Below are positions 1 to 64,000 of a stretch of DNA of 64,000 bases, piece after piece. The notes under the pieces were generated by a model, which was not told the DNA's origin, did no database searches, and saw nothing but the letters and a program-made list of their open reading frames with translations. How positions within the stretch are numbered: the stretch's first letter is position 1; each line of letters starts with the position of its first letter. This DNA comes from a virus. Its lineage: Duplodnaviria > Caudoviricetes. The stretch spans positions 224,001 through 288,000 of IMG/VR virus record IMGVR_UViG_3300015050_001523; one strand, given 5' to 3'. A program made the translations under genes and the position numbers.

Positions 1-26
1 ATCTTTTTAATTAAATTAATTAATAT

Positions 27-1955
27 ATGGACTTCACAAAAAAATCATTTCCACAAATTACTAGAATAGAAATTCCTAAAGACACTCAAATAATTTGGGT
101 AAGCGATCTCTTTGTTGAAGATTATGTTGGTGGAGCAGAATTAACATCTGAAGCTTTGATTCAATCAAGTCCATTGAATATTTTTAAACTTCATTCAAAA
201 GATGTAACAATGGATTTATTACAAGAAGGCCAAGATAAGTTTTGGATTTTCGGGAATTTCTTTAATCTTGATCTCAACATTATCCCAGCAATTGTAGTTA
301 ATATGAAATATTCAATTATTGAATATGATTATAAATTCTGTAAGTACAGATCTCCAGAAAAACATGAAATGCAAGAAAAGACTCCTTGTAATTGTTCAAA
401 TGAAGATCATGGCAAATTAATTGCTGCATTTTATTTGGGTTCAAAGCATCTTTGGTGGATGAGCGAAAAACAGATGGAAATTTACCATAATAAATTTCCA
501 TCTTTAAAAGAAAATAAAAACACAGTTCTTTCTTCTGTTTTTGATGATAAAACCCTTGCTACAATTAAATTACTAAGAGAAAATGCAAAAGAAAAAAATA
601 GAAAAGGATGGATTGTACTTGGTAGTAATTCATGGATAAAGGGATTTGAAGATGCGAAAGAGTATTGTGAAAATAATCATTTGGATTATAAGGTTTTGTG
701 GAATCTTCCTTACGAGGTCGTCTTACAGGAATTATCTGAGGCAGAAGGGCACGTATATTTTCCAAGAGGAAATGACACATGTCCAAGAATGGTCATCGAA
801 GCAAAGCTTTTAGGCACTAAACTAATCCTGAACGATTTCGTGCAGCATAAAGACGAAGAATGGTTCAATCCAAAAGCTGACGAAGATGACGAAATAACAC
901 AAATAGAACAATATCTTTACGCTGCACGAGATTGGTTTTGGAATGGAGTAAAATCTGATATTGATTATGTTCCAACAATTTCTGGGTATACAACAACAAG
1001 AAATTGTATATCTCAAAATTATCCATTTGAATCTTCAATATTGTCTTTATTAGATTTTTGTGATGAAGTTGTTGTAATGGATGGTGGCTCTTCTGATGGA
1101 ACCTATCAATTATTAAAAGAATGGGAACAAAAAGAACCAAAATTAAAAATCTATAGTGCAGAATTAGATTGGAATTCCAAAAGATTCGCTATTTTTGATG
1201 GAATGTTGAAGTCTATGGCTAGAGAGAAATGTTCTATGGATTTTTGTTGGCAAAGTGATGTTGATGAAGTGATTCATGAAGATCATATTGAAAAAATCCA
1301 TAAGCTTGTTAAGAATTTTCCTTCAAATGTTGATTTACTTGCCCTTCCAGTGATAGAGTATTGGGGAGGAAAAGATAAGATTAGAATGGATATAAATCCA
1401 TGGAAATGGAGATTGTCGAGAAATAAAAAATATATATGCCATGGAGTTCCTGGGCATTTGAGAGTACAAGATGGTAACGAATATTATTCTAAAATGGGGA
1501 GCGATGGTTGCGACTATATTCATCGAGATACATTAGATTTGATTCCTTTTGCTAACTTTTATACAGCGGAACATGAATTAGCAAGACGCCAATCTTTAAA
1601 AGGTGAACCAATTAAAGAAAATTATCAAACTTGGTTTAATCTTGTTGTTGAAAATCTTCCGTGTGTATACCATTTTTCATGGTGGGATATTGAAAGAAAA
1701 ATAAAAACATATAAAAATTATTGGCAAAGACATTGGGAAAGTCTTTTTAATATTGAAACTGAAGATAATTCAGAGAATAACAAATTTTTTAATAAACCAT
1801 GGTCAGAAGTTTCAGATGAAGAAATAAAAGAAAAGGCAATTGAATTATCTGAAAAAACTGGCGGGTGGATTTTTCATGACAAATGGAATGGACAAACTTT
1901 GCCACATCTAACAATAGAAAAAGACATGCCAAAATATATAAAAAATTGGGTCTAA
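27..1955 (+). CDS. Two-domain glycosyltransferase (N-terminal GT-B-like + C-terminal GT2/GT-A)
   Basis: N-terminal half ends in a GT-B-like donor motif (PRGNDTCPRMVIEAKLLG). C-terminal half has GT2 hallmarks (TTTRNC, DEVVVMDGGSSDGT, DVDE). Confidence 0.8.
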   Translation: MDFTKKSFPQITRIEIPKDTQIIWVSDLFVEDYVGGAELTSEALIQSSPLNIFKLHSKDVTMDLLQEGQDKFWIFGNFFNLDLNIIPAIVVNMKYSIIEYDYKFCKYRSPEKHEMQEKTPCNCSNEDHGKLIAAFYLGSKHLWWMSEKQMEIYHNKFPSLKENKNTVLSSVFDDKTLATIKLLRENAKEKNRKGWIVLGSNSWIKGFEDAKEYCENNHLDYKVLWNLPYEVVLQELSEAEGHVYFPRGNDTCPRMVIEAKLLGTKLILNDFVQHKDEEWFNPKADEDDEITQIEQYLYAARDWFWNGVKSDIDYVPTISGYTTTRNCISQNYPFESSILSLLDFCDEVVVMDGGSSDGTYQLLKEWEQKEPKLKIYSAELDWNSKRFAIFDGMLKSMAREKCSMDFCWQSDVDEVIHEDHIEKIHKLVKNFPSNVDLLALPVIEYWGGKDKIRMDINPWKWRLSRNKKYICHGVPGHLRVQDGNEYYSKMGSDGCDYIHRDTLDLIPFANFYTAEHELARRQSLKGEPIKENYQTWFNLVVENLPCVYHFSWWDIERKIKTYKNYWQRHWESLFNIETEDNSENNKFFNKPWSEVSDEEIKEKAIELSEKTGGWIFHDKWNGQTLPHLTIEKDMPKYIKNWV

Positions 1956-1968
1956 CATGTGATAATAT

Positions 1969-2745
1969 TTGTCGATGTCAAATAGATTTGTATTTGTAGT
2001 TCCCTGCTTCAACGCAGAAAAAACGATTGAAAGAATGCTTATGAGCGTTTTCCTTCAAACTTATGATAATTGGCTTATCTTAATTGCTGATGATATGAGC
2101 ACTGATAGAACAATCTCAAAAATTCAAGAAACTTGTATGAGATTTAATGTTCCTTGGCAGAATTATGAATATGAACTCGGTCGTAATATTTGGCTAAATG
2201 AAAAAAAGGTTCTTTATTGGAAAAACAATGAAAAACATTGGGAAGTTAAAAATGTTCTCAAGATGATTAATTCAGAAGTTGTAAAGGACAATGATATTAT
2301 TTGTCGTCTTGATGGGGATGATTTCCTTTGTAATCTTTGCGCTCTTAAAGATATCAATTTTGCTTATAATGAAACAAATGCCGAATGTCTTTGGACAGCT
2401 CATCGATGGTCAGATACATGGCAAAATATTTCAGATGCTTTGCCTGTTGATGCGAATGTCTACGAGTACAGATGGGTAACATCTCATTTTAAAACATTTA
2501 GAAAAAATTTGATTACAGATGTAAATGATGAAAATTTCCGTGGAATGGATGGAGAATATATAAAAAGAGCTGGAGATCAGGCAATTTATCTTCCTGTTTT
2601 ACATAAATCAAAAAGAAGAGTATTCCTCCCAACTGTAACGTATTATTATACAATAAATCTAAGCCCAGAAACATTCAAATCAGAAGATGCAAAATTTCAA
2701 TTAGAAGAGTCCAATTATTTGCGTAAAAGAGGCTATGTAGAGTAG
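1969..2745 (+). CDS. Family 2 glycosyltransferase
   Basis: FVVPCFNAEKTIERML, LIADDMSTD and a DxD motif (RLDGDD). Confidence 0.9.
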   Translation: MSMSNRFVFVVPCFNAEKTIERMLMSVFLQTYDNWLILIADDMSTDRTISKIQETCMRFNVPWQNYEYELGRNIWLNEKKVLYWKNNEKHWEVKNVLKMINSEVVKDNDIICRLDGDDFLCNLCALKDINFAYNETNAECLWTAHRWSDTWQNISDALPVDANVYEYRWVTSHFKTFRKNLITDVNDENFRGMDGEYIKRAGDQAIYLPVLHKSKRRVFLPTVTYYYTINLSPETFKSEDAKFQLEESNYLRKRGYVE

Positions 2746-2755
2746 GAGTTTATAG

Positions 2756-3082
2756 ATGAAATATATATATTTTCATAATGCTATTTTTAATAAAGGACGT
2801 CATCTAACAATTAGAAAAGGATCCAAATGGTATCAATCAATTTCTCAAGGAGAAATTTTAACTCTTGTAGATATGGAGACTGGTGGAAGTTCTAAAACAG
2901 CAAAAGTTCTAAGAATAGAAGTAATGAATTTTCAAGATATTCCTGAAGATATTCTTAAATTGTCGTTAAATCCCGAATGTAAAACAAAAAAGGGTCTTTT
3001 GAATAATATGAAAAGTATATATTTGGACTTTAGCCCTGAAAAAGATGAAGTTAGTTTGATTTTTTTTGAGATTAATGAATAA
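2756..3082 (+). CDS. ASCH/PUA-like domain protein
   Basis: LTIRKG...GEILTL...AKVLRIEVMNFQDI...IY...DEVSLIFFE pattern fits the ASCH fold. Confidence 0.55.
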   Translation: MKYIYFHNAIFNKGRHLTIRKGSKWYQSISQGEILTLVDMETGGSSKTAKVLRIEVMNFQDIPEDILKLSLNPECKTKKGLLNNMKSIYLDFSPEKDEVSLIFFEINE

Positions 3083-3109
3083 AACCTTTTAAATACAAGG
3101 AATTAAAAT

Positions 3110-4057
3110 ATGAAAATATATTTTGATAATGTTGCTTTCTCTTCTTCTTCAGGTCCAAATTCATTTGGAAAAAGATTATCTGATCAATTTATTAAAATGG
3201 GACATGAAATTGTAAAAGATGGAGAAGAACATGATGTTTTTTTGTCCTTTATTCAAAGAAATAAAATCCCATATAAAAATGCCAAAACTGTTTTGCGACT
3301 TGATGGAATCTGGTTTAAGCCAGAAAATTTTGAAGAAAATAATAAAAAAATAAAAGAAGCTTATTTGTCTTATGATTATGTTATTTTCCAAAGTTATTTT
3401 GATAAGGCAATGATGGAAAAACATTTTGGAGAGAGAGAAGGATGCTCAGTAATCCATAATGGAATAGAGATTACTAAAAAAAATATTATTCATCAAATAA
3501 AACATTCAAATGAGAAGATCTTTGTTTGTTCTGCTAATTGGCATCCTCAAAAAAGACTAAAAGAAAATATTGATTTATTTAATCAAATAAGAAAAAAATT
3601 AAATAAAGATGGAGAAGATGCACGCCTTTATATTTTAGGAATGTGCCATGATATTGAAAATATAAACATTGATAGTTTTGATAATGTATTTTATTTGGGA
3701 CATCAAAATCATGAAACATGTTTAAGATTTTATGCAACCGCTGATTATTTTATACATCTAGCATGGTTGGACCATTGTCCAAATGTAGTAGTAGAAGCCT
3801 TATCTCAAGGATGCCCAGTAATTTGTACAGATAGTGGCGGAACTAAAGAAATAGTAAGAAATTCGGGAATAATTATCCCAGAAACGAAACCATATAATTT
3901 TGAATTAACAGATTATGATTGTCCTTATAATGTTGATTTTTCAACATTTGAATTACCTAAATTAAGGCCAATTGTAAATTCAGAATATCTTGAGATCAGC
4001 AAAGTTGCTGAAAATTATATAAATGTATTTAAAGGAATAAAATATGCAATCACCTGA
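3110..4057 (+). CDS. GT4-type (GT-B) glycosyltransferase
   Basis: ADYFIHLAWLDHCPNVVVEALSQGCPVICTDSGGTKE motif; VIHNG. Confidence 0.88.
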   Translation: MKIYFDNVAFSSSSGPNSFGKRLSDQFIKMGHEIVKDGEEHDVFLSFIQRNKIPYKNAKTVLRLDGIWFKPENFEENNKKIKEAYLSYDYVIFQSYFDKAMMEKHFGEREGCSVIHNGIEITKKNIIHQIKHSNEKIFVCSANWHPQKRLKENIDLFNQIRKKLNKDGEDARLYILGMCHDIENINIDSFDNVFYLGHQNHETCLRFYATADYFIHLAWLDHCPNVVVEALSQGCPVICTDSGGTKEIVRNSGIIIPETKPYNFELTDYDCPYNVDFSTFELPKLRPIVNSEYLEISKVAENYINVFKGIKYAIT

Positions 4058-4307
4058 ACAATTAAGAGACGATAAATATAGATCAATACTTCAATTTGAA
4101 ACAAAAAAATTGAAAAATTTAATAAAAATTCAAGAAAGAATGATGCTTCTTATGTCATGTCTTGAATTTGATAAAGAAAATGAAGAAGAAGAGAGTGAAG
4201 AATATGAAGATGAGGATGGGAATGGAGAAAGCCCAATACATAGTGAATTATTTACATTGATGGAACTCTATAAAGTAATTATTAGTAAAGTTGGACCTGA
4301 ATATTAG
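4044..4307 (+). CDS. Small acidic hypothetical protein
   Basis: Fills the gap between two GT genes with coupled ends; E/D-rich tract. Confidence 0.55.
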   Translation: MQSPEQLRDDKYRSILQFETKKLKNLIKIQERMMLLMSCLEFDKENEEEESEEYEDEDGNGESPIHSELFTLMELYKVIISKVGPEY

Positions 4308-5207
4308 ATGGAAAAATTGTTAGTAAATAGGAAGCCTGTAGATGGTCCTTGGGGCGGCGGGAATTTATTTGTTCGAGCCTTATGTGAAAATGCGCCACTT
4401 TATGGCTATGAAATAACTCATAAAATAGAACCAGGCATAAAAAAAATAGTTTTAGTTGACCCGCGATATGATGAACTTGGTATCTCTGCAAAGGAAATTC
4501 TTGAATATAAAAAGAAAAATCCAAATGTAAAAGTTTTGCATAGAGTAAATGAATGTGATGCAAGAAAATCTACAAAGGACATAGATCATTTATTAAAAGA
4601 ATGTTTTGATCTAATAGATGATAAAATTGTTTTTATTTCTTCATGGCTTAAGGATTACCATTCTTTAAGTTCAGATAATCAATCTGTAATCTATAATGGA
4701 ACAAATAATAAATGGCATTATCAAAGTAATAATAAAAATAACAATCAGAAAATTAAAATTTTAGTTCATCATTGGAGCGATAATATAATGAAGAACAAAT
4801 TCACTCATAAAATTGATGAATTTGTTGGGAAAAATTCAGATAAGTATGAATTTACTTATATTGGAAGAGCGCCAGCAGGATTAAATCATACAAAAGTTAT
4901 AAACCCTTTATTTGGTCAGGAACTTGGAGAAGAATTAAGAAAACATGATGTCTATATTAATAGTTCTTTATGGGATCCTGCTCCAAATTCCATAACAGAA
5001 GCATTGGCAGTAAATTTACCAACTTATGTATACAAGGATGCTGGTGGGGCTTGTGAAATGGTTGGAGAAGACCATGTTTATTCTAGTTGGGAAGATTTAG
5101 AGTCATTGCTTCTTGGCAGAATTTTTGAAAAAAATAAAAATGCCATACAAATAAATGATTGGTCAAAACAAATAGAAAGTTATTTTGAAATTCTAGATGC
5201 ATTATGA
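4308..5207 (+). CDS. GT4-type glycosyltransferase
   Basis: GPWGGGN N-terminus; HDVYINSSLWDPAPNSITEALAVNLP...GGACE motif. Confidence 0.85.
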   Translation: MEKLLVNRKPVDGPWGGGNLFVRALCENAPLYGYEITHKIEPGIKKIVLVDPRYDELGISAKEILEYKKKNPNVKVLHRVNECDARKSTKDIDHLLKECFDLIDDKIVFISSWLKDYHSLSSDNQSVIYNGTNNKWHYQSNNKNNNQKIKILVHHWSDNIMKNKFTHKIDEFVGKNSDKYEFTYIGRAPAGLNHTKVINPLFGQELGEELRKHDVYINSSLWDPAPNSITEALAVNLPTYVYKDAGGACEMVGEDHVYSSWEDLESLLLGRIFEKNKNAIQINDWSKQIESYFEILDAL

Positions 5208-5938
5208 AAGGTGCGATTATAGGAACTGGATATTGGGGAAAGAAATTATATAAATTTTTCCCCAAAGAAAGTATTATTGGCTATATTAATAATGGAAATT
5301 CTTTAATTCCCGAATTAAACAAAATCTCTTTTGAAGAGGCATTAGATAAAGTTGATTATTTTATAATAAGTTGCCCAATAGAGCATTTGTCAAAATACGG
5401 AATAATGGCACTTGAAAATAATAAACATATATTTATAGAGAAACCAGGTTCAATTGATATTGACGATCTTCAAAAGATGATTGATTTATCAAAAAAAAAT
5501 AATTTGGTTTCCTTAGTAAATTATAAATTTATAAAAGATTCAAACATTCAAAAAATAAATAATTCTTCTATAATCAGTTTAGAATGGAATAAATATGGTT
5601 CATTTAATAATGATATTAAGTTAAACTTATTGACTCATCATCTAGCTGTATTTATATTTATTTATGGAATAAACAATATTGGTGTTTTTGCACAAGAAGA
5701 TAAATTAACTTGTGAATTTGGAAAGATTGCAATATCCAAAATTGACAGAACAATTAAAGATAAAGATAATCATTTTCATAGAATTTATAATAATGGAAAA
5801 TACCATCATATGGATTCTGATGATGTTCTTATGGCTAAGCAAGTATATGACTTTTTTAATTCAATAAAATTAGGAAAGTCACCTGAATGCGATCTTTGTT
5901 TGAGTTTGGATGTATTGAGATTAATTTATGAAATATAA
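5204..5938 (+). CDS. Gfo/Idh/MocA-family NAD(P)-dependent oxidoreductase
   Basis: GAIIGTGYWG Rossmann motif and HIFIEKP motif. Confidence 0.85.
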   Translation: MKGAIIGTGYWGKKLYKFFPKESIIGYINNGNSLIPELNKISFEEALDKVDYFIISCPIEHLSKYGIMALENNKHIFIEKPGSIDIDDLQKMIDLSKKNNLVSLVNYKFIKDSNIQKINNSSIISLEWNKYGSFNNDIKLNLLTHHLAVFIFIYGINNIGVFAQEDKLTCEFGKIAISKIDRTIKDKDNHFHRIYNNGKYHHMDSDDVLMAKQVYDFFNSIKLGKSPECDLCLSLDVLRLIYEI

Positions 5939-6974
5939 AATAGCTGTTATAGGTGGTGGAATATTCGGAATAACATCTGCTTTATTTCTAGATCAAAAAG
6001 GTCATGATGTTTATTTATTTGAAAAAAATGAATCGTTACTAACAGAAGCCTCATTTGGTAATCAGTTTAGATTGCATAGAGGCTATCATTATCCAAGAAG
6101 TCCAAAAACTGTTTCTAATTTATTAAAAAGCTCAATTGAATTTGAAAAATTTTATGACTTAGCAATAAAAAAAGATTGCGAACATTATTATTGTATTGCA
6201 AGTTCAAATAGTCTTATAACTCCAAATAATTATTTGAAATTTTGTGATGAAAATAATCTTGAATATGAAATTGTAAAAAATGCTGATTTTGTAAAAAATG
6301 TTGATTTAACTATTAAAGTTAAAGAAAACTTAATAGATTATCAAATTTTAAAATTATTATGTTATAAAAAAATAACATCTTCACAAATAAAAACTAGATT
6401 TAATACTAGATTTAAAAAATCAAATATTCTAGATTTTGATATTGTTGTTAATTGCTCTTATAAAGATATAAATTTTATTTCAGAATCAGTTAAGAACTAT
6501 CAATATGAGTTATGTGAAAAGATAATGGTAAAAGTGCCTGACTCTTTATCTAATAAGAGCATTGTTATTATGGATGGCCCATTTATGTGTATTGATCCAT
6601 TCGCAAAACCTAATTTTTCTCTTTTGGGAAATGTTGTTCATGCAATTCATTCATCAAATACTGGGGTGCAAGCTATTATTCCTAATGAATATGAAAAATA
6701 TTTGCAAAATATAGAATATTCTGAATCGATAAAAATCGATAAAAAATCAAACTTTGATAAATTTATTGAAACAGGTAAAGTTTACATCCCAGATATGGAA
6801 AAAATAGAATATATAGGTTCGAAAATGGTAGTTAGGGCTGTACTTCCAAATGTTGAAAAAACTGATGAAAGACCAACAATTGTAACAATGAAAGATAATA
6901 TTATTGATGTTTTTTCTGGTAAGATCGATACTTGTATCTCGGCTGCAAGGTCCGTAATTTCATATTTAGAGTAA
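5928..6974 (+). CDS. FAD-dependent oxidoreductase
   Basis: IAVIGGGIFG, LFEK, ASFGNQFRLHRGYHYPRS, C-terminal SGKID. Confidence 0.85.
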   Translation: MKYKIAVIGGGIFGITSALFLDQKGHDVYLFEKNESLLTEASFGNQFRLHRGYHYPRSPKTVSNLLKSSIEFEKFYDLAIKKDCEHYYCIASSNSLITPNNYLKFCDENNLEYEIVKNADFVKNVDLTIKVKENLIDYQILKLLCYKKITSSQIKTRFNTRFKKSNILDFDIVVNCSYKDINFISESVKNYQYELCEKIMVKVPDSLSNKSIVIMDGPFMCIDPFAKPNFSLLGNVVHAIHSSNTGVQAIIPNEYEKYLQNIEYSESIKIDKKSNFDKFIETGKVYIPDMEKIEYIGSKMVVRAVLPNVEKTDERPTIVTMKDNIIDVFSGKIDTCISAARSVISYLE

Positions 6975-7028
6975 ATTTTGTGATGATCTATAGTAAGTTA
7001 TACAGTTAGAGATGGAGCCTTCTAAGTT

Positions 7029-7955
7029 ATGAAAGTATATGTTCATGGACCTAATGAAAATTGGATAGTAGATCGATTTACTGATGAGTTTAGAACTTAT
7101 TGCTCAGATATTTCAGTAAATAATCCATATGATGCAGACATAATTTGGCTTATTGCAGATTGGTGTTACAACCAACTGCCATATGATTTATTAAAAAAGA
7201 AAAAGGTTTTTACTACAAATTTTCATATTGTTCCTGAAAAGTTCAATTCAAATTCTAGAATAGACTTCATGAAAAGAGATGTGATAACTGATCTTTATCA
7301 TTCATCCTGTAATAAAACAGAAGAATATTTGAGAGATGTTGGAGCAACAAAGCCCATTTGGACAGGACTAACTTGGGTTAATGGAAGTTTGTGGAAAAAG
7401 CTTGAGAATAAAAAAGAAATAAGAAGAGGATTTGGAATTCATGATGATGAATTTGTTATTGGTAGTTTTCAAAGGGATACAGAAGGTCATGATTTAAAAA
7501 GTCCAAAATTGGAAAAAGGACCAGATATCTTTTGCGACTATGTTGAAAAGGTCGCAAAAGATAAAAAAGTTGTTGTTCTTTTGGGTGGGTGGAGACGCGA
7601 ATATGTGATCAATCGACTAAACAATTCCAATATTCGCTTTATATTTTTAAAACTTCCAAATTTTGAAACATTAAATAAAATGTACAATGCTCTTGATTTA
7701 TATGTTGTTGGTTCTCGTTATGAAGGTGGTCCACAATCTATTTTGGAGTGTGCTGCAATAGAAACTCCAATCATTTCAACGGATGTTGGTGTAGCTTCTC
7801 ATATACTGAGCAATGAAAGCATTTCAAAAGAAATAAGTGCAGAATCTCTTTTGAAATGCTTGCCAAATATAGATTATGCAAAAAAGAAAGTTCAAGAATT
7901 ATTAATCCCTCAAGGATTTAATATTTTTAGAGAAAAATTGAAAGAATTATTATGA
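7029..7955 (+). CDS. GT4-type glycosyltransferase
   Basis: YNALDLYVVGSRYEGGPQSILECAAIETPIISTDVG motif; EKGPD. Confidence 0.88.
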   Translation: MKVYVHGPNENWIVDRFTDEFRTYCSDISVNNPYDADIIWLIADWCYNQLPYDLLKKKKVFTTNFHIVPEKFNSNSRIDFMKRDVITDLYHSSCNKTEEYLRDVGATKPIWTGLTWVNGSLWKKLENKKEIRRGFGIHDDEFVIGSFQRDTEGHDLKSPKLEKGPDIFCDYVEKVAKDKKVVVLLGGWRREYVINRLNNSNIRFIFLKLPNFETLNKMYNALDLYVVGSRYEGGPQSILECAAIETPIISTDVGVASHILSNESISKEISAESLLKCLPNIDYAKKKVQELLIPQGFNIFREKLKELL

Positions 7956-9001
7956 AAAAAAAATGTTTAATAACGGGGATATCAGGGCAAGATGGTGCTT
8001 ATCTATCGAAGATCTTGCTTGAAAAAGGATATGAAGTGTATGGGGCAGAAAGACGCAGTGCTTCAAGTGAGCATTGGAGATTGAAAGAGCTAGGGATTCT
8101 TGACAAAATTAAAATGGTGCCCTTTGAGTTGCTTGAACATAGCAATATAATAAAAACATTAGAAAACATCATGCCAGACGAGATTTACAATCTTGCAGCC
8201 ATGAGCTTTGTTGGTACTTCTTTCGATCAACCAATTTTTACATGCGATGTAAATGGACTTGGTGTTGTTCGGTTGCTTGAGTCCATAAAAATGATTTGCC
8301 CTAAAGCAAAATTTTATCAAGCAAGCACTTCTGAAATGTTTGGTTCGTCATATTTTATTGGAGAAAATTATGGAAAACGATATCATTATCAAAATGAAGC
8401 AACACCATTTCATCCAAGAAGTCCATATGGCTGCGCAAAACTTCTTGCTCATTCTATGGTTGTAAATTATAGAGAAGCATATGGAATATTTGCTTGTTCA
8501 GGAATATTATTTAATCATGAAAGTCCTTTTCGTGGAGATGAATTTGTAACAAAGAAAATTACAAAAACTTTGGCCAAAATTCAGAATGGAGAAGATATTG
8601 TTCTTGAATTGGGGAATATTCATGCAAGAAGAGATTGGGGACATGCTGAAGATTATTGTCTTGGAATGTGGCTTATGTTGCAACAAGATAAACCTGATGA
8701 TTTTGTGCTTTCATCAGGAGAAACAAGAAGCGTTAAAGAATTTATAAATGTAGCTGCAAAATATTTAAATTGGAATATCCGATGGGATGGAGAAGGACTT
8801 GATGAAAAAGCCTTTCTTGTAAAAGATGATAAAGAAAAGCTAATTGTAAAAATAAATAAAGATTTTTATAGGCCATCAGATGTAGAGTATCTTTGTGGTA
8901 GTTCTGAAAAGGCAAAAAAATATTTGAATTGGGTTCCAAAATATTCTTTTGAAGATTTAGTTAGCTCAATGATTGATTACGATCTGATTTGCAGTGTATA
9001 A
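7952..9001 (+). CDS. gmd: GDP-mannose 4,6-dehydratase
   Basis: LITGISGQDGAYL, YNLAAMSFV, FYQASTSEMFG, PRSPYGCAKL, GILFNHESPFRG, RDWGHA, RPSDV. Confidence 0.96.
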   Translation: MKKKCLITGISGQDGAYLSKILLEKGYEVYGAERRSASSEHWRLKELGILDKIKMVPFELLEHSNIIKTLENIMPDEIYNLAAMSFVGTSFDQPIFTCDVNGLGVVRLLESIKMICPKAKFYQASTSEMFGSSYFIGENYGKRYHYQNEATPFHPRSPYGCAKLLAHSMVVNYREAYGIFACSGILFNHESPFRGDEFVTKKITKTLAKIQNGEDIVLELGNIHARRDWGHAEDYCLGMWLMLQQDKPDDFVLSSGETRSVKEFINVAAKYLNWNIRWDGEGLDEKAFLVKDDKEKLIVKINKDFYRPSDVEYLCGSSEKAKKYLNWVPKYSFEDLVSSMIDYDLICSV

Positions 9002-9016
9002 AGATGTAAAATAAAA

Positions 9017-9595
9017 ATGAAAATACCGGACAAATATACACATAAAGCAACAATAACAAATAAATTAAGAGAAGATTTAATTAATTTATCTAAAGAGATT
9101 GATAATAATTCATATCTTGAAATTGGCTTTGATAAAGGATTTACTATAGCATCTTTGGTTCCATATTTTAAATCAATCTATGGAATAGATATAAACAAAG
9201 ATAGGCATAATGAAGCAAATATTTTATTGTCAGAAAATAAGAATATAACTCTTATTTATGGAGACTCAACCAGTATTCCATTAGGTAGTTATAGTGTTAT
9301 TTTAATTGACGCAAATCATAGTTATAAAAATGTTTTGTTTGATACATATAACATTTTAGTAAAAAATATCAATGAAGAACCTTTTGCAATTGTTTATCAT
9401 GATTATGGACTTGTTGAAGCAGGAGTTAAGAAGTTTTGCGATCAATATTTTTTAGACTTTATGAAACCTGTAGGAGAAAAGTCTGGATGGAATCCTTTAG
9501 GCGGGAAAACAAATGATCAAGAAGCCATGGTTTGTGTATTTGATGCAGACCTAAAAGAAAAATATTTAGATATTTTTAAAGGAGTTTTAGAATGA
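9017..9595 (+). CDS. Class I SAM-dependent methyltransferase (Methyltransf_24-like)
   Basis: YLEIGFDKG (motif I), YGID, LIDANHSY, IVYHDYG. Confidence 0.8.
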   Translation: MKIPDKYTHKATITNKLREDLINLSKEIDNNSYLEIGFDKGFTIASLVPYFKSIYGIDINKDRHNEANILLSENKNITLIYGDSTSIPLGSYSVILIDANHSYKNVLFDTYNILVKNINEEPFAIVYHDYGLVEAGVKKFCDQYFLDFMKPVGEKSGWNPLGGKTNDQEAMVCVFDADLKEKYLDIFKGVLE

Positions 9596-10134
9596 CGTAC
9601 ATTGATTTGAATTCTATGTCAATAACAAATAAATTAAAAGATGATTTAATTAAATTTTCAAAAGGGTTTAAAAAGGCGTCTTTTCTTCAATTAGGGTTTG
9701 ATGAAAATTTTATTATATTGGATTTGGCTACACATTTTAAATCTTTGTATGGAATTGATGACAGTCAAGATTTATACAATCAAGGCACAAATATTATTAA
9801 TAAAAACAAAACAAAAAATATTATGATTTTTTGTGGAAATTCTACAAGAATTCCATTAAATCGATATGATGTTGTGCTTATAAATTCATCAAAAAGTGTA
9901 ATGACAGACACAATAAATGTATTTTCAAAAAACTTTAATAATGATCCATTTTTAATCATTTATAATGGATATAACTTTACAAATGATGTTAAGGTTTTCT
10001 GCGATGAGAACTTTAAAAATTTTATGATTCCTGTTGGAATAACAGATTCATCAGGACCTGAAGCTGTTGCTTGTGCATTTAATGGAGATACAAAGAAAAA
10101 ATATTTAAATTTGCTCAAAGAAAAAAACATATAA
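9592..10134 (+). CDS. Degenerate paralogue of the upstream methyltransferase
   Basis: Collinear with 9017..9595 (ITNKL.DDLI, GFD, FKSLYGID), but the SAM and DxxH motifs are altered. Confidence 0.7.
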   Translation: MTYIDLNSMSITNKLKDDLIKFSKGFKKASFLQLGFDENFIILDLATHFKSLYGIDDSQDLYNQGTNIINKNKTKNIMIFCGNSTRIPLNRYDVVLINSSKSVMTDTINVFSKNFNNDPFLIIYNGYNFTNDVKVFCDENFKNFMIPVGITDSSGPEAVACAFNGDTKKKYLNLLKEKNI

Positions 10135-10143
10135 GGAAAAAAC

Positions 10144-11031
10144 ATGAAGGATATTATTGGAATAATAGGGCAGGGATTTGTAGGAAGTGCATTACGCAAA
10201 GGGATGGAAAAAACATGTGCAACATATGTTTATGATAAATTCAAAACAGAGTTACTTCAAAATGTTTCTGAAGTAGTAAACATGTTGCACCACCCAGAAT
10301 TAAAAGAAAAAGACAAAATAGTATTTGTATGTGTTCCAACTCCAATGTTTTCAAATGGAAAATGTGACATTTCAATTGTAGAGTCTGTTGTTAAAGAAAT
10401 TGATGAAGCTTCTTCTAAATTTAAACAAAAAACAATTGTTGTAATAAAGTCAACAATTCCGCCTGGAACTACAGAATATTTAGATAATGCCTTTGATAAT
10501 GTTAGTGTGATCTTTAATCCTGAATTTTTGAGAGAAGCTTCTCCTTTTGAAGATTTTATAAATCAAAATAGAATAATCCTTGGTGGAAAATTATCAACAA
10601 TTAAAAAAGTTGCAAATCTTTATCGTAATAGATTTCCAAATGTTCCAATTATTGGAATGGAATCAAAAGAAGCAGAAATGGTAAAGTATGTAACAAATTG
10701 CTTTCTTGCTACAAAAGTTAGCTTTGCAAATGAAATATTTCAAATTTGTAAAAAAATGGACATTTCATATGAGGGAGTTATTTCAGCGGCAATATATGAC
10801 GAAAGACTTGGAAAAAGTCATTGGTCTGTACCTGGACCTGATGGTTCTTTTGGGTATGGCGGACATTGCTTTCCAAAAGATCTTAATGCATTAACTTATA
10901 TGTCTAAAATGTTAGGAATAGAGCCTGTTATGTTAGGGGCTACATGGAAAAAGAATTTAGAAGTAAGAACCCCAGAAGAAAGAGATTGGGAAAAAATGAA
11001 AGGCCGAGCTGTTTCGATAGAGGGATTATAA
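10144..11031 (+). CDS. ugd: UDP-glucose/GDP-mannose 6-dehydrogenase family protein (short form)
   Basis: IGIIGQGFVG, FVCVPTP, IKSTIPPGTT, FNPEFLRE, EAEMVKY, catalytic GYGGHCFPKD. Confidence 0.85.
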   Translation: MKDIIGIIGQGFVGSALRKGMEKTCATYVYDKFKTELLQNVSEVVNMLHHPELKEKDKIVFVCVPTPMFSNGKCDISIVESVVKEIDEASSKFKQKTIVVIKSTIPPGTTEYLDNAFDNVSVIFNPEFLREASPFEDFINQNRIILGGKLSTIKKVANLYRNRFPNVPIIGMESKEAEMVKYVTNCFLATKVSFANEIFQICKKMDISYEGVISAAIYDERLGKSHWSVPGPDGSFGYGGHCFPKDLNALTYMSKMLGIEPVMLGATWKKNLEVRTPEERDWEKMKGRAVSIEGL

Positions 11032-11033
11032 AT

Positions 11034-11597
11034 ATGAGAAATGGATTAATTATTGATGAACATGGAGCCAAGAGATATTACTTAAATGACAAGCTTCATA
11101 GAGAAGACGGCCCTGCTGTTGAATGGAAAAATGGAAATAAATGGTGGTATCGCCATGGAAGACTTCATAGAGAGGATGGGCCTGCATTCGAAGAAGGTTG
11201 GGATGGATCCAAGTATTGGTATATAAATGGAGAACGTCATCGAGAAGATGGTCCTGCAATTGAATTTGCAAACGGAGTTAAGTTTTATTATTTAAATAAT
11301 ATTGAATATTCTGAAGAAGATTTTTGGGAAGAAATTAAAAAAAGAAAATCTCTTAATTTTATTCTCAAGAATTATTTCAAAACTAGAAGAACATTTAGCA
11401 ACATTTCATTTCCAATCGTTCGTCGAGTATTTAGCCAATTAATTCAAAAGGATTTTATAAGTATACAACCTATGGAGCTGCCATCAAGTATATTCTTCTT
11501 TGAATATACCTATGACAGTAATCCTTCTATAGATTCTTCAATTCAAGATAATAGTTGTGTTATAAATGAAACTGAAAACGTAAATATATGTTCTTGA
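11034..11597 (+). CDS. HREDGPA-repeat protein fused to a major-capsid-protein-derived segment
   Basis: Three HREDGPA repeats (11097, 11166, 11238). Segment 11394..11513 matches MCP 62232..62354. Start moved to ATG 11034 (after the ugd stop, GAGGG upstream). Confidence 0.8.
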   Translation: MRNGLIIDEHGAKRYYLNDKLHREDGPAVEWKNGNKWWYRHGRLHREDGPAFEEGWDGSKYWYINGERHREDGPAIEFANGVKFYYLNNIEYSEEDFWEEIKKRKSLNFILKNYFKTRRTFSNISFPIVRRVFSQLIQKDFISIQPMELPSSIFFFEYTYDSNPSIDSSIQDNSCVINETENVNICS

Positions 11598-11647
11598 ATT
11601 CGAATGAAATGGTAAAATCTCTATTATTTTTTGTAAAATAAGTTGTA

Positions 11648-12547
11648 ATGTATAGTCTTATAAACTGTGAAATAGATCAATGTTCAGTAGAGACTTTTGA
11701 TTTATATTTAAATAATGTTTGTAAAGATATTTCTTGTGAACAATTATTATATAATAATGGAAAAGATAGATGTATAAATACAATTTCATTTTCTGAATTA
11801 AAAGATCATGTAGAGTGTTCATATCGCCATAAATTAAAATACGTTGATAAAGTCAACATGTTCGAAGAAAATGTAAATACAAACTTTGGAACAGCGTTGC
11901 ATGAGGCATGTGAAACTTACCTAAAGACAAGAGAAATGAAATATGAATTGGCTCTGGACTATATTGTTCAGGCTTGGGAAAAACATAACCTGCCTGATCT
12001 TGGAAATTGGCTTAAAGAAGCTAATGCTTTGCTTGAGGCAGTACCAGAATTTTTAGATGAGAGATTTCCTGGATGGGAATGTTTTTCTGCTGAAGAAGAT
12101 TTGTTAGAAAAAATAGAAGGAGAACATTCTTTAGATTTTACATTTAAAGGGTTCATTGATGGAGTTATCAAGTGCAATGATCAATATACAATTATTGATT
12201 GGAAAACTTCTGGGAAAGGATGGAACAAATATAAAAAAGAAGATGAAAATCTTAAAATGCAATTAGTTCTTTATGCCAAATTTTGGGGGCAAAAGCATAA
12301 TATTCCACTTTCTAAAATTAGAGTAGGATTTGTAGTTTTAAATAGAGACTTAGAGAATCCTGAAAGAATAGAGTTTTTTTCATTTCCGATTGAAGAATCT
12401 GGAGTTAAAAAAACTTTAAATATATTAAATAATTCTCTAAACATGTCAAAAAAAGGCATGTATTTTAAACCTTGGAAATATAAAATTTCGTACCAACAGG
12501 GAAGTTGCAGGTTTTGTGATTATAATGAAACTCCTCATTGTCCGTAA
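11648..12547 (+). CDS. Solo Cas4-like / PD-(D/E)XK exonuclease with predicted Fe-S cluster
   Basis: ISFSEL...ECSYR, FGTALHE, GFIDGV...IIDWKT, QLVLYA, C-terminal CRFC...HC (1+3 Cys pattern). Confidence 0.82.
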   Translation: MYSLINCEIDQCSVETFDLYLNNVCKDISCEQLLYNNGKDRCINTISFSELKDHVECSYRHKLKYVDKVNMFEENVNTNFGTALHEACETYLKTREMKYELALDYIVQAWEKHNLPDLGNWLKEANALLEAVPEFLDERFPGWECFSAEEDLLEKIEGEHSLDFTFKGFIDGVIKCNDQYTIIDWKTSGKGWNKYKKEDENLKMQLVLYAKFWGQKHNIPLSKIRVGFVVLNRDLENPERIEFFSFPIEESGVKKTLNILNNSLNMSKKGMYFKPWKYKISYQQGSCRFCDYNETPHCP

Positions 12548-12562
12548 TAATTTAAGGAAAAT

Positions 12563-12943
12563 ATGACAGATAGAGATTTTATTTATTGGCTTCACGGATA
12601 TTTTGAAATATCTGAAAACTTAACTTTGAGTAATGAACAAATTTATATGATTAAAAAACATATAAGCCTTGTCCAAAAAGAAAGAAAAAACTTCTCAGAC
12701 CATAGCACTGTTATTGAATGGATTAATGAAAAAATACATAATTGGGATAATTTAGCTAATAATGATTTGAAATTGGCGATTGTAACTGAGATATCGAATA
12801 AACTTAATCTTGTAATGGCAAGAATTGCTATAGATTCTTTTGTTTTCCAAAGTCAACAATCTTCAGAAACCTTTTTTAAAAGCAATAAATCAATTTCTTC
12901 CAACTCTGTTGATTCGGAGATAATAACTCATATAACTTGTTAA
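12563..12943 (+). CDS. Hypothetical phage protein
   Basis: Clean ORF with AAGGA RBS; N-terminal DFIYWLHGYFEI motif. Confidence 0.6.
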   Translation: MTDRDFIYWLHGYFEISENLTLSNEQIYMIKKHISLVQKERKNFSDHSTVIEWINEKIHNWDNLANNDLKLAIVTEISNKLNLVMARIAIDSFVFQSQQSSETFFKSNKSISSNSVDSEIITHITC

Positions 12944-12966
12944 TATAATAAATCTAAAGGAAAATA

Positions 12967-14244
12967 GTGAAAAAAAAGAAAATTTTATTTATCTCGGACC
13001 ACCCTCTTTCTACGTCAGGAGTCGGAACCCAGTCGCGTTACCTTATAGAAGGACTTCTACGAACAGGGAAATACCAATTTAAATGTTTAGGAGCCGCAAT
13101 TAAGCATGGCGACTATCGAATGGTAAGTGTTCCAGCAAATCCAGATGATCCAAAAAAGTGGGATGATGGAGATTGGCTAATTAGGCCAATTGATGGATTT
13201 GGAGATAAAAATTTAATGAGGCTTTTGTTGGCACAAGAAAAACCAGATGCAGTTTTTTTGTTTACTGATCCAAGGTTTTTTATGCAGCACTTTGAAATTG
13301 AAGATGAAATTCATCAAGTTTGTCCAATTGTATGGTGGCATGTTTGGGATAATGATCCTTGGCCAGCATACAATAAGCCAATTTATGATAGCATCGACCT
13401 AATCAATTGTCATAGTAATAAAACTTATGAAATGACGGTAGAGCATTATCCTGAAATTACAAACTTTATTCCACATGCTGTACCTCCTGAAATTTTTCAT
13501 CCACTAAAAGAACAAGAGATAATCAAGGCAAAAGAAAATGTATTAGGTGCTGACAAAAAGAATCATTTTGTTGCATTTTGGATAAATAGAAATGCTAGAC
13601 GAAAATTGCCTGCCGATCTTATTGAAGCATGGAGCATGTTCTTAGATCAATTAGAAAAAGAATATGGACATAGAGATGCAACATTGTTAATGCATACAGA
13701 TCCATTAGATCAAGAAGGTCCAAATTTATTTAAAATTGTTGAGCATTTTAATTTGACTAAAAATGTTGTTTTCTCAACTGAACGAATAGGATTCCCTCAA
13801 ATCAACATTATGCATAATATTGCTGATACTTGCATCAATTTTGCATATAATGAAGGTTTTGGATTGGGAACTTTGGAATCTATGATGACAGGCACTCCAA
13901 TAATTGCACTAAAGACTGGAGGCTTGACTAGACAAGTTGAAGACTATAGAGACGGAAGCCACAATGGAATAGCTCTAGAGTCTGAAATAAGAAGATTGGT
14001 TGGAAGTCAGTCTGTTCCATACATTTATGAAGATCACGTATCAAATAAGACAGTGGCAGATGCTATTATGAAGATGTATGAATTCGGACCTGAAAAAAGA
14101 AAAGAACTTGGACAAAAAGCTTTAGCATATGCTAAATTTGAGTTTAATATTGATAACACAATAAAAAATTGGGACAAAACATTATTTGAAACAATTGAAA
14201 ATTGGAAAACTAGAAGAGGCATGTGGGAATGTCAAAAGGTTTAA
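12967..14244 (+). CDS. GT4-type glycosyltransferase
   Basis: GTG start with AAAGG RBS; SDHPLSTSGVGTQ, NRNARRK, NEGFGLGTLESMMTGTPII. Confidence 0.9.
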   Translation: MKKKKILFISDHPLSTSGVGTQSRYLIEGLLRTGKYQFKCLGAAIKHGDYRMVSVPANPDDPKKWDDGDWLIRPIDGFGDKNLMRLLLAQEKPDAVFLFTDPRFFMQHFEIEDEIHQVCPIVWWHVWDNDPWPAYNKPIYDSIDLINCHSNKTYEMTVEHYPEITNFIPHAVPPEIFHPLKEQEIIKAKENVLGADKKNHFVAFWINRNARRKLPADLIEAWSMFLDQLEKEYGHRDATLLMHTDPLDQEGPNLFKIVEHFNLTKNVVFSTERIGFPQINIMHNIADTCINFAYNEGFGLGTLESMMTGTPIIALKTGGLTRQVEDYRDGSHNGIALESEIRRLVGSQSVPYIYEDHVSNKTVADAIMKMYEFGPEKRKELGQKALAYAKFEFNIDNTIKNWDKTLFETIENWKTRRGMWECQKV

Positions 14245-14259
14245 AATAAGGGATTTATT

Positions 14260-15510
14260 ATGAAAAAGAAAGTAATATTGCGTGCTCCACTTCTAACCCA
14301 GTCAGGATATGGAGTTCATTCACGTCAAATTTTTAGGTGGCTTGAATCAAATATAGAAAAATTTGAAACATTTGTAAATGTTGTTCCATGGGGAAATACA
14401 ACTTGGTTTATCGATCCAGATCGATTAAATGGGCTTATTGGAAGAATAATGAACAAAAGTGGTAATTACCCATCAAGTTTTGATATTTCAATTCAAGTAC
14501 AGTTGCCAAATGAATGGGATTCTAATTTGGCAAGATTCAATGTTGGAGTAACAGCAGCAGTTGAAACTGATAAGGCAAATCCTGCATGGGCTTATAATGT
14601 AAAGTCTATGGACTTAGTAATTGTTCCTTCTGAACATGCAAAGTTATCTCTAACAAATTCAGGATGTTCAGAGGCAAAAATTAAAGTTGTTCCTGAAGCC
14701 TTTATTGATGAAATTCTAAATGAAGAAAAAAATGATCTAAATTTAGAATTTGAGACAAATTTTAATTTTCTTATATTTGGCCAATTTACTGGCAATAATG
14801 AAGAAAATGATAGAAAGAATACATATAATACTCTAAAATGGATTTGTGAATCATTTAAGAATGATAAAGATGTTGGAATTGTAATTAAAACAAATTTTTC
14901 TAGAAATTGCCAATTTGATAGAAATATAACAAAAGATATTCTTAAAAATACATTAAGCAAATTTAGAGACGAGAGAAAGTTGCCTCCAGTTTATTTTATC
15001 CATGGAGAGATGAGTGACAAGGAAATCGCTTCCCTATATGTCCATCCAAAAATAAAAGCACTTGTGTCACTTACAAGGGGAGAAGGATTTGGACTTCCAA
15101 CTCTGGAAGCTGCGGCATCAGGACTTCCTGTAATCGCTACAAATTGGTCTGGCCATCTTGATTTTATGAATAAGGGAAAATTTTTAGGAGTTGATTATTC
15201 ATTAAAAGAAATTTCAAGTTCAAGAGTAGACAAAAGAATATGTCCTTCATGCAATGGTTCTGGAAAAAATGGACATATTCAAATATGCAGCATTTGCGGA
15301 GGAACAGGGCACACTCAGATATTTATGGAAGGTTCAAAATGGGCGGAACCAAAAGAGATTTCTGCTAAAAAAATTCTAAAAAAATTCAGAGAGATGCCAA
15401 ATGCCCCTAAAGAATGGGCAGTTGAGCTTTCGACTATTATTAGAAAAGAATATTCACAAGATGCTATCGAAAAGCATTATGATCGAGTATTCTCTGATAT
15501 AGTCGTATGA
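14260..15510 (+). CDS. GT4-type glycosyltransferase with DnaJ-type zinc-finger insertion
   Basis: SGYGVHSR, TRGEGFGLPTLEAAASGLPVIATNWSGH; CPSCNGSG...CSICGGTG insert. Confidence 0.88.
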   Translation: MKKKVILRAPLLTQSGYGVHSRQIFRWLESNIEKFETFVNVVPWGNTTWFIDPDRLNGLIGRIMNKSGNYPSSFDISIQVQLPNEWDSNLARFNVGVTAAVETDKANPAWAYNVKSMDLVIVPSEHAKLSLTNSGCSEAKIKVVPEAFIDEILNEEKNDLNLEFETNFNFLIFGQFTGNNEENDRKNTYNTLKWICESFKNDKDVGIVIKTNFSRNCQFDRNITKDILKNTLSKFRDERKLPPVYFIHGEMSDKEIASLYVHPKIKALVSLTRGEGFGLPTLEAAASGLPVIATNWSGHLDFMNKGKFLGVDYSLKEISSSRVDKRICPSCNGSGKNGHIQICSICGGTGHTQIFMEGSKWAEPKEISAKKILKKFREMPNAPKEWAVELSTIIRKEYSQDAIEKHYDRVFSDIVV

Positions 15511-15821
15511 TAATTGCACTTATAATTTTAGTAATTTTATTAATTGCGGCGCTTACTGTTTCAGTAAGCGCCAATTTGCGTTTTGGAAATATGTTAATGA
15601 ATATTGAGGATAATACACAGGCATGTGTAGACATAATTGATAAAAGATATTATAATTTAATGCATGTTTTTGATGATTCTCCTGGAGTTATTAATGATGA
15701 CCCATTGGTTAGATCGTTTGTAAATGAGGTCAATGAGGCAAGAAATGATATGTTGAGAATAGCGAATATTATATCTAATTCAACTGAGCAATTGAATGAT
15801 AATAATGACAGAGAGGAATAA
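15507..15821 (+). CDS. Small membrane-anchored coiled-coil protein
   Basis: Hydrophobic N-terminal helix (IIALIILVILLIAALTVSV) followed by a helical region; ATGA overlap with the upstream gene. Confidence 0.65.
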   Translation: MIIALIILVILLIAALTVSVSANLRFGNMLMNIEDNTQACVDIIDKRYYNLMHVFDDSPGVINDDPLVRSFVNEVNEARNDMLRIANIISNSTEQLNDNNDREE

Positions 15822-15878
15822 GCTCTGGATATAAAAATTACATATGCATAGCTCAAATGCTAAAGAGTTTAAAAATAA

Positions 15879-16796
15879 TTGGAAAAATCAAGTTCAAATT
15901 TTGGTAAAAAGAAAGTAGTAAAGAGAAGAAAAAAGGGTACAGCTTCAAATAAACCTTATTTTCATCAAGGAACACAAGATGCAATTGTTGCATTTCAGGC
16001 AGAAATTGCAAAATTAAAACCTATTGATGAAAAAAAACTTAAAATTAAGGAGCTTGAATCTGAAATAAAAAAAACAAAAAATAATGATTTGGTATTAAAA
16101 CTTTCAGGAGAAATAAAAACTTTAAAAGATTGGATTTTAGAAAATAAAACCAAGCCTGAATTTATAGAACCATTTAGGGCCAAATCTAAGCTGTATAAAG
16201 AAGAAATAGAGCCTGCATTTGACAAGCTTGTAGAAAATCTAATTTTTATACATAATTTTTTAAGTCTTCATGATTCTTATGAGGATTTGAAATCTGATTG
16301 TGTTACTTTTTTATATCAGGCAATTCCGAAATTCAAAACAGAAAAAGGATATAAGGCTTTTTCTTATTTTAATATTATTGCAAAACATTTTTTAATTATT
16401 AGAGGAAAGCAACGCGCCAATAAAATTAAGAAAAATGTTTGTTTTGATGACCCAGATTCAATGGGGGTGGCAGAATATGAAGCATTTGTTGAATATTGTA
16501 CGGTTCCATCACCAGATGTTGAAATGATTTCTAAAGAGCTAAATGGCGAAATTGGAGGGCTTTTAGAAGAAATAAGAAAAAGATTGAAAAATGATAGTGA
16601 AAACAAGACCATAGATTCTATTATTTACATATTTAAACATATTAATGAAATAGATTTATTAAATAAAAGAGCTGTATTTTTTTATATTAGAGAAATGACA
16701 GGATTATCTGCAAAACAACTAACTACAAATATGGCCGTAATTAAAAGACATTATAAAGACTTAAGGGGAGATATTGAATTTGGACTATTCTTCTAA
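15879..16796 (+). CDS. T4 gp55-like late sigma factor
   Basis: YF...TQDAIV, FDKLVENLI, DLKSDCV, YKAFSYFNIIAKHFLI resembles region 2 of gp55-type sigmas. TTG start directly after an in-frame TAA. Confidence 0.7.
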   Translation: MEKSSSNFGKKKVVKRRKKGTASNKPYFHQGTQDAIVAFQAEIAKLKPIDEKKLKIKELESEIKKTKNNDLVLKLSGEIKTLKDWILENKTKPEFIEPFRAKSKLYKEEIEPAFDKLVENLIFIHNFLSLHDSYEDLKSDCVTFLYQAIPKFKTEKGYKAFSYFNIIAKHFLIIRGKQRANKIKKNVCFDDPDSMGVAEYEAFVEYCTVPSPDVEMISKELNGEIGGLLEEIRKRLKNDSENKTIDSIIYIFKHINEIDLLNKRAVFFYIREMTGLSAKQLTTNMAVIKRHYKDLRGDIEFGLFF

Positions 16797-17166
16797 AAAA
16801 ACAGATAAAAAAAAAGAACTTCTTCAAGAATTTGATGAATTATTAGATTCTATAAATTCTGCTGGCTCCAAAGAAAAAATCCTTTGGAGACAAATTTATG
16901 AAAATGCAATAACAGATCGTTCAAATGCAAATTTATGCTTTTTAGATATTTATCCTCACTTACAAGGCGATATGGAAAACCATATGACTCATGGAATGCA
17001 AACTGTTCAATATCTAACAAGAATGGAAAAATCAAATGAGCAACTAATTAAGCTTGCAACTCTTATTCAAAAAGCTTTAGAAGGTCAAGTAAATGAAGAC
17101 TCTATAGATGCAAATGCAATTTTTGATCAAATTCAAAAATTGCAAAAAGAAGAAAATGGTGAATAA
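16774..17166 (+). CDS. Hypothetical helical protein
   Basis: Overlaps the sigma 3' end. TTG start at 16774, or 16780 (better spaced from GGGGAG). Confidence 0.65.
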   Translation: MNLDYSSKKTDKKKELLQEFDELLDSINSAGSKEKILWRQIYENAITDRSNANLCFLDIYPHLQGDMENHMTHGMQTVQYLTRMEKSNEQLIKLATLIQKALEGQVNEDSIDANAIFDQIQKLQKEENGE

Positions 17167-17168
17167 AA

Positions 17169-18569
17169 ATGTCAAGTGAAGTTACAGGATATAACGCTAA
17201 CCGTAGAATATTTGAACAGGGCACTGAAATTGGCGAAGAAATTGAGTCAATTAGAGGGACAATGCCACTTCCAATATTCCAAGTTGCAGTTGTTGTTGAT
17301 GTTTTTTGTGATCCTTCAAGTTTGACAATAGATGATATTTCAAAGCTTCAAAAAGAAACATCAAGTCCTGAACTTTGCAAAAGAATGCCAAGAAACAGTA
17401 TTACAGGAAGAATAATAACAAGAAATCAAGATCTTTTTGATAGTTCTCCAAAAATATTTTTCCCTGTTGATATTTTTGATGCCGAACCTGTAAAGCCTGG
17501 AGAACAGGTTTTTGTGTTTTATATTGATCAAAATGTAAATAGTCAAATTGGGTATTGGTGGAAAAGAGTTCCGCAAACAATTGACGCAGATGACATTAAT
17601 TTTACTCATGCAGATAGAAAATTTGAAATAAATGAAGGCGCTACTGCTACAGACAAATTAGCCGGAAAGCAACCTGCTGTTTTAGATTTTAAAAATGGAG
17701 GAGGTATTGAGTCTGAACAAAGAACTCTTGCAGGAGCAAATGCATATGACAAAATTAATAAAAATGCTAAAGCAAATGCTCAAATTATAAAAGAGCCAAC
17801 TGCTCGTTTTGTAAAGAGACCTGGAGATAAAGTAATCTTAGGAAGTAATGCAACTAGAATTGTTCTTGGAATGGATCGGGCATCTACTTCAACCGCCCCA
17901 GCTTCAGATTCCCCTAGAAAAGAGTCAGCAACAATTGACATGGTTGTTGGATATGGAAGAAAAGACAAAAGAAACGCTCCTAAAATAATTGAAAATAGTA
18001 GAGGATATGAAGAAGTTGATAAAGATTTGAAGACTCCTTCTAATCGAGCAGAGGGAGATCCTGATATGATTGAAGACCCATCAAGGTTTTATCTTTCAGA
18101 GAGCACAGATCCTGATGCAAATTTTCAAATTGAAATAGATGGAATTTCTCCATCTATGGAATATGCACCTTCTGCAATTATAAAAACAGATAGGCTTAGA
18201 CTTATTGCAAATGAAAATATTAGAATAGTTGGAAAGTCTGGTAAAGGTGCGATATCAATTGAAGATAATGGAAATTTTGTATTAGTATCTCCAAATGTAA
18301 AAATTGGCTCAGCATCTTCAAAAGAGCCTGTTGTTCTTGGTGATTCTTTAGTTTCTGCATTGAATAATTATGTAAAATCAACAACTGATGCATTAAATAC
18401 ATTAAATCTTGCAGCTGCAACTTATTTTGCTGTTCCATTGCCGACTCCTCCGCAACAGGCAACTTTTATATTGGCATGGTCTACTTATTATGGATTAGTT
18501 CTTGCTGCACAAACAACTTTACAAGCAGAATTAAATAAATCTCTATCAACAAAGGTTTTTTCTGAATAA
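17169..18569 (+). CDS. gp5/VgrG-like baseplate spike/hub protein
   Basis: OB-fold-like N-terminus (P..PGEQVFV...GYW), PGDKVILG.N.TRIVLG, C-terminal EPVVLGD.L; lies directly before gp25- and gp6-like genes. Confidence 0.6.
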   Translation: MSSEVTGYNANRRIFEQGTEIGEEIESIRGTMPLPIFQVAVVVDVFCDPSSLTIDDISKLQKETSSPELCKRMPRNSITGRIITRNQDLFDSSPKIFFPVDIFDAEPVKPGEQVFVFYIDQNVNSQIGYWWKRVPQTIDADDINFTHADRKFEINEGATATDKLAGKQPAVLDFKNGGGIESEQRTLAGANAYDKINKNAKANAQIIKEPTARFVKRPGDKVILGSNATRIVLGMDRASTSTAPASDSPRKESATIDMVVGYGRKDKRNAPKIIENSRGYEEVDKDLKTPSNRAEGDPDMIEDPSRFYLSESTDPDANFQIEIDGISPSMEYAPSAIIKTDRLRLIANENIRIVGKSGKGAISIEDNGNFVLVSPNVKIGSASSKEPVVLGDSLVSALNNYVKSTTDALNTLNLAAATYFAVPLPTPPQQATFILAWSTYYGLVLAAQTTLQAELNKSLSTKVFSE

Positions 18570-19045
18570 TGACTGATATTAAAGAATTTGATTTTAAGAG
18601 TGTCGGAATAAAACCTGATTCACCACAACAGCCAAATGCATTTGAGTCTTTGCCTATTGGTATTAGAACGCCAATGAGACTAGGGCAAGGATCAGATGGT
18701 ATTTTTCAAATGCATTTTAATATTTCCGATCAAATAAAAGATAATTTTAGAAATCTTTTATTGACAAATCATGGAGAAAGAGTAGCTATTTATAATTTTG
18801 GAGCGAATCTAAGACAACTAACTCTTGAATTAGGTTCAGAAGAATTTGATAATGAGCTTTTATTAAGAATAAACACAGCAGTATCTAAGTTTATGCCATT
18901 TATAAATTTAGATCGACTTGAAAGGAAAATTGACAATTTAGATAATGAAGCAGTTGCTAAGATTAAAATTAAGATATTTTATAATGTTCCATCATTAGGA
19001 ATATCAAATCAAGCGATTGAACTTTCATTTTATATAGGGGGATAA
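18569..19045 (+). CDS. gp25-like baseplate wedge / sheath initiator
   Basis: QIKDNFRNLLLTNHGERV...NFGANL...INTAVSKFMPFI. Confidence 0.88.
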   Translation: MTDIKEFDFKSVGIKPDSPQQPNAFESLPIGIRTPMRLGQGSDGIFQMHFNISDQIKDNFRNLLLTNHGERVAIYNFGANLRQLTLELGSEEFDNELLLRINTAVSKFMPFINLDRLERKIDNLDNEAVAKIKIKIFYNVPSLGISNQAIELSFYIGG

Positions 19046-19046
19046 A

Positions 19047-20891
19047 GTGCCTATTGATACAAAAAAACAAATCAAACCAATCAGACAAAGAACATTCTTA
19101 AATAAAGATTTTGATTCTATGCGATCTGACTTGATTACATATACGAAAGCATTTTATCCAGATAGAATACAAGATTTCTCTGAAGCCTCTCTTGGTGGGG
19201 TATTTGTTGATTTGGCGGCACAAGTAGGAGATACAATGAGCTTTTACTTGGACCACCAATTTGGAGAGCTTTTTGTTGAGACGGCCATAGAAACAAAAAA
19301 TATTGAAAATCTTATCAGAAGGGCTGGAGTTGAAATCACAGGAAATAGTCCGGCTGTTGTAAGTTTACTATTCGCAGTAGAGGTGCCCGCAATTAAAGTT
19401 GGAACTTCATATGAACCTGATCCAAAGTCTCTTCCAAAAATATTACAAGGAACTATAGCAGCAGCTTCAAATGGTACAAGATTTGAAACTTTAGAAGATA
19501 TTGACTTTGCAGATCGAGATACTGACAATAATTTTATTGCTCAAATCGTAATAGGAAGCACTAGTGTAGATGGTTCTCCTTCTACATTGGTACTTGGAAG
19601 AACAGTAGACGCGATTTCAGGATTTTCAAAAACTGAATCATTTACCATTTCAAATACTTTTTCTCCTTTTAGAAAATTAACTCTTTCAAATGGTAATGTT
19701 ACATCAATTGGAAATATTGTTGATTCAGAAGGTAACCAATATTATAAAGTTGGTGCGTTAACGCAAGACACTGTCTTTAGAGGAATCCCAAATTTAAGAA
19801 CAGATAATGATTTGGTTGAATTGCTTTTAGAGATACTTCCTGCCCCTTATCGATTTGTAGCAGAGACAGATCTTGGAACAAGGCTAACAACACTTACATT
19901 TGGAGGAGGGAAGGCATCAAGTTTAGACAATGACATAATCCCAGATCCAAGTGAGTTTGCAATTCCATTATTTGGCAAAAGAAATTTTGATAGATTTTCC
20001 ATTGATCCAAACAATTTATTAAATACAAAAACTTTGGGAGTTGCTCCACAAGGAACTACTTTATCGATAAATTACAGATATGGTGGAGGATTGTCTCATA
20101 ATGTTTCAGCTGAAACAATTAGAACAATTTCGACATTGCTCATGGTATTTCCACGAAATCCAACACCGGCATTAGCTGCACAAATTAGAGCTACAACAGA
20201 TGTAACAAACCCAGCAGCTGCGTCAGGCGGGGAGAATGCTCCAACAATAAATGAGCTAAAAGCAAAAGTTCCTTCAGCCAGAAATGCCCAACAGAGAATA
20301 GTTTCAAAAGAAGATTTATTATCACGTGTTTATACAATGCCAAGTAGTTTTGGAAGAGTGTTTAGGGCTGGAGTGAGAAATAACCCCGCTAATCCACAAG
20401 CAGCACAACTTTTTATATTGTCAAGAGATGCAAAAAAGAATCTGGTTCAATCACCAGATAGTCTAAAAGATAATTTAGTAACTTTCTTAAATGAATTTAG
20501 AATGATAAGTGATGCAATTGATATTCTAGATGCACAAATTGTAAATATTTCTTTAGAATTTGAGATTGTAACAGATCCTCAAATGAATAAGAATATTATT
20601 GTGCAAAATATAATTTCTAATTTAAAGCAATTTTTTAAGACTGATAATTTTCAAATTGATCAGCCAATTAGAATTTCTGATGTTCAAAATAAAATATATA
20701 ACAATAATGGAGTTATTTCTGTAACTCAATTAAGGTTTAAAAATCTATCAGGAACAGTTGATGGAAGGACTTATAGCAATAATACATTTAATGTTACAAC
20801 AAATACAGTGAGAGGACTTTTGTTTCCTCCTCCTGGTGGAATGTTTGAAATAAAAAATCCAGATTTTGATATAATTGGTTCTGGTATTTAG
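19047..20891 (+). CDS. gp6-like baseplate wedge protein (baseplate J family)
   Basis: KDFDSMRSDL, DFSEASLGGVFVDL, LTFGGG, YRYGGG, ASGGENAPTINELK, QRIVSKEDL. Confidence 0.88.
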   Translation: MPIDTKKQIKPIRQRTFLNKDFDSMRSDLITYTKAFYPDRIQDFSEASLGGVFVDLAAQVGDTMSFYLDHQFGELFVETAIETKNIENLIRRAGVEITGNSPAVVSLLFAVEVPAIKVGTSYEPDPKSLPKILQGTIAAASNGTRFETLEDIDFADRDTDNNFIAQIVIGSTSVDGSPSTLVLGRTVDAISGFSKTESFTISNTFSPFRKLTLSNGNVTSIGNIVDSEGNQYYKVGALTQDTVFRGIPNLRTDNDLVELLLEILPAPYRFVAETDLGTRLTTLTFGGGKASSLDNDIIPDPSEFAIPLFGKRNFDRFSIDPNNLLNTKTLGVAPQGTTLSINYRYGGGLSHNVSAETIRTISTLLMVFPRNPTPALAAQIRATTDVTNPAAASGGENAPTINELKAKVPSARNAQQRIVSKEDLLSRVYTMPSSFGRVFRAGVRNNPANPQAAQLFILSRDAKKNLVQSPDSLKDNLVTFLNEFRMISDAIDILDAQIVNISLEFEIVTDPQMNKNIIVQNIISNLKQFFKTDNFQIDQPIRISDVQNKIYNNNGVISVTQLRFKNLSGTVDGRTYSNNTFNVTTNTVRGLLFPPPGGMFEIKNPDFDIIGSGI

Positions 20892-20926
20892 TATTTTTTC
20901 GTCAAAAGAGAGTATTGCCTTATAGG

Positions 20927-20934
20927 TATAAATA
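20927..20934 (+). promoter_or_regulatory. TATAAATA, exact T4 late-promoter consensus
   Basis: Exact match in the intergenic gap 4 nt before ATG 20939. Too close to the start to leave room for an RBS, so the transcript would be nearly leaderless. Confidence 0.3.
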
Positions 20935-20938
20935 GATT

Positions 20939-22453
20939 ATGTTTAGAAGATTAAAAGCAGATAAAGATACTATGATTACCAATAAGATTATTAATGGTAC
21001 TCGTGTTACTGATGCAAATGTTGGACAGGCAGGCACATTAGATCTTTTTAAATTGGCAGATGAGTCAAGCTTAAATGGGGTTTCTGGCTCTATTCTTGAG
21101 GTTTCTCGCCTTCTTCTTCATTTTGATTTGGATCCGCTAAGAGAATTGACTGGCTCTATTTTAGACTTTACAGATTCATCATTTAAGGCACGCCTAATTA
21201 TGAATGATGTATTTGGTGGTCAAACTCTTCCATCTAACTTTACATTAATTTCTTATCCTTTGGCAAAGTCATTCAATGAAGGAAATGGATATGACATTGG
21301 GCAATTTAGAGATATTGATTCGTCAAATTTTATTACAGCTTCAACAAATGTTACTTGGAGCATTGAAGGAGCCAATAGCTCAGGTACATTAGGAGATTCT
21401 AACATTGATATTTTTGAATATGGAAATATTGGAAATGGAATTCAAAGTTTGTTTTCAACTCAAGTTTTTTCAGATGGATCTGAAAATTTAAATTTGGATG
21501 TAACAAATGTAATTTCTGCAACATTAGCTGGGGCTATTCCTGATTATGGATTTAGAATATCTTATAGCGGAACACAAGAAACAGATGGAATTACTAGATT
21601 TGTAAAAAGATTTACTTCTAGACATGCAAATGACCCAGCATTTAGACCAAGAATTGAGGTATTTTTTAATGATTCAGTTCAAGATGATCATGGAAATTTC
21701 TTCTTTGATTTAAGTGGAACATTATTTTTGAATAATTTCCATTATGGTCAACCTGCAAACATAATTTATAATGGACAAGAAATAACAGGAGTAAATTCAT
21801 TGATACTTCAAGTTACTTCTGGCTCAGGTTCTACTTATTTTAATAAGTTTGTAACAGCTTCACAATTTTCGATTGGTGAAAACTTTCAAACAGGAATGTA
21901 TTTTGCCCAATTTGCAATTGGAACAAACGAAACAGCTTCAATAAGAAGAGAAATAGATCTTGCAAGTTCTGCAACATTTAAAGAAATATGGCAAAATATA
22001 GATGGAACTCAAGGATTTTTTACTGGCTCTTTACAAATTAAAAAAGTAACTAGAACAGCATTTGATACTGTTCCAACAAAATTAAATGTTGTAATTAGAA
22101 ATAATATTGGAAAGTATCAATCAACTGAAAAAGTAAGATTTCATATTTTTGCACAAAACCCATTAGAAACAGTTAGATATTATAAATTGCCACTACAAAG
22201 AAAAAGCTTATTATTAAAAAATATGTTTTATCAGATTAGAGATTCTAATAGTGGAAAAATTCATATACCATTTGAATCACAAAGCAATGCTACAAAGTGC
22301 AGTGTTTTTGATGATGGAATGTATTTTGATCTATATATGAGCGATTTAGAAGTTGGAAAAACATATGGAATTGAATTAAGATTTACAGATTTTGGTTCGA
22401 CTGTTGTTCTTGGAATTGACGAAGTTGGCGCAGTCTTTACGGTTATACAATAA
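20939..22453 (+). CDS. Virion structural protein with DNRLRE/CBM96-like domain
   Basis: KADKDTMI...SRLLLHFDL...ARL...YPLAKSFNEG...LDVTNVI...GF...RPRIEV pattern; located in the baseplate block. Confidence 0.55.
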   Translation: MFRRLKADKDTMITNKIINGTRVTDANVGQAGTLDLFKLADESSLNGVSGSILEVSRLLLHFDLDPLRELTGSILDFTDSSFKARLIMNDVFGGQTLPSNFTLISYPLAKSFNEGNGYDIGQFRDIDSSNFITASTNVTWSIEGANSSGTLGDSNIDIFEYGNIGNGIQSLFSTQVFSDGSENLNLDVTNVISATLAGAIPDYGFRISYSGTQETDGITRFVKRFTSRHANDPAFRPRIEVFFNDSVQDDHGNFFFDLSGTLFLNNFHYGQPANIIYNGQEITGVNSLILQVTSGSGSTYFNKFVTASQFSIGENFQTGMYFAQFAIGTNETASIRREIDLASSATFKEIWQNIDGTQGFFTGSLQIKKVTRTAFDTVPTKLNVVIRNNIGKYQSTEKVRFHIFAQNPLETVRYYKLPLQRKSLLLKNMFYQIRDSNSGKIHIPFESQSNATKCSVFDDGMYFDLYMSDLEVGKTYGIELRFTDFGSTVVLGIDEVGAVFTVIQ

Positions 22454-25400
22454 TGACACAATTTAATTCACTTAAATTTAATAATCCTGGATTGTTTCGT
22501 CCATCAGTAATTCGTGGAATTTTGGATTCTCCTGCGCCAACAGGAATGATTAATTTTAATGATGTTGCTGACAGAAACATAGGTACAAGTTCATCATTTA
22601 GGTATGATGCTCCTGGTTCTGGAATTCGTTCAACTCAACAAATAATAGTTGATTATTCTAAATTTGAAAATCATACATTTTTCCAAAGTGCAAAAACAAA
22701 TGTAAATTTATCATTTTATAAAGTAATTAATGAATTTCCATTTGATGGAACAAGAAAAGAAATTGAACAATTTTTGGATAGCTTGACTGGATTTGAAAAA
22801 TATGTTTATGACAATTTTCCAAAAAATAAAGGATACTTGTTTTTTTCTGGTTCGGGGGATAGTTCTGGAACGCATGTTGAAGTTGTTGACTTTGCAGGAA
22901 GTATATTTCCAACAATTGCCAAAAACAAAACAGGAAATAGTGTACTTAATCCAAATTTAGACTCATTTTCTTGGGAGTTCCAGCTGTATGTCCCTTCTGA
23001 AGCGAATGACGTTCAAGTTATATGCCAGAAGCACTCTGGCTCGAATCAGGGAGTGTCTCTCTTCTTGTCTGAGTCAGCAAGCACTAGCGAGTCACAAATC
23101 CTATTTACGGCAGTTTCTTCATCTGTTTATTTACAAGCATCCGCCCCTATTGAAAAAGGAAAATTCAACCATATTGTAGCAACCTTCAATAGAAGGCCAG
23201 GAATAAATCGACTTGATTTGTTTGTTGACGAAACATTAAAATCTACTTCTAGTAATTTTAGTGAGTTTGGAGAAATAGATTTTAATGTTTCTCCATTTTA
23301 TATTGGATCAGGTTCGGCTGTTTCTTTGGCAGGAAGTCTCGTAACTCCAATAACTACATTTTCTGGAGCTATGGACGAATTCCGTTTCTTTCATAATATT
23401 CGAACAATTGAAGATCAAAAGAAATTTGCAAAAAAGGGAATATATCAAACAGAAGATCTTGTTCTTTATTTTAAATTCAATGAACCTTCAGGTTCTTTCG
23501 CTGCCGCTGGAGATACTCAAACAGAGAGGATTGTATTAGATTATTCTGGTAATTCTTTACATGGATTAATTAATGAAACAGGATTTTCAACAAATCTCAG
23601 AATTACTTCTTCTATAGAAAATCCAATGACATATGAAAATATGTCATTATGTCCAATATTATTTCCAAACTATCAAGAAATAATTGATTTAAATGATGAC
23701 TTATTAACATCTGCATCTTTTTATGATGTTTCAAATCCAAATTTGATAACAAAGTTAATCCCTTCTCACTATTTTCTTGAAGGCCAAGCAGAAGAAGCAC
23801 TTATTAGAGAAGATGGAACAATTGTAGACCCCATAACAGGCGAAACAATTCCTGGAACTGCAAATGTAGGTCAGGCACAAATAATTCAAACTATGCTTTA
23901 TATTTGGGCCAAATTTTTCGATGAACAAAAAATTGTTCTTGATAATTTTGGGAAGGTATTAAATGTTACTTATGATGGAGAAAATGCGGCTCCTGATCAA
24001 GTATTGCCAAAAATTGCAGAATTTTTTGGTGTTACATTACCAAATCTTTTTAATGGTTCTTCAGTTGAACAATTTATTAATGCAGAAAATTTATCTTTTG
24101 ACTATTCTACTGGAGAGATTTCTTTAAAAGATATTCAAAATCAAATATGGAGAAGAATTCTTGTAAATTTAAAAGATATTATTCAAAGTAAAGGAACTCT
24201 TCATAGTGTAAAGTCATTTATTCGGGCATTGGGAATTGATCCTGATTCTAATTTTAGAATCAGAGAGTATGGTGGCCCAACTAGAAAAAATCTTTCAAAT
24301 CAAAGAGAAATTAGATCTGAAGTATCAACAATGATTGATATGAGCGGAACAAATTCTTTGATTTCGTCTCAAATATTAAGTGGAAGTAGAACCGAAATAG
24401 GATTTCCAAATATTGATGGAACATTTGTAAACAAAAATTCTTATTCTCCTCATGGAATTTCTAATGACATTTCTGATGGATATTTGACATCTGGTTCTTT
24501 TACTTATGAGGCAATCTATAAATATCCAAAAAATAGAAAAGTAGATGGAATTCAAAGTCTTGCAAGAATTCATATTCAAACAGGATCGATTCAAATGTTT
24601 GATAATGGAGAATCCGCTGTTTCATTAAATATGGTAGCAGTTTCAGGTTCTGAACCACAAGTTAAGTTATATGCTCGTCCTGGAATGAACAGTTCAATAA
24701 CTGATTCTCCATTCTTAACAATGAGCATTAATGCAGATATTTTTGATGGAAATCATTGGAATGTTTCTTTCGGAAGATTTAGAGCAGATGATCCTTCTGA
24801 TTATTTGATCGAAAGTGAAAATTTGGTAAAATCATATAATTCTTCTTCATATTTTCTTAGAGCAGCCAGAGCCGCTAGGGGAAATATTGTAGAACAATTT
24901 ATAACTCAATCATTTTTTCAAGAAGCCAATAATAAAGATGACGATTCATTTTGTAATAATTCTTCTACATTAAATGCTTCTGGTTCTTTTATAATGATTG
25001 GCTCTCAAAGTTTAAATACAGGAACTGGTTCATTATTTGGTTATTTAAATTCAACAGATACTATAACAGATACAGATTCACGAGAAACAAACTTTAATGG
25101 ACTTATTTCTCAAATTAGATTTTGGAGTAAAGGACTTTTAGAAGATGAATGGAGAGAGCATGTTAGAAACTTCAAAAGTCTTGGAGTTACAGTTCCAAGT
25201 TCTAATTTTAACTTTGAAACAATTGCAACAGGTTCTTGGAATAGGCTAAGAATTGATGCATCTACAGATCAGATGACAACTAGCTCAAATGGGTCTGGAG
25301 AAATTAGCATATTTGATTTTTCACAGAATTCATATCATTTAAGTGGTTCTGGGTTCGAATTAGATTCTTTAATAATTAAGCCAGAAACATTCTTTTCAAG

Positions 25401-25971
25401 CTATATTTCTCCTAAATTTGATCAGGCTAGCACTTCAAATAAAGTAAGGGCTAGATCATATCAAGATTATAATCTTGCGAAAGAAAGAAATGCTAAATTT
25501 GGCATCGTAAATCAAATAGATTTAAATGAAGAACCATCAGATGATGTTAGATTTACAATTGATTTTAGTATTATCGACTCTCTAGATCAGGATATCATTA
25601 ATATATTTTCAACCTTAGAAGAGTTAGATAATATTCTTGGAAGTCCTGAATTGATGTTTGCTCCTGATTACCCAGGACTTGCAAATATGAGAAAAATTTA
25701 TTTCAATAGACTTACAGAAAAGATAAAACTCAAATCTTTCTTTGAGTTTTTTAAATGGTTTGATAGAAGTATTGGAGATTTTATATCTGCACTTTTACCT
25801 AGAAAAACTAAATTTAGGGGAGTCAATTTTATAATTGAGTCTCATATGCTTGAAAGGCCGAAATTTGAAAATTTAAATATTGATCAATATTTAAGTGCAG
25901 CAACAGAAAGGAGTTCTCAAAAGGGAACAATTTTACTTCAACAAATTATTGGACAGGTTAAAAAATACTAA
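22453..25971 (+). CDS. gp7-like baseplate wedge protein with LamG/concanavalin-like domains
   Basis: KFNHIVATF...LFVD...FSGAMDEFRF (LamG); IWRRIL...KGTLHSVKSFIRALG (gp7/P2 gpI-like). Confidence 0.65.
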   Translation: MTQFNSLKFNNPGLFRPSVIRGILDSPAPTGMINFNDVADRNIGTSSSFRYDAPGSGIRSTQQIIVDYSKFENHTFFQSAKTNVNLSFYKVINEFPFDGTRKEIEQFLDSLTGFEKYVYDNFPKNKGYLFFSGSGDSSGTHVEVVDFAGSIFPTIAKNKTGNSVLNPNLDSFSWEFQLYVPSEANDVQVICQKHSGSNQGVSLFLSESASTSESQILFTAVSSSVYLQASAPIEKGKFNHIVATFNRRPGINRLDLFVDETLKSTSSNFSEFGEIDFNVSPFYIGSGSAVSLAGSLVTPITTFSGAMDEFRFFHNIRTIEDQKKFAKKGIYQTEDLVLYFKFNEPSGSFAAAGDTQTERIVLDYSGNSLHGLINETGFSTNLRITSSIENPMTYENMSLCPILFPNYQEIIDLNDDLLTSASFYDVSNPNLITKLIPSHYFLEGQAEEALIREDGTIVDPITGETIPGTANVGQAQIIQTMLYIWAKFFDEQKIVLDNFGKVLNVTYDGENAAPDQVLPKIAEFFGVTLPNLFNGSSVEQFINAENLSFDYSTGEISLKDIQNQIWRRILVNLKDIIQSKGTLHSVKSFIRALGIDPDSNFRIREYGGPTRKNLSNQREIRSEVSTMIDMSGTNSLISSQILSGSRTEIGFPNIDGTFVNKNSYSPHGISNDISDGYLTSGSFTYEAIYKYPKNRKVDGIQSLARIHIQTGSIQMFDNGESAVSLNMVAVSGSEPQVKLYARPGMNSSITDSPFLTMSINADIFDGNHWNVSFGRFRADDPSDYLIESENLVKSYNSSSYFLRAARAARGNIVEQFITQSFFQEANNKDDDSFCNNSSTLNASGSFIMIGSQSLNTGTGSLFGYLNSTDTITDTDSRETNFNGLISQIRFWSKGLLEDEWREHVRNFKSLGVTVPSSNFNFETIATGSWNRLRIDASTDQMTTSSNGSGEISIFDFSQNSYHLSGSGFELDSLIIKPETFFSSYISPKFDQASTSNKVRARSYQDYNLAKERNAKFGIVNQIDLNEEPSDDVRFTIDFSIIDSLDQDIINIFSTLEELDNILGSPELMFAPDYPGLANMRKIYFNRLTEKIKLKSFFEFFKWFDRSIGDFISALLPRKTKFRGVNFIIESHMLERPKFENLNIDQYLSAATERSSQKGTILLQQIIGQVKKY

Positions 25972-26768
25972 TGTCATTTTATAATTTATATAGCCCATTT
26001 GTCGAGGCTCCAACAATAAGAACAACGCAACCACCAGCCTTTAGTGGAATTTCTATTGATATGAGCACAGCTCAGGGTATTTCATTTAGAAATCCGCTAT
26101 TAAGACAAGTTACTATTTTACCTCAGATTAATAGCGGAAGAACTGATTTTGTTGTTGATTGTTTTAATTTTGGATTTGATACTCCAAATGATTCAACTAA
26201 GCCTTTTTCTGACCAAGAGAATTGGACTGCTGAAAAATATCTTCAAGATCCAAGCCAATTTAGTTCTCCATTATATCTTGGTGATTATTTGCCAAATAAT
26301 GGAGCGTTAGAGCCTTTAACAATTCGAGACGTAGCATCAAGAAAAGTAATTAATAGTCCTCATAGAATTAGAGGGAATATTTGTGGAGGAAATGAAGATT
26401 CTTTTGATGGTTCTGATGTGGTTGTGTCTCATATTTTATATAAAAAGAATACTGATTTTGTTCCTTACAAAGATTCGGCAAGCTCTATTGGATTAACTGT
26501 TTTATTGGGAACAGTTTTAGATCCTAAAAATGATAAAATTGAGCCATTTAGTGACGATGATTTAAATTCAAAAAGAAGATTTTTATCAGAAATTTCCAAT
26601 AACTCTAACCTTTCTGCGCTTTTTGATGGATTATTAGACATGACAGGTTCTACTGATGACGATTTTAGGCCATTAAACTCAAAGGCTTCTACTTCTGGCT
26701 TTATATATAAAAGTTATGGAATAAATCTTGGAACAGATAGCTTGGCATTTGGAGGGCTTTTTAAATAA
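25971..26768 (+). CDS. Hypothetical virion protein
   Basis: TAATG-coupled on both sides within the structural block. Confidence 0.6.
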   Translation: MSFYNLYSPFVEAPTIRTTQPPAFSGISIDMSTAQGISFRNPLLRQVTILPQINSGRTDFVVDCFNFGFDTPNDSTKPFSDQENWTAEKYLQDPSQFSSPLYLGDYLPNNGALEPLTIRDVASRKVINSPHRIRGNICGGNEDSFDGSDVVVSHILYKKNTDFVPYKDSASSIGLTVLLGTVLDPKNDKIEPFSDDDLNSKRRFLSEISNNSNLSALFDGLLDMTGSTDDDFRPLNSKASTSGFIYKSYGINLGTDSLAFGGLFK

Positions 26769-29356
26769 TGAGTACGACAATTGGTGGACTTCCTCCTCGT
26801 GTATCTATAAGGCAGACAGATTCATTAACTGGTTCTTATCCTTCTATTGCTAGAACAGGTGATGATAGTAGGACGGGAGCATATTCCGTATATTATAACG
26901 ATAATAACACAATAAATTTTACAACAACTTTGCATGAGAACTCCATGTCGGCGATTCCTGGTGAATCAATAACTCCATTTAATGAAAGTTTTAGACCGGA
27001 ACAAAGTAATGAAATTTCATTTTATAATACAGGTTCTTCCGAATTAGAAACTTCATTAGGATTTTCAACAAAACTTTCATCAAAAACTCAAATTAAATTT
27101 TCTTTAAATGTAGATTCTTTATCAATAATGAATGCAGAATCTGCTTCAATAATGTATTATAATAAAGATACAAAAACATTTAATTTAGTAGGTGGCAGTG
27201 ATGCAATGACCAATCCTTTCGCACCTTATCTTAAGGCAGGTTTAGGCCGAGATTCCAAACTTTTTAATGCAATTGGATTCCCATTGATGAGTGGCTCATC
27301 TGGTGCTCTTTCTGCATCATCACCATTTCATGGACAAAATCCTGGACAGTCTGGAAGATTTGATGAAATTTACAATTACATTCAAGAAGGTTCCGTAACA
27401 TTAAATCAAAATTTTGAAGCAACAAGTTCTCAATTAATCTCATTATCTCAAATAATAAAACATCCATTTTTATTAGAGAAGGCAGTTATAGAAATGAATG
27501 TCTCTTCATCAAATGGATGGTTTGACGATATTACAAGATGTAATTTCTCTGGTAGCGTATTCTTTTCTGATATGGGAGGCCCAGGAGTAACAATTAGTTT
27601 ATTAAATCAAATTCAAGACAATAAAAGAGAAATTATTCTAAGTTCTACTATTATTCCGATAGGAGACACAGGATCATTCCCCTACTATATGGCAAATGGA
27701 GACAGGTGGAACCCAGCAGGATTTGGAAGTTTTGCTACACCTGGAGCTATTGTTAGTAACTCTGGAATCGAAAAAGTTCAAATAACAGCTAATGCAGCAA
27801 ATACTAATGGATTTTTACTTTTGGGAGATTATGATTTAAATAATTCATTTATTTCAGAAGTAAAGCCATTTGGAAGATCGTTGAATTCAAAAGAAGTAAG
27901 CGCAAGAAGTTACTTTGGGAAAGAATATCAAGTAAGCAATATCAATTCTTTGATAAATCTTAGAGATTTTATAAGATATGAAATTGATGATTTTTCAACG
28001 CAAGTTGCAAAGCCCGTTACAGCAATTTTACAATTTGAAAAACAGTCATATTCTCCATATCTTTTGTTTCCTGAAGATAATTTAATTTTTGCAGTTTCAA
28101 AACATAGGCCAATTATTGAGGATCTTGCAGATTCAGCGAGAGGACTTACAGGTAGTCATGAATTTGGAATTCCTTCAGGAGTTATAAATATAACATTATA
28201 TGGTTCTCTCATAAGATCAGAAAAAGAATTTCATGATACATTGAATCAAAATTTGACTTCTAATTCTGTATATGAAAATATACAATCTTCCGTTGTTGAT
28301 CAATTTGATATTCAACCACAGAATTTATTTATTGGTTCTTATATATCAGAATTTTTTACTGGATCCATGTTGATATCTGGAACCTATAATACATCTTCTT
28401 ATTATGGAAATGGATATGTCGATGCTCGTCGCGGAGTAAGATCCTCTGTTATTGGAGTTTCTAACTCAATAACTGATGTTTTTCCAACAGTCGATTTTTT
28501 CACATCAATTCCTGGATTCAATAGAAATATTCAAATTTTTAGCGAAGAAGAGAGATATTATGACACAATTCTTCCAAGAATTGATCAAATTTCTAAAATT
28601 GAGGGAGCTGATATTGCAAACGACTTTGGTAACGATGGTAAAAATTATTACCTTCTTGGAAATGGAAATAATGCATTTGTTACTTGGCTAAAGTCTTGGA
28701 ACTCATTATTTTTATTTGAGCCAAGATTCTCATCTGTTTCAAGAACTATAAGCCCATTTTCAAATGTTTTTTCAAATAAAAAATTGTCAGATGGAACTGC
28801 TTTTATTAAGGCATCAAGCGATGCTGGAGTGCTTCGCGCACATAGTATTGGAAACGGCCCGATATACACTCCAGGTACTGATTGGAAATTTCAGGGAGTA
28901 TTTATTGACGTAAATCTTGAATTAAGATCTGTACCAAATGATAAATTAGCTAAAAATATTTATGGAATTGGAGATGGGCAATTTGGAGAGCCAGTTTTTA
29001 TATCTAGAGATAAGATTACTGGAGAGTATGTTTTTGATAGCCAAGTAAGAGGATTTAAGTATGGTTTATTAAATACGAATAAAGAAATGAGAAAATGGCA
29101 TTTTCGAAGAGATAGATTTGGACAATTTAGAGATATGCTTGAGCAAGCAAGAGATTCAAAAATGTTTCTTCAGCCAAATTCAACAACTATTCCATCTCCT
29201 GTAAAAATTAGATTTGTTGGAGCTAATAATTCAACAACTTCTGGAGAGGAAACATTTTCAAACAATCTTTCATTAGCAGCAACTTCTTCATTACCATATT
29301 TTGATGGTGAGGCAAGAAGTCGTGGAGATCTTCCTGATATTGATTTAGTTCCATAG
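26768..29356 (+). CDS. Large hypothetical virion structural protein
   Basis: 862 aa, S/G/N-rich, beta-type composition, coupled to neighbours. Confidence 0.6.
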   Translation: MSTTIGGLPPRVSIRQTDSLTGSYPSIARTGDDSRTGAYSVYYNDNNTINFTTTLHENSMSAIPGESITPFNESFRPEQSNEISFYNTGSSELETSLGFSTKLSSKTQIKFSLNVDSLSIMNAESASIMYYNKDTKTFNLVGGSDAMTNPFAPYLKAGLGRDSKLFNAIGFPLMSGSSGALSASSPFHGQNPGQSGRFDEIYNYIQEGSVTLNQNFEATSSQLISLSQIIKHPFLLEKAVIEMNVSSSNGWFDDITRCNFSGSVFFSDMGGPGVTISLLNQIQDNKREIILSSTIIPIGDTGSFPYYMANGDRWNPAGFGSFATPGAIVSNSGIEKVQITANAANTNGFLLLGDYDLNNSFISEVKPFGRSLNSKEVSARSYFGKEYQVSNINSLINLRDFIRYEIDDFSTQVAKPVTAILQFEKQSYSPYLLFPEDNLIFAVSKHRPIIEDLADSARGLTGSHEFGIPSGVINITLYGSLIRSEKEFHDTLNQNLTSNSVYENIQSSVVDQFDIQPQNLFIGSYISEFFTGSMLISGTYNTSSYYGNGYVDARRGVRSSVIGVSNSITDVFPTVDFFTSIPGFNRNIQIFSEEERYYDTILPRIDQISKIEGADIANDFGNDGKNYYLLGNGNNAFVTWLKSWNSLFLFEPRFSSVSRTISPFSNVFSNKKLSDGTAFIKASSDAGVLRAHSIGNGPIYTPGTDWKFQGVFIDVNLELRSVPNDKLAKNIYGIGDGQFGEPVFISRDKITGEYVFDSQVRGFKYGLLNTNKEMRKWHFRRDRFGQFRDMLEQARDSKMFLQPNSTTIPSPVKIRFVGANNSTTSGEETFSNNLSLAATSSLPYFDGEARSRGDLPDIDLVP

Positions 29357-29421
29357 AATTAATCACTTATTTTTAGATCAGACTATTTATCTAGAATTAA
29401 TATAGGATACTTTAAAAATAA

Positions 29422-30336
29422 ATGGCTGGTATATTAAATAATAAAGAAAGAATTCTTGATTCAATTATAACTCTTGAGGGACGCCGCCAGATTATTGGCG
29501 GCAAATTAAAAATTGAGTTTGCCTCTTTTAGTGATCGATTGACTTTTTATGAGGCTGATATAGCATCAGGCTCATCTGATGCTAGTAATCGTATTTATTT
29601 TGAAGCAGTTTCTTTACCTCAAGATCAAGTAACATTAGAAGCTGATGACTCTGGCAGATTGTTGTCTTTTGAAGGGCGAAATTTCACAAAAATTGTACAA
29701 GGAAAAGCTGTAGTAAGTGGTTCTTTTTTGACCGATAGTTCGCAATATGCAAGTACAGCAGATGACTTGTTGGCGGATTCTTTTAATAACTTTACGAGTT
29801 TGAGATCCATTGGGAGTATGGATTTTTTTAGAGACGATAAAAATTTTTTAATATCTCCACAAAATGTAAGATTTAAAATAACAGACAAAAGACCTTTAGG
29901 CAATGATGATATTCAATCAATTGGAATAGATAAGGCAGAATCTTTTTTCCAAGATAAAAGATTGTCTCATATTAAGAATTTTAAATTTTTGCCACCTAAA
30001 AATAAAAAAACAATAACAGATCCTAATGGTTCATCACTGGGAGAGTACAAACAATTATCTCAACCTGAAATATTATCAATTGAAGAATTAAAAAAGAGTT
30101 TACTCTATAAAGATTTTGAAACAATATATTTTTCTGAATCTTCAAGATTTAATAATATTTTTTGTCAATTCTTTGAAATTACAGGGAATGATATTAAAAA
30201 ATTAGATGTTATTGACTTTGGATTATTTCCTTCGGCTGAAGGAGACGATATTCATGTTTTTTTTGTTGGAAAAATATTTGTTGACAATCTTAACAGAAGT
30301 ACATTTATAAACCTTTTCACTTTGGTTTTTGAGTAA
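29422..30336 (+). CDS. Baseplate-associated protein, paralogue of 38679..39386
   Basis: N-terminus MAGILNNKERILDSIITLEGRRQI aligns with MGFLDHTTNNIILDAVLTDSGRQAL. Confidence 0.6.
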   Translation: MAGILNNKERILDSIITLEGRRQIIGGKLKIEFASFSDRLTFYEADIASGSSDASNRIYFEAVSLPQDQVTLEADDSGRLLSFEGRNFTKIVQGKAVVSGSFLTDSSQYASTADDLLADSFNNFTSLRSIGSMDFFRDDKNFLISPQNVRFKITDKRPLGNDDIQSIGIDKAESFFQDKRLSHIKNFKFLPPKNKKTITDPNGSSLGEYKQLSQPEILSIEELKKSLLYKDFETIYFSESSRFNNIFCQFFEITGNDIKKLDVIDFGLFPSAEGDDIHVFFVGKIFVDNLNRSTFINLFTLVFE

Positions 30337-30339
30337 ATT

Positions 30340-32742
30340 ATGAAACATCAAACAAAAAACAAAAATGAAAATATAATTTCATTAGATTCTGAAGATTTTG
30401 CATCTTTAATTGATTTTGGACAAAAAGTGGTTTATGAATTTAGGTATTCTATCAACATTCCGGCAGCATTAAAAGCAGGAGCGCAAAAAGTTGAGATTTC
30501 TACATTTACATCAAGTAAGCCGAAACCACCTTCCATATTTACTTCTAATTCTATTTCAAATAAGCCATCTTCTTTGACTTTGGTTAAAAACATACAACAA
30601 ATAACTGCTGTAAAAAAAGATATAAAAAATGCAAATACAAATGCAAAATTTTCTAATTCAATAAGTGATTTTACTACAAAGGCAAGTAATGATTCTTTGT
30701 TTTCTTCATTTAAAAATAAAGTATTTAAATTGGCACTAGCTCCATCTATAAATCAAAAGAAAGCAATTGAGCCAATATTAAAAATAAGTAATTTTCCTTC
30801 TTCATCAATTATACAATCTCCAAAATCATTATCTGTAAAAGGAATTCTTCAAAATAAACAAGACCCTTCAAACATTCAAGCATCATTTTCTGTTGGCGCT
30901 TCAAAAGCGATTCAAGGAGTTATTACCCCTTCTCAAACATCATTAAAAACTCTTCCTTTATCTTCATTGAAGATTTCTCAAAAAATATTAAAACAAAAAG
31001 GAATAACAACATCTCAACAGGCATCAGACAATACAATTATTCCAATTTTAGTTCAAGAAGATACAAATTTCGCAAATGTAAAAAAAATTATTGAATTCGA
31101 GCCAAATACTTTAGGAAATTCGCCTGATTTTATAGTGCAATTTAGTTTGCTTGGAGTAAATGGGTTAGTAATTGAAAAAATACAAAGAACCGTTGAGCAT
31201 TCACAAAACATTAGAGTTATCCAAACTCCAACTATACCCCCAGTTGTTTCATCAGTTACTTTGCCTGCAAGAAACTTATTGACAATAATTCAAAAAGATC
31301 CATTGGCAAAATCTGTTGATATATTTAGAAAAATTTTTAACAGAACACAAAGACTAGAAGAACAAAAATATACATTTGTTGCAAATGTACCTGTGGATAA
31401 AATGAAAGGGCCAGTTCCATTTGAAGACCTCATTGGAAACGCCTCAGACATTATTTACAGGGTTATTCCTAAAGGCGGTCAGCAACAGCTTGGTTCGGTG
31501 TTTACAAACAAGGTAGTAAATGCTTACAGGTTTGGACTTTCAAGAGAAAGAACATCAAGACTTCTTTACGCTGGGATTGTTGCTCAGTCAGATCCAAAAG
31601 GAATAAAAATTGATGTCTTTTCTTTACCTCCTGGTGTTTCTGCAATTAAGTTATTGTGCAGAGACAAAACAAGAAATGATACAAATTTTAAAATTGTTCC
31701 TTCTTTTATAGGGAGGAATGAAACAACTGTTGTTGGAGATGTTGAACAAACTTATTCTTTTATTGATATATTTTCAAAATATAATAATATTATAGAGTAT
31801 AATTTAATATTATTGTTTGAAAATGGAGATGAAGAGATTTGTACAAATAGAGAAATTTATAAAAATATTCCATTTTCTTTTGGAGTTGTAGATACTTCAA
31901 TTGGCCAGCCAAAAATTCTTCAAACAAAAAGTGGAATTGATATTCAATTTAGTATAAAATCAATTATCAGATCTTCTAATGCATCAATTTTGAAAAAAAT
32001 TCTTGAACAACAAGGCCAGGCAGAATTATATAGTGATGAATTACTAGAAGAAAAATCAAGTTTAGATAAAATTATTTCACATCAAATTAGAAGAATAGAT
32101 CTAACAACAGGAGAAACAGTTTTTTTTAGGCCATTTACAGGAACAATGTTTAGTGATGAATTAAATAGAAAAATTGATGGAATTGAACCATTAGTCCCCG
32201 GAAGGGTCTATCGGTATATTGTATCTGCTCTTTTGAGATCTCCAGAAACGATGTTTGAAAAAAACTATAAAAACATTACTAATTCTGTCGGAATTTCTGT
32301 ACAAATTTTACCATTAAAATTCAAACATCCAATAGTTCAAAAATATGGGAATATTGTAACTCCTACTTCTTTATCAGCGAACCATAGCGAATCACAATTC
32401 GAATTTGAAAATATAGGAAATTTTATATATCAAGATGTAAGTATTGATATATCAAAACCTCAAATTTTAGATGCCAGAGTCACAAAATTCAATAAAGAAA
32501 CAAATATTTTAAGATGGAGTGTCAAGGGTGAAAAGGCTTTACTTGATCATTTTTTAATTATTTTAGATAGACTCGGAGATGAAGAAATTATTGGCAAAGT
32601 ACATACAAATTTTAATTCCAATATAATTGAATATATTGATAAAGAAAGTTCAAAAGAGCCTGGGTCATATAGGTATAAAATAATACCAGTATTAAAAGAC
32701 TATAGTCATGGTTCTTCCATAACAACAAAGGAAATAATATAA
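30340..32742 (+). CDS. Large hypothetical protein, possible FN3/Ig-like domains
   Basis: 800 aa; repeated YRVIP/YRYIV/YRYKIIPV strand ends, LRWSV. Confidence 0.55.
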   Translation: MKHQTKNKNENIISLDSEDFASLIDFGQKVVYEFRYSINIPAALKAGAQKVEISTFTSSKPKPPSIFTSNSISNKPSSLTLVKNIQQITAVKKDIKNANTNAKFSNSISDFTTKASNDSLFSSFKNKVFKLALAPSINQKKAIEPILKISNFPSSSIIQSPKSLSVKGILQNKQDPSNIQASFSVGASKAIQGVITPSQTSLKTLPLSSLKISQKILKQKGITTSQQASDNTIIPILVQEDTNFANVKKIIEFEPNTLGNSPDFIVQFSLLGVNGLVIEKIQRTVEHSQNIRVIQTPTIPPVVSSVTLPARNLLTIIQKDPLAKSVDIFRKIFNRTQRLEEQKYTFVANVPVDKMKGPVPFEDLIGNASDIIYRVIPKGGQQQLGSVFTNKVVNAYRFGLSRERTSRLLYAGIVAQSDPKGIKIDVFSLPPGVSAIKLLCRDKTRNDTNFKIVPSFIGRNETTVVGDVEQTYSFIDIFSKYNNIIEYNLILLFENGDEEICTNREIYKNIPFSFGVVDTSIGQPKILQTKSGIDIQFSIKSIIRSSNASILKKILEQQGQAELYSDELLEEKSSLDKIISHQIRRIDLTTGETVFFRPFTGTMFSDELNRKIDGIEPLVPGRVYRYIVSALLRSPETMFEKNYKNITNSVGISVQILPLKFKHPIVQKYGNIVTPTSLSANHSESQFEFENIGNFIYQDVSIDISKPQILDARVTKFNKETNILRWSVKGEKALLDHFLIILDRLGDEEIIGKVHTNFNSNIIEYIDKESSKEPGSYRYKIIPVLKDYSHGSSITTKEII

Positions 32743-32743
32743 A

Positions 32744-35700
32744 ATGCCTACAGGACTAAAAATAAATAATCTCTCATTTGCGAAGATGGGAAATATAAAC
32801 ATTCAAGCCGTAAAGCCACAATCAGAAGATAATAACAATGGAGTTGTAAATGTTCAGGGGGCTATTGTTGTCGGGGCAAATAAAATTGTTGGTCAAAATG
32901 GAGGAAATATTTCTCAAAATGCCAATCTTAAAGTTGTTCCATTTATTAATGAATTCCAAAATTTGCAAGCATCTTTTTCTAAATTAGCACCAATAAAGAT
33001 TTCTAATTTAAAATCTAATAATTTGACAATTTCTCCAATTTCAGCAAAAATATTTGAGCCAATAAAATTAAAAGGTATATCAAATCAAAGGCCAGAAATT
33101 ATTTCATTAACAGATTTTAGTTCAATTTATAAAGGAAATTCTAATTCAATAAGCGATGTTGGAAACTTTATAAATACATCAATGGCCTCCAGAATATTAA
33201 GAATTGAACATATAGAAGCATTGATTGAGTCAATTCAAGAGAACGAAGGAGCAAATAAGATCTTAGAAGAAATATTAAATAAATATGTAGATGAAATTGA
33301 TGAAGCAAATCATACTGTTAGAGTAATGACAAAAATTGCTAAAACAATTGATAATATTAAAAAATCTTTAGATATAAGAAAATCTGACAATTTTTCAGAT
33401 GATAAAATTTCTAAAAATGTTGTTTCTGCCAAATCATATAAAGACTTTCTTGTTGATTTATATGGGTTTAGTGAAAGTGGGGTTGATAATTTTTCCAATA
33501 CCAAATTGATTGGACAATTTTTAATTGATTCTAGAACTACACTTTCACAATATTCTCCATCTCTTTTTGGAACAAGTAGTCCATTATCAATAAATGCTAT
33601 AAATGTTGGAAAAGGATTTCTTGCGAATAAACCAAAAATAAATGATAAATTATTCAATGTAAATTTTGGATTATCAGAAGCCGATTCTGTAGAGCGAGGA
33701 ATTGATAGAGATTTTGGTTCTTACAATGCAAATAAAATTGATATAAATGATGGAAAATTTAATTTTCAAATAAGCTCTTATAAAAATAAATCAACCCCAA
33801 TTCTTGGAACTGAGTTTAATAAATTTATTGATTCGCTGCCAGAAAATGCAATGGATCGAGCAGCATTGCTTATTATGACACTTTCGAAAGAAATGCGAAT
33901 TTCGTCTGGTCTTGGGACTGAAACAATAAAATCTATATTAGTAAATAAACTGGGAGGGAATGATGTTGGAGATCCATTTGAAATTATATTTGGTTCTCCG
34001 GGTGATGATATCTCGGATGTACCAAATGGAACAAATTCTCTTTGTTCTCTTTTGAGATATAAAAATGATTCAAACAATGTAATTCTTCCATTCGAATCAT
34101 TATATGTTCGAGGAGAAAATGGAATTCTCTACATCCCAGGCTCTAAAGAATTAGGAGATTCCATTTTACAATCTGAAATTCCTTTTGATATTAATAAAGT
34201 AAGATTGTTTCAAGAAAGATTATCTGATATATCTTCTGATTCAATGTCATTAATTAAGACTCTTCTTGGAACTGAAAAATTAAAATCTCCATTGAAACCA
34301 ATTGATTTTTTTAATACAATTAGCTGGAATTATGTAGAGGCAATAGACTATATTTTAGGAAATATTCCAACTGAAGTACAGGTTTTGCCATCAGTATGGG
34401 GAGAAGTTTCATTATTGAAGTTAGCCCTCTCAGATCGAGACATTAAGGGTCTTTTATTTGAATATGTATTGGCCCTTGGACTAATAGGAAAGCCTGGAAT
34501 TGGAGAATTTGGAAATAACAATGTTGAGTCTTTTTTTAGAGATATGTCTCTTGAAGAAATAAAAAAATGGGGGGATCTTCCATCAATAAAACAAGATAAA
34601 AGTTTAAATCAAAATACAATAACAAATTTAAATGATGCTCTTGCATTTTTAAATGCAAGCCCAGAAGACATTGAGAATCAAAATAATGATGATTTATCAA
34701 AATCTCTAACAACAGATTCTATTACTGGTTATACAGTCCTTGCATTATTGGTTCAAACTATTATAAATAAAATGAAGCTAAAAGGAGATATCAATTTCTC
34801 AGGGAAACCTGTTATTCTTAATATGTTATTTACTCATTTAATTTCAACTAAAAATTTAGTTTTCTTAAATAGAATAGTTGATTTTATTTCAAATATTGCT
34901 AAAACTTCACAAAACTTTGTTGAAAATGGCAAAACAAGATTTAATAGATTGAGCTATACAACAATTGCAGCAATTTCTTTTGAAGCATTTTTTGCTTATT
35001 TAGAACCCTTGCTTGATGGAATATCTTCCCCAAATGCGAATGATGAACTGGTAACATTTACAATTGATATTGATTCATTAAAAAATTCTAAAAATATTGT
35101 TGAAACAATATTGAGCAATTTTAATTTGGCATCAAAGCCTTCTAATTCGAAACAAGTATCGCAATTTAAGTCCTTGAAGCAGGGAAATGCTTTAAATTCT
35201 CCAATTAATAATTTAGGTTCAAAACTTCGAAAGGAAGAAGAAATAGTAAATCAAATTATATTAAGATTAAAAAGAACATTTAATTTGGTTGAAAATGCAA
35301 CATCTGATGCTGTTGATTATTTTAGAACTGATAGTAAAAATTATGAATCTTTAAAGAAACTTGTTGAAGAACAAGGAGGAAAAGAAAGAATTGCCCTTAT
35401 AGACGAAGCTCAATTTATTTTATCAAGAAAGGCACAATCTGATTTTTATGATGGTGATGGAATAAATCTTGCAACAAAGGGAACATTAACATTTAGAGGT
35501 GGTGCTGATTCGAAAAAACGGGCCGATAATACTACAATTAAAAGAACAAGGATGAAAAAGATCCAATCTCCTATTTTTATAGATGGCTCTATTATTTCAT
35601 CAAATGAAAAAAAATTAATGGAAATTATTTTAAATAATCCAAAATTTAAAGGAAGTAGATCAGAGAATTTAAAAATTCTAACTGTAGGAATCCCGGCTGG

Positions 35701-36709
35701 CTTTAGCAATTCATTTTCTTCTGAAGTCTCTATAACAGAAGAAAATGCAAATAAAATATTAAATAAACAATCAGATGTAATTTCAATTAATGTTTATAAA
35801 AGAAGTATAGAATTTGAAGATATTGTTTTTAAACCGCAATCTTTTATTTTTGAACTTTCAAGATTTGTTACAAGGCCAAAAATAAATAAAAATAAAATAG
35901 TTTCAACAAATTATGTTGAATTTTTAAATAATCAAAGTATTTCATTGACAAGAGATTTTTCTGCATTTGGAGAAGATGAAAATCAAAATAAAGAAGACTT
36001 TTTTGAAAACAAAGAATATAGTTTTTTGACAAAGTCTCAAAAAGAAAATTTGGCAATTAATCATGTAGAAAGTTTTATTCTTGGAATGTATTTACGTTTA
36101 TTGATTGGTATTTCTACAGATGAGAACGACTTTTTGGTAAATGATGAATTATTTGAAGGAATGATAGATCCTGACTCTAAGTCAAAATTTAATGATTTGA
36201 TTTTAACGTATGTAAAAGGAGTAACTCAACAACCAATTACTTTAGAACAATTAAAGCAATCATCTCCACAAATTAGCGCACTTTTAGGAAAAATTGAAAC
36301 ACTTTCATTAAATACATCATTTGCAGAACAAGTAAATCCACCAATATTACCAGGGGTTTCAATATCAAAAAGAATTGAATTAACAGAAGATATAATTAAT
36401 TTTGTAAAATTGTATAGTCCAAAATCTTTATTGACAGGCGGAAAAACTCATGCATTAAGAATAACTTCTCCAAAAATATTTGAAAGAATATATAATATTG
36501 CTGTAGATCCTGATGATTTTGAAATTGATTTTGATAAAACTCTTGAAACAGTATCTGGAAAGGCTATGTATGTGGTTCTTGAAAAAAAGGGAATGCTTAT
36601 AAAATCAAAAGATGGAAAAATTAAAATTAAAGAAAGAAATAAAAATAATACGATTTCATTAGATCAATTTTTTATTAATATATCAACTATGCAATCTGTA
36701 GAGGAGTAA
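32744..36709 (+). CDS. Very large hypothetical protein (1321 aa)
   Basis: Uninterrupted ORF, N/I/S/K-rich, no motif recognised. Confidence 0.6.
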   Translation: MPTGLKINNLSFAKMGNINIQAVKPQSEDNNNGVVNVQGAIVVGANKIVGQNGGNISQNANLKVVPFINEFQNLQASFSKLAPIKISNLKSNNLTISPISAKIFEPIKLKGISNQRPEIISLTDFSSIYKGNSNSISDVGNFINTSMASRILRIEHIEALIESIQENEGANKILEEILNKYVDEIDEANHTVRVMTKIAKTIDNIKKSLDIRKSDNFSDDKISKNVVSAKSYKDFLVDLYGFSESGVDNFSNTKLIGQFLIDSRTTLSQYSPSLFGTSSPLSINAINVGKGFLANKPKINDKLFNVNFGLSEADSVERGIDRDFGSYNANKIDINDGKFNFQISSYKNKSTPILGTEFNKFIDSLPENAMDRAALLIMTLSKEMRISSGLGTETIKSILVNKLGGNDVGDPFEIIFGSPGDDISDVPNGTNSLCSLLRYKNDSNNVILPFESLYVRGENGILYIPGSKELGDSILQSEIPFDINKVRLFQERLSDISSDSMSLIKTLLGTEKLKSPLKPIDFFNTISWNYVEAIDYILGNIPTEVQVLPSVWGEVSLLKLALSDRDIKGLLFEYVLALGLIGKPGIGEFGNNNVESFFRDMSLEEIKKWGDLPSIKQDKSLNQNTITNLNDALAFLNASPEDIENQNNDDLSKSLTTDSITGYTVLALLVQTIINKMKLKGDINFSGKPVILNMLFTHLISTKNLVFLNRIVDFISNIAKTSQNFVENGKTRFNRLSYTTIAAISFEAFFAYLEPLLDGISSPNANDELVTFTIDIDSLKNSKNIVETILSNFNLASKPSNSKQVSQFKSLKQGNALNSPINNLGSKLRKEEEIVNQIILRLKRTFNLVENATSDAVDYFRTDSKNYESLKKLVEEQGGKERIALIDEAQFILSRKAQSDFYDGDGINLATKGTLTFRGGADSKKRADNTTIKRTRMKKIQSPIFIDGSIISSNEKKLMEIILNNPKFKGSRSENLKILTVGIPAGFSNSFSSEVSITEENANKILNKQSDVISINVYKRSIEFEDIVFKPQSFIFELSRFVTRPKINKNKIVSTNYVEFLNNQSISLTRDFSAFGEDENQNKEDFFENKEYSFLTKSQKENLAINHVESFILGMYLRLLIGISTDENDFLVNDELFEGMIDPDSKSKFNDLILTYVKGVTQQPITLEQLKQSSPQISALLGKIETLSLNTSFAEQVNPPILPGVSISKRIELTEDIINFVKLYSPKSLLTGGKTHALRITSPKIFERIYNIAVDPDDFEIDFDKTLETVSGKAMYVVLEKKGMLIKSKDGKIKIKERNKNNTISLDQFFINISTMQSVEE

Positions 36710-36712
36710 TAA

Positions 36713-38674
36713 ATGTCATCAGTATCTTTTCCATCAAAACCATCTTTAGTGGCTGATACCCCTGAAGTACAAAAATTTTCTGGTGTCTTTGTTTATAATT
36801 TTTTCACTCCAGACGAAAGAATAAATGATCAAGGAACAACTCCTGATAACATCATTAAGAAAGGATCAAAATCCTTTGACAAAGGAACAACCAATACATT
36901 AAGTAAAGTACCTCGATTTGTTCGTTTATCTTGGGGACAAGTAAAAATAATAGAACCAGAATTTAATTTATCTCCATTAGTGAATATTGGATCTTCTGGG
37001 CTTTCTGTTGAAAATCAAAATTTTATTAAAAAGAATTATTCTAAAGTTCTTAGAGAGGAGAGCTTTGGGAATTATGGATTTTCAGGTATAGAATTTCAAG
37101 ATACTGCAATTGATGGAAAATTGCATTTATTAGTAAGTGGTACAGTTGCAAAATTTATAAATTCAAACAATGTGCGACTTGCAAATACAGTCAATGATCA
37201 ATTAGAATTTATTTCACAAAAAATTGATACAAATAATGTTTCTTTATTAGATGTTAGTAAATTTCTTTCAAAAGATCTAAGTAAAGAAAATCTTTCAAAT
37301 CAATTAATTATTGATTCTTTAACAAACTTAAGATCGGCTGGTGCTCGTTTTTATACAGAAGATCAACAAAAAGAATTGATTGAGAAGAAATTTGAAGCAC
37401 TTAAAAATGTAAAAACTCGTTCTAGAATTAATAATAAATTTATTAAAACATTTTTAACTTCTATTGCAAATGATTCTTTAGGGTTTTTTGCAGATGAAGT
37501 TGGTCCATTGCTTTTGGATGCCGATGAAATTCAGACAGAAATGGTACAAAGCACTAATCCTGACTCTATTGAAGAAGCAGAATATGATATTTTTGTTGAT
37601 CCAATTTCACTAAGGTCTGCTCCTAAAGATTCTACATTTTTACCAACAAGAAAGCATATTGGTTATATAATTGATAAATATCAAAAAAGTTCAAATGGTT
37701 CGATAACAGAACTTGAGCCGATTATTGTAGAAAATGCAGAAACAACATCTACATTAGATTCTCGTATAGCATATGGAACTTCATATATTTATCAAATTAG
37801 GGCAATATATTTATTAGAGTTTCAAAGCTTTTCTGACGATGATGACCAAATGGCCATATCTACTGTTTTAATTAGCTCTGCGGCATCACAAAGAGTCATT
37901 GTAAATGCCGAGGAAGTAGTCCCTCCTCCTCCTCCTGCTGATATAAATATCTTTTGGGACTATTCTGAGCAAAGTCCATGCATCTCTTGGAGCTTCCCAG
38001 TGAATCCACAAAGGGATATTAAAAGATGGCAAGTTTTTAGAAGAAAGACTGTTGATGAGGCTTTTGAATTATTGGTAGAAATCGATTTTGATGATAGTGC
38101 AGTAATAACTCAAAATTTTGAAAAAGTAAATATTAATTTAAAAACTAGACTAACAAGTCCTCAAAATTTTTGGATTGATGAAGACTTTAAAAAAGATGAT
38201 AAATTTATTTATACTGTTGGAAGTGTAGATGCTCATGGAATGAGTTCTAATTATGGAATGCAATTTGAAATAAAATTCAATAGATATAATAATAATATTG
38301 AAAAAAAGCTTATATCCGGTTCTGGTGCTCCAAAGCCTTATCCTAATATGTTTTTAAATACTGATACATTTGTTGATGTAATGAAGGATAGTAATCATAA
38401 AAAAATGAAAATTTATTTTGATCCTGAATATTTAGAAGTAGTTAAGAATGGCTCAAAGTCTGAATCTGTAATCAAGGTTTCAAATAACGGTGCAAGTTAT
38501 AAAATGCAAATGATAAATGTAGACTTCCAGCAATCTCAAATACTTGATATCGGTATAGATGATTTTAGAACTATAAAAAAAGACTCTGATTCACCAGGTG
38601 GAATTGGAGATTCTAAAATTTTAGGATATAAGGTATATATTGAAAACGATTCTAATGATATAGTTAAAGGATAA
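36713..38674 (+). CDS. Hypothetical virion protein with FN3-like modules
   Basis: YGTSYIYQIRAI; PPPPPAD...ISWSFP...WQVFRR...FIYTVGSVDAHGMSSNY. Confidence 0.55.
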   Translation: MSSVSFPSKPSLVADTPEVQKFSGVFVYNFFTPDERINDQGTTPDNIIKKGSKSFDKGTTNTLSKVPRFVRLSWGQVKIIEPEFNLSPLVNIGSSGLSVENQNFIKKNYSKVLREESFGNYGFSGIEFQDTAIDGKLHLLVSGTVAKFINSNNVRLANTVNDQLEFISQKIDTNNVSLLDVSKFLSKDLSKENLSNQLIIDSLTNLRSAGARFYTEDQQKELIEKKFEALKNVKTRSRINNKFIKTFLTSIANDSLGFFADEVGPLLLDADEIQTEMVQSTNPDSIEEAEYDIFVDPISLRSAPKDSTFLPTRKHIGYIIDKYQKSSNGSITELEPIIVENAETTSTLDSRIAYGTSYIYQIRAIYLLEFQSFSDDDDQMAISTVLISSAASQRVIVNAEEVVPPPPPADINIFWDYSEQSPCISWSFPVNPQRDIKRWQVFRRKTVDEAFELLVEIDFDDSAVITQNFEKVNINLKTRLTSPQNFWIDEDFKKDDKFIYTVGSVDAHGMSSNYGMQFEIKFNRYNNNIEKKLISGSGAPKPYPNMFLNTDTFVDVMKDSNHKKMKIYFDPEYLEVVKNGSKSESVIKVSNNGASYKMQMINVDFQQSQILDIGIDDFRTIKKDSDSPGGIGDSKILGYKVYIENDSNDIVKG

Positions 38675-38678
38675 TAAT

Positions 38679-39386
38679 ATGGGTTTTTTAGATCATACAA
38701 CAAATAATATCATACTTGATGCGGTGCTAACCGATAGTGGCCGGCAAGCACTGGCCAGAAATGATGGCTCATTTTCATTTGTAAAATTTGCTTTTGGCGA
38801 TGATGAAGTCGATTATTCAATTATTCCAAAGTTTGGAAGAGTTGTTGGAAAAGAAAAAATTGAAAAAAATACTCCTGTATTTGAAGGACTTACAAACCAA
38901 AATTTTTCTCAAAAAGCTAGAATGGTCAGCATCTCCAATCCAAATTTGGTTAGATTACCAACTCTTGGAATAACAGGAGAAAATTTGGCTAATGATATTG
39001 TTTCTCTTGGTGCAACTCTTACAAAATCTTCAACCATAACAGTTTCTCAAACAATCCAAAATGAAGATAATATTGATGCTGAATTGAGGGATCAGGGATT
39101 TGAGGTTTCATTAAATAATGAATTTTTGCAAATTCAAGGGCAAGTTCCTGACATTATAGATGGAACAAGAACTGCGACTTATATATTAAGACGAGATCCA
39201 ACAGAAACTTCTGTTGGAGGTTCTAGACTAACTCTAACGCTTGTTGTTAGCTCAATCTCAAATGCAGAATTTACAGTGTTCGGAACTGCAAATAATAAAA
39301 ATCTAATTAGAACATTTATTAAAATAAAAGGTGTTCAAAGTGGAGCAGTAAAAGAAATTGAAGTTCAAATCAATAAAACAACATAA
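38679..39386 (+). CDS. Baseplate/tail-fibre-attachment protein
   Basis: ILDAVLTDSGRQALA...FVKFAFGDDEVDY resembles the N-terminus of tail-collar/fibre-attachment proteins. Confidence 0.55.
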   Translation: MGFLDHTTNNIILDAVLTDSGRQALARNDGSFSFVKFAFGDDEVDYSIIPKFGRVVGKEKIEKNTPVFEGLTNQNFSQKARMVSISNPNLVRLPTLGITGENLANDIVSLGATLTKSSTITVSQTIQNEDNIDAELRDQGFEVSLNNEFLQIQGQVPDIIDGTRTATYILRRDPTETSVGGSRLTLTLVVSSISNAEFTVFGTANNKNLIRTFIKIKGVQSGAVKEIEVQINKTT

Positions 39387-39397
39387 GGAAACGATAA

Positions 39398-40636
39398 ATG
39401 GCAGTTTTTAAAGAATTAACACCTAACGACATTAAAACGGCTAGATCGTTTTTGAATCAGCTTATTGACATTACTCAAGAAGACATAAGTGGAAGCATAA
39501 CAAGGCAGAGATATGAGGCATTTGTAACCGGCGGAGTAGGTCCTGGGGTTACATCTTCCTTATTTCAAACGGTCCACGATCAAGATCTGTCTCTTTCTAC
39601 GGCAAATGAAGTCTTAGATATGACAATTGGTCTATATTTTTCTGGCTCGACTGTTCAAAATATAAAAACAGGAGAAGATTCTGCTGGCAAGCTTTTATTC
39701 CCATCTACATCATTGATGATGAGAGAAAAGATAGATATTTACAAACAACATGCCTTGGTTTTGCTTGGTAACGTAAATGGACAATTTGCATCACCATTTG
39801 GCCAAACTGGAAATAGTTTAATCGATGAAGCACTATTTCTTGATTTTAAAAGATTGTTTTTCCGCGATGGAATAAAGCGTGAAACATTTGCAATGCAATT
39901 CTATGTAACATCTTCAAATAATGGAGCTGTTGCATCTGCTAGCATGGCTCCAAATCTTAAAAGGACTTCTGAATATGGAATAAAGATATTTACAGATGCA
40001 GGAGCCGCCGCCAATCAAGAAGTTTCTTTTGGAGGAAAGGTCTCTAATATTGTAGATTCTACAGATACTACAAATAATGTTGGACTTCTTTTTAATGACC
40101 AAGGAATTGTTGTTTTAGATCTTTCAAAAGTAATTGCTGGAGGAGAATTTGTTACTGGAGTTATTTCTGCAATGAGCCCAGCAGCAATCCCTGGGAATAC
40201 TGATACTGCTGCCGGAACTACTCTAATTGGAGATTTAACAAAGAGTGGAAATCCAAATGCAACTTTTATCCCAGATTTTATGACATCTGGTTCAATTGAT
40301 AATATTATTGACCATATTGCATCTACAAGATTTAGCTCTGGTTCTTTGACTTCGGTAACATTTCAAAATCAAACAATTATTAATTCAACTCTTGTATTTG
40401 CTCGGGCAACAGCAGATGAGTTTAATTACAGTTCAAATTCTACATTTGTAGATAGCGATAATAGAATTGTGGTAATTGATGAAGGACAAGAAGATGTTCA
40501 GCAAACATTTACATTTATAACTTCTGTTGGATTGTATGATTCAAATAATAAGTTATTGGCCGTTGCAAAATTGTCACGTCCAGTTGAAAAAAATCCTGAA
40601 AAAGATATTAGCTTTAGAATTAGATTAGATTTCTAA
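39398..40636 (+). CDS. Baseplate/tail structural protein
   Basis: C-terminal EFNYSSNSTF...FITSVGLYDSNNKLLAVAKLSRPVEK...IRLDF tail-collar-like motif. Confidence 0.6.
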   Translation: MAVFKELTPNDIKTARSFLNQLIDITQEDISGSITRQRYEAFVTGGVGPGVTSSLFQTVHDQDLSLSTANEVLDMTIGLYFSGSTVQNIKTGEDSAGKLLFPSTSLMMREKIDIYKQHALVLLGNVNGQFASPFGQTGNSLIDEALFLDFKRLFFRDGIKRETFAMQFYVTSSNNGAVASASMAPNLKRTSEYGIKIFTDAGAAANQEVSFGGKVSNIVDSTDTTNNVGLLFNDQGIVVLDLSKVIAGGEFVTGVISAMSPAAIPGNTDTAAGTTLIGDLTKSGNPNATFIPDFMTSGSIDNIIDHIASTRFSSGSLTSVTFQNQTIINSTLVFARATADEFNYSSNSTFVDSDNRIVVIDEGQEDVQQTFTFITSVGLYDSNNKLLAVAKLSRPVEKNPEKDISFRIRLDF

Positions 40637-40646
40637 TGAGGAATAA

Positions 40647-50412: not shown

Positions 50413-50424
50413 TAAAATGTTCTT

Positions 50425-50673
50425 ATGAGTTGGGAGAAAATATCAAAAAACAGAATCCAGCGAGAAATCGCTGGATTTTTTATTATAAAGCCAGAAGGAG
50501 AAAATCTTTCAATCCCTTTATTCTGTCCTCTTTGTAAAAATGCAATGAGAAACATTCAAGATTCACAATATTATAGAAAATATTGTGTATGTTATGATTG
50601 TTCTACCATGTATGCTGAGCCAAATCGCAAAAAATGGAAAGAAGGATGGAGACCAGATGTTTTTGACGCATAG
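50425..50673 (+). CDS. Small zinc-finger protein
   Basis: CPLC...CYDC, C-terminal WKEGWRP. Confidence 0.65.
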   Translation: MSWEKISKNRIQREIAGFFIIKPEGENLSIPLFCPLCKNAMRNIQDSQYYRKYCVCYDCSTMYAEPNRKKWKEGWRPDVFDA

Positions 50674-50697
50674 TTATAACTATAGATAGGTTATCAT

Positions 50698-51084
50698 ATG
50701 AATTTTGAAGAATATAATATATTGGGTAATATAATCAATACAACTTGGGGAGTTGGTTCTACCAACAACTCAAAAAGTGGCACAATGTCAATTAAGGGAC
50801 AAATGATTGATGAAGATCGATTGGTTCTTAATTTTACAACAATAATAACTTTTGGAGAGCCACATGAGCGAAAAAGAGAGCTTGAAAAAGCTTCATTGGA
50901 ATCTGGATCAATTCTTGAAAACTGTATTAAAAATATCAAGTCTGAGTTTAAAAAAGAGACTGGAAGGACATTGAAAACAAAAAATATAGCAGATGAAGAA
51001 GATTGGGAACTTTTATCTTTAGGACAGTATAGCGGTAGAAGGGATGCATATTATCGTCGAAAAATTGTTTTAGAGCTAAACTAA
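50698..51084 (+). CDS. Hypothetical protein directly upstream of terminase
   Basis: Clean ORF abutting terL. Confidence 0.6.
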   Translation: MNFEEYNILGNIINTTWGVGSTNNSKSGTMSIKGQMIDEDRLVLNFTTIITFGEPHERKRELEKASLESGSILENCIKNIKSEFKKETGRTLKTKNIADEEDWELLSLGQYSGRRDAYYRRKIVLELN

Positions 51085-51085
51085 A

Positions 51086-52735
51086 ATGGCCGCCCCAAAT
51101 ACCACTATAAAAGGAGCGCAAGCAAAAGAAATTCTGAAGTGTGGGCGAGACCCAATATACTTTTTTAATACATATATAAAGATTCAACATCCAACAAAAG
51201 GCGCTCTTCCATTTGGAACATTCCCATTTCAGGATGATTGTGTTCATGATTTCTTAAAACATAGATTTACAGTTGTCTTAAAGGCCAGACAGTTAGGACT
51301 TTCTACAGTTACTGCTGCTTATGCCTTATGGATAATTTTATTTCAAGAAAATGCAAATGTTTTAGTTATTGCAACAAAGCTAACAACTGCAAAAAACTTT
51401 ATTGCAAAATGTAAGTACATGTTAAAGAATCTTCCTCCTTGGTTGGTTCTTTGCGATATTACAAGTGATACAGTTCAAACAATTGAAACTTCTCGTGGTT
51501 CAATTTTAAAAGCCGTTCCAACATCCCCCGATGCTGGCCGTTCTGAAGCCCTTTCTCTTTTGATTGTTGACGAGGCTGCCTTTATTGAAAATTTTGACAC
51601 TCTTTGGACTGGATTATATCCTTGTGTATCTACTGGTGGTCGTACAATTCTTTTATCTTCTCCTAATGGTACAGGAAATAAATTTTTTGATATCTATGAT
51701 AAAGCGGCGAAAGGCGATAATGAATTCTACCCAATAAAATTGCCATGGAGTGTACACCCAGAGCGTGATGAAAAATGGTTTAAGCAACAAACCATGAATA
51801 TGACACCAAAAGAAATTGCACAGGAACATGAATGCGACTTTGCAGCTTCTGGTGACACATTTCTTGATGCTTCAATTATTGAAAAACTAAGAACTATGGT
51901 TAAGAATCCTTTGAAAAAGGTTGGAGAGGATAGAAATGTTTGGATTTGGGAAGATCCTGAACCTGAAGATCATTACATTTTATCTGCCGATACTGCCAGG
52001 GGAGATGGAAAGGATTATTCTGCCTTTCACATTATTAATGCAACAACATCAAGAGTTGTTGTTGAATACAAAGGAAAAATGCCTCCAGATCGCTTTGCAG
52101 AACTTATTAATGAATTTGGACTTTTATACAATAAAGCATTAGTCTGCCCAGAAAACAATAATATTGGATATGCAACAATTCAAAGATTGTGTTATCTGCA
52201 ATATCCAAATATTTATAATGGAAAAGAAAAGTCTTTAGATCTTTGGAAATCTATGGCTGGAAATGACGGAAATCTCCAAAGACCATCAGGAGACCTTGGA
52301 ATTTTTACAACAGGTCAGAAAAAAAATGTTCTTCTTACAAAAATGGAAGAAATGTTAAGAAATGATAAGGTTCAGATTTTTTCTGAAAGGTTCTATGAAG
52401 AATTAAAAACATTTGTTTGGATAAACAACCATAAAGTTGGAGCAGAAAAAGGCAAAAATGATGATCTTGTGATGAGTGCTGCAATTGGCCTTTGGCTTTT
52501 GGATACTGCTGATTTTTCATTATATTCAGAAGATCAAAGTAAGGCATTGATTGATGCAATGACAAAATCAGCTTCAAGTATTGATGATATTATCAATAAT
52601 CAAACTGGAAGAAATAAAGATGATTATAGTGTAATGGTTCCAGTAGCAGGTAATTCTGGAGGCTTTTCAAATTCAAATCGAAAAGCAAATAGAGTTCAAG
52701 TAATTAATAAAAAATGGAATTGGTTAATGCAGTAA
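51086..52735 (+). CDS. terL: Terminase large subunit (T4 gp17-like)
   Basis: QDD (Q motif), RQLGLST, LIVDEAAF (Walker B), LSSPNG, QEHECDF, LSADTARG, DYSAF, CPENN, DDLVMS nuclease motif. Confidence 0.95.
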   Translation: MAAPNTTIKGAQAKEILKCGRDPIYFFNTYIKIQHPTKGALPFGTFPFQDDCVHDFLKHRFTVVLKARQLGLSTVTAAYALWIILFQENANVLVIATKLTTAKNFIAKCKYMLKNLPPWLVLCDITSDTVQTIETSRGSILKAVPTSPDAGRSEALSLLIVDEAAFIENFDTLWTGLYPCVSTGGRTILLSSPNGTGNKFFDIYDKAAKGDNEFYPIKLPWSVHPERDEKWFKQQTMNMTPKEIAQEHECDFAASGDTFLDASIIEKLRTMVKNPLKKVGEDRNVWIWEDPEPEDHYILSADTARGDGKDYSAFHIINATTSRVVVEYKGKMPPDRFAELINEFGLLYNKALVCPENNNIGYATIQRLCYLQYPNIYNGKEKSLDLWKSMAGNDGNLQRPSGDLGIFTTGQKKNVLLTKMEEMLRNDKVQIFSERFYEELKTFVWINNHKVGAEKGKNDDLVMSAAIGLWLLDTADFSLYSEDQSKALIDAMTKSASSIDDIINNQTGRNKDDYSVMVPVAGNSGGFSNSNRKANRVQVINKKWNWLMQ

Positions 52736-52746
52736 ATAAAACAAAT

Positions 52747-53211
52747 ATGACTTACGAAAAAAAAAGAAAGGTAAAACAACTTTCAGAGATAATGCAGAAA
52801 AATAAATATTTTGATTCTGCTATTGAGTCATATATTGAACAATTGAAAACAAAAAGAGACTGGCAAAACCTTGAAAAGAAATTAATTCAATATAAAAATT
52901 CTGGATGGGAAAAAGAAAAATTGAATAAAATTTTTCAATGGGAAAGGAAAGGATGCGAAATTCATAATAAGTCTTTAGACAAGTCTATGATTATAATTAA
53001 AAAAATGGGCTCGGAAATAACCGAAGAACAATTTTTTGATTTAAAATATTGGATTCAGAATAGTTCGCATTCTAAAGAGGCATGGAATAAAAACATTGTA
53101 CAACTTGAAGATTCTTTACATATTATAAAGGCAAAGATTGTACATTTGGCTTTTATGAGCCGATCTCCAACTCCTGTCAATATTGGTCAAATAATAAAAA
53201 ATAAAGATTAG
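52747..53211 (+). CDS. Hypothetical protein
   Basis: ORF between terL and portal; ATG 52747 avoids overlap with terL. Confidence 0.5.
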   Translation: MTYEKKRKVKQLSEIMQKNKYFDSAIESYIEQLKTKRDWQNLEKKLIQYKNSGWEKEKLNKIFQWERKGCEIHNKSLDKSMIIIKKMGSEITEEQFFDLKYWIQNSSHSKEAWNKNIVQLEDSLHIIKAKIVHLAFMSRSPTPVNIGQIIKNKD

Positions 53212-53235
53212 ACAATCAAATATATATTTATCTGT

Positions 53236-53646
53236 ATGATTTCAATGCAAAAAAGCCAACTTCAAGATTTGATAAGAGAATCATATCTTTATTCAATAAT
53301 TAAAGAAGGTAAAGATCATAATAGAGAGATTGTTTCAACTATTCTTTCTCTCAAAGACTCTTTATTAAAAAGAAATTTTATTTGTAATACCCAATATGCT
53401 CCTCCAAATCCACAAAAAAAACATCGTGACTTTGGATATTGTACTGTAAAAATTGATACAACAATTGGAAGAGGAAAAGAAATGAGTCAAAAAGCCATTA
53501 TGAAACAAATAATAAGAATGGCACAACAAATGGGACTTAACAAATATTTTTCAATAGTGGATCATGGATATGATGGGAGATATTGTAATTGCAATTTTCG
53601 CCTAAATCCTAAATTTGTTGACAAGTATATGCAACAACAAATTTAG
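53236..53646 (+). CDS. Hypothetical protein with LIRE motif (putative head protein)
   Basis: QLQDLIRES...IIKEG; ATG 53245 is an alternative start. Confidence 0.55.
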   Translation: MISMQKSQLQDLIRESYLYSIIKEGKDHNREIVSTILSLKDSLLKRNFICNTQYAPPNPQKKHRDFGYCTVKIDTTIGRGKEMSQKAIMKQIIRMAQQMGLNKYFSIVDHGYDGRYCNCNFRLNPKFVDKYMQQQI

Positions 53647-53694
53647 GAAAACAAATAGAGCAACCTTTAAATTTTTAATAATAGGGGAGCAAGA

Positions 53695-55773
53695 ATGGCA
53701 ACAAAAAGACAAAATTTATTTTCAAGACTAACAAGGCTTTTTAAGTCTGGACCTGTTGTAAAAAGGCAAATTAAAGGACTCGATAACTCAGCGGTCAAAT
53801 CATCTGCTTTCGATGTTTTTCGGAAAAGCACAGCTACTGTTTATGGAAACAGTATGAATGCTTATGGGCAATACGATAGACTTTCTCGTTATTCAGATTT
53901 TTCGGAGATGGAATCCACGCCTGAAATAAATACAGCTCTTGACATTTATGCAGATGAAACTGTTGCAAAGGATGAGAAAGGAAAGTGTCTTCATGTTTAT
54001 TCGGAAAATCCAAAAATTCAAAGATTGCTTGAAGAATTATTTTATGACACATTAAATTTTGAATTTGTTTCAAGATCTTGGGTTCGTAATATTTGCAAAT
54101 ATGGAGATATGTTTCTTTTGAATGATGTATCTCCTACCCATGGAGTGATCAATGCCCATCCAATACCAGTAAATGAAGTTGAAAGAGAAGAAGGATTTGA
54201 TCCTGAAAATCCTTTTGCTATTAGATTTAGATTGGTAACTCAAGGAAATCAGGTATTGGAGCCTTGGCAGATTACACACTTTAGATTGATGGGAAATGAT
54301 AGTTTTACCCCATATGGTTCAAGCGTAATCGAAGGAGCAAGAAGGGTTTGGAGATCTCTTGTCATGGCTGAAGATGCCATGTTAACTTATAGAATTATTA
54401 GATCACCAGAGCGAAGAGTGTTTTATATTGACGTTGCAAATGCTCCACCAAATGATGTTCCTAATATTATTGAGAATGCAAGATCTACATTAAAGTCTCA
54501 AGAGGTTGTTGACAATACGGCTGGAAGAGTTGATCAAAGATATAATCCATGGGCTGTAGATATTGATTATTTTATTCCTGTTCGTGGCCAAGATGGAGGA
54601 ACAAGGATTGAAACACTTCCAGGAGGAGCGAATACTACAGCAATTGAAGATGTTGAATACATTCAGCGCAAGCTTTTTTCTGCACTTAAGGTTCCAAAGG
54701 CATATTTGGGATATGATGAATCTTTGGGAGGAAAAGCCAATCTTGCTGCTGAAGATGTTAGATTTGCAAGAACTATTCAACAAATTCAAGCAGTCATTAT
54801 TACAGAATTAAATAAAATAGCAGCAATTCATTTGGCAGCACATGGATATGATGGAGAGGATTTAGTAAATTTCAATCTACAATTAAGTAATCCTTCTGCT
54901 ATGGCTCAACAACAAAAACTTGAGCTTATAAGGACAAGATTTGAAATAGCTGGGACCCGCCCAGAAGGGCTATTGTCTGATAAATATTTATATAAAGAAG
55001 TTTTCCAAATGACTGATGACACCATTGAAGAAATGGAAAAAGATCAAATTAAAGAACTTATTAGAAAAGCTCAAATGGAGCAAATGGGTGCTGCGGCTGC
55101 TGAAGGCGGAGCCGGAGGTGGAGGCGGAGGCGGAGGCGGCCTTGGTGGTCTTGGCGGTCCTGATGATGGTCTTGGTGGAATCGAAATGCCTGCGGGTGAA
55201 GAAGGTGGCGGAGAAGGAACAGAAACACCGTCCGAAGATGGTGGAGAAACAGAGCCGCCTACAACTGATGATGATTTATTTGCAGAATCTGAGAATGATG
55301 ATGAAAGTTTCCTTCTTATGTCAAATGATGATGACAATATCATTGAGTTTGAAATTGATGAAGGAGATGAATATAAACCTGTCCATCAACAAAATCAGGC
55401 ATCTAGATATAGACATAATAACTTAAGGCCAAGCCGCAAAAAAATGATTGGTTCAAATGGAATGAGAGCAACAGATCCTGGAAAAGCGCTAGATCACAAA
55501 GATCCTCATTTTCATGATGTTTCATTAAAGAGAAATTGGAGTGCTGCAACATCTATTGCAAAGGATGGTTCATTCAAATTAGCAGATTCTGTTCAACGAC
55601 AAATGGGAATTATAGAGAATTCAGAAAATAAAAGAACAAGATTGTCTAGTGAAATGAAATATGCTTTAGATTCTCTTCCAAAAGGAGTATTTATAAAAGG
55701 AAATACTTTAAAGAAAAATGAAAATTTTAAATCTTCAAATCTTATTATTGAATCCGATGGAGATGACGTGTAA
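53695..55773 (+). CDS. Portal protein (T4 gp20-like) with long C-terminal extension
   Basis: PEINTALDIYADE, W.RNICKYGD, EDAMLTYRIIRSPERRVFYIDV, DYFIPVRG...TRIETLPGG, KLFSALKVP, FARTIQQIQ. Confidence 0.95.
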   Translation: MATKRQNLFSRLTRLFKSGPVVKRQIKGLDNSAVKSSAFDVFRKSTATVYGNSMNAYGQYDRLSRYSDFSEMESTPEINTALDIYADETVAKDEKGKCLHVYSENPKIQRLLEELFYDTLNFEFVSRSWVRNICKYGDMFLLNDVSPTHGVINAHPIPVNEVEREEGFDPENPFAIRFRLVTQGNQVLEPWQITHFRLMGNDSFTPYGSSVIEGARRVWRSLVMAEDAMLTYRIIRSPERRVFYIDVANAPPNDVPNIIENARSTLKSQEVVDNTAGRVDQRYNPWAVDIDYFIPVRGQDGGTRIETLPGGANTTAIEDVEYIQRKLFSALKVPKAYLGYDESLGGKANLAAEDVRFARTIQQIQAVIITELNKIAAIHLAAHGYDGEDLVNFNLQLSNPSAMAQQQKLELIRTRFEIAGTRPEGLLSDKYLYKEVFQMTDDTIEEMEKDQIKELIRKAQMEQMGAAAAEGGAGGGGGGGGGLGGLGGPDDGLGGIEMPAGEEGGGEGTETPSEDGGETEPPTTDDDLFAESENDDESFLLMSNDDDNIIEFEIDEGDEYKPVHQQNQASRYRHNNLRPSRKKMIGSNGMRATDPGKALDHKDPHFHDVSLKRNWSAATSIAKDGSFKLADSVQRQMGIIENSENKRTRLSSEMKYALDSLPKGVFIKGNTLKKNENFKSSNLIIESDGDDV

Positions 55774-56621
55774 TGACAAGACATAATAAAAAAAGAAATA
55801 CTGGGCTTCTATACGAATTTCTTGTTAGATCTATTTCTGATTCAGTGATTGAAGGAGATGAAAAAAGAAGGAATACAGCCTTATCTATTATAAAAAAACA
55901 CTTTACAGCAGGAAGTGAATTATATAAAGAATTTAGATTATTCCATTCCTTAGCCGCATCTACTGTGAAAAGTTCATCTGTGGCAGATACTATTTTAGAA
56001 ACAGCGAAAAAAGCTTCATCAATGTGTGATATTGAAAAGCTTGATTATGAAAAATCATTACTTATCAGAAGCATTAATCATGGATTGGGAGATGGTAATT
56101 TTTATGATAGAAAAATTTCTGAATATAAAATTTATGCCACTATTCAAACATTATTAAATGAATGGAGAAGTGGTCAATATAATAATATTGTTGAATTAGC
56201 TCAATTTGAAGAACAGCTAAAAGAATGGCTATTGAAAGAAAAAAAAGTAAATGCATTAAATGAAGAAACAAATTTTTCTGTCAGGGATCCTTTAGTTGAA
56301 AAACTCATGATTAAAAAAATAAATGAAAAATATAATGAAAGCCTAAATGAAGAACAGGCAAACATTATTCGTTCTTATATTTTTGCCAAGGATGAAGTTA
56401 CTAAAAACAAATTGATTGAAAATTTAGAATTGATCAAAACTAAAACTCTTAATGAAATTGATTCATATTTCGCAGTCAGTCAAGGAAAAGATAAATTTTT
56501 TGATGAAAAATTAAAAAAAGCAAAATCATTGATTTTGAAAGAAAACATTGATTCAATTGATGATGAGAAAATTGAAAAATTCTTAGATATTTCAAAGCTT
56601 GGGCAGGAGATTAGGAATTAG
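55773..56621 (+). CDS. Head-module hypothetical protein
   Basis: Helical 282 aa, coupled to the portal stop; HNKKRNTGLLYEFL N-terminus. Confidence 0.65.
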   Translation: MTRHNKKRNTGLLYEFLVRSISDSVIEGDEKRRNTALSIIKKHFTAGSELYKEFRLFHSLAASTVKSSSVADTILETAKKASSMCDIEKLDYEKSLLIRSINHGLGDGNFYDRKISEYKIYATIQTLLNEWRSGQYNNIVELAQFEEQLKEWLLKEKKVNALNEETNFSVRDPLVEKLMIKKINEKYNESLNEEQANIIRSYIFAKDEVTKNKLIENLELIKTKTLNEIDSYFAVSQGKDKFFDEKLKKAKSLILKENIDSIDDEKIEKFLDISKLGQEIRN

Positions 56622-56622
56622 T

Positions 56623-57243
56623 ATGCAAAAAGTTTTAACAGAATGGACAAAATTTGAAGGAGAAATTATTAAAGAAGAAAAAACTTCTTATAATAATGGA
56701 AAGCCCAAATTGACAATGAAGGGTATATTGCAAAGAGCAGATACTTTAAATCAAAATGGAAGAATTTATCCAAAAAGAATACTGGAAAAAGAGTTAAGAA
56801 ATTATCAAAAATTGATTCGAGAAAGACGTGCAACCGGTTCTCTTGACCATACAGATAGTTCAATTATTGAATTAACGACAGTTTCTCATCTTGTAACAGA
56901 AGCCTGGATGGATGGAGACATTATTTATGGAAAAGTAGAAATACTTCCAACTCCACATGGAGATACTTTAAGAAATCTTGTTGAGGCAAATGTAACTGTT
57001 GGAATTTCTTCTCGTGGAGTTGGAACTACAAAATCTGATGCGAATGGTCATCAGATTGTTCAAGAAGATTTTCAATTAATTTGTTGGGATTTCGTATCTG
57101 AGCCTTCAACCCCAGGTGGCTTCATGATGAAAGAAGGCAGAGATTTGACAAATGTAGATCTTAAAGAATTAAAGAAATTTTTTGATAAAAGCGATAGAAT
57201 TGACAGAGTAGTTAATGACATCCTTGAATGGGGGACCAAATAA
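56623..57243 (+). CDS. Prohead core protease (T4 gp21-like)
   Basis: GILQRADTLNQNGRIYP, GSLDHT (His), VSHL, GISSRGVG (Ser), WDFVSEPSTPG. Start moved to ATG 56623. Confidence 0.93.
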   Translation: MQKVLTEWTKFEGEIIKEEKTSYNNGKPKLTMKGILQRADTLNQNGRIYPKRILEKELRNYQKLIRERRATGSLDHTDSSIIELTTVSHLVTEAWMDGDIIYGKVEILPTPHGDTLRNLVEANVTVGISSRGVGTTKSDANGHQIVQEDFQLICWDFVSEPSTPGGFMMKEGRDLTNVDLKELKKFFDKSDRIDRVVNDILEWGTK

Positions 57244-57635
57244 TGGGAGCAGGAAGACCAGGAGTAAATCATACAGCAGAATACCAGGCATCAGCGATTC
57301 CTTGGGTGACGAGTTCTTTAAGTGTAACAAATGCTAGAAGTATTGAGTTTCCTAGCGTTACAAGATTTGTAAAAGTTTCAAATACTGGAACTGGATCTAT
57401 TTTTGTTGGATTTACACAATCTGGAGTTCAAGGAAAAAAATCATTTCGAGTCCTTCAGGGAGCAACGGAACATTTTGAAATAAGAATTAGAGATCTTTGG
57501 CTTTCAGGGTCCCATGCAAGTGGTGCTGTTGATGTTTTTGGCGGTTTAACAGCAATTTCAAGAGATCTTTATAATCCAATAACAGGTACAAGTCCACCAC
57601 CTGAAGGATATTGGTATGTTCCTGGAGTTGAATAA
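57243..57635 (+). CDS. Small beta-rich virion protein (possible head decoration)
   Basis: TAATG-coupled to the protease; EYQASAIPWVTSS...FPSVTRFVKVSN...VGFT. Confidence 0.5.
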   Translation: MGAGRPGVNHTAEYQASAIPWVTSSLSVTNARSIEFPSVTRFVKVSNTGTGSIFVGFTQSGVQGKKSFRVLQGATEHFEIRIRDLWLSGSHASGAVDVFGGLTAISRDLYNPITGTSPPPEGYWYVPGVE

Positions 57636-57638
57636 AAT

Positions 57639-58361
57639 ATGAAAAAAACTGAATTTAAAGAATTTGTAAAAGAAATGTTTTTGGAGCTAATCGAAAATGA
57701 TGATGAAGTTCGAGAAGTGATTCTAGAATTTGCACAAAAAAATTTAGGAGCAATTTCTGAGTCCAAAGTCGTCAAAGAACCTTCAGATCCTGAGCTTTAT
57801 GACAAATTAATGCTAATTGCTTCTGGAAAAGAAAGCAAAATGATTTATGAAGGGAAAACAATAAAGACTCCAAATTATGGAAATGGATTTAAATCTGGAA
57901 AACATATTAAAGAATGGGCAAATGGAATATATTCCAAGATTGGTGGAAAATGGAGCACTTCCCAAACTTCTCAACAAAATGGAGTAAGTAATGATACTTT
58001 ATCTTTTCTTTCTGCAATGGGAGGAGCTGAAGGTGGAGGAGATATAAGAAATGTTGGCTCATCAGGAAATGATAGACTAATAATGGAAACTATTAGAAGG
58101 GCTGGACATGGAACAACAATCGGCGTAGATGAAAATGGAAATATTGATTCTGGAAGTGCTATCGATATTACAAGTATTTTGGCAGATACTGCAAAAACAA
58201 CATCTCAAAATTTTCCTTCTTCGCATGAAGGGGGAGCACAAGCCGCATCTAGAATGGCAGGCGGGCAAGAATCATTTCAAGGAGCCCCAGAAAAGGTTTT
58301 TGCAGAATCGGCAGGAAATTGGGCTGCATTAGCTTTCCATGGAATGGGTTCTGGAAAATAA
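57639..58361 (+). CDS. Hypothetical head-module protein
   Basis: MKKTEFKEFVKEMFLELIE amphipathic N-terminus; G/S-rich C-terminus. Confidence 0.6.
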   Translation: MKKTEFKEFVKEMFLELIENDDEVREVILEFAQKNLGAISESKVVKEPSDPELYDKLMLIASGKESKMIYEGKTIKTPNYGNGFKSGKHIKEWANGIYSKIGGKWSTSQTSQQNGVSNDTLSFLSAMGGAEGGGDIRNVGSSGNDRLIMETIRRAGHGTTIGVDENGNIDSGSAIDITSILADTAKTTSQNFPSSHEGGAQAASRMAGGQESFQGAPEKVFAESAGNWAALAFHGMGSGK

Positions 58362-58373
58362 GAATTAACAGTA

Positions 58374-58380
58374 TATTTAT
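58374..58380 (+). promoter_or_regulatory. TATTTAT candidate late-promoter element
   Basis: One of six exact intergenic copies (29384, 43474, 53225, 58374, 58782, 59947) upstream of structural genes. Confidence 0.45.
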
Positions 58381-58416
58381 TGATAAGGCATTTCGCTAAA
58401 AGGAGATTTTAAAATT

Positions 58417-58764
58417 ATGGCTAGAGAAATTGACAAAAATGAACTTGTAAGTCTTGTAATGGAAGTTGTATCCGAAGTTGAAAAGGATTTAAAAAAAGTA
58501 CAAGCAAAAGAAGTAACACCTGACGAGTATGCAGATACTCTTGAGAAACCAATCGATTGGGAATCAAAACTTGGACTTAAACCAAGTGTTTCTGGAAAGG
58601 AAATGCTTGAAGCACTTAAAATTAAAGAAGCTAAGGCTATTAGAATTGCTAAACAACTTCGCTCTCAAAGAGAGGCTTTAATGGAAACTATGAGAGCAGA
58701 AGAAATGCTTGCAGAAAATAAACGTCTTAGAAAGGCGATTCAAAGAGCAAAAGCATCAAGATAA
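58417..58764 (+). CDS. Hypothetical coiled-coil head-module protein
   Basis: AAGGAG RBS; helical and charged. Confidence 0.65.
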   Translation: MAREIDKNELVSLVMEVVSEVEKDLKKVQAKEVTPDEYADTLEKPIDWESKLGLKPSVSGKEMLEALKIKEAKAIRIAKQLRSQREALMETMRAEEMLAENKRLRKAIQRAKASR

Positions 58765-58781
58765 ATATTTCTAGATGGACA

Positions 58782-58789
58782 TATTTATA
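58782..58789 (+). promoter_or_regulatory. TATTTATA candidate late-promoter element
   Basis: Upstream of AGGAG RBS and ATG 58805. Confidence 0.45.
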
Positions 58790-58804
58790 ATCTAGGAGAT
58801 TTAT

Positions 58805-59224
58805 ATGGCAACAAATAAAGTAGAGAATCCAACACAAAGAGATTTAGGAAGTTCTGATACTGCCTCATTGGCTGAACAATTCCCGGCAACACCAGTTGAC
58901 TTCGAGCCAGATATATTTACAAAAAGTCTTTTGGATGGAGTTGTTACAGAAAATCCTATTCTTGGAGAATTCTCAATGGATTATAAAAATGCTCCAAATA
59001 TCTTGGATGATTTAATTCAAGACGATCCGGGTGTTGTTGGATTTGTTCCCAACCCAACACCGCCAGGACCAGGAGATACAAATCCGGCGAATAAAGGACC
59101 CGCACCTGAAACTAATTTCCCACCACCAAGCTCTGGATTCGGCTCTTCAACTTCTCCAATTGAAACTGCTCCAAAAATTGCTGACCAAAAATTTGACACT
59201 TTAATTTTTGGTAAATCATTCTAA
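58805..59224 (+). CDS. Pro-rich hypothetical protein
   Basis: AGGAG RBS; PNPTPPGPG tract; followed by a terminator. Confidence 0.65.
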   Translation: MATNKVENPTQRDLGSSDTASLAEQFPATPVDFEPDIFTKSLLDGVVTENPILGEFSMDYKNAPNILDDLIQDDPGVVGFVPNPTPPGPGDTNPANKGPAPETNFPPPSSGFGSSTSPIETAPKIADQKFDTLIFGKSF

Positions 59225-59246
59225 TAAGCAATATTAGAATGAAATT

Positions 59247-59274
59247 AAAAGCCCGCATTTATGCGGGCTTTTTT
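59247..59274 (+). terminator. Rho-independent terminator (symmetric, potentially bidirectional)
   Basis: AAAA-GCCCGCAT-TT-ATGCGGGC-TTTTTT. Confidence 0.88.
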
Positions 59275-59332
59275 ATTATTTTTAAACCTAGTTATAAGCA
59301 ACGTGGTAAAAAAAATAAAAGAATATTATTCC

Positions 59333-59908
59333 ATGATGCCTGATTCAAATCAGAATAAAGGGTATGGAAAATTAAGTGGAGATGCCAAAAATAGAATAAT
59401 TTCATCAAATTTTTTTCCTTATGATCCTTATGAACCATCAAGTCCAGAAGATTCAGAATTTGAAGATCCTTTATTACAAAATAAATTTTCTAATATGATG
59501 GGAAATCAGCCTGCAACAAAATCAGATTATGTTTCAAGAAGATCTGATCCATTTACATATTTTGATGATTCGACTGTTGGGTTATCTGAAGAAAAATTGA
59601 TTAGAGAATATATACATTTATTATTTGAAACCTATATCTCAAATAAGTCAAGAACAAGCGATACAGATGGGGCGATGACTCAATGGGGGAATAAAGTACC
59701 AGGAGGTACTCAATTTGGATGGAGTTCTGCCTATTTATTCCCTCAAAAAAAAACTCAATATGAACCAGTATTTTCTTTGAAAGATCTAATGACAAAACAT
59801 GAAGATGAAATTGGACTTAGTGGAAATCTTGAACGAGAAGAAGATGAAGAATGGAAAAAAGAATATGGCCAGGAACAATATGACAACATTTTTCCTCTTT
59901 TTTGGTAA
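59333..59908 (+). CDS. Hypothetical protein with LIRE motif
   Basis: The track start (59261) lies inside the terminator stem; next in-frame ATG is 59333. Contains LSEEKLIREYIHLL. Confidence 0.55.
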   Translation: MMPDSNQNKGYGKLSGDAKNRIISSNFFPYDPYEPSSPEDSEFEDPLLQNKFSNMMGNQPATKSDYVSRRSDPFTYFDDSTVGLSEEKLIREYIHLLFETYISNKSRTSDTDGAMTQWGNKVPGGTQFGWSSAYLFPQKKTQYEPVFSLKDLMTKHEDEIGLSGNLEREEDEEWKKEYGQEQYDNIFPLFW

Positions 59909-59946
59909 GAAAATATAATCATTTGGTTTTTTGGATATAGACGTTA

Positions 59947-59953
59947 TATTTAT
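59947..59953 (+). promoter_or_regulatory. TATTTAT candidate late-promoter element for scaffold/MCP
   Basis: 26 nt upstream of scaffold ATG 59980. Confidence 0.45.
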
Positions 59954-59979
59954 TCTCAGGATTATAAAGGATTATAATA

Positions 59980-61965
59980 ATGACAGCCATTCATAAAGAA
60001 GCATTGGCAGATGCTAAAAGATTGCGAGAAGTTGCAGAAGAAAATGCAAAACAAGCAATTATAGAACAAATAACTCCAACAATTAAAAATATGATTGAAA
60101 GGGAATTGCTTGGTGAATCTTATGATGGAGTTGAAGAAGACATTCTTATTTCTCCAAATAAAGAAGAAAAAGAAAAAAAAGAAGAGGAAGATGAGCGAGT
60201 AGATGAAGTGACATTGACAAATGAGTCTGTTGCTGCCTTGGCCCAAATGAAAATGAACAGTGCAAAATCTGAACATTATGGCGTCCGCACATTAAGAATC
60301 TCTGAGAAGATTGATAGGCTTCATGAAGCTAAAGTAAATGAAAATACTTATGGCGAAAAACTTCGACAAATAAAAAATGAAGTTGAGAAGACTTTCATAG
60401 AGCTTCAAGAAGATAAGAAAAAAAATATCGTACCAGACAATTCAGCTAACCTTATCGAAGGAAAGCTTGAAGAGTTGTGGGAAGTCACAAATAATTTGAT
60501 GATTCCTGTAAAGGTTCGACAAATCAATGAAAGCAATAAAGAAATTTCTAATAAATTTAGTAAATTTAAAATTATTGCTGAAGAGTATTCCCTTACAAAC
60601 GGGGCAAAACAAAGATTCGGACAAGAGTGTATTAAGTTAGTAAAAGAAACTAAAGCACTCTTCAATTCTATAGCCGAATTAAAGGAAGTAACTAAGGATA
60701 GTTCGGTTGAGAAAGTCCACAATGAAACAAGTGGATTATTTAAGGAGATTTACAAAATGGCTAAAAAATTTGGTTCACTAAACGAAGAAGAACTTAAGAT
60801 TGTTATAAGTGGATTAAACACTGACGATCTTGAGGGGTCACCACTATCAGCAATGGTTGAGCCCGCAGACGAAGACATGGATGACGACATGGACATGGAT
60901 GACATGGGCATGGATGACGATATGGGCGATGACATGGGTGGAGACGAAATGGACGATATTGGAATGGATGACATGGATGACGAAGAAAAGATTGACGAAT
61001 ATACATATTCAGCATCTGGAGGTCGTGGTCGTGGCGTTCGTAGTATGTCACAAAAAGTTCAGGCAGATCCAGATAAAAAGTCAACTATTGGAGGTTCGGC
61101 TAAGACCGGCAGAGATTGGAGCGAAGATAGCGGCAGAGATTGGAGTGACGAAGAAAGAAAAGCTGCTGGTCTTCCACGTAAAAAACAACAAGAAGGCGAT
61201 GAAATGCTTGAAATCAGCGAAGTTATGCTTAAACAAGAACTTTTAAGATTAAAGAAAAGAAGAGCCGCAATGAGCGAAGCTATGAAAGCGATGAAAGGCC
61301 CTGGCTCATTTGATAATTTTGGAGGAGCAGGAAGATCAGGTGGAGGAGTTGAAGGCGATGTATTCGAAGACTTCAATGATCTCAATGGACTTGATCCTGT
61401 TGGAGAAGCTGGTTCTGTAAATGAGAGCGAAGAAGAAATGGACGAATATACTTATAAAGCATCTGGCGGCAGTGGCCGTGGTGTTCGTAGTATGTCCAAA
61501 AAAATTCAAGCTGACCCAAAGAAAGTTTATCAAGGGGATAAAAAAGAAGAAAAATCTGATGAACCTTTGAAAAAAGAAGTTAGAGCATATAAGAAAGCAA
61601 TTCTTAATATGCAGGAAAATTACGAAAAAATACAACAACAACTCCGCGAAAGTAACCTTTCAAATGCGAAGTTAGTATATGCAACAAAACTCATGCAGAA
61701 TGAGAATCTTTCCAAAAAACAACGACTTATAGTGGTCGAGCAATTGGATCAAGCACAATCTGTACGGGAAGTCAAGAAATTATTTACTGCTCTTAAAGAA
61801 GCCCTTGAAAAAGGTAACACAAAGAGCAAGCTCACTGAAAGTGCAGAGAGAAAGGTCATTGGAGGATCAAGCCGAGCAACTGGCTCTGGCTCAACCACTC
61901 TCACTGAATCAGAAAACAAAGAATTTGCTCGCTGGGGACAGTTGGCAGGATTTTTGAAAGGATAA
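59980..61965 (+). CDS. Prohead core/scaffolding protein (gp22-like position)
   Basis: Directly before MCP; coiled coils, acidic low-complexity tracts, many L/I-x-E sites; C-terminal LRESNLSNAKLVYA...LTE. Confidence 0.75.
   Translation: MTAIHKEALADAKRLREVAEENAKQAIIEQITPTIKNMIERELLGESYDGVEEDILISPNKEEKEKKEEEDERVDEVTLTNESVAALAQMKMNSAKSEHYGVRTLRISEKIDRLHEAKVNENTYGEKLRQIKNEVEKTFIELQEDKKKNIVPDNSANLIEGKLEELWEVTNNLMIPVKVRQINESNKEISNKFSKFKIIAEEYSLTNGAKQRFGQECIKLVKETKALFNSIAELKEVTKDSSVEKVHNETSGLFKEIYKMAKKFGSLNEEELKIVISGLNTDDLEGSPLSAMVEPADEDMDDDMDMDDMGMDDDMGDDMGGDEMDDIGMDDMDDEEKIDEYTYSASGGRGRGVRSMSQKVQADPDKKSTIGGSAKTGRDWSEDSGRDWSDEERKAAGLPRKKQQEGDEMLEISEVMLKQELLRLKKRRAAMSEAMKAMKGPGSFDNFGGAGRSGGGVEGDVFEDFNDLNGLDPVGEAGSVNESEEEMDEYTYKASGGSGRGVRSMSKKIQADPKKVYQGDKKEEKSDEPLKKEVRAYKKAILNMQENYEKIQQQLRESNLSNAKLVYATKLMQNENLSKKQRLIVVEQLDQAQSVREVKKLFTALKEALEKGNTKSKLTESAERKVIGGSSRATGSGSTTLTESENKEFARWGQLAGFLKG
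60869..60987 (+). repeat. Asp/Met low-complexity repeat in scaffold gene
   Basis: DEDMDDDMDMDDMGMDDDMGDDMGG..., with repeated GACATGG/GATGAC units. Confidence 0.8.
60994..61518 (+). repeat. 78-bp direct repeat pair in scaffold gene (60994..61071 and 61441..61518)
   Basis: DEYTYSASGGRGRGVRSMSQKVQADP vs DEYTYKASGGSGRGVRSMSKKIQADP, 22/26 aa identical. Confidence 0.92.
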
Positions 61966-61997
61966 AGAATATTTAGAAATAGGATAGGAGTTTTAAT

Positions 61998-63872
61998 ATG
62001 AGTTTTAATCTTGATATATTAACAGAAGGCGTTCGCGGACGTCACGTTGGACAAGAGGCACAACGCCTTACAGAAAAATGGAATAAAACTGGTCTTCTTA
62101 GAGGATTGACCGGATACGACAAAGAGAACATGGCAAGATTGCTTGAAAGTCAGGCTGCCGAAGTTCTTCGTGAATCGTCAAGCCTTTCAACCGGTGGTGC
62201 TGCACTTACAAGCTCAGGACAAGTTCGAGGCTTTTCAAATGTTGCATTCCCAATCGTTCGTCGAGTATTCGGCGGATTGGTTTCAAATGAATTGGTAAGT
62301 ATGCAGCCTATGAGTTTGCCAGCCGGATTGCTTTTCTACCTCGATTATACCTATGGTAATAACGTTGGTGGAGAAGGTTCAGCTACCGATACAGTGTATC
62401 GTGCTGGCGATTCACTATATAACAACCCAACTGGTGCTGGAGTTCGTTCAGGTTCTCTTGCAGCTGGTGGTCAATATGACCTTGTTGGTAGCGGATTTAC
62501 AAAAGTCCACTCAGGTTCATTAACTGTATCAGGTTCCAACGTAAATGTTGGTGCATTTACTGGTGCAGCTAATGCTTGGGCTGCTGCCGGCACTGTAAGA
62601 ACAACAAGTGACTTCACAGGATCAAATGCAAGACTTGTCTCTTTCGATCCACAAATTGAAGAAGCTTTGGATCTTGGAACAAAAGACTACTGTTTCGCAT
62701 TCATTTCCGTTGCTGCATTGGCCTCTGCAATCCCAACTGGCGATGTAAATCATGTAAAACAAATTGCTATTACCGATATGGGAACAGCAAATGGAGTTAC
62801 TACATGGGGTGAAACATTCCAAGGTGGTCGTGGAATTCTAAACCTTCGTCGTTGGAATGAACGAGGAGATTGGAACGGCACAACATTCACACCTAAGCCA
62901 ATGGGCGGAGACCATATCAAAATGGTTCTTGCATTAACAAATGCCGGTTCTGTTCCAACAATCGGTTCAGCAAACGTCCGTGTATCGATGGCAGTTTCTG
63001 ATACTCTAAATGTTGGAAGTACAGATGGAGACACTCTTACCATTCCTTCATTCGAAACTGATTTTGCCGTTGATGCAAACCCAGCTATTCCTGAAATCGA
63101 TATTAAGATCGAACAGATTAGCGTAGTTGCCACAACTCGTAAATTGAGAGCACGTTGGTCACCAGAACTTGCTCAGGATCTTAATGCTTTCCACAGCCTT
63201 GATGCTGAAGTCGAGCTTACAAAGATTCTATCCGAGCAAATCGCTATCGATATCGATCGAGAAATCTTGAACGATCTCCTTACCGAAGGAAATGGTGCGA
63301 ACTACTACTGGAGCAGAGCCCCAGGTAGATTCGTAAACAAACGAACTGGAACAGAAGTTCAAATGAGCTCAACACTTGCAACTGGTCCTCAGTTTACTGG
63401 AACCGTTCGTGAATGGTATGAAACACTTGTTGAAACTATCATCGACGTTGCAAATGAAATCCATAAGAAAACCCTTCGCGGTTCTGCCAACTTTATTGTT
63501 GTTGGACCTGATGTAGCTACAATTTTGGAGCAAAGCGCTCTTTACAAAAATAGCTACAAGATCGATGGAAATGGACAAGTTTCAAATCCTCATACTATCG
63601 GTGCCGAAAACATTGGTAGTGTTGGAAATAGATTCACCGTCTACAAAGATCCAAGCTTCCCACGTCCGAAAATCCTTGTTGGATTCAAAGGTGGAAACTA
63701 CCTTGAAACCGGTTATGTGTACGCACCTTATGTGCCACTTATCGTAACTCCAACAATCTTCGCACAGGAAGATTTCTCACCAAGAAAAGGTGTTATGACC
63801 AGATATGGTAAGAAAATGGTCAGAAGTGACTTCTACGGAACAGTAACTGTTCTTGATCTCAACATCATCTAA
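61998..63872 (+). CDS. Major capsid protein (T4 gp23-like)
   Basis: KW...GLL, FPIVRRVF...VSMQPMSLPAGLLFYLD, TRKLRARWSPELAQDLNAFH, EIDREIL, GSANFIV, YAPYVPL, F.PRKGVMTRYG; AGGAG RBS; C-ending codon bias. Confidence 0.96.
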   Translation: MSFNLDILTEGVRGRHVGQEAQRLTEKWNKTGLLRGLTGYDKENMARLLESQAAEVLRESSSLSTGGAALTSSGQVRGFSNVAFPIVRRVFGGLVSNELVSMQPMSLPAGLLFYLDYTYGNNVGGEGSATDTVYRAGDSLYNNPTGAGVRSGSLAAGGQYDLVGSGFTKVHSGSLTVSGSNVNVGAFTGAANAWAAAGTVRTTSDFTGSNARLVSFDPQIEEALDLGTKDYCFAFISVAALASAIPTGDVNHVKQIAITDMGTANGVTTWGETFQGGRGILNLRRWNERGDWNGTTFTPKPMGGDHIKMVLALTNAGSVPTIGSANVRVSMAVSDTLNVGSTDGDTLTIPSFETDFAVDANPAIPEIDIKIEQISVVATTRKLRARWSPELAQDLNAFHSLDAEVELTKILSEQIAIDIDREILNDLLTEGNGANYYWSRAPGRFVNKRTGTEVQMSSTLATGPQFTGTVREWYETLVETIIDVANEIHKKTLRGSANFIVVGPDVATILEQSALYKNSYKIDGNGQVSNPHTIGAENIGSVGNRFTVYKDPSFPRPKILVGFKGGNYLETGYVYAPYVPLIVTPTIFAQEDFSPRKGVMTRYGKKMVRSDFYGTVTVLDLNII

Positions 63873-63892
63873 CACTTAGGTGTTACTGATTC

Positions 63893-63918
63893 AAAAGGAC
63901 CCGAAAGGGTCCTTTTTT
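63893..63918 (+). terminator. Rho-independent terminator after MCP
   Basis: AAAA-GGACCC-GAAA-GGGTCC-TTTTTT with a GNRA loop. Confidence 0.92.
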
Positions 63919-63976
63919 GTTTAAGTTAATTCCTTTCTTTATAAATTAGACATTTATATATGGTAAGATAAACCAT

Positions 63977-64000
63977 ATGAAATTAAATACAATAACAGAC
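63977..64000 (+). CDS. 5' end of next gene (truncated by window)
   Basis: ATG at 63977, preceded by CATTTAT (63951); open to the window end. Confidence 0.3.

What the first reader, a model, noticed from the sequence alone, without database searches (positions are those of the whole stretch)
27..15510. Complete sugar-modification island placed directly in front of the late sigma and virion genes
Seen: seven glycosyltransferase genes (eight GT domains, GT-B and GT-A), gmd, a ugd-type dehydrogenase, Gfo/Idh/MocA and FAD oxidoreductases and methyltransferases, co-oriented and mostly coupled. The island is followed at once by the gp55-like sigma and the baseplate operon. Established: virion glycosylation by virus-encoded GTs is known in chloroviruses, mimiviruses and some actinobacteriophages. 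Inference: this island builds a multi-sugar, possibly O-methylated, glycan for the virion itself. No Wzx/Wzy/GtrAB-type membrane genes (host surface conversion) and no base-hydroxymethylase (DNA glucosylation) were seen in the window.
Basis: partly seen in the sequence, partly recalled or inferred. Interest (0 to 1): 0.72.

Follow-up and report, generated by a model that had tools for sequence, protein, structure and literature searches.

The report
Phage glycan island with swappable cassette
A 15.5-kb block in a 322-kb uncultured T4-like freshwater phage holds all seven of its sugar-transferase genes; three deeply conserved ones frame a swappable set of sugar-making genes that most likely coats the phage's own tail and head proteins with a strain-specific glycan, but no chemistry has tested this.

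Summary
Window 27-15510 holds seven glycosyltransferase (GT) genes with eight GT domains, plus gmd, a short ugd-like dehydrogenase, two oxidoreductases and two methyltransferase paralogues. The genes are co-oriented and tightly packed. These are the only Pfam GT1/GT2 hits in the 322-kb genome.

The island is composite:
- **Conserved frame.** Three GT families (27-1955, 12967-14244, 14260-15510) each have thousands of metagenomic relatives at 50% identity or more, and they frame the island.
- **Variable middle.** Genes 1969-10134 differ in almost every relative, and the island is 15.5-28 kb long.

The phage's own virion proteins are the best-supported target (about 0.5):
- The whole genome has no membrane export genes and no DNA-hydroxylating entry enzyme.
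- Published LC-MS of a cultured relative with the GT pair reports no sugar-bearing nucleoside.
- Hosts of GT-pair phages span three phyla.
- Strong [S/T]GS enrichment in virion proteins tracks GT 14260-15510 in 4 of 4 carriers against 0-1 proteins in 4 non-carriers.
- The two terminal GTs are predicted to form a heterodimer.

Nothing is shown chemically, and expression timing is unknown. "Complete" is overstated: there is no sugar-activating enzyme and no 4-keto reductase in the island. The scan also noted a gmd/fcl plus two-GT4 cluster beside sigma and tail genes in another genome.

The parts
27..1955 (+). Conserved left-edge bifunctional glycosyltransferase (642 aa): GT-B domain at residues 18-315, GT-A/GT2 domain at 315-630 with a D411-x-D413 motif.
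   Evidence: Pfam GT2. 2344 homologues, with the top 120 at 54% identity or more. Model pLDDT 87. GT-B Z 15-17. For the GT-A domain the best Foldseek hits are the peptide glycosyltransferases SunS/ThuS, E 2e-9. It holds the same left-edge position after a PhoH/PIN gene in two relatives.
1969..2745 (+). Cassette GT2 (258 aa).
   Evidence: PF00535 E 3e-10. Homologue in only 1 of 18 related loci.
2756..3082 (+). Unknown 108-aa ORF in the cassette.
   Evidence: Only a weak ASCH match, E 0.022.
3110..4057 (+). Cassette GT4 (315 aa).
   Evidence: PF00534 E 8e-18. Shared only with the nearest relative L022.
4044..4307 (+). Unknown 87-aa ORF.
   Evidence: No family above threshold.
4308..5207 (+). Cassette GT4 (299 aa), with no canonical EX7E motif at the expected site.
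   Evidence: PF13692/PF00534 just above cut-off. Motif scan. No homologue in 18 related loci.
5204..5938 (+). Short Gfo/Idh/MocA-type NAD(P) oxidoreductase (244 aa). Candidate sugar keto-reductase or dehydrogenase.
   Evidence: PF01408 E 3e-9. Weak UDP-GlcNAc 3-dehydrogenase match. The function is inferred.
5928..6974 (+). FAD/NAD(P)-binding oxidoreductase (348 aa). Not a recognisable UDP-galactopyranose mutase.
   Evidence: Only the N-terminal Rossmann part matches: DAO E 3e-10, PDB hits to residues 4-57.
7029..7955 (+). Cassette GT4 (308 aa) with an EX7E motif (E232-E240).
   Evidence: PF13692 E 4e-11. Motif.
7952..9001 (+). GDP-mannose 4,6-dehydratase (gmd).
   Evidence: PF16363 396 bits over the full length. 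TIGR01472 394.6 bits.
9017..10134 (+). Two tandem methyltransferase paralogues (192 and 180 aa). Candidate sugar O-methyltransferases.
   Evidence: Methyltransf_24 E 1.6e-5. The two are 42% identical. The substrate is inferred.
10144..11031 (+). Short nucleotide-sugar dehydrogenase (295 aa). It has the NAD-binding and central domains with a GGHCFPKD catalytic-Cys motif, and no C-terminal UDP-binding domain. It belongs to the conserved frame.
   Evidence: PF03721 and PF00984 only. TIGR03026 positions 46-295 of 413. Sequence. Forms of 295 and 289 aa in relatives.
11034..11597 (+). HREDGPA-repeat mini-gene carrying a fragment of the major capsid protein. An insertion, not a sugar gene.
   Evidence: Gp23 N-terminal match E 1.7e-5. 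Absent at this position in L022/L023, where the dehydrogenase abuts the nuclease.
11648..12547 (+). PD-(D/E)XK nuclease. A conserved neighbour of the GT pair; its role in the island is unknown.
   Evidence: PF12705 E 1e-22. Syntenic in immuto, Mel-JY01, LR756508 and most uncultured relatives.
12563..12943 (+). Unknown 126-aa ORF.
   Evidence: phrog_28500 E 4e-7, unknown function.
12967..14244 (+). Conserved GT4 (425 aa), first of the pair. EX7E motif at E296-E304.
   Evidence: PF00534. 6816 homologues, with the top 120 at 56% identity or more. Present in all related loci that have enough flank, and in immuto, Mel-JY01, RM378 and LR756508. Sequence hit to chlorovirus GT B736L.
14260..15510 (+). 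Conserved GT4 (416 aa), second of the pair. EX7E motif at E275-E283. Carries a lineage-specific double CxxCxGxG zinc-finger insert.
   Evidence: PF00534. 3841 homologues, with the top 120 at 49% identity or more. The insert occurs only in the three nearest sequences. Model pLDDT 87; best PDB hit is chlorovirus NY-2A B736L, E 1e-14. Predicted heterodimer with 12967-14244.
15507..15821 (+). Small protein with one N-terminal TM helix.
   Evidence: Translation, TM scan. Homologues in the two nearest relatives.
15879..16796 (+). Divergent sigma-like protein (305 aa). Context only, not part of the island.
   Evidence: Sigma70_r2 E 0.021, below cut-off. phrog_351 E 5e-4. Atlas score 0.98 to a cluster named as a sigma-factor family, in which 21% of members carry Sigma70_r2. 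Conserved after the GT pair in 16 relatives.
16774..25971 (+). Start of the baseplate module: 130 aa, 466 aa, gp25-like, gp6-like 614 aa, 504 aa, and a 1172-aa Laminin_G_3 protein. The last two are rich in [S/T]GS. Context and candidate acceptors.
   Evidence: PHROG baseplate wedge hits. Laminin_G_3. [S/T]GS counts of 5 against 0.7 expected and 12 against 1.7 expected.

Best explanation
The island is a cytoplasmic, lipid-carrier-independent system that glycosylates the phage's own virion proteins. It is laid out like an O-antigen locus, with a conserved frame around a swappable middle.

Conserved frame. It comprises the bifunctional GT-B/GT-A enzyme (27-1955), the short nucleotide-sugar dehydrogenase (10144-11031) and a heterodimer-forming GT4 pair (12967-14244 and 14260-15510). 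These parts recognise a conserved, phage-encoded acceptor and lay down the invariant base of the glycan. The acceptor is most likely Ser/Thr in exposed [S/T]GS motifs of baseplate, fibre, sheath-like and capsid proteins.

Variable cassette (1969-10134). One GT2, three GT4, gmd, a Gfo/Idh/MocA plus flavin oxidoreductase pair and two methyltransferase paralogues extend the base with strain-specific sugars. Here these are probably a 6-deoxyhexose derived from host GDP-mannose, possibly O-methylated. Host metabolism supplies the activated precursors.

Shown: gene content, conservation pattern, synteny, absences, motif co-occurrence, and the predicted heterodimer.
Inferred: the acceptor, the sugars, the order of action, and expression timing.
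For: 1. All GT genes of the genome sit here. None of the island enzymes (27-15510) has a TM segment; only the small flanking ORF 15507-15821 does. The genome has no Wzx/Wzy/WecA-sized membrane protein.
2. The three GT families are core genes. They have 2344, 6816 and 3841 homologues, with the best 120 at 54%, 56% and 49% identity or more, many on 200-375-kb contigs. In 14260-15510 the acceptor-side N-domain holds 36 of 79 invariant residues. Two homologues of 27-1955 carry inteins.
3. The GT pair occurs in phages of Flavobacterium, Microcystis and Rhodothermus. These hosts span three phyla, so a shared host-surface acceptor is unlikely.
4. The entry enzymes for DNA glycosylation are absent: PF00303, PF12851 and PF00145. 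Both hydroxymethyl- and 5-hydroxy-cytosine routes need a thymidylate-synthase homologue (PMC13326640). LC-UV-MS/MS of virion DNA from immuto_2-6A, which carries the pair, found dA, dC, dT and fdPreQ1 only (PMC10516641).
5. Proteins with 4 or more [S/T]GS motifs at 3 times expectation or more: own 8, immuto 9, Mel-JY01 11, RM378 3 (all carry 14260-15510), against T4 0, P-HM2 1, LR756511 0, LR756508 0. LR756508 has the closest capsid protein (46-50% identity), and its ortholog enrichment is 1.6 against 3.9 for the own counterparts. It keeps the nuclease and the first GT but lacks 14260-15510.
6. The order GT pair, sigma-like gene, baseplate is conserved and tightly packed in 16 relatives.
7. Complex prediction for the GT pair gave a score of 0.82, with the best of 3 controls at 0.00. 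The mark was reached by 58 of 80 solved complexes and 2 of 110 mismatched pairs; these counts hold only roughly because my own alignments were used. Runs agree in 96% of contacts or more, and partner pLDDT is 88 or more.
8. The best fold matches are virus or protein-directed GTs: chlorovirus B736L, and the SunS/ThuS peptide GTs. This is a lead only.
9. The cassette differs in each relative: carbamoyl- and sulfotransferase, a heptose-like pathway, or aminotransferases. Its GC is 28.6% against 31.5-31.8% in the frame. Such diversity fits a surface-exposed glycan under diversifying selection.
Against: - There is no chemical or proteomic evidence for a glycan on any virion of this clade.
- Soluble GTs also build lipid-linked O-antigen and capsule units that host flippases export, so the lack of phage membrane genes is weak evidence.
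- In immuto, Mel-JY01 and RM378 the GT pair is not next to structural genes.
- [S/T]GS could be a structural turn motif of one clade's fibre proteins. The co-occurrence rests on eight phages that are not independent, and only the structural regions of the two huge phages were scanned.
- The fold matches are generic GT-A and GT-B. T4 DNA alpha-glucosyltransferase scores Z 15.3, within the same tie group.
- The PD-(D/E)XK nuclease kept beside the pair is unexplained and would also fit a DNA-directed role.
- Expression timing is unknown.
Confidence: 0.5

Rival explanations
1. Host-envelope remodelling. The island makes or alters a lipid-linked host polysaccharide (O-antigen, capsule or S-layer glycan) and uses host carriers and exporters. 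Possible purposes are blocking superinfection or changing the infected cell's surface, as proposed for the 'LPS' gene clusters of cyanomyovirus P-SSM2.
For: The gene content (GT2/GT4, gmd, dehydrogenase, methyltransferases) is typical of O-antigen and capsule loci, and JGI names homologues 'glycosyltransferase involved in cell wall biosynthesis'. The P-SSM2 precedent is in PMC1079782. Cassette hypervariability would also fit tracking of host serotypes. Cytoplasmic GTs need no TM segment.
Against: The three frame GTs are conserved at 50% identity or more across thousands of phages, and the pair occurs in phages of three host phyla. That is hard to reconcile with host-specific lipid-linked acceptors. 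The genome has no initiating phosphoglycosyl transferase, flippase, polymerase or ligase. This reading does not explain the [S/T]GS co-occurrence. The phage appears lytic and T4-like, so the benefit of surface conversion is unclear.
Confidence: 0.2
2. DNA hypermodification. The GTs attach mono- or oligosaccharides to a modified base in phage DNA to evade restriction, as in T4 (glucosyl-hmC), RB69 and DLP3 (arabinosyl-5hoC) or the TET-linked glycosyl-5hmC viruses.
For: Phage DNA GTs can be GT4-like GT-B enzymes that sit in clusters with nucleotide-sugar genes (PMC13326640; bioRxiv 10.1101/2023.12.21.572611). T4 alpha-glucosyltransferase is among the GT-B fold matches at Z 15.3. A PD-(D/E)XK nuclease is conserved beside the pair. 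PF20706 'GT4-conflict' gives weak hits.
Against: The 93%-complete genome has no thymidylate-synthase-family enzyme (the control rang in 10 of 14 genomes), no C5-cytosine methyltransferase and no TET/JBP, although the TET control was silent; it also has no DpdA/TGT. The virion DNA of immuto, which carries the pair, contains only dA, dC, dT and fdPreQ1 (PMC10516641). Seven GTs with eight domains and O-antigen-like cassette diversity exceed any known DNA glycan.
Confidence: 0.06
3. Another phage-directed acceptor. The conserved GTs glycosylate a non-structural phage or host protein, an RNA, or a small molecule, or they make a free or secreted oligosaccharide. Under this reading the virion motif enrichment is coincidental.
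For: The acceptor has not been observed. Chlorovirus B736L, the best fold match, also has no known acceptor (PMC9614988). The genome is rich in RNA-biology genes (earlier scan notes). Many GT4 enzymes act on small molecules, for example BshA, MshA and GlgM among the hits.
Against: The size and diversity of the cassette suggest a polymeric, exposed product. The synteny with the baseplate module and the motif co-occurrence would be left unexplained.
Confidence: 0.14

Closest known systems
Mycobacteriophage virion glycosylation (Freeman et al. 2023, Cell Host Microbe; as summarised in PMC12619734)
   Same: Phage-encoded cytoplasmic GTs decorate the phage's own capsid and tail proteins. The GT genes lie beside structural genes. 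The proposed role is shielding of the virion surface.
   Different: In mycobacteriophages there are one or two GTs, with glycans at the C-termini of the capsid and tail-tube subunits. Here there are seven GTs plus sugar-tailoring enzymes in a 15-28-kb cassette locus, a dispersed internal [S/T]GS motif, T4-like myoviruses of Gram-negative or cyanobacterial hosts, and no experimental proof.
Chlorovirus PBCV-1 capsid glycosylation (A064R, A061L, GMD, UGDH and others; PMC9614988)
   Same: The virus encodes multi-domain GTs, gmd, a UDP-glucose dehydrogenase and sugar O-methyltransferases. The glycan is built in the cytoplasm on a non-canonical sequon and contains methylated 6-deoxyhexose. The best PDB match of 14260-15510 is the chlorovirus GT B736L.
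   Different: PBCV-1 is a eukaryotic giant virus with N-linked glycans on Asn. Its GT genes are scattered rather than arranged as a flanked cassette. Sequence identity to B736L is only about 13%.
'LPS' gene clusters of cyanomyovirus P-SSM2 (PMC1079782)
   Same: [quoted passage not shown]
   Different: Those clusters have no reported conserved GT frame, and they were proposed to alter the host surface. The GT 14260-15510 has no homologue in cyanomyoviruses in the phage collection at E 1e-5 or better and none was found in P-HM2's [S/T]GS profile context.
GtfA-GtfB O-glycosyltransferase of serine-rich repeat adhesins, with Gtf3/GtfC (own knowledge; Gtf3/GtfC structures are among the fold matches)
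   Same: Two adjacent GT-B genes form a hetero-complex that primes Ser residues of Ser-rich proteins in the cytoplasm, and further soluble GTs then extend the glycan. The two conserved GT4 proteins here are predicted to bind each other.
   Different: There is no detectable sequence relationship beyond the GT-B fold. Both phage proteins keep the EX7E catalytic motif, whereas GtfB is non-catalytic. The acceptors are virion proteins with isolated tripeptides, not long Ser repeats.
O-antigen and capsule loci flanked by conserved genes (own knowledge)
   Same: A hypervariable set of GT and sugar-pathway genes sits between conserved flanks, which permits cassette exchange by recombination. The cassette has lower GC than the flanks.
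   Different: Those loci include Wzx/Wzy or ABC exporters and an initiating transferase. This phage genome has none.
Moraphages, aquatic jumbo phages with four core GT orthogroups (PMC12619734)
   Same: Aquatic jumbo phages with T4-type structural genes, a sigma factor, Bacteroidota hosts, and several GTs in the core genome whose function is left open among DNA, host and virion targets.
   Different: Whether this phage belongs to that lineage was not tested, because no sequences were compared. That paper does not describe the flanked-cassette layout, the motif link or a GT heterodimer.

Membership tests
GT4 / Glycos_transf_1 (GT-B, retaining) | Pfam PF00534/PF13692 above the gathering score | tested here: met
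   Five genes pass.
GT4 / Glycos_transf_1 (GT-B, retaining) | EX7E motif in the C-terminal domain | tested here: met
   Present in 7029-7955, 12967-14244 and 14260-15510. Not found at the expected place in 3110-4057 and 4308-5207.
GT2 (GT-A, inverting) | PF00535 above cut-off and a DxD motif | tested here: met
   27-1955 scores 27.2 bits with D411-x-D413 and a GT-A fold at Z 12-15.6. 1969-2745 scores 40.7 bits with D107-x-D109.
GDP-mannose 4,6-dehydratase | Full-length match to PF16363 and the equivalog model TIGR01472 | tested here: met
   PF16363 scores 396 bits over positions 1-332 of 332. TIGR01472 scores 394.6 bits, just under its 415-bit equivalog cut-off. No activity was assayed.
UDP-glucose/GDP-mannose 6-dehydrogenase | Three domains: NAD-binding, central with the catalytic Cys, and C-terminal UDP-binding (PF03720) | tested here: not met
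   The N and central domains and the GGHCFPKD motif are present. The protein ends at model position 295 of 413, so it has no C-terminal domain. The short form is conserved in relatives. It works like, but is not, a canonical member.
Phage DNA glycosylation systems (T4, RB69/DLP3, TET-linked) | An enzyme that creates the hydroxyl acceptor: a thymidylate-synthase homologue, or a C5-methyltransferase plus TET/JBP | tested here: not met
   PF00303 and PF00145 are absent with ringing controls. PF12851 is absent but its control was silent. The genome is 93% complete.
Phage DNA glycosylation systems (T4, RB69/DLP3, TET-linked) | Glycosylated nucleoside in virion DNA | not testable with these tools
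   Published LC-MS of the relative immuto_2-6A shows none (PMC10516641). There are no data for this phage.
Wzx/Wzy- or ABC-dependent surface polysaccharide pathway | Initiating phosphoglycosyl transferase, flippase or polymerase, or ABC-2 permease (polytopic membrane proteins) | tested here: not met
   The hydropathy scan found only three small proteins (119-218 aa) with three or more TM segments in the whole genome, and none in the island. Host genes could substitute.
Virus-encoded virion glycosylation (mycobacteriophage or chlorovirus type) | Virus-encoded soluble GTs together with structural proteins that carry a recurrent candidate acceptor motif | tested here: met
   Seven soluble GTs. 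[S/T]GS is enriched 3- to 20-fold in individual virion proteins and tracks GT 14260-15510 across eight phages.
Virus-encoded virion glycosylation (mycobacteriophage or chlorovirus type) | Glycan chemically demonstrated on virion proteins | not testable with these tools
   This needs glycoproteomics or staining of purified virions.
T4 gp55-type late sigma (for the gene after the island) | Sigma-70 region 2 homology in a small phage protein that directs late promoters | tested here: inconclusive
   Sigma70_r2 E 0.021, below cut-off; phrog_351 E 5e-4; atlas score 0.98 to a cluster named as a sigma-factor family, in which 21% of members carry Sigma70_r2. At 305 aa it is longer than gp55. No promoter specificity has been shown.

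The most novel reading that the evidence does not exclude
An abundant clade of aquatic T4-like phages carries an O-antigen-like 'virion serotype' locus. A heterodimeric GT4 pair, plus a bifunctional GT-B/GT-A enzyme in the jumbo members, primes Ser/Thr of an [S/T]GS sequon on tail, baseplate and capsid proteins. An exchangeable 8-20-kb cassette of GTs and sugar-tailoring enzymes then builds a strain-specific glycan. This gives bacteriophage virions a variable sugar coat comparable to that of giant viruses.
Probability: 0.35. Interest if true: 0.8.

Novelty: new variant of a known kind. Interest (0 to 1): 0.62.

Why it matters
Virion glycosylation in phages is experimentally known only from actinobacteriophages with one or two GTs. 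If the reading is right, a large and globally abundant group of aquatic phages invests 5-8% of its genome in a modular glycan factory for its own particle. This group includes cultured Flavobacterium, Microcystis and Rhodothermus phages. The system would have a conserved priming complex, a simple candidate sequon and serotype-like cassette exchange.

That would change how adsorption, grazing or aggregation losses, particle stability and phage-phage or phage-defence recognition are thought about in water. It would also supply new soluble protein O-glycosyltransferases for glyco-engineering.

The question is directly testable because three relatives that carry the GT pair are in culture.

If the reading is wrong, the conserved GT trio still marks an unknown core function of this clade.

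Tried and rejected
- **Near-identical DNA in cultured phages:** none found.
- **Promoter timing.** ATATTTA is enriched upstream of head genes (12 of 30 late-region upstream segments against 10 of 192 elsewhere). In the island it occurs only twice near gene starts, which is within chance. The regions upstream of the GT pair and the sigma-like gene in 16 relatives are mostly coding and share no motif. The generic sigma-70 and terminator scan was at background level. The hairpin at 15548-15572 lies inside a TM-coding ORF. The temporal class therefore remains unknown.
- **Spacer upstream of 27.** A spacer is also present in two relatives (184 and 289 bp), but its sequence and the AGATCT boxes are not conserved.
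- **RNA evidence:** no RNA holder was listed among public runs.
- **Large-scale co-occurrence in IMG/VR.** The capsid profile returned 80 loci, but nearly all contigs are fragments (14-71% complete in the eight tested), so absence of the GT is uninformative.
- **TET/JBP search:** negative, but its control rang nowhere.
- **The ugd gene as a pseudogene truncated by the mini-gene:** rejected, because the same short form occurs in relatives that lack the mini-gene.
- **The FAD protein as UDP-galactopyranose mutase:** not supported, because only its Rossmann N-terminus matches anything.
- **The zinc finger of 14260-15510 as a family-wide substrate module:** rejected, because it is an insert in the three nearest sequences only.
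- **Freeman et al. 2023** could not be read, because it is not held.

Full report
**Setting.** The window is bases 224001-288000 of a 322,518-bp IMG/VR virus record, 93% complete by CheckV and about 30-33% GC. It has a T4-type major capsid protein (window 61998-63872). The nearest cultured relatives by capsid protein are:
- Flavobacterium phage vB_FspM_immuto (43-45% identity);
- Microcystis phage Mel-JY01 (32%);
- Rhodothermus phage RM378 (34-36%).

The huge uncultured phages LR756508 (46-50%) and LR756511 are also related. No near-identical DNA exists among cultured phages.

**Observation.**
- There are seven GT genes: two GT2 and five GT4.
- The other genes are gmd, a nucleotide-sugar dehydrogenase, a Gfo/Idh/MocA and an FAD-type oxidoreductase, and a methyltransferase whose downstream neighbour is a 42%-identical paralogue.
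- The claimed eighth GT domain exists. The model of 27-1955 (pLDDT 87) has a GT-B domain at residues 18-315 (Z 15-17) fused to a GT-A domain at 315-630.
- The genes are co-oriented, with gaps of -14 to +54 nt.
- All Pfam GT1/GT2 hits of the whole genome lie here. The chance of that is at most 2e-8.

Three corrections apply:
- The ugd-like protein is a conserved short form without the UDP-binding domain.
- The sugar genes are interrupted by a capsid-fragment mini-gene, a PD-(D/E)XK nuclease and small unknown ORFs.
- The genome has no sugar nucleotidyltransferase. Its two further SDR sugar enzymes lie elsewhere, beside DNA polymerase III alpha and IMP dehydrogenase. The island therefore depends on host precursors and is not 'complete'.

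**Anatomy: a conserved frame around a variable cassette.**
- *Right side of the frame.* Local tblastn against 18 related loci shows that the short dehydrogenase, the nuclease, both terminal GT4 genes, the sigma-like gene and the first baseplate genes form a conserved backbone.
- *Variable middle.* Genes 1969-10134 have almost no counterparts. A few are shared with the nearest relative and with one other locus.
- *Contents of the variable part elsewhere.* Relatives carry carbamoyl- and sulfotransferases, a heptose-like pathway with kinase, aldolase, transaldolase and cytidylyltransferase, or aminotransferases and an acetyltransferase-like gene.
- *Left side of the frame.* The first gene, 27-1955, is itself highly conserved: 2344 homologues, with the best 120 at 54% identity or more. 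In two 355-375-kb contigs it occupies the same left edge, directly after a PhoH/PIN gene.
- *Size and composition.* The cassette is framed on both sides by conserved GT genes. The island measures 15.5 kb here and 17.1 and 28.3 kb in those two relatives. The cassette has 28.6% GC against 31.5-31.8% in the frame.
- *Family sizes.* The two right-hand GT4 families have 6816 and 3841 homologues, with the best 120 at 56% and 49% identity or more.
- *Distribution.* The pair is also adjacent in immuto, Mel-JY01 and RM378, which lack 27-1955.

**What is the acceptor?**

*DNA is unlikely.*
- Every known route to glycosylated phage DNA starts from a thymidylate-synthase homologue (hydroxymethyl- or 5-hydroxy-pyrimidines; PMC13326640) or from a C5-methyltransferase plus TET (bioRxiv 10.1101/2023.12.21.572611).
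- The genome has none of these and no DpdA. The TET control was silent.
- Virion DNA of immuto_2-6A, which carries both GTs of the pair and its own sugar cassette, was analysed by LC-UV-MS/MS. It contains dA, dC, dT and fdPreQ1 only (PMC10516641).

*The host envelope is possible but strained.*
- The genome encodes no polytopic membrane protein of exporter or polymerase size, and none of the island enzymes has a TM segment. Host machinery could serve instead.
- The stronger argument is conservation. GTs with highly conserved acceptor-side domains are kept in phages whose recorded hosts belong to Bacteroidota, Cyanobacteria and Rhodothermus. This points to an acceptor that the phage brings with it.

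*Virion proteins fit best.* I recounted the [S/T]GS motif independently.
- In this genome it is concentrated in baseplate, fibre, sheath-like and capsid proteins, for example 12 observed against 1.7 expected in 22453-25971.
- Eight phages were counted for proteins with four or more motifs at three times expectation or more:

| Phage | Carries 14260-15510 | Proteins meeting the criterion |
|---|---|---|
| This phage | yes | 8 |
| immuto | yes | 9 |
| Mel-JY01 | yes | 11 |
| RM378 | yes | 3 |
| T4 | no | 0 |
| P-HM2 | no | 1 |
| LR756511 | no | 0 |
| LR756508 | no | 0 |

- LR756508 is the telling case. It has the closest capsid protein and keeps the nuclease and the first GT of the pair. It has lost, or never had, 14260-15510. 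Its orthologues of this phage's virion proteins show an enrichment of 1.6 where the own counterparts show 3.9.
- This agrees with the sibling finding e1-5319143. The sample is small, and only the structural regions of the two huge phages were scanned.

**How it may work.**
- *A GT4 heterodimer.* The two terminal GT4 proteins both keep the EX7E motif and are predicted to form a heterodimer. The score is 0.82, with the best of three controls at 0.00. The mark was reached by 58 of 80 solved complexes and 2 of 110 mismatched pairs; these counts are only rough because my own alignments were used. Runs agree in 96% of contacts or more, and partner pLDDT is 88 or more. The interface uses the last seven residues of the first protein, a tail that most aligned jumbo-clade homologues keep.
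- *A functional analogue.* Paired GT-B enzymes that prime Ser-rich proteins (GtfA-GtfB) are a functional analogue, recalled from my own knowledge. Membership is not claimed.
- *Fold matches.* The best solved match of 14260-15510 is chlorovirus GT B736L (E 1e-14). Its acceptor is also unknown (PMC9614988). The GT-A domain of 27-1955 matches the peptide glycosyltransferases SunS/ThuS best by Foldseek (E 2e-9). Both matches are leads only, because GT folds are generic, and T4 alpha-glucosyltransferase is in the same tie group.
- *Proposed order of action (inferred).* The frame enzymes build a conserved base on [S/T]GS. The cassette GTs extend it. gmd supplies a 6-deoxyhexose precursor from host GDP-mannose. 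The oxidoreductase pair and the two methyltransferase paralogues tailor it.

**Timing and position.**
- The order GT pair, sigma-like gene, baseplate is conserved and tightly packed in the jumbo relatives.
- The sigma assignment is weak. A late sigma must itself be made before late genes, so the island is more likely pre-late.
- A candidate late motif, ATATTTA, marks head genes but not the island.
- No transcript data exist.

**Comparison and novelty.**
- Phage and giant-virus virion glycosylation, phage 'LPS' islands and phage DNA glycan clusters are all known.
- A paper on aquatic 'moraphages' already reports several core GTs of open function (PMC12619734). Whether this phage belongs to that lineage was not tested.
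- What appears new is the flanked-cassette layout, the three deeply conserved GT families, the predicted GT4 heterodimer and the link to a simple candidate sequon.
- I rate it a new variant of a known kind. The function is supported by convergent indirect evidence only.
- Earlier scan notes record a gmd/fcl plus two-GT4 cluster beside sigma and tail genes in another genome (e1-5341265, e1-5341274). I did not check these.

Noticed in passing
window 11034-11597: An HREDGPA-repeat mini-gene carrying about 40 aa of the phage's own capsid protein is inserted between the short dehydrogenase and the PD-(D/E)XK nuclease. In relatives L022 and L023 these two genes abut, so this looks like a recent insertion into the conserved frame.
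   Followed up: partly
homologues P0131 and P0139 of window 27-1955; L067:11944-12618: Two homologues of the left-edge GT are about 1000 aa long because they carry inteins (LAGLIDADG and intein-splicing domains). In one relative a GIY-YIG endonuclease gene follows the GT. Selfish elements seem to target this highly conserved gene.
   Followed up: no
window 15241-15309 (residues about 328-350 of 14260-15510): The double CxxCxGxG zinc-finger insert is present only in this phage and its two closest relatives among 14 aligned family members. It is a recent lineage-specific insertion, not a family feature.
   Followed up: yes
window 10144-11031: The nucleotide-sugar dehydrogenase lacks the whole C-terminal UDP-binding domain but keeps the catalytic Cys motif. 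It is conserved at 289-295 aa in relatives. Whether it is active, or pairs with another protein, is unknown.
   Followed up: partly
window 43473, 53224, 58373, 58781, 59946, 61969; genome 289332-317566: ATATTTA lies 6-38 nt upstream of many head and neck genes, including the capsid gene. It occurs in 12 of 30 upstream segments in the late region against 10 of 192 elsewhere. It is a candidate late promoter element, different from T4's TATAAATA.
   Followed up: partly
genome 6305-11288 (L007): Two SDR nucleotide-sugar epimerase/dehydratase genes and an IMP dehydrogenase sit beside DNA polymerase III alpha, far from the island. In Mel-JY01 an IMP dehydrogenase gene sits right next to the GT pair.
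   Followed up: partly
LR756508.1 303690-306748 (L070): This huge phage keeps the PD-(D/E)XK nuclease and the first GT of the pair, but lacks the second GT and the left-edge GT. It shows no strongly [S/T]GS-enriched virion protein, which makes it a natural 'knock-out' for comparison.
   Followed up: partly
window 61998-63872, residues 151-207: All four [S/T]GS motifs of the capsid protein cluster in a 57-residue stretch.
   Followed up: no
genome 223859-224026 (upstream of window 27): The 168-bp AT-rich spacer with three AGATCT boxes has positional counterparts (184 and 289 bp) in two relatives, but no sequence conservation. It is more likely a promoter or regulatory gap at the island's start than a conserved origin.
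   Followed up: partly
genome 13554-14441 (L007): A Dam-type N6-adenine DNA methyltransferase is the only DNA-modification enzyme I met. No DpdA/TGT was found, unlike the relative immuto, which replaces dG by fdPreQ1.
   Followed up: no

What the first reader, a model, noticed from the sequence alone, without database searches (positions are those of the whole stretch)
11034..11597. HREDGPA-repeat protein fused to a 40-aa copy of the phage's own major capsid protein
Seen: after three HREDGPA repeats the ORF continues in frame into FSNISFPIVRRVFSQLIQKDFISIQPMELPSSIFFFEYTY (11394..11513). This aligns with MCP FSNVAFPIVRRVFGGLVSNELVSMQPMSLPAGLLFYLDYTY (62232..62354), about 22/41 identical. At DNA level 11407..11431 matches 62245..62269 at 24/25 nt, including a 20-nt exact run and the CGT-CGA codon pair, with further shared blocks (TAAGTAT, CCTATG, TATACCTAT). 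So the segment was copied from a capsid gene about 51 kb away and is still in frame. It corresponds to the conserved gp23 'VRR...QPM..P' segment just after the maturation site. Inference, three options: a capsid-docking tag displaying the repeat domain, a dominant-negative assembly inhibitor against related phages, or a decoy for host sensors that recognise capsid protein (CapRel-type).
Basis: partly seen in the sequence, partly recalled or inferred. Interest (0 to 1): 0.8.

Follow-up and report, generated by a model that had tools for sequence, protein, structure and literature searches.

The report
Capsid-peptide copy on a phage MORN protein
A giant freshwater phage has joined a 45-residue copy of the most conserved stretch of its own capsid protein to the end of a small repeat protein; the design recurs on unrelated small proteins in related phages, so it probably works by mimicry, though this particular copy is only weakly constrained.

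Summary
ORF 11034..11597 (187 aa) is one of at least 27 HREDGPA (MORN-fold) paralogues of a 322-kb T4-like jumbo phage. It is the only one with a C-terminal tail. Tail residues 119-172 match residues 77-131 of the phage's own major capsid protein (MCP) (26/55 identical, E 1e-15; Pfam Gp23 just above threshold).

The chimera is real. A 100%-identical 156-nt contig of a public run spans the junction. A syntenic orthologue with the same architecture lies on three other metagenome contigs. Another relative lacks the gene.

The copied stretch aligns with T4 gp23 91-132. This is the end of the N-arm plus the first P-domain strand, which by my recollection contains the Gol region.

Selection on this tail is weak (dN/dS about 0.5-0.9), but the frame is kept and substitutions avoid class-conserved positions.

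The same 41-residue module sits on about two dozen unrelated small phage proteins. The same genome has two more mini-genes carrying other MCP pieces. This scan noted the class before on other DNA, and I found no paper describing it.

Best reading (about 0.4): a disordered peptide mimic of unassembled MCP, partner unknown (EF-Tu, chaperonin, a sensor, or MCP itself). Main rival (about 0.3): a tolerated, drifting by-product.

The parts
11034..11597 (+). Whole chimeric gene (187 aa plus stop). A GAGG lies about 10 nt upstream. The start is 3 nt after the stop of the UDP-glucose dehydrogenase-like gene.
11034..11384 (+). Carrier domain, residues 1-117. It has three HREDGPA beta-hairpin repeats and two helices, ending in the paralogue family's usual C-terminal helix.
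   Evidence: AF2 pLDDT above 90. Foldseek top hits are MORN1 structures, E 7e-5, prob 1.0. The genome holds at least 27 paralogues.
11388..11549 (+). MCP-derived tail, residues 119-172. The 41-column core module is 11394..11513.
   Evidence: BLASTP E 1e-15 to MCP 77-131. Pfam Gp23 positions 4-48. pLDDT about 50 with only a tentative helix at 129-140.
11562..11650 (+). Last 32 nt of the ORF (11562-11593) plus the spacer from 11607 to the nuclease ATG (11648). These two blocks are identical or nearly identical in DNA to the orthologous contigs. They are probably a promoter or leader of the next gene rather than a conserved peptide.
61998..63872 (+). Major capsid protein gene (624 aa, gp23 family).
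62226..62390 (+). Source segment in the MCP, residues 77-131 (core 62232..62354). It is nearly invariant in 73 clade MCPs and aligns with T4 gp23 89-143.
10144..11031 (+). Upstream neighbour, a UDP-glucose/GDP-mannose dehydrogenase-like gene. It is present with the chimera in the orthologous contigs and absent with it in relative L010.
11648..12547 (+). Downstream neighbour, a PD-(D/E)XK nuclease. It is syntenic in the orthologue contigs and in L010.

Best explanation
SHOWN. The gene is a real, lineage-specific chimera. A member of the phage's expanded MORN-fold (HREDGPA) family acquired, just before its usual stop, a copy of about 45-55 residues of the phage's own major capsid protein. The copied stretch is the most conserved part of gp23-type capsid proteins. 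In T4 numbering it is residues 91-132: the end of the flexible N-arm plus the first P-domain strand. By my recollection this contains the Gol region. In the chimera this stretch is a disordered tail on a well-folded carrier. The same module sits on many unrelated small phage proteins.

INFERRED. The tail acts as a peptide mimic of nascent or unassembled capsid protein. It competes for, or recruits, whatever reads that segment before the capsid protein is folded into the shell. Candidates with precedent in T4 are EF-Tu (Gol binding) and the GroEL-type chaperonin, to which the gp23 N-terminus directs fusion proteins; this phage encodes its own Cpn60. Further candidates are a defence sensor of the Lit/Gol/EF-Tu type and the capsid protein's own P-domain contacts. 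The MORN domain would serve as a soluble scaffold or a second binding surface. The partner is not identified.
For: Copy and origin:
- BLASTP E 1e-15 to the own MCP, and Pfam Gp23 above its cut-off.
- Synonymous divergence is lowest to the own MCP.

Reality:
- A 100%-identical contig bridges the junction.
- Orthologue P0002 lies on 3 contigs with the same flanking genes.

Frame and constraint:
- At least three indels between the orthologues are all multiples of 3, and no stops have arisen.
- The tail's 14 substitutions avoid class-conserved columns. Only 2 of 16 highly conserved columns changed, both conservatively (permutation p 0.03, hypergeometric 0.016).

The module as a portable unit:
- 24 small proteins with unrelated N-termini carry it, and all 24 line up without gaps when anchored on the QPM motif, over 41 columns.
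- Three of these were verified as complete internal genes, two of them on several independent contigs, in non-structural neighbourhoods.
- 3 of 25 partial relatives' genomes hold an extra copy on yet other carriers.
- The same genome has two more mini-genes with MCP spine-helix and C-terminal-strand fragments.
- The MCP's near-invariant GG inside the module is free to vary in the mini-proteins, so they are not selected for the capsid fold.

Structure and context:
- The tail is disordered on a confident MORN fold.
- The phage encodes its own Cpn60.

Literature:
- The gp23 N-terminus targets fusion proteins to GroEL (PMC3012670).
- gp23 residues 66-105 are flexible in the prohead (PMC9546572).
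- Protein fragments can inhibit by titrating the parent protein's partners (PMC9245647).
Against: - Constraint on this tail is weak. dN/dS is 0.89 between the orthologues (0.37 for the MORN part) and 0.54 against the own MCP. Nearly all amino-acid change lies on the tail's side.
- The orthologue has lost the FP..VRR half of the module.
- The striking conservation of the last 11 residues is nucleotide-level and continues into the spacer, so it says nothing about the peptide.
- The MORN-plus-module fusion is known from only two lineages. It is absent at the syntenic site of relative L010 and from 80 metagenomic MORN loci.
- No partner is shown.
- In T4 the free Gol peptide activates, rather than blocks, the Lit defence (PMC3014915, PMC9712102). 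A plain copy would therefore be a liability where such a sensor exists.
- A later check within this scan priced the mimicry reading for the sister class at 13/100.
Confidence: 0.4

Rival explanations
1. Tolerated by-product. An illegitimate recombination placed an MCP fragment behind a MORN paralogue. The extension is harmless, drifts, and will be lost. Any function of the gene lies in the MORN domain alone.
For: - dN/dS of the tail is 0.89 between orthologues and roughly 1 on the tail lineage since the copy.
- The orthologue has lost half of the module.
- A close relative lacks the gene.
- Only two lineages carry it.
- The C-terminal conservation is explained by DNA-level constraint from the next gene.
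- The tail is predicted disordered.
Against: - The frame is kept through at least three indels.
- Substitutions avoid the class-conserved columns (p about 0.02-0.03).
- Exactly the same segment, with the same boundaries, recurs on about two dozen unrelated carriers and in 3 of 25 relatives. This is hard to explain by accident.
- Other MCP fragments sit on mini-genes in the same genome.
Confidence: 0.3
2. Capsid-docking tag. The module inserts into the capsid lattice or prohead, for example where a neighbour's N-arm or P-domain contact is missing. It thereby carries the MORN domain into or onto the virion.
For: - In expanded T4 heads the N-terminal arm makes extensive intra- and inter-capsomer contacts, and P domains hold capsomers together at the quasi-threefold axes (PMC9546572).
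- All MCP pieces found on mini-genes of this genome are P-domain elements.
Against: - In the lattice every MCP subunit supplies its own copy of this strand.
- The gene lies in a sugar-modification operon, not among the head genes.
- The module-bearing genes of other phages also sit in non-structural neighbourhoods.
- The MCP's invariant GG is not kept in the class.
Confidence: 0.1
3. Dominant-negative assembly inhibitor. It is aimed at co-infecting related phages, or it acts as a timing brake on the phage's own capsid protein, by competing with the P-domain strand during folding or capsomer association.
For: - Fragments of a protein can inhibit the parent's interactions (PMC9245647).
- The target segment is nearly invariant across the clade, so one fragment would act on many relatives.
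Against: - It would hit the phage's own MCP equally.
- There is no evidence on expression timing.
- Sequence constraint is weak.
Confidence: 0.07
4. Nucleic-acid-level role. The duplicated capsid-gene stretch would act as a recombination or gene-conversion patch, or as an RNA element. The peptide would be irrelevant.
For: - A 20-nt exact run shared with the own MCP gene.
- DNA-level conservation at the 3' end of the ORF.
Against: - The 20-25-nt patch is explained by an identical peptide plus clade-wide codon choice.
- The orthologue has deleted that patch.
- The rest of the module is only about two-thirds identical in DNA.
Confidence: 0.04

Closest known systems
Gol region of T4 gp23 (activator of the e14 Lit protease; binds EF-Tu domains II-III)
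   Same: It appears to be the homologous stretch of the capsid protein. The tail aligns with MCP 77-131, which aligns with T4 gp23 89-143. The review PMC3014915 describes Gol as a 29-residue region in the first quarter of gp23, the most conserved part of the protein, and active as a free peptide.
   Different: Gol is part of the capsid protein, not a separate gene. Here the segment is a diverged extra copy on a non-capsid carrier. EF-Tu binding and Lit activation are untested. The exact Gol coordinates (about 93-122) come from my memory; I could not retrieve the primary papers.
GroEL-targeting N-terminus of T4 gp23 (Snyder and Tarkowski 2005, as cited in PMC3012670)
   Same: A piece of the gp23 N-terminal part works autonomously when fused to other proteins. 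This phage encodes a Cpn60 chaperonin.
   Different: I could not check which residues carry the GroEL-targeting activity. In T4 the piece was fused N-terminally, whereas here the module is C-terminal. No binding has been tested.
Small phage proteins displaying capsid or portal fragments, noted earlier by this scan on other genomes (e1-4035658, e1-4035659, e1-4475782)
   Same: The same MCP module on a small non-capsid carrier. Several hits to this window's tail (P0035, P0104, P0148, and the G006 ORF) carry the 'PGDxV...VLWS' carrier described there.
   Different: The carrier here is a MORN-repeat paralogue, not the beta-barrel. The gene is single and sits in a sugar-modification operon, not in a tandem row. 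These are unpublished AI notes, not literature.
Inhibitory (dominant-negative) protein fragments (PMC9245647, PMC10769210)
   Same: The principle is the same: a fragment of a protein binds the parent's partners and titrates them.
   Different: Those fragments were engineered in the laboratory. A natural, phage-encoded self-fragment of a capsid protein has not been described in the papers I could search.
MORN-repeat proteins (MORN1 6t69/6t4d, MORN4-Myo3a 6jle, junctophilin-peptide complex 7rxq)
   Same: The predicted fold of residues 1-117 matches. MORN arrays are protein- and peptide-binding scaffolds.
   Different: No Pfam or NCBIfam MORN model reaches significance. The HREDGPA variant forms a phage-specific expanded family here.
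T4 gp24 and other full-length MCP paralogues
   Same: They also derive from the capsid gene by duplication.
   Different: Those keep the whole HK97 fold. This gene keeps about 45 residues. The genome separately has a 285-aa short gp23-like paralogue.

Membership tests
Pfam PF07068 Gp23 (T4-type major capsid protein) | Profile match above the gathering score | tested here: met
   25.2 bits against a cut-off of 24.4, but only profile positions 4-48 of 376
Pfam PF07068 Gp23 (T4-type major capsid protein) | Complete HK97-type fold (spine helix, A domain, C-terminal strands) | tested here: not met
   The match is confined to residues 119-172. The rest is a MORN fold and a short tail. It is not a capsid protein.
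MORN-repeat proteins | Array of about 23-residue beta-hairpin repeats with the MORN fold | tested here: met
   AF2 pLDDT above 90 for residues 1-118. Foldseek top hits are MORN1, E 7e-5, prob 1.0.
MORN-repeat proteins | Significant match to a curated MORN sequence model | tested here: not met
   No MORN model in Pfam at E <= 0.01 or in NCBIfam at E <= 1
Gol-type peptide (functional class of T4 gp23 Gol) | Homologous to the Gol stretch of gp23 | tested here: inconclusive
   Tail to MCP 77-131, and MCP to T4 gp23 with an offset of +12, place the tail on T4 gp23 89-143. The Gol coordinates (about 93-122) come from memory only and could not be checked. Within the core, VRR, QPM and P are shared.
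Gol-type peptide (functional class of T4 gp23 Gol) | Binds EF-Tu (GDP form, domains II-III) | not testable with these tools
The host EF-Tu is unknown.
Gol-type peptide (functional class of T4 gp23 Gol) | Activates a Lit-type protease | not testable with these tools
   Needs an experiment
Capsid-fragment mini-proteins (class noted by this scan) | Small non-capsid protein carrying a short, highly conserved MCP segment with conserved boundaries | tested here: met
   The tail fits the ungapped 41-column module of 24 such proteins, with one residue missing
Capsid-fragment mini-proteins (class noted by this scan) | Shared 'PGDxV...VLWS' beta-barrel carrier | tested here: not met
   The carrier is a MORN paralogue
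T4-type capsid targeting sequence (CTS) cargo | N-terminal leader of about 10 residues ending in (L/I)xE and removed by the prohead protease | tested here: inconclusive
   The N-terminus reads ..I-I-D-E. However, it is modelled with high confidence as the first strand of the fold, and the MCP module is C-terminal. Cleavage cannot be tested here.

The most novel reading that the evidence does not exclude
Phages of this T4-like clade encode a family of 'self-mimic' proteins. These present the capsid protein's most conserved linear segments (the Gol/P-strand, the spine helix, the C-terminal strand) on assorted carriers. They would intercept host factors that read nascent capsid protein, either blunting capsid-triggered immunity of the Lit/EF-Tu type or taking over EF-Tu or the chaperonin. 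The MORN chimera would be one young member.
Probability: 0.2. Interest if true: 0.85.

Novelty: new variant of a known kind. Interest (0 to 1): 0.55.

Why it matters
Capsid proteins are now known to be a main trigger of bacterial immunity (Lit, CapRel, Avs7/8/10, Dsr1). EF-Tu takes part in at least two of these systems. If phages carry detached copies of the very segment that binds EF-Tu in T4, that would be a new counter-defence or host-takeover principle: self-mimicry by a structural-protein fragment. [quoted passage not shown]

Even if this copy is drifting, it documents how such chimeras arise. A capsid-gene piece is captured at the end of a member of an expanding gene family.

Tried and rejected
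- Complex prediction, mature MCP (residues 60-624, with alignment A5) against the tail (112-187): no answer, score 0.01 against a mark of 0.32. This is evidence neither for nor against binding.
- AF2 model of the MCP monomer: pLDDT about 30 over residues 56-168. It was useless for placing the module, so I used the T4 literature instead.
- Atu_ph07 tblastn hit that seemed to cover the tail: it runs through stop codons and is only MORN repeats.
- Isolate phages (INPHARED): the tail, P0025 and P0010 hit only MCP genes, one place per genome.
- More orthologues of the fusion: none found by two word-based protein searches, one exhaustive HMMER search, one metagenome scan and two IMG/VR scans.
- Idea that the fragments are leftovers of an intron or homing-endonuclease insertion in the MCP gene of L080/L082: those MCP genes are intact. 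The extra length comes from further partial MCP copies downstream.
- TATAAATA at 11027-11034 as a late promoter for this gene: it overlaps the start codon and is absent in the orthologue.
- Exact Gol coordinates: the primary papers are not held.
- My automatic classifier of 'module-only' proteins was too strict and returned 12. The figure of about two dozen rests on inspection.

Full report
WHAT IS THERE. The window is bases 224001-288000 of a 322.5-kb IMG/VR phage record, estimated 93% complete. It is a distant T4-type jumbo phage. Its major capsid protein (MCP; 61998..63872, 624 aa) matches Pfam Gp23 at E 9e-71 and T4 gp23 structures at E 9e-28. The runs that hold this DNA are freshwater metagenomes.

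The ORF at 11034..11597 encodes 187 aa with three exact HREDGPA repeats. It starts 3 nt after a UDP-glucose dehydrogenase-like gene and is followed by a PD-(D/E)XK nuclease gene. Residues 1-117 belong to a family with at least 27 copies in this genome. Most copies are 95-150 aa, and they end in a conserved helix followed within a few residues by the stop. AlphaFold2 models this part with pLDDT above 90, and Foldseek places it with MORN1 (E 7e-5). No curated MORN sequence model reaches significance.

Only this paralogue continues for a further 70 residues. Residues 119-172 align with residues 77-131 of the phage's own MCP: 26/55 identical, E 1e-15. Pfam Gp23 scores this tail just above its threshold. 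A profile of the module finds exactly two places in the genome, the MCP and this tail.

WHERE THE COPY CAME FROM. The 24/25-nt patch is real but is not diagnostic. The peptide it encodes is identical in all but one of the 73 MCP genes of the clade that I fetched, and their codon choice is similar. All of these genes therefore share 18-24 of the 25 bases, and the tail matches several foreign genes at 22-24/25.

Synonymous sites do decide the origin. The proportion of synonymous differences is 0.41 to the own MCP, at least 0.50 to every other clade MCP, and 0.84 at the median. The copy thus comes from this phage lineage's own gene, or has been converted by it. The divergence is comparable to that between this phage and its closest sampled relative.

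IS IT REAL, AND IS IT KEPT? Logan contigs of run X1 cover 11303-11458 and 11468-11663 without a single difference, so reads bridge the junction. X1 may be the source sample.

Independently, a 157-aa protein (P0002) has the same architecture. It lies on three contigs from three samples. It is preceded by the end of the same dehydrogenase gene and followed by the same nuclease gene.

A third relative (L010, nuclease 72% identical) has neither the dehydrogenase nor the chimera between the conserved flanking genes. I found no further orthologues in any collection. The chimera is therefore young and confined to two sampled lineages.

SELECTION.
- Between the two orthologues, Nei-Gojobori dN/dS is 0.37 for the MORN part and 0.89 for the tail.
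- Against the own MCP the module gives dN 0.32 and dS 0.59. The MCP side is almost invariant in protein, so nearly all amino-acid change is on the tail's side.
- The orthologue has deleted or replaced the FP..VRR half and keeps the QPM..P...EYTY half.
- The perfect conservation of the last 11 residues is nucleotide identity that runs on through the spacer to the nuclease start. It most likely reflects signals for the next gene.
- Against pure drift, at least three indels between the orthologues are all multiples of three, and no stop has arisen.
- Also against drift, the tail's 14 substitutions relative to the clade consensus avoid the columns that are conserved in the wider class. Only 2 of 16 such columns changed, both conservatively (V to I, D to E). 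The permutation p is 0.03 and the hypergeometric p is 0.016.
- My reading is that about 16 key positions are weakly but really constrained and the rest are free.

A WIDER CLASS. An exhaustive HMMER search with the tail against 1.8 billion cluster representatives gave 430 hits. Most are MCPs, MCP fragments from contig ends, or obvious assembly chimeras such as P0027, P0067 and P0134.

About two dozen of the best 150 are different. They are 69-300 aa proteins with unrelated N-terminal parts, then the same module, then a short unrelated tail. When anchored on the QPM motif, 24 of these modules line up without a single gap over 41 columns, and QPM and the following P are nearly invariant.

Three were checked on their contigs and are complete internal genes. 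P0025 lies on 7 contigs, P0010 on 4 and P0117 on 1. Their neighbours are auxiliary genes (IF3, NUDIX, Thg1, RNase II, DHFR, HSP20), not head genes.

Among 25 partial genomes of the window's own MCP clade, three hold an extra module copy on yet other carriers. No isolate phage in INPHARED shows one.

The MCP's near-invariant GG inside the module varies freely in these proteins. They are therefore not selected to adopt the capsid fold.

The scan had already noted this class on other genomes. Several of my hits carry the beta-barrel carrier described there (P0035, P0104, P0148, and the G006 ORF). I found no publication describing it.

MORE CAPSID PIECES IN THE SAME GENOME. A BLAST of all small ORFs against all large ones found three tandem mini-genes outside the window (G000:7428-8402) that share an M(K/N)LK(D/N)II leader. 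One carries a copy of MCP 387-431, the spine-helix region. The next carries MCP 559-586 followed by MCP 390-430. The same leader heads two Gol-module mini-proteins of other phages, P0015 and P0089.

All these pieces, like the module, belong to the P domain of the HK97 fold. That assignment rests on my knowledge of the fold, not on a tool result. There is also a 285-aa shortened gp23-like paralogue.

WHAT THE SEGMENT IS IN T4 TERMS. HMMER aligns MCP 55-154 with T4 gp23 67-166 without gaps through the module region. The 41-residue module therefore corresponds to gp23 91-131.

In T4, residues 66-105 are the flexible N-terminal arm. It is disordered in the unexpanded head and forms the arm and N-fist after expansion. 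Residues 132-160 are the first I-domain linker (PMC9546572). The module is thus the end of the arm plus the P-domain strand that follows it.

The review PMC3014915 describes the Gol region as a 29-residue stretch in the first quarter of gp23. It is the most conserved part of the protein, it binds EF-Tu domains II-III, and it allows the Lit protease to cut EF-Tu. The module appears to be that stretch, because by my memory Gol is about residues 93-122. I could not retrieve the primary papers to confirm this.

PMC3012670 adds that the gp23 N-terminus directs fusion proteins to GroEL. This phage encodes a Cpn60 (G000:46458-48086, E 1.5e-67) and no Cpn10. Two HREDGPA paralogues lie directly downstream of the Cpn60 gene.

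A 2026 preprint shows that Avs7 recognises the folded MCP by shape and incorporates EF-Tu. It suggests that Avs7 may exploit a pre-existing MCP-EF-Tu contact (10.64898/2026.01.04.697583).

MECHANISM. What is shown: a folded MORN carrier, a disordered capsid-derived tail (pLDDT about 50), and a module that behaves as a portable unit across many carriers.

What is inferred: the tail mimics unassembled capsid protein and competes for, or recruits, a reader of that segment. Candidates are EF-Tu, the chaperonin, a Lit-type sensor, or a neighbouring MCP during assembly. I put this at about 0.4.

One caveat is that free Gol activates Lit in T4. A functional mimic would therefore have to bind without activating.

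The main rival, at about 0.3, is that this tail is a tolerated, drifting by-product even if the class as a whole is functional. Docking into the virion (0.1), a dominant-negative assembly inhibitor (0.07) and a nucleic-acid-level role (0.04) follow.

VERDICT. The origin from the own capsid gene is confirmed. The functional readings are untested, and the tail is only weakly constrained. The value of the finding lies mainly in the class it belongs to.

Noticed in passing
G000:C1:7428-8402 (locus L199 429-1403), outside the window: Three tandem, overlapping mini-genes (121, 104 and 105 aa) share an M(K/N)LK(D/N)II leader. Two carry copies of other conserved MCP pieces: MCP 387-431, and MCP 559-586 followed by MCP 390-430. 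The same leader heads Gol-module mini-proteins P0015 and P0089 from other phages.
   Followed up: partly
G000:C1:153564-154421 (-) (locus L200): A 285-aa shortened gp23-like paralogue lies among accessory genes. BLASTP gives 31% identity to MCP 361-439, and Pfam Gp23 scores below its cut-off. It is either a vertex-protein candidate or another partial capsid copy.
   Followed up: partly
G000:C1:46458-48740 (locus L204): The phage encodes a Cpn60/GroEL-family chaperonin (542 aa, Pfam E 1.5e-67), and no Cpn10 was found in the genome. Two HREDGPA/MORN paralogues follow it directly on the same strand.
   Followed up: partly
window 11562-11650: The last 32 nt of the ORF and the spacer up to the nuclease start are identical in DNA to the orthologous contigs L011 and L012, while the rest of the tail has diverged. 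This is probably a promoter or leader of the nuclease gene. It contains TATAAATG and a T-rich run.
   Followed up: partly
L080 3252-4291 and L082 3108-3566 (relatives' loci): Directly downstream of the intact MCP genes of two relatives lie further partial copies of MCP residues of about 425-555 (30-42% identical).
   Followed up: no
whole genome G000, mostly the minus strand at 39-206 kb: The HREDGPA/MORN family has at least 27 ORFs and 53 matching stretches, several in tandem and some broken by stops. This is a large paralogue expansion of unknown role.
   Followed up: partly
window 12563-12943: A 126-aa ORF is 32% identical to the first 97 residues of a 492-aa protein at G000:11292-12770. 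This is another short paralogue of the N-terminus of a larger protein.
   Followed up: no
window 9592-12547 compared with L010 4338-5828: In relative L010 the methyltransferase-like gene is followed directly by the nuclease gene. The dehydrogenase gene and the chimera are therefore gained or lost together as one block.
   Followed up: yes
proteins P0027, P0067, P0134 (search hits): Public metagenome protein sets contain obvious assembly chimeras that join bacterial enzymes or transporters to MCP pieces at this conserved segment. Short hits to the module therefore need checking on their contigs.
   Followed up: partly
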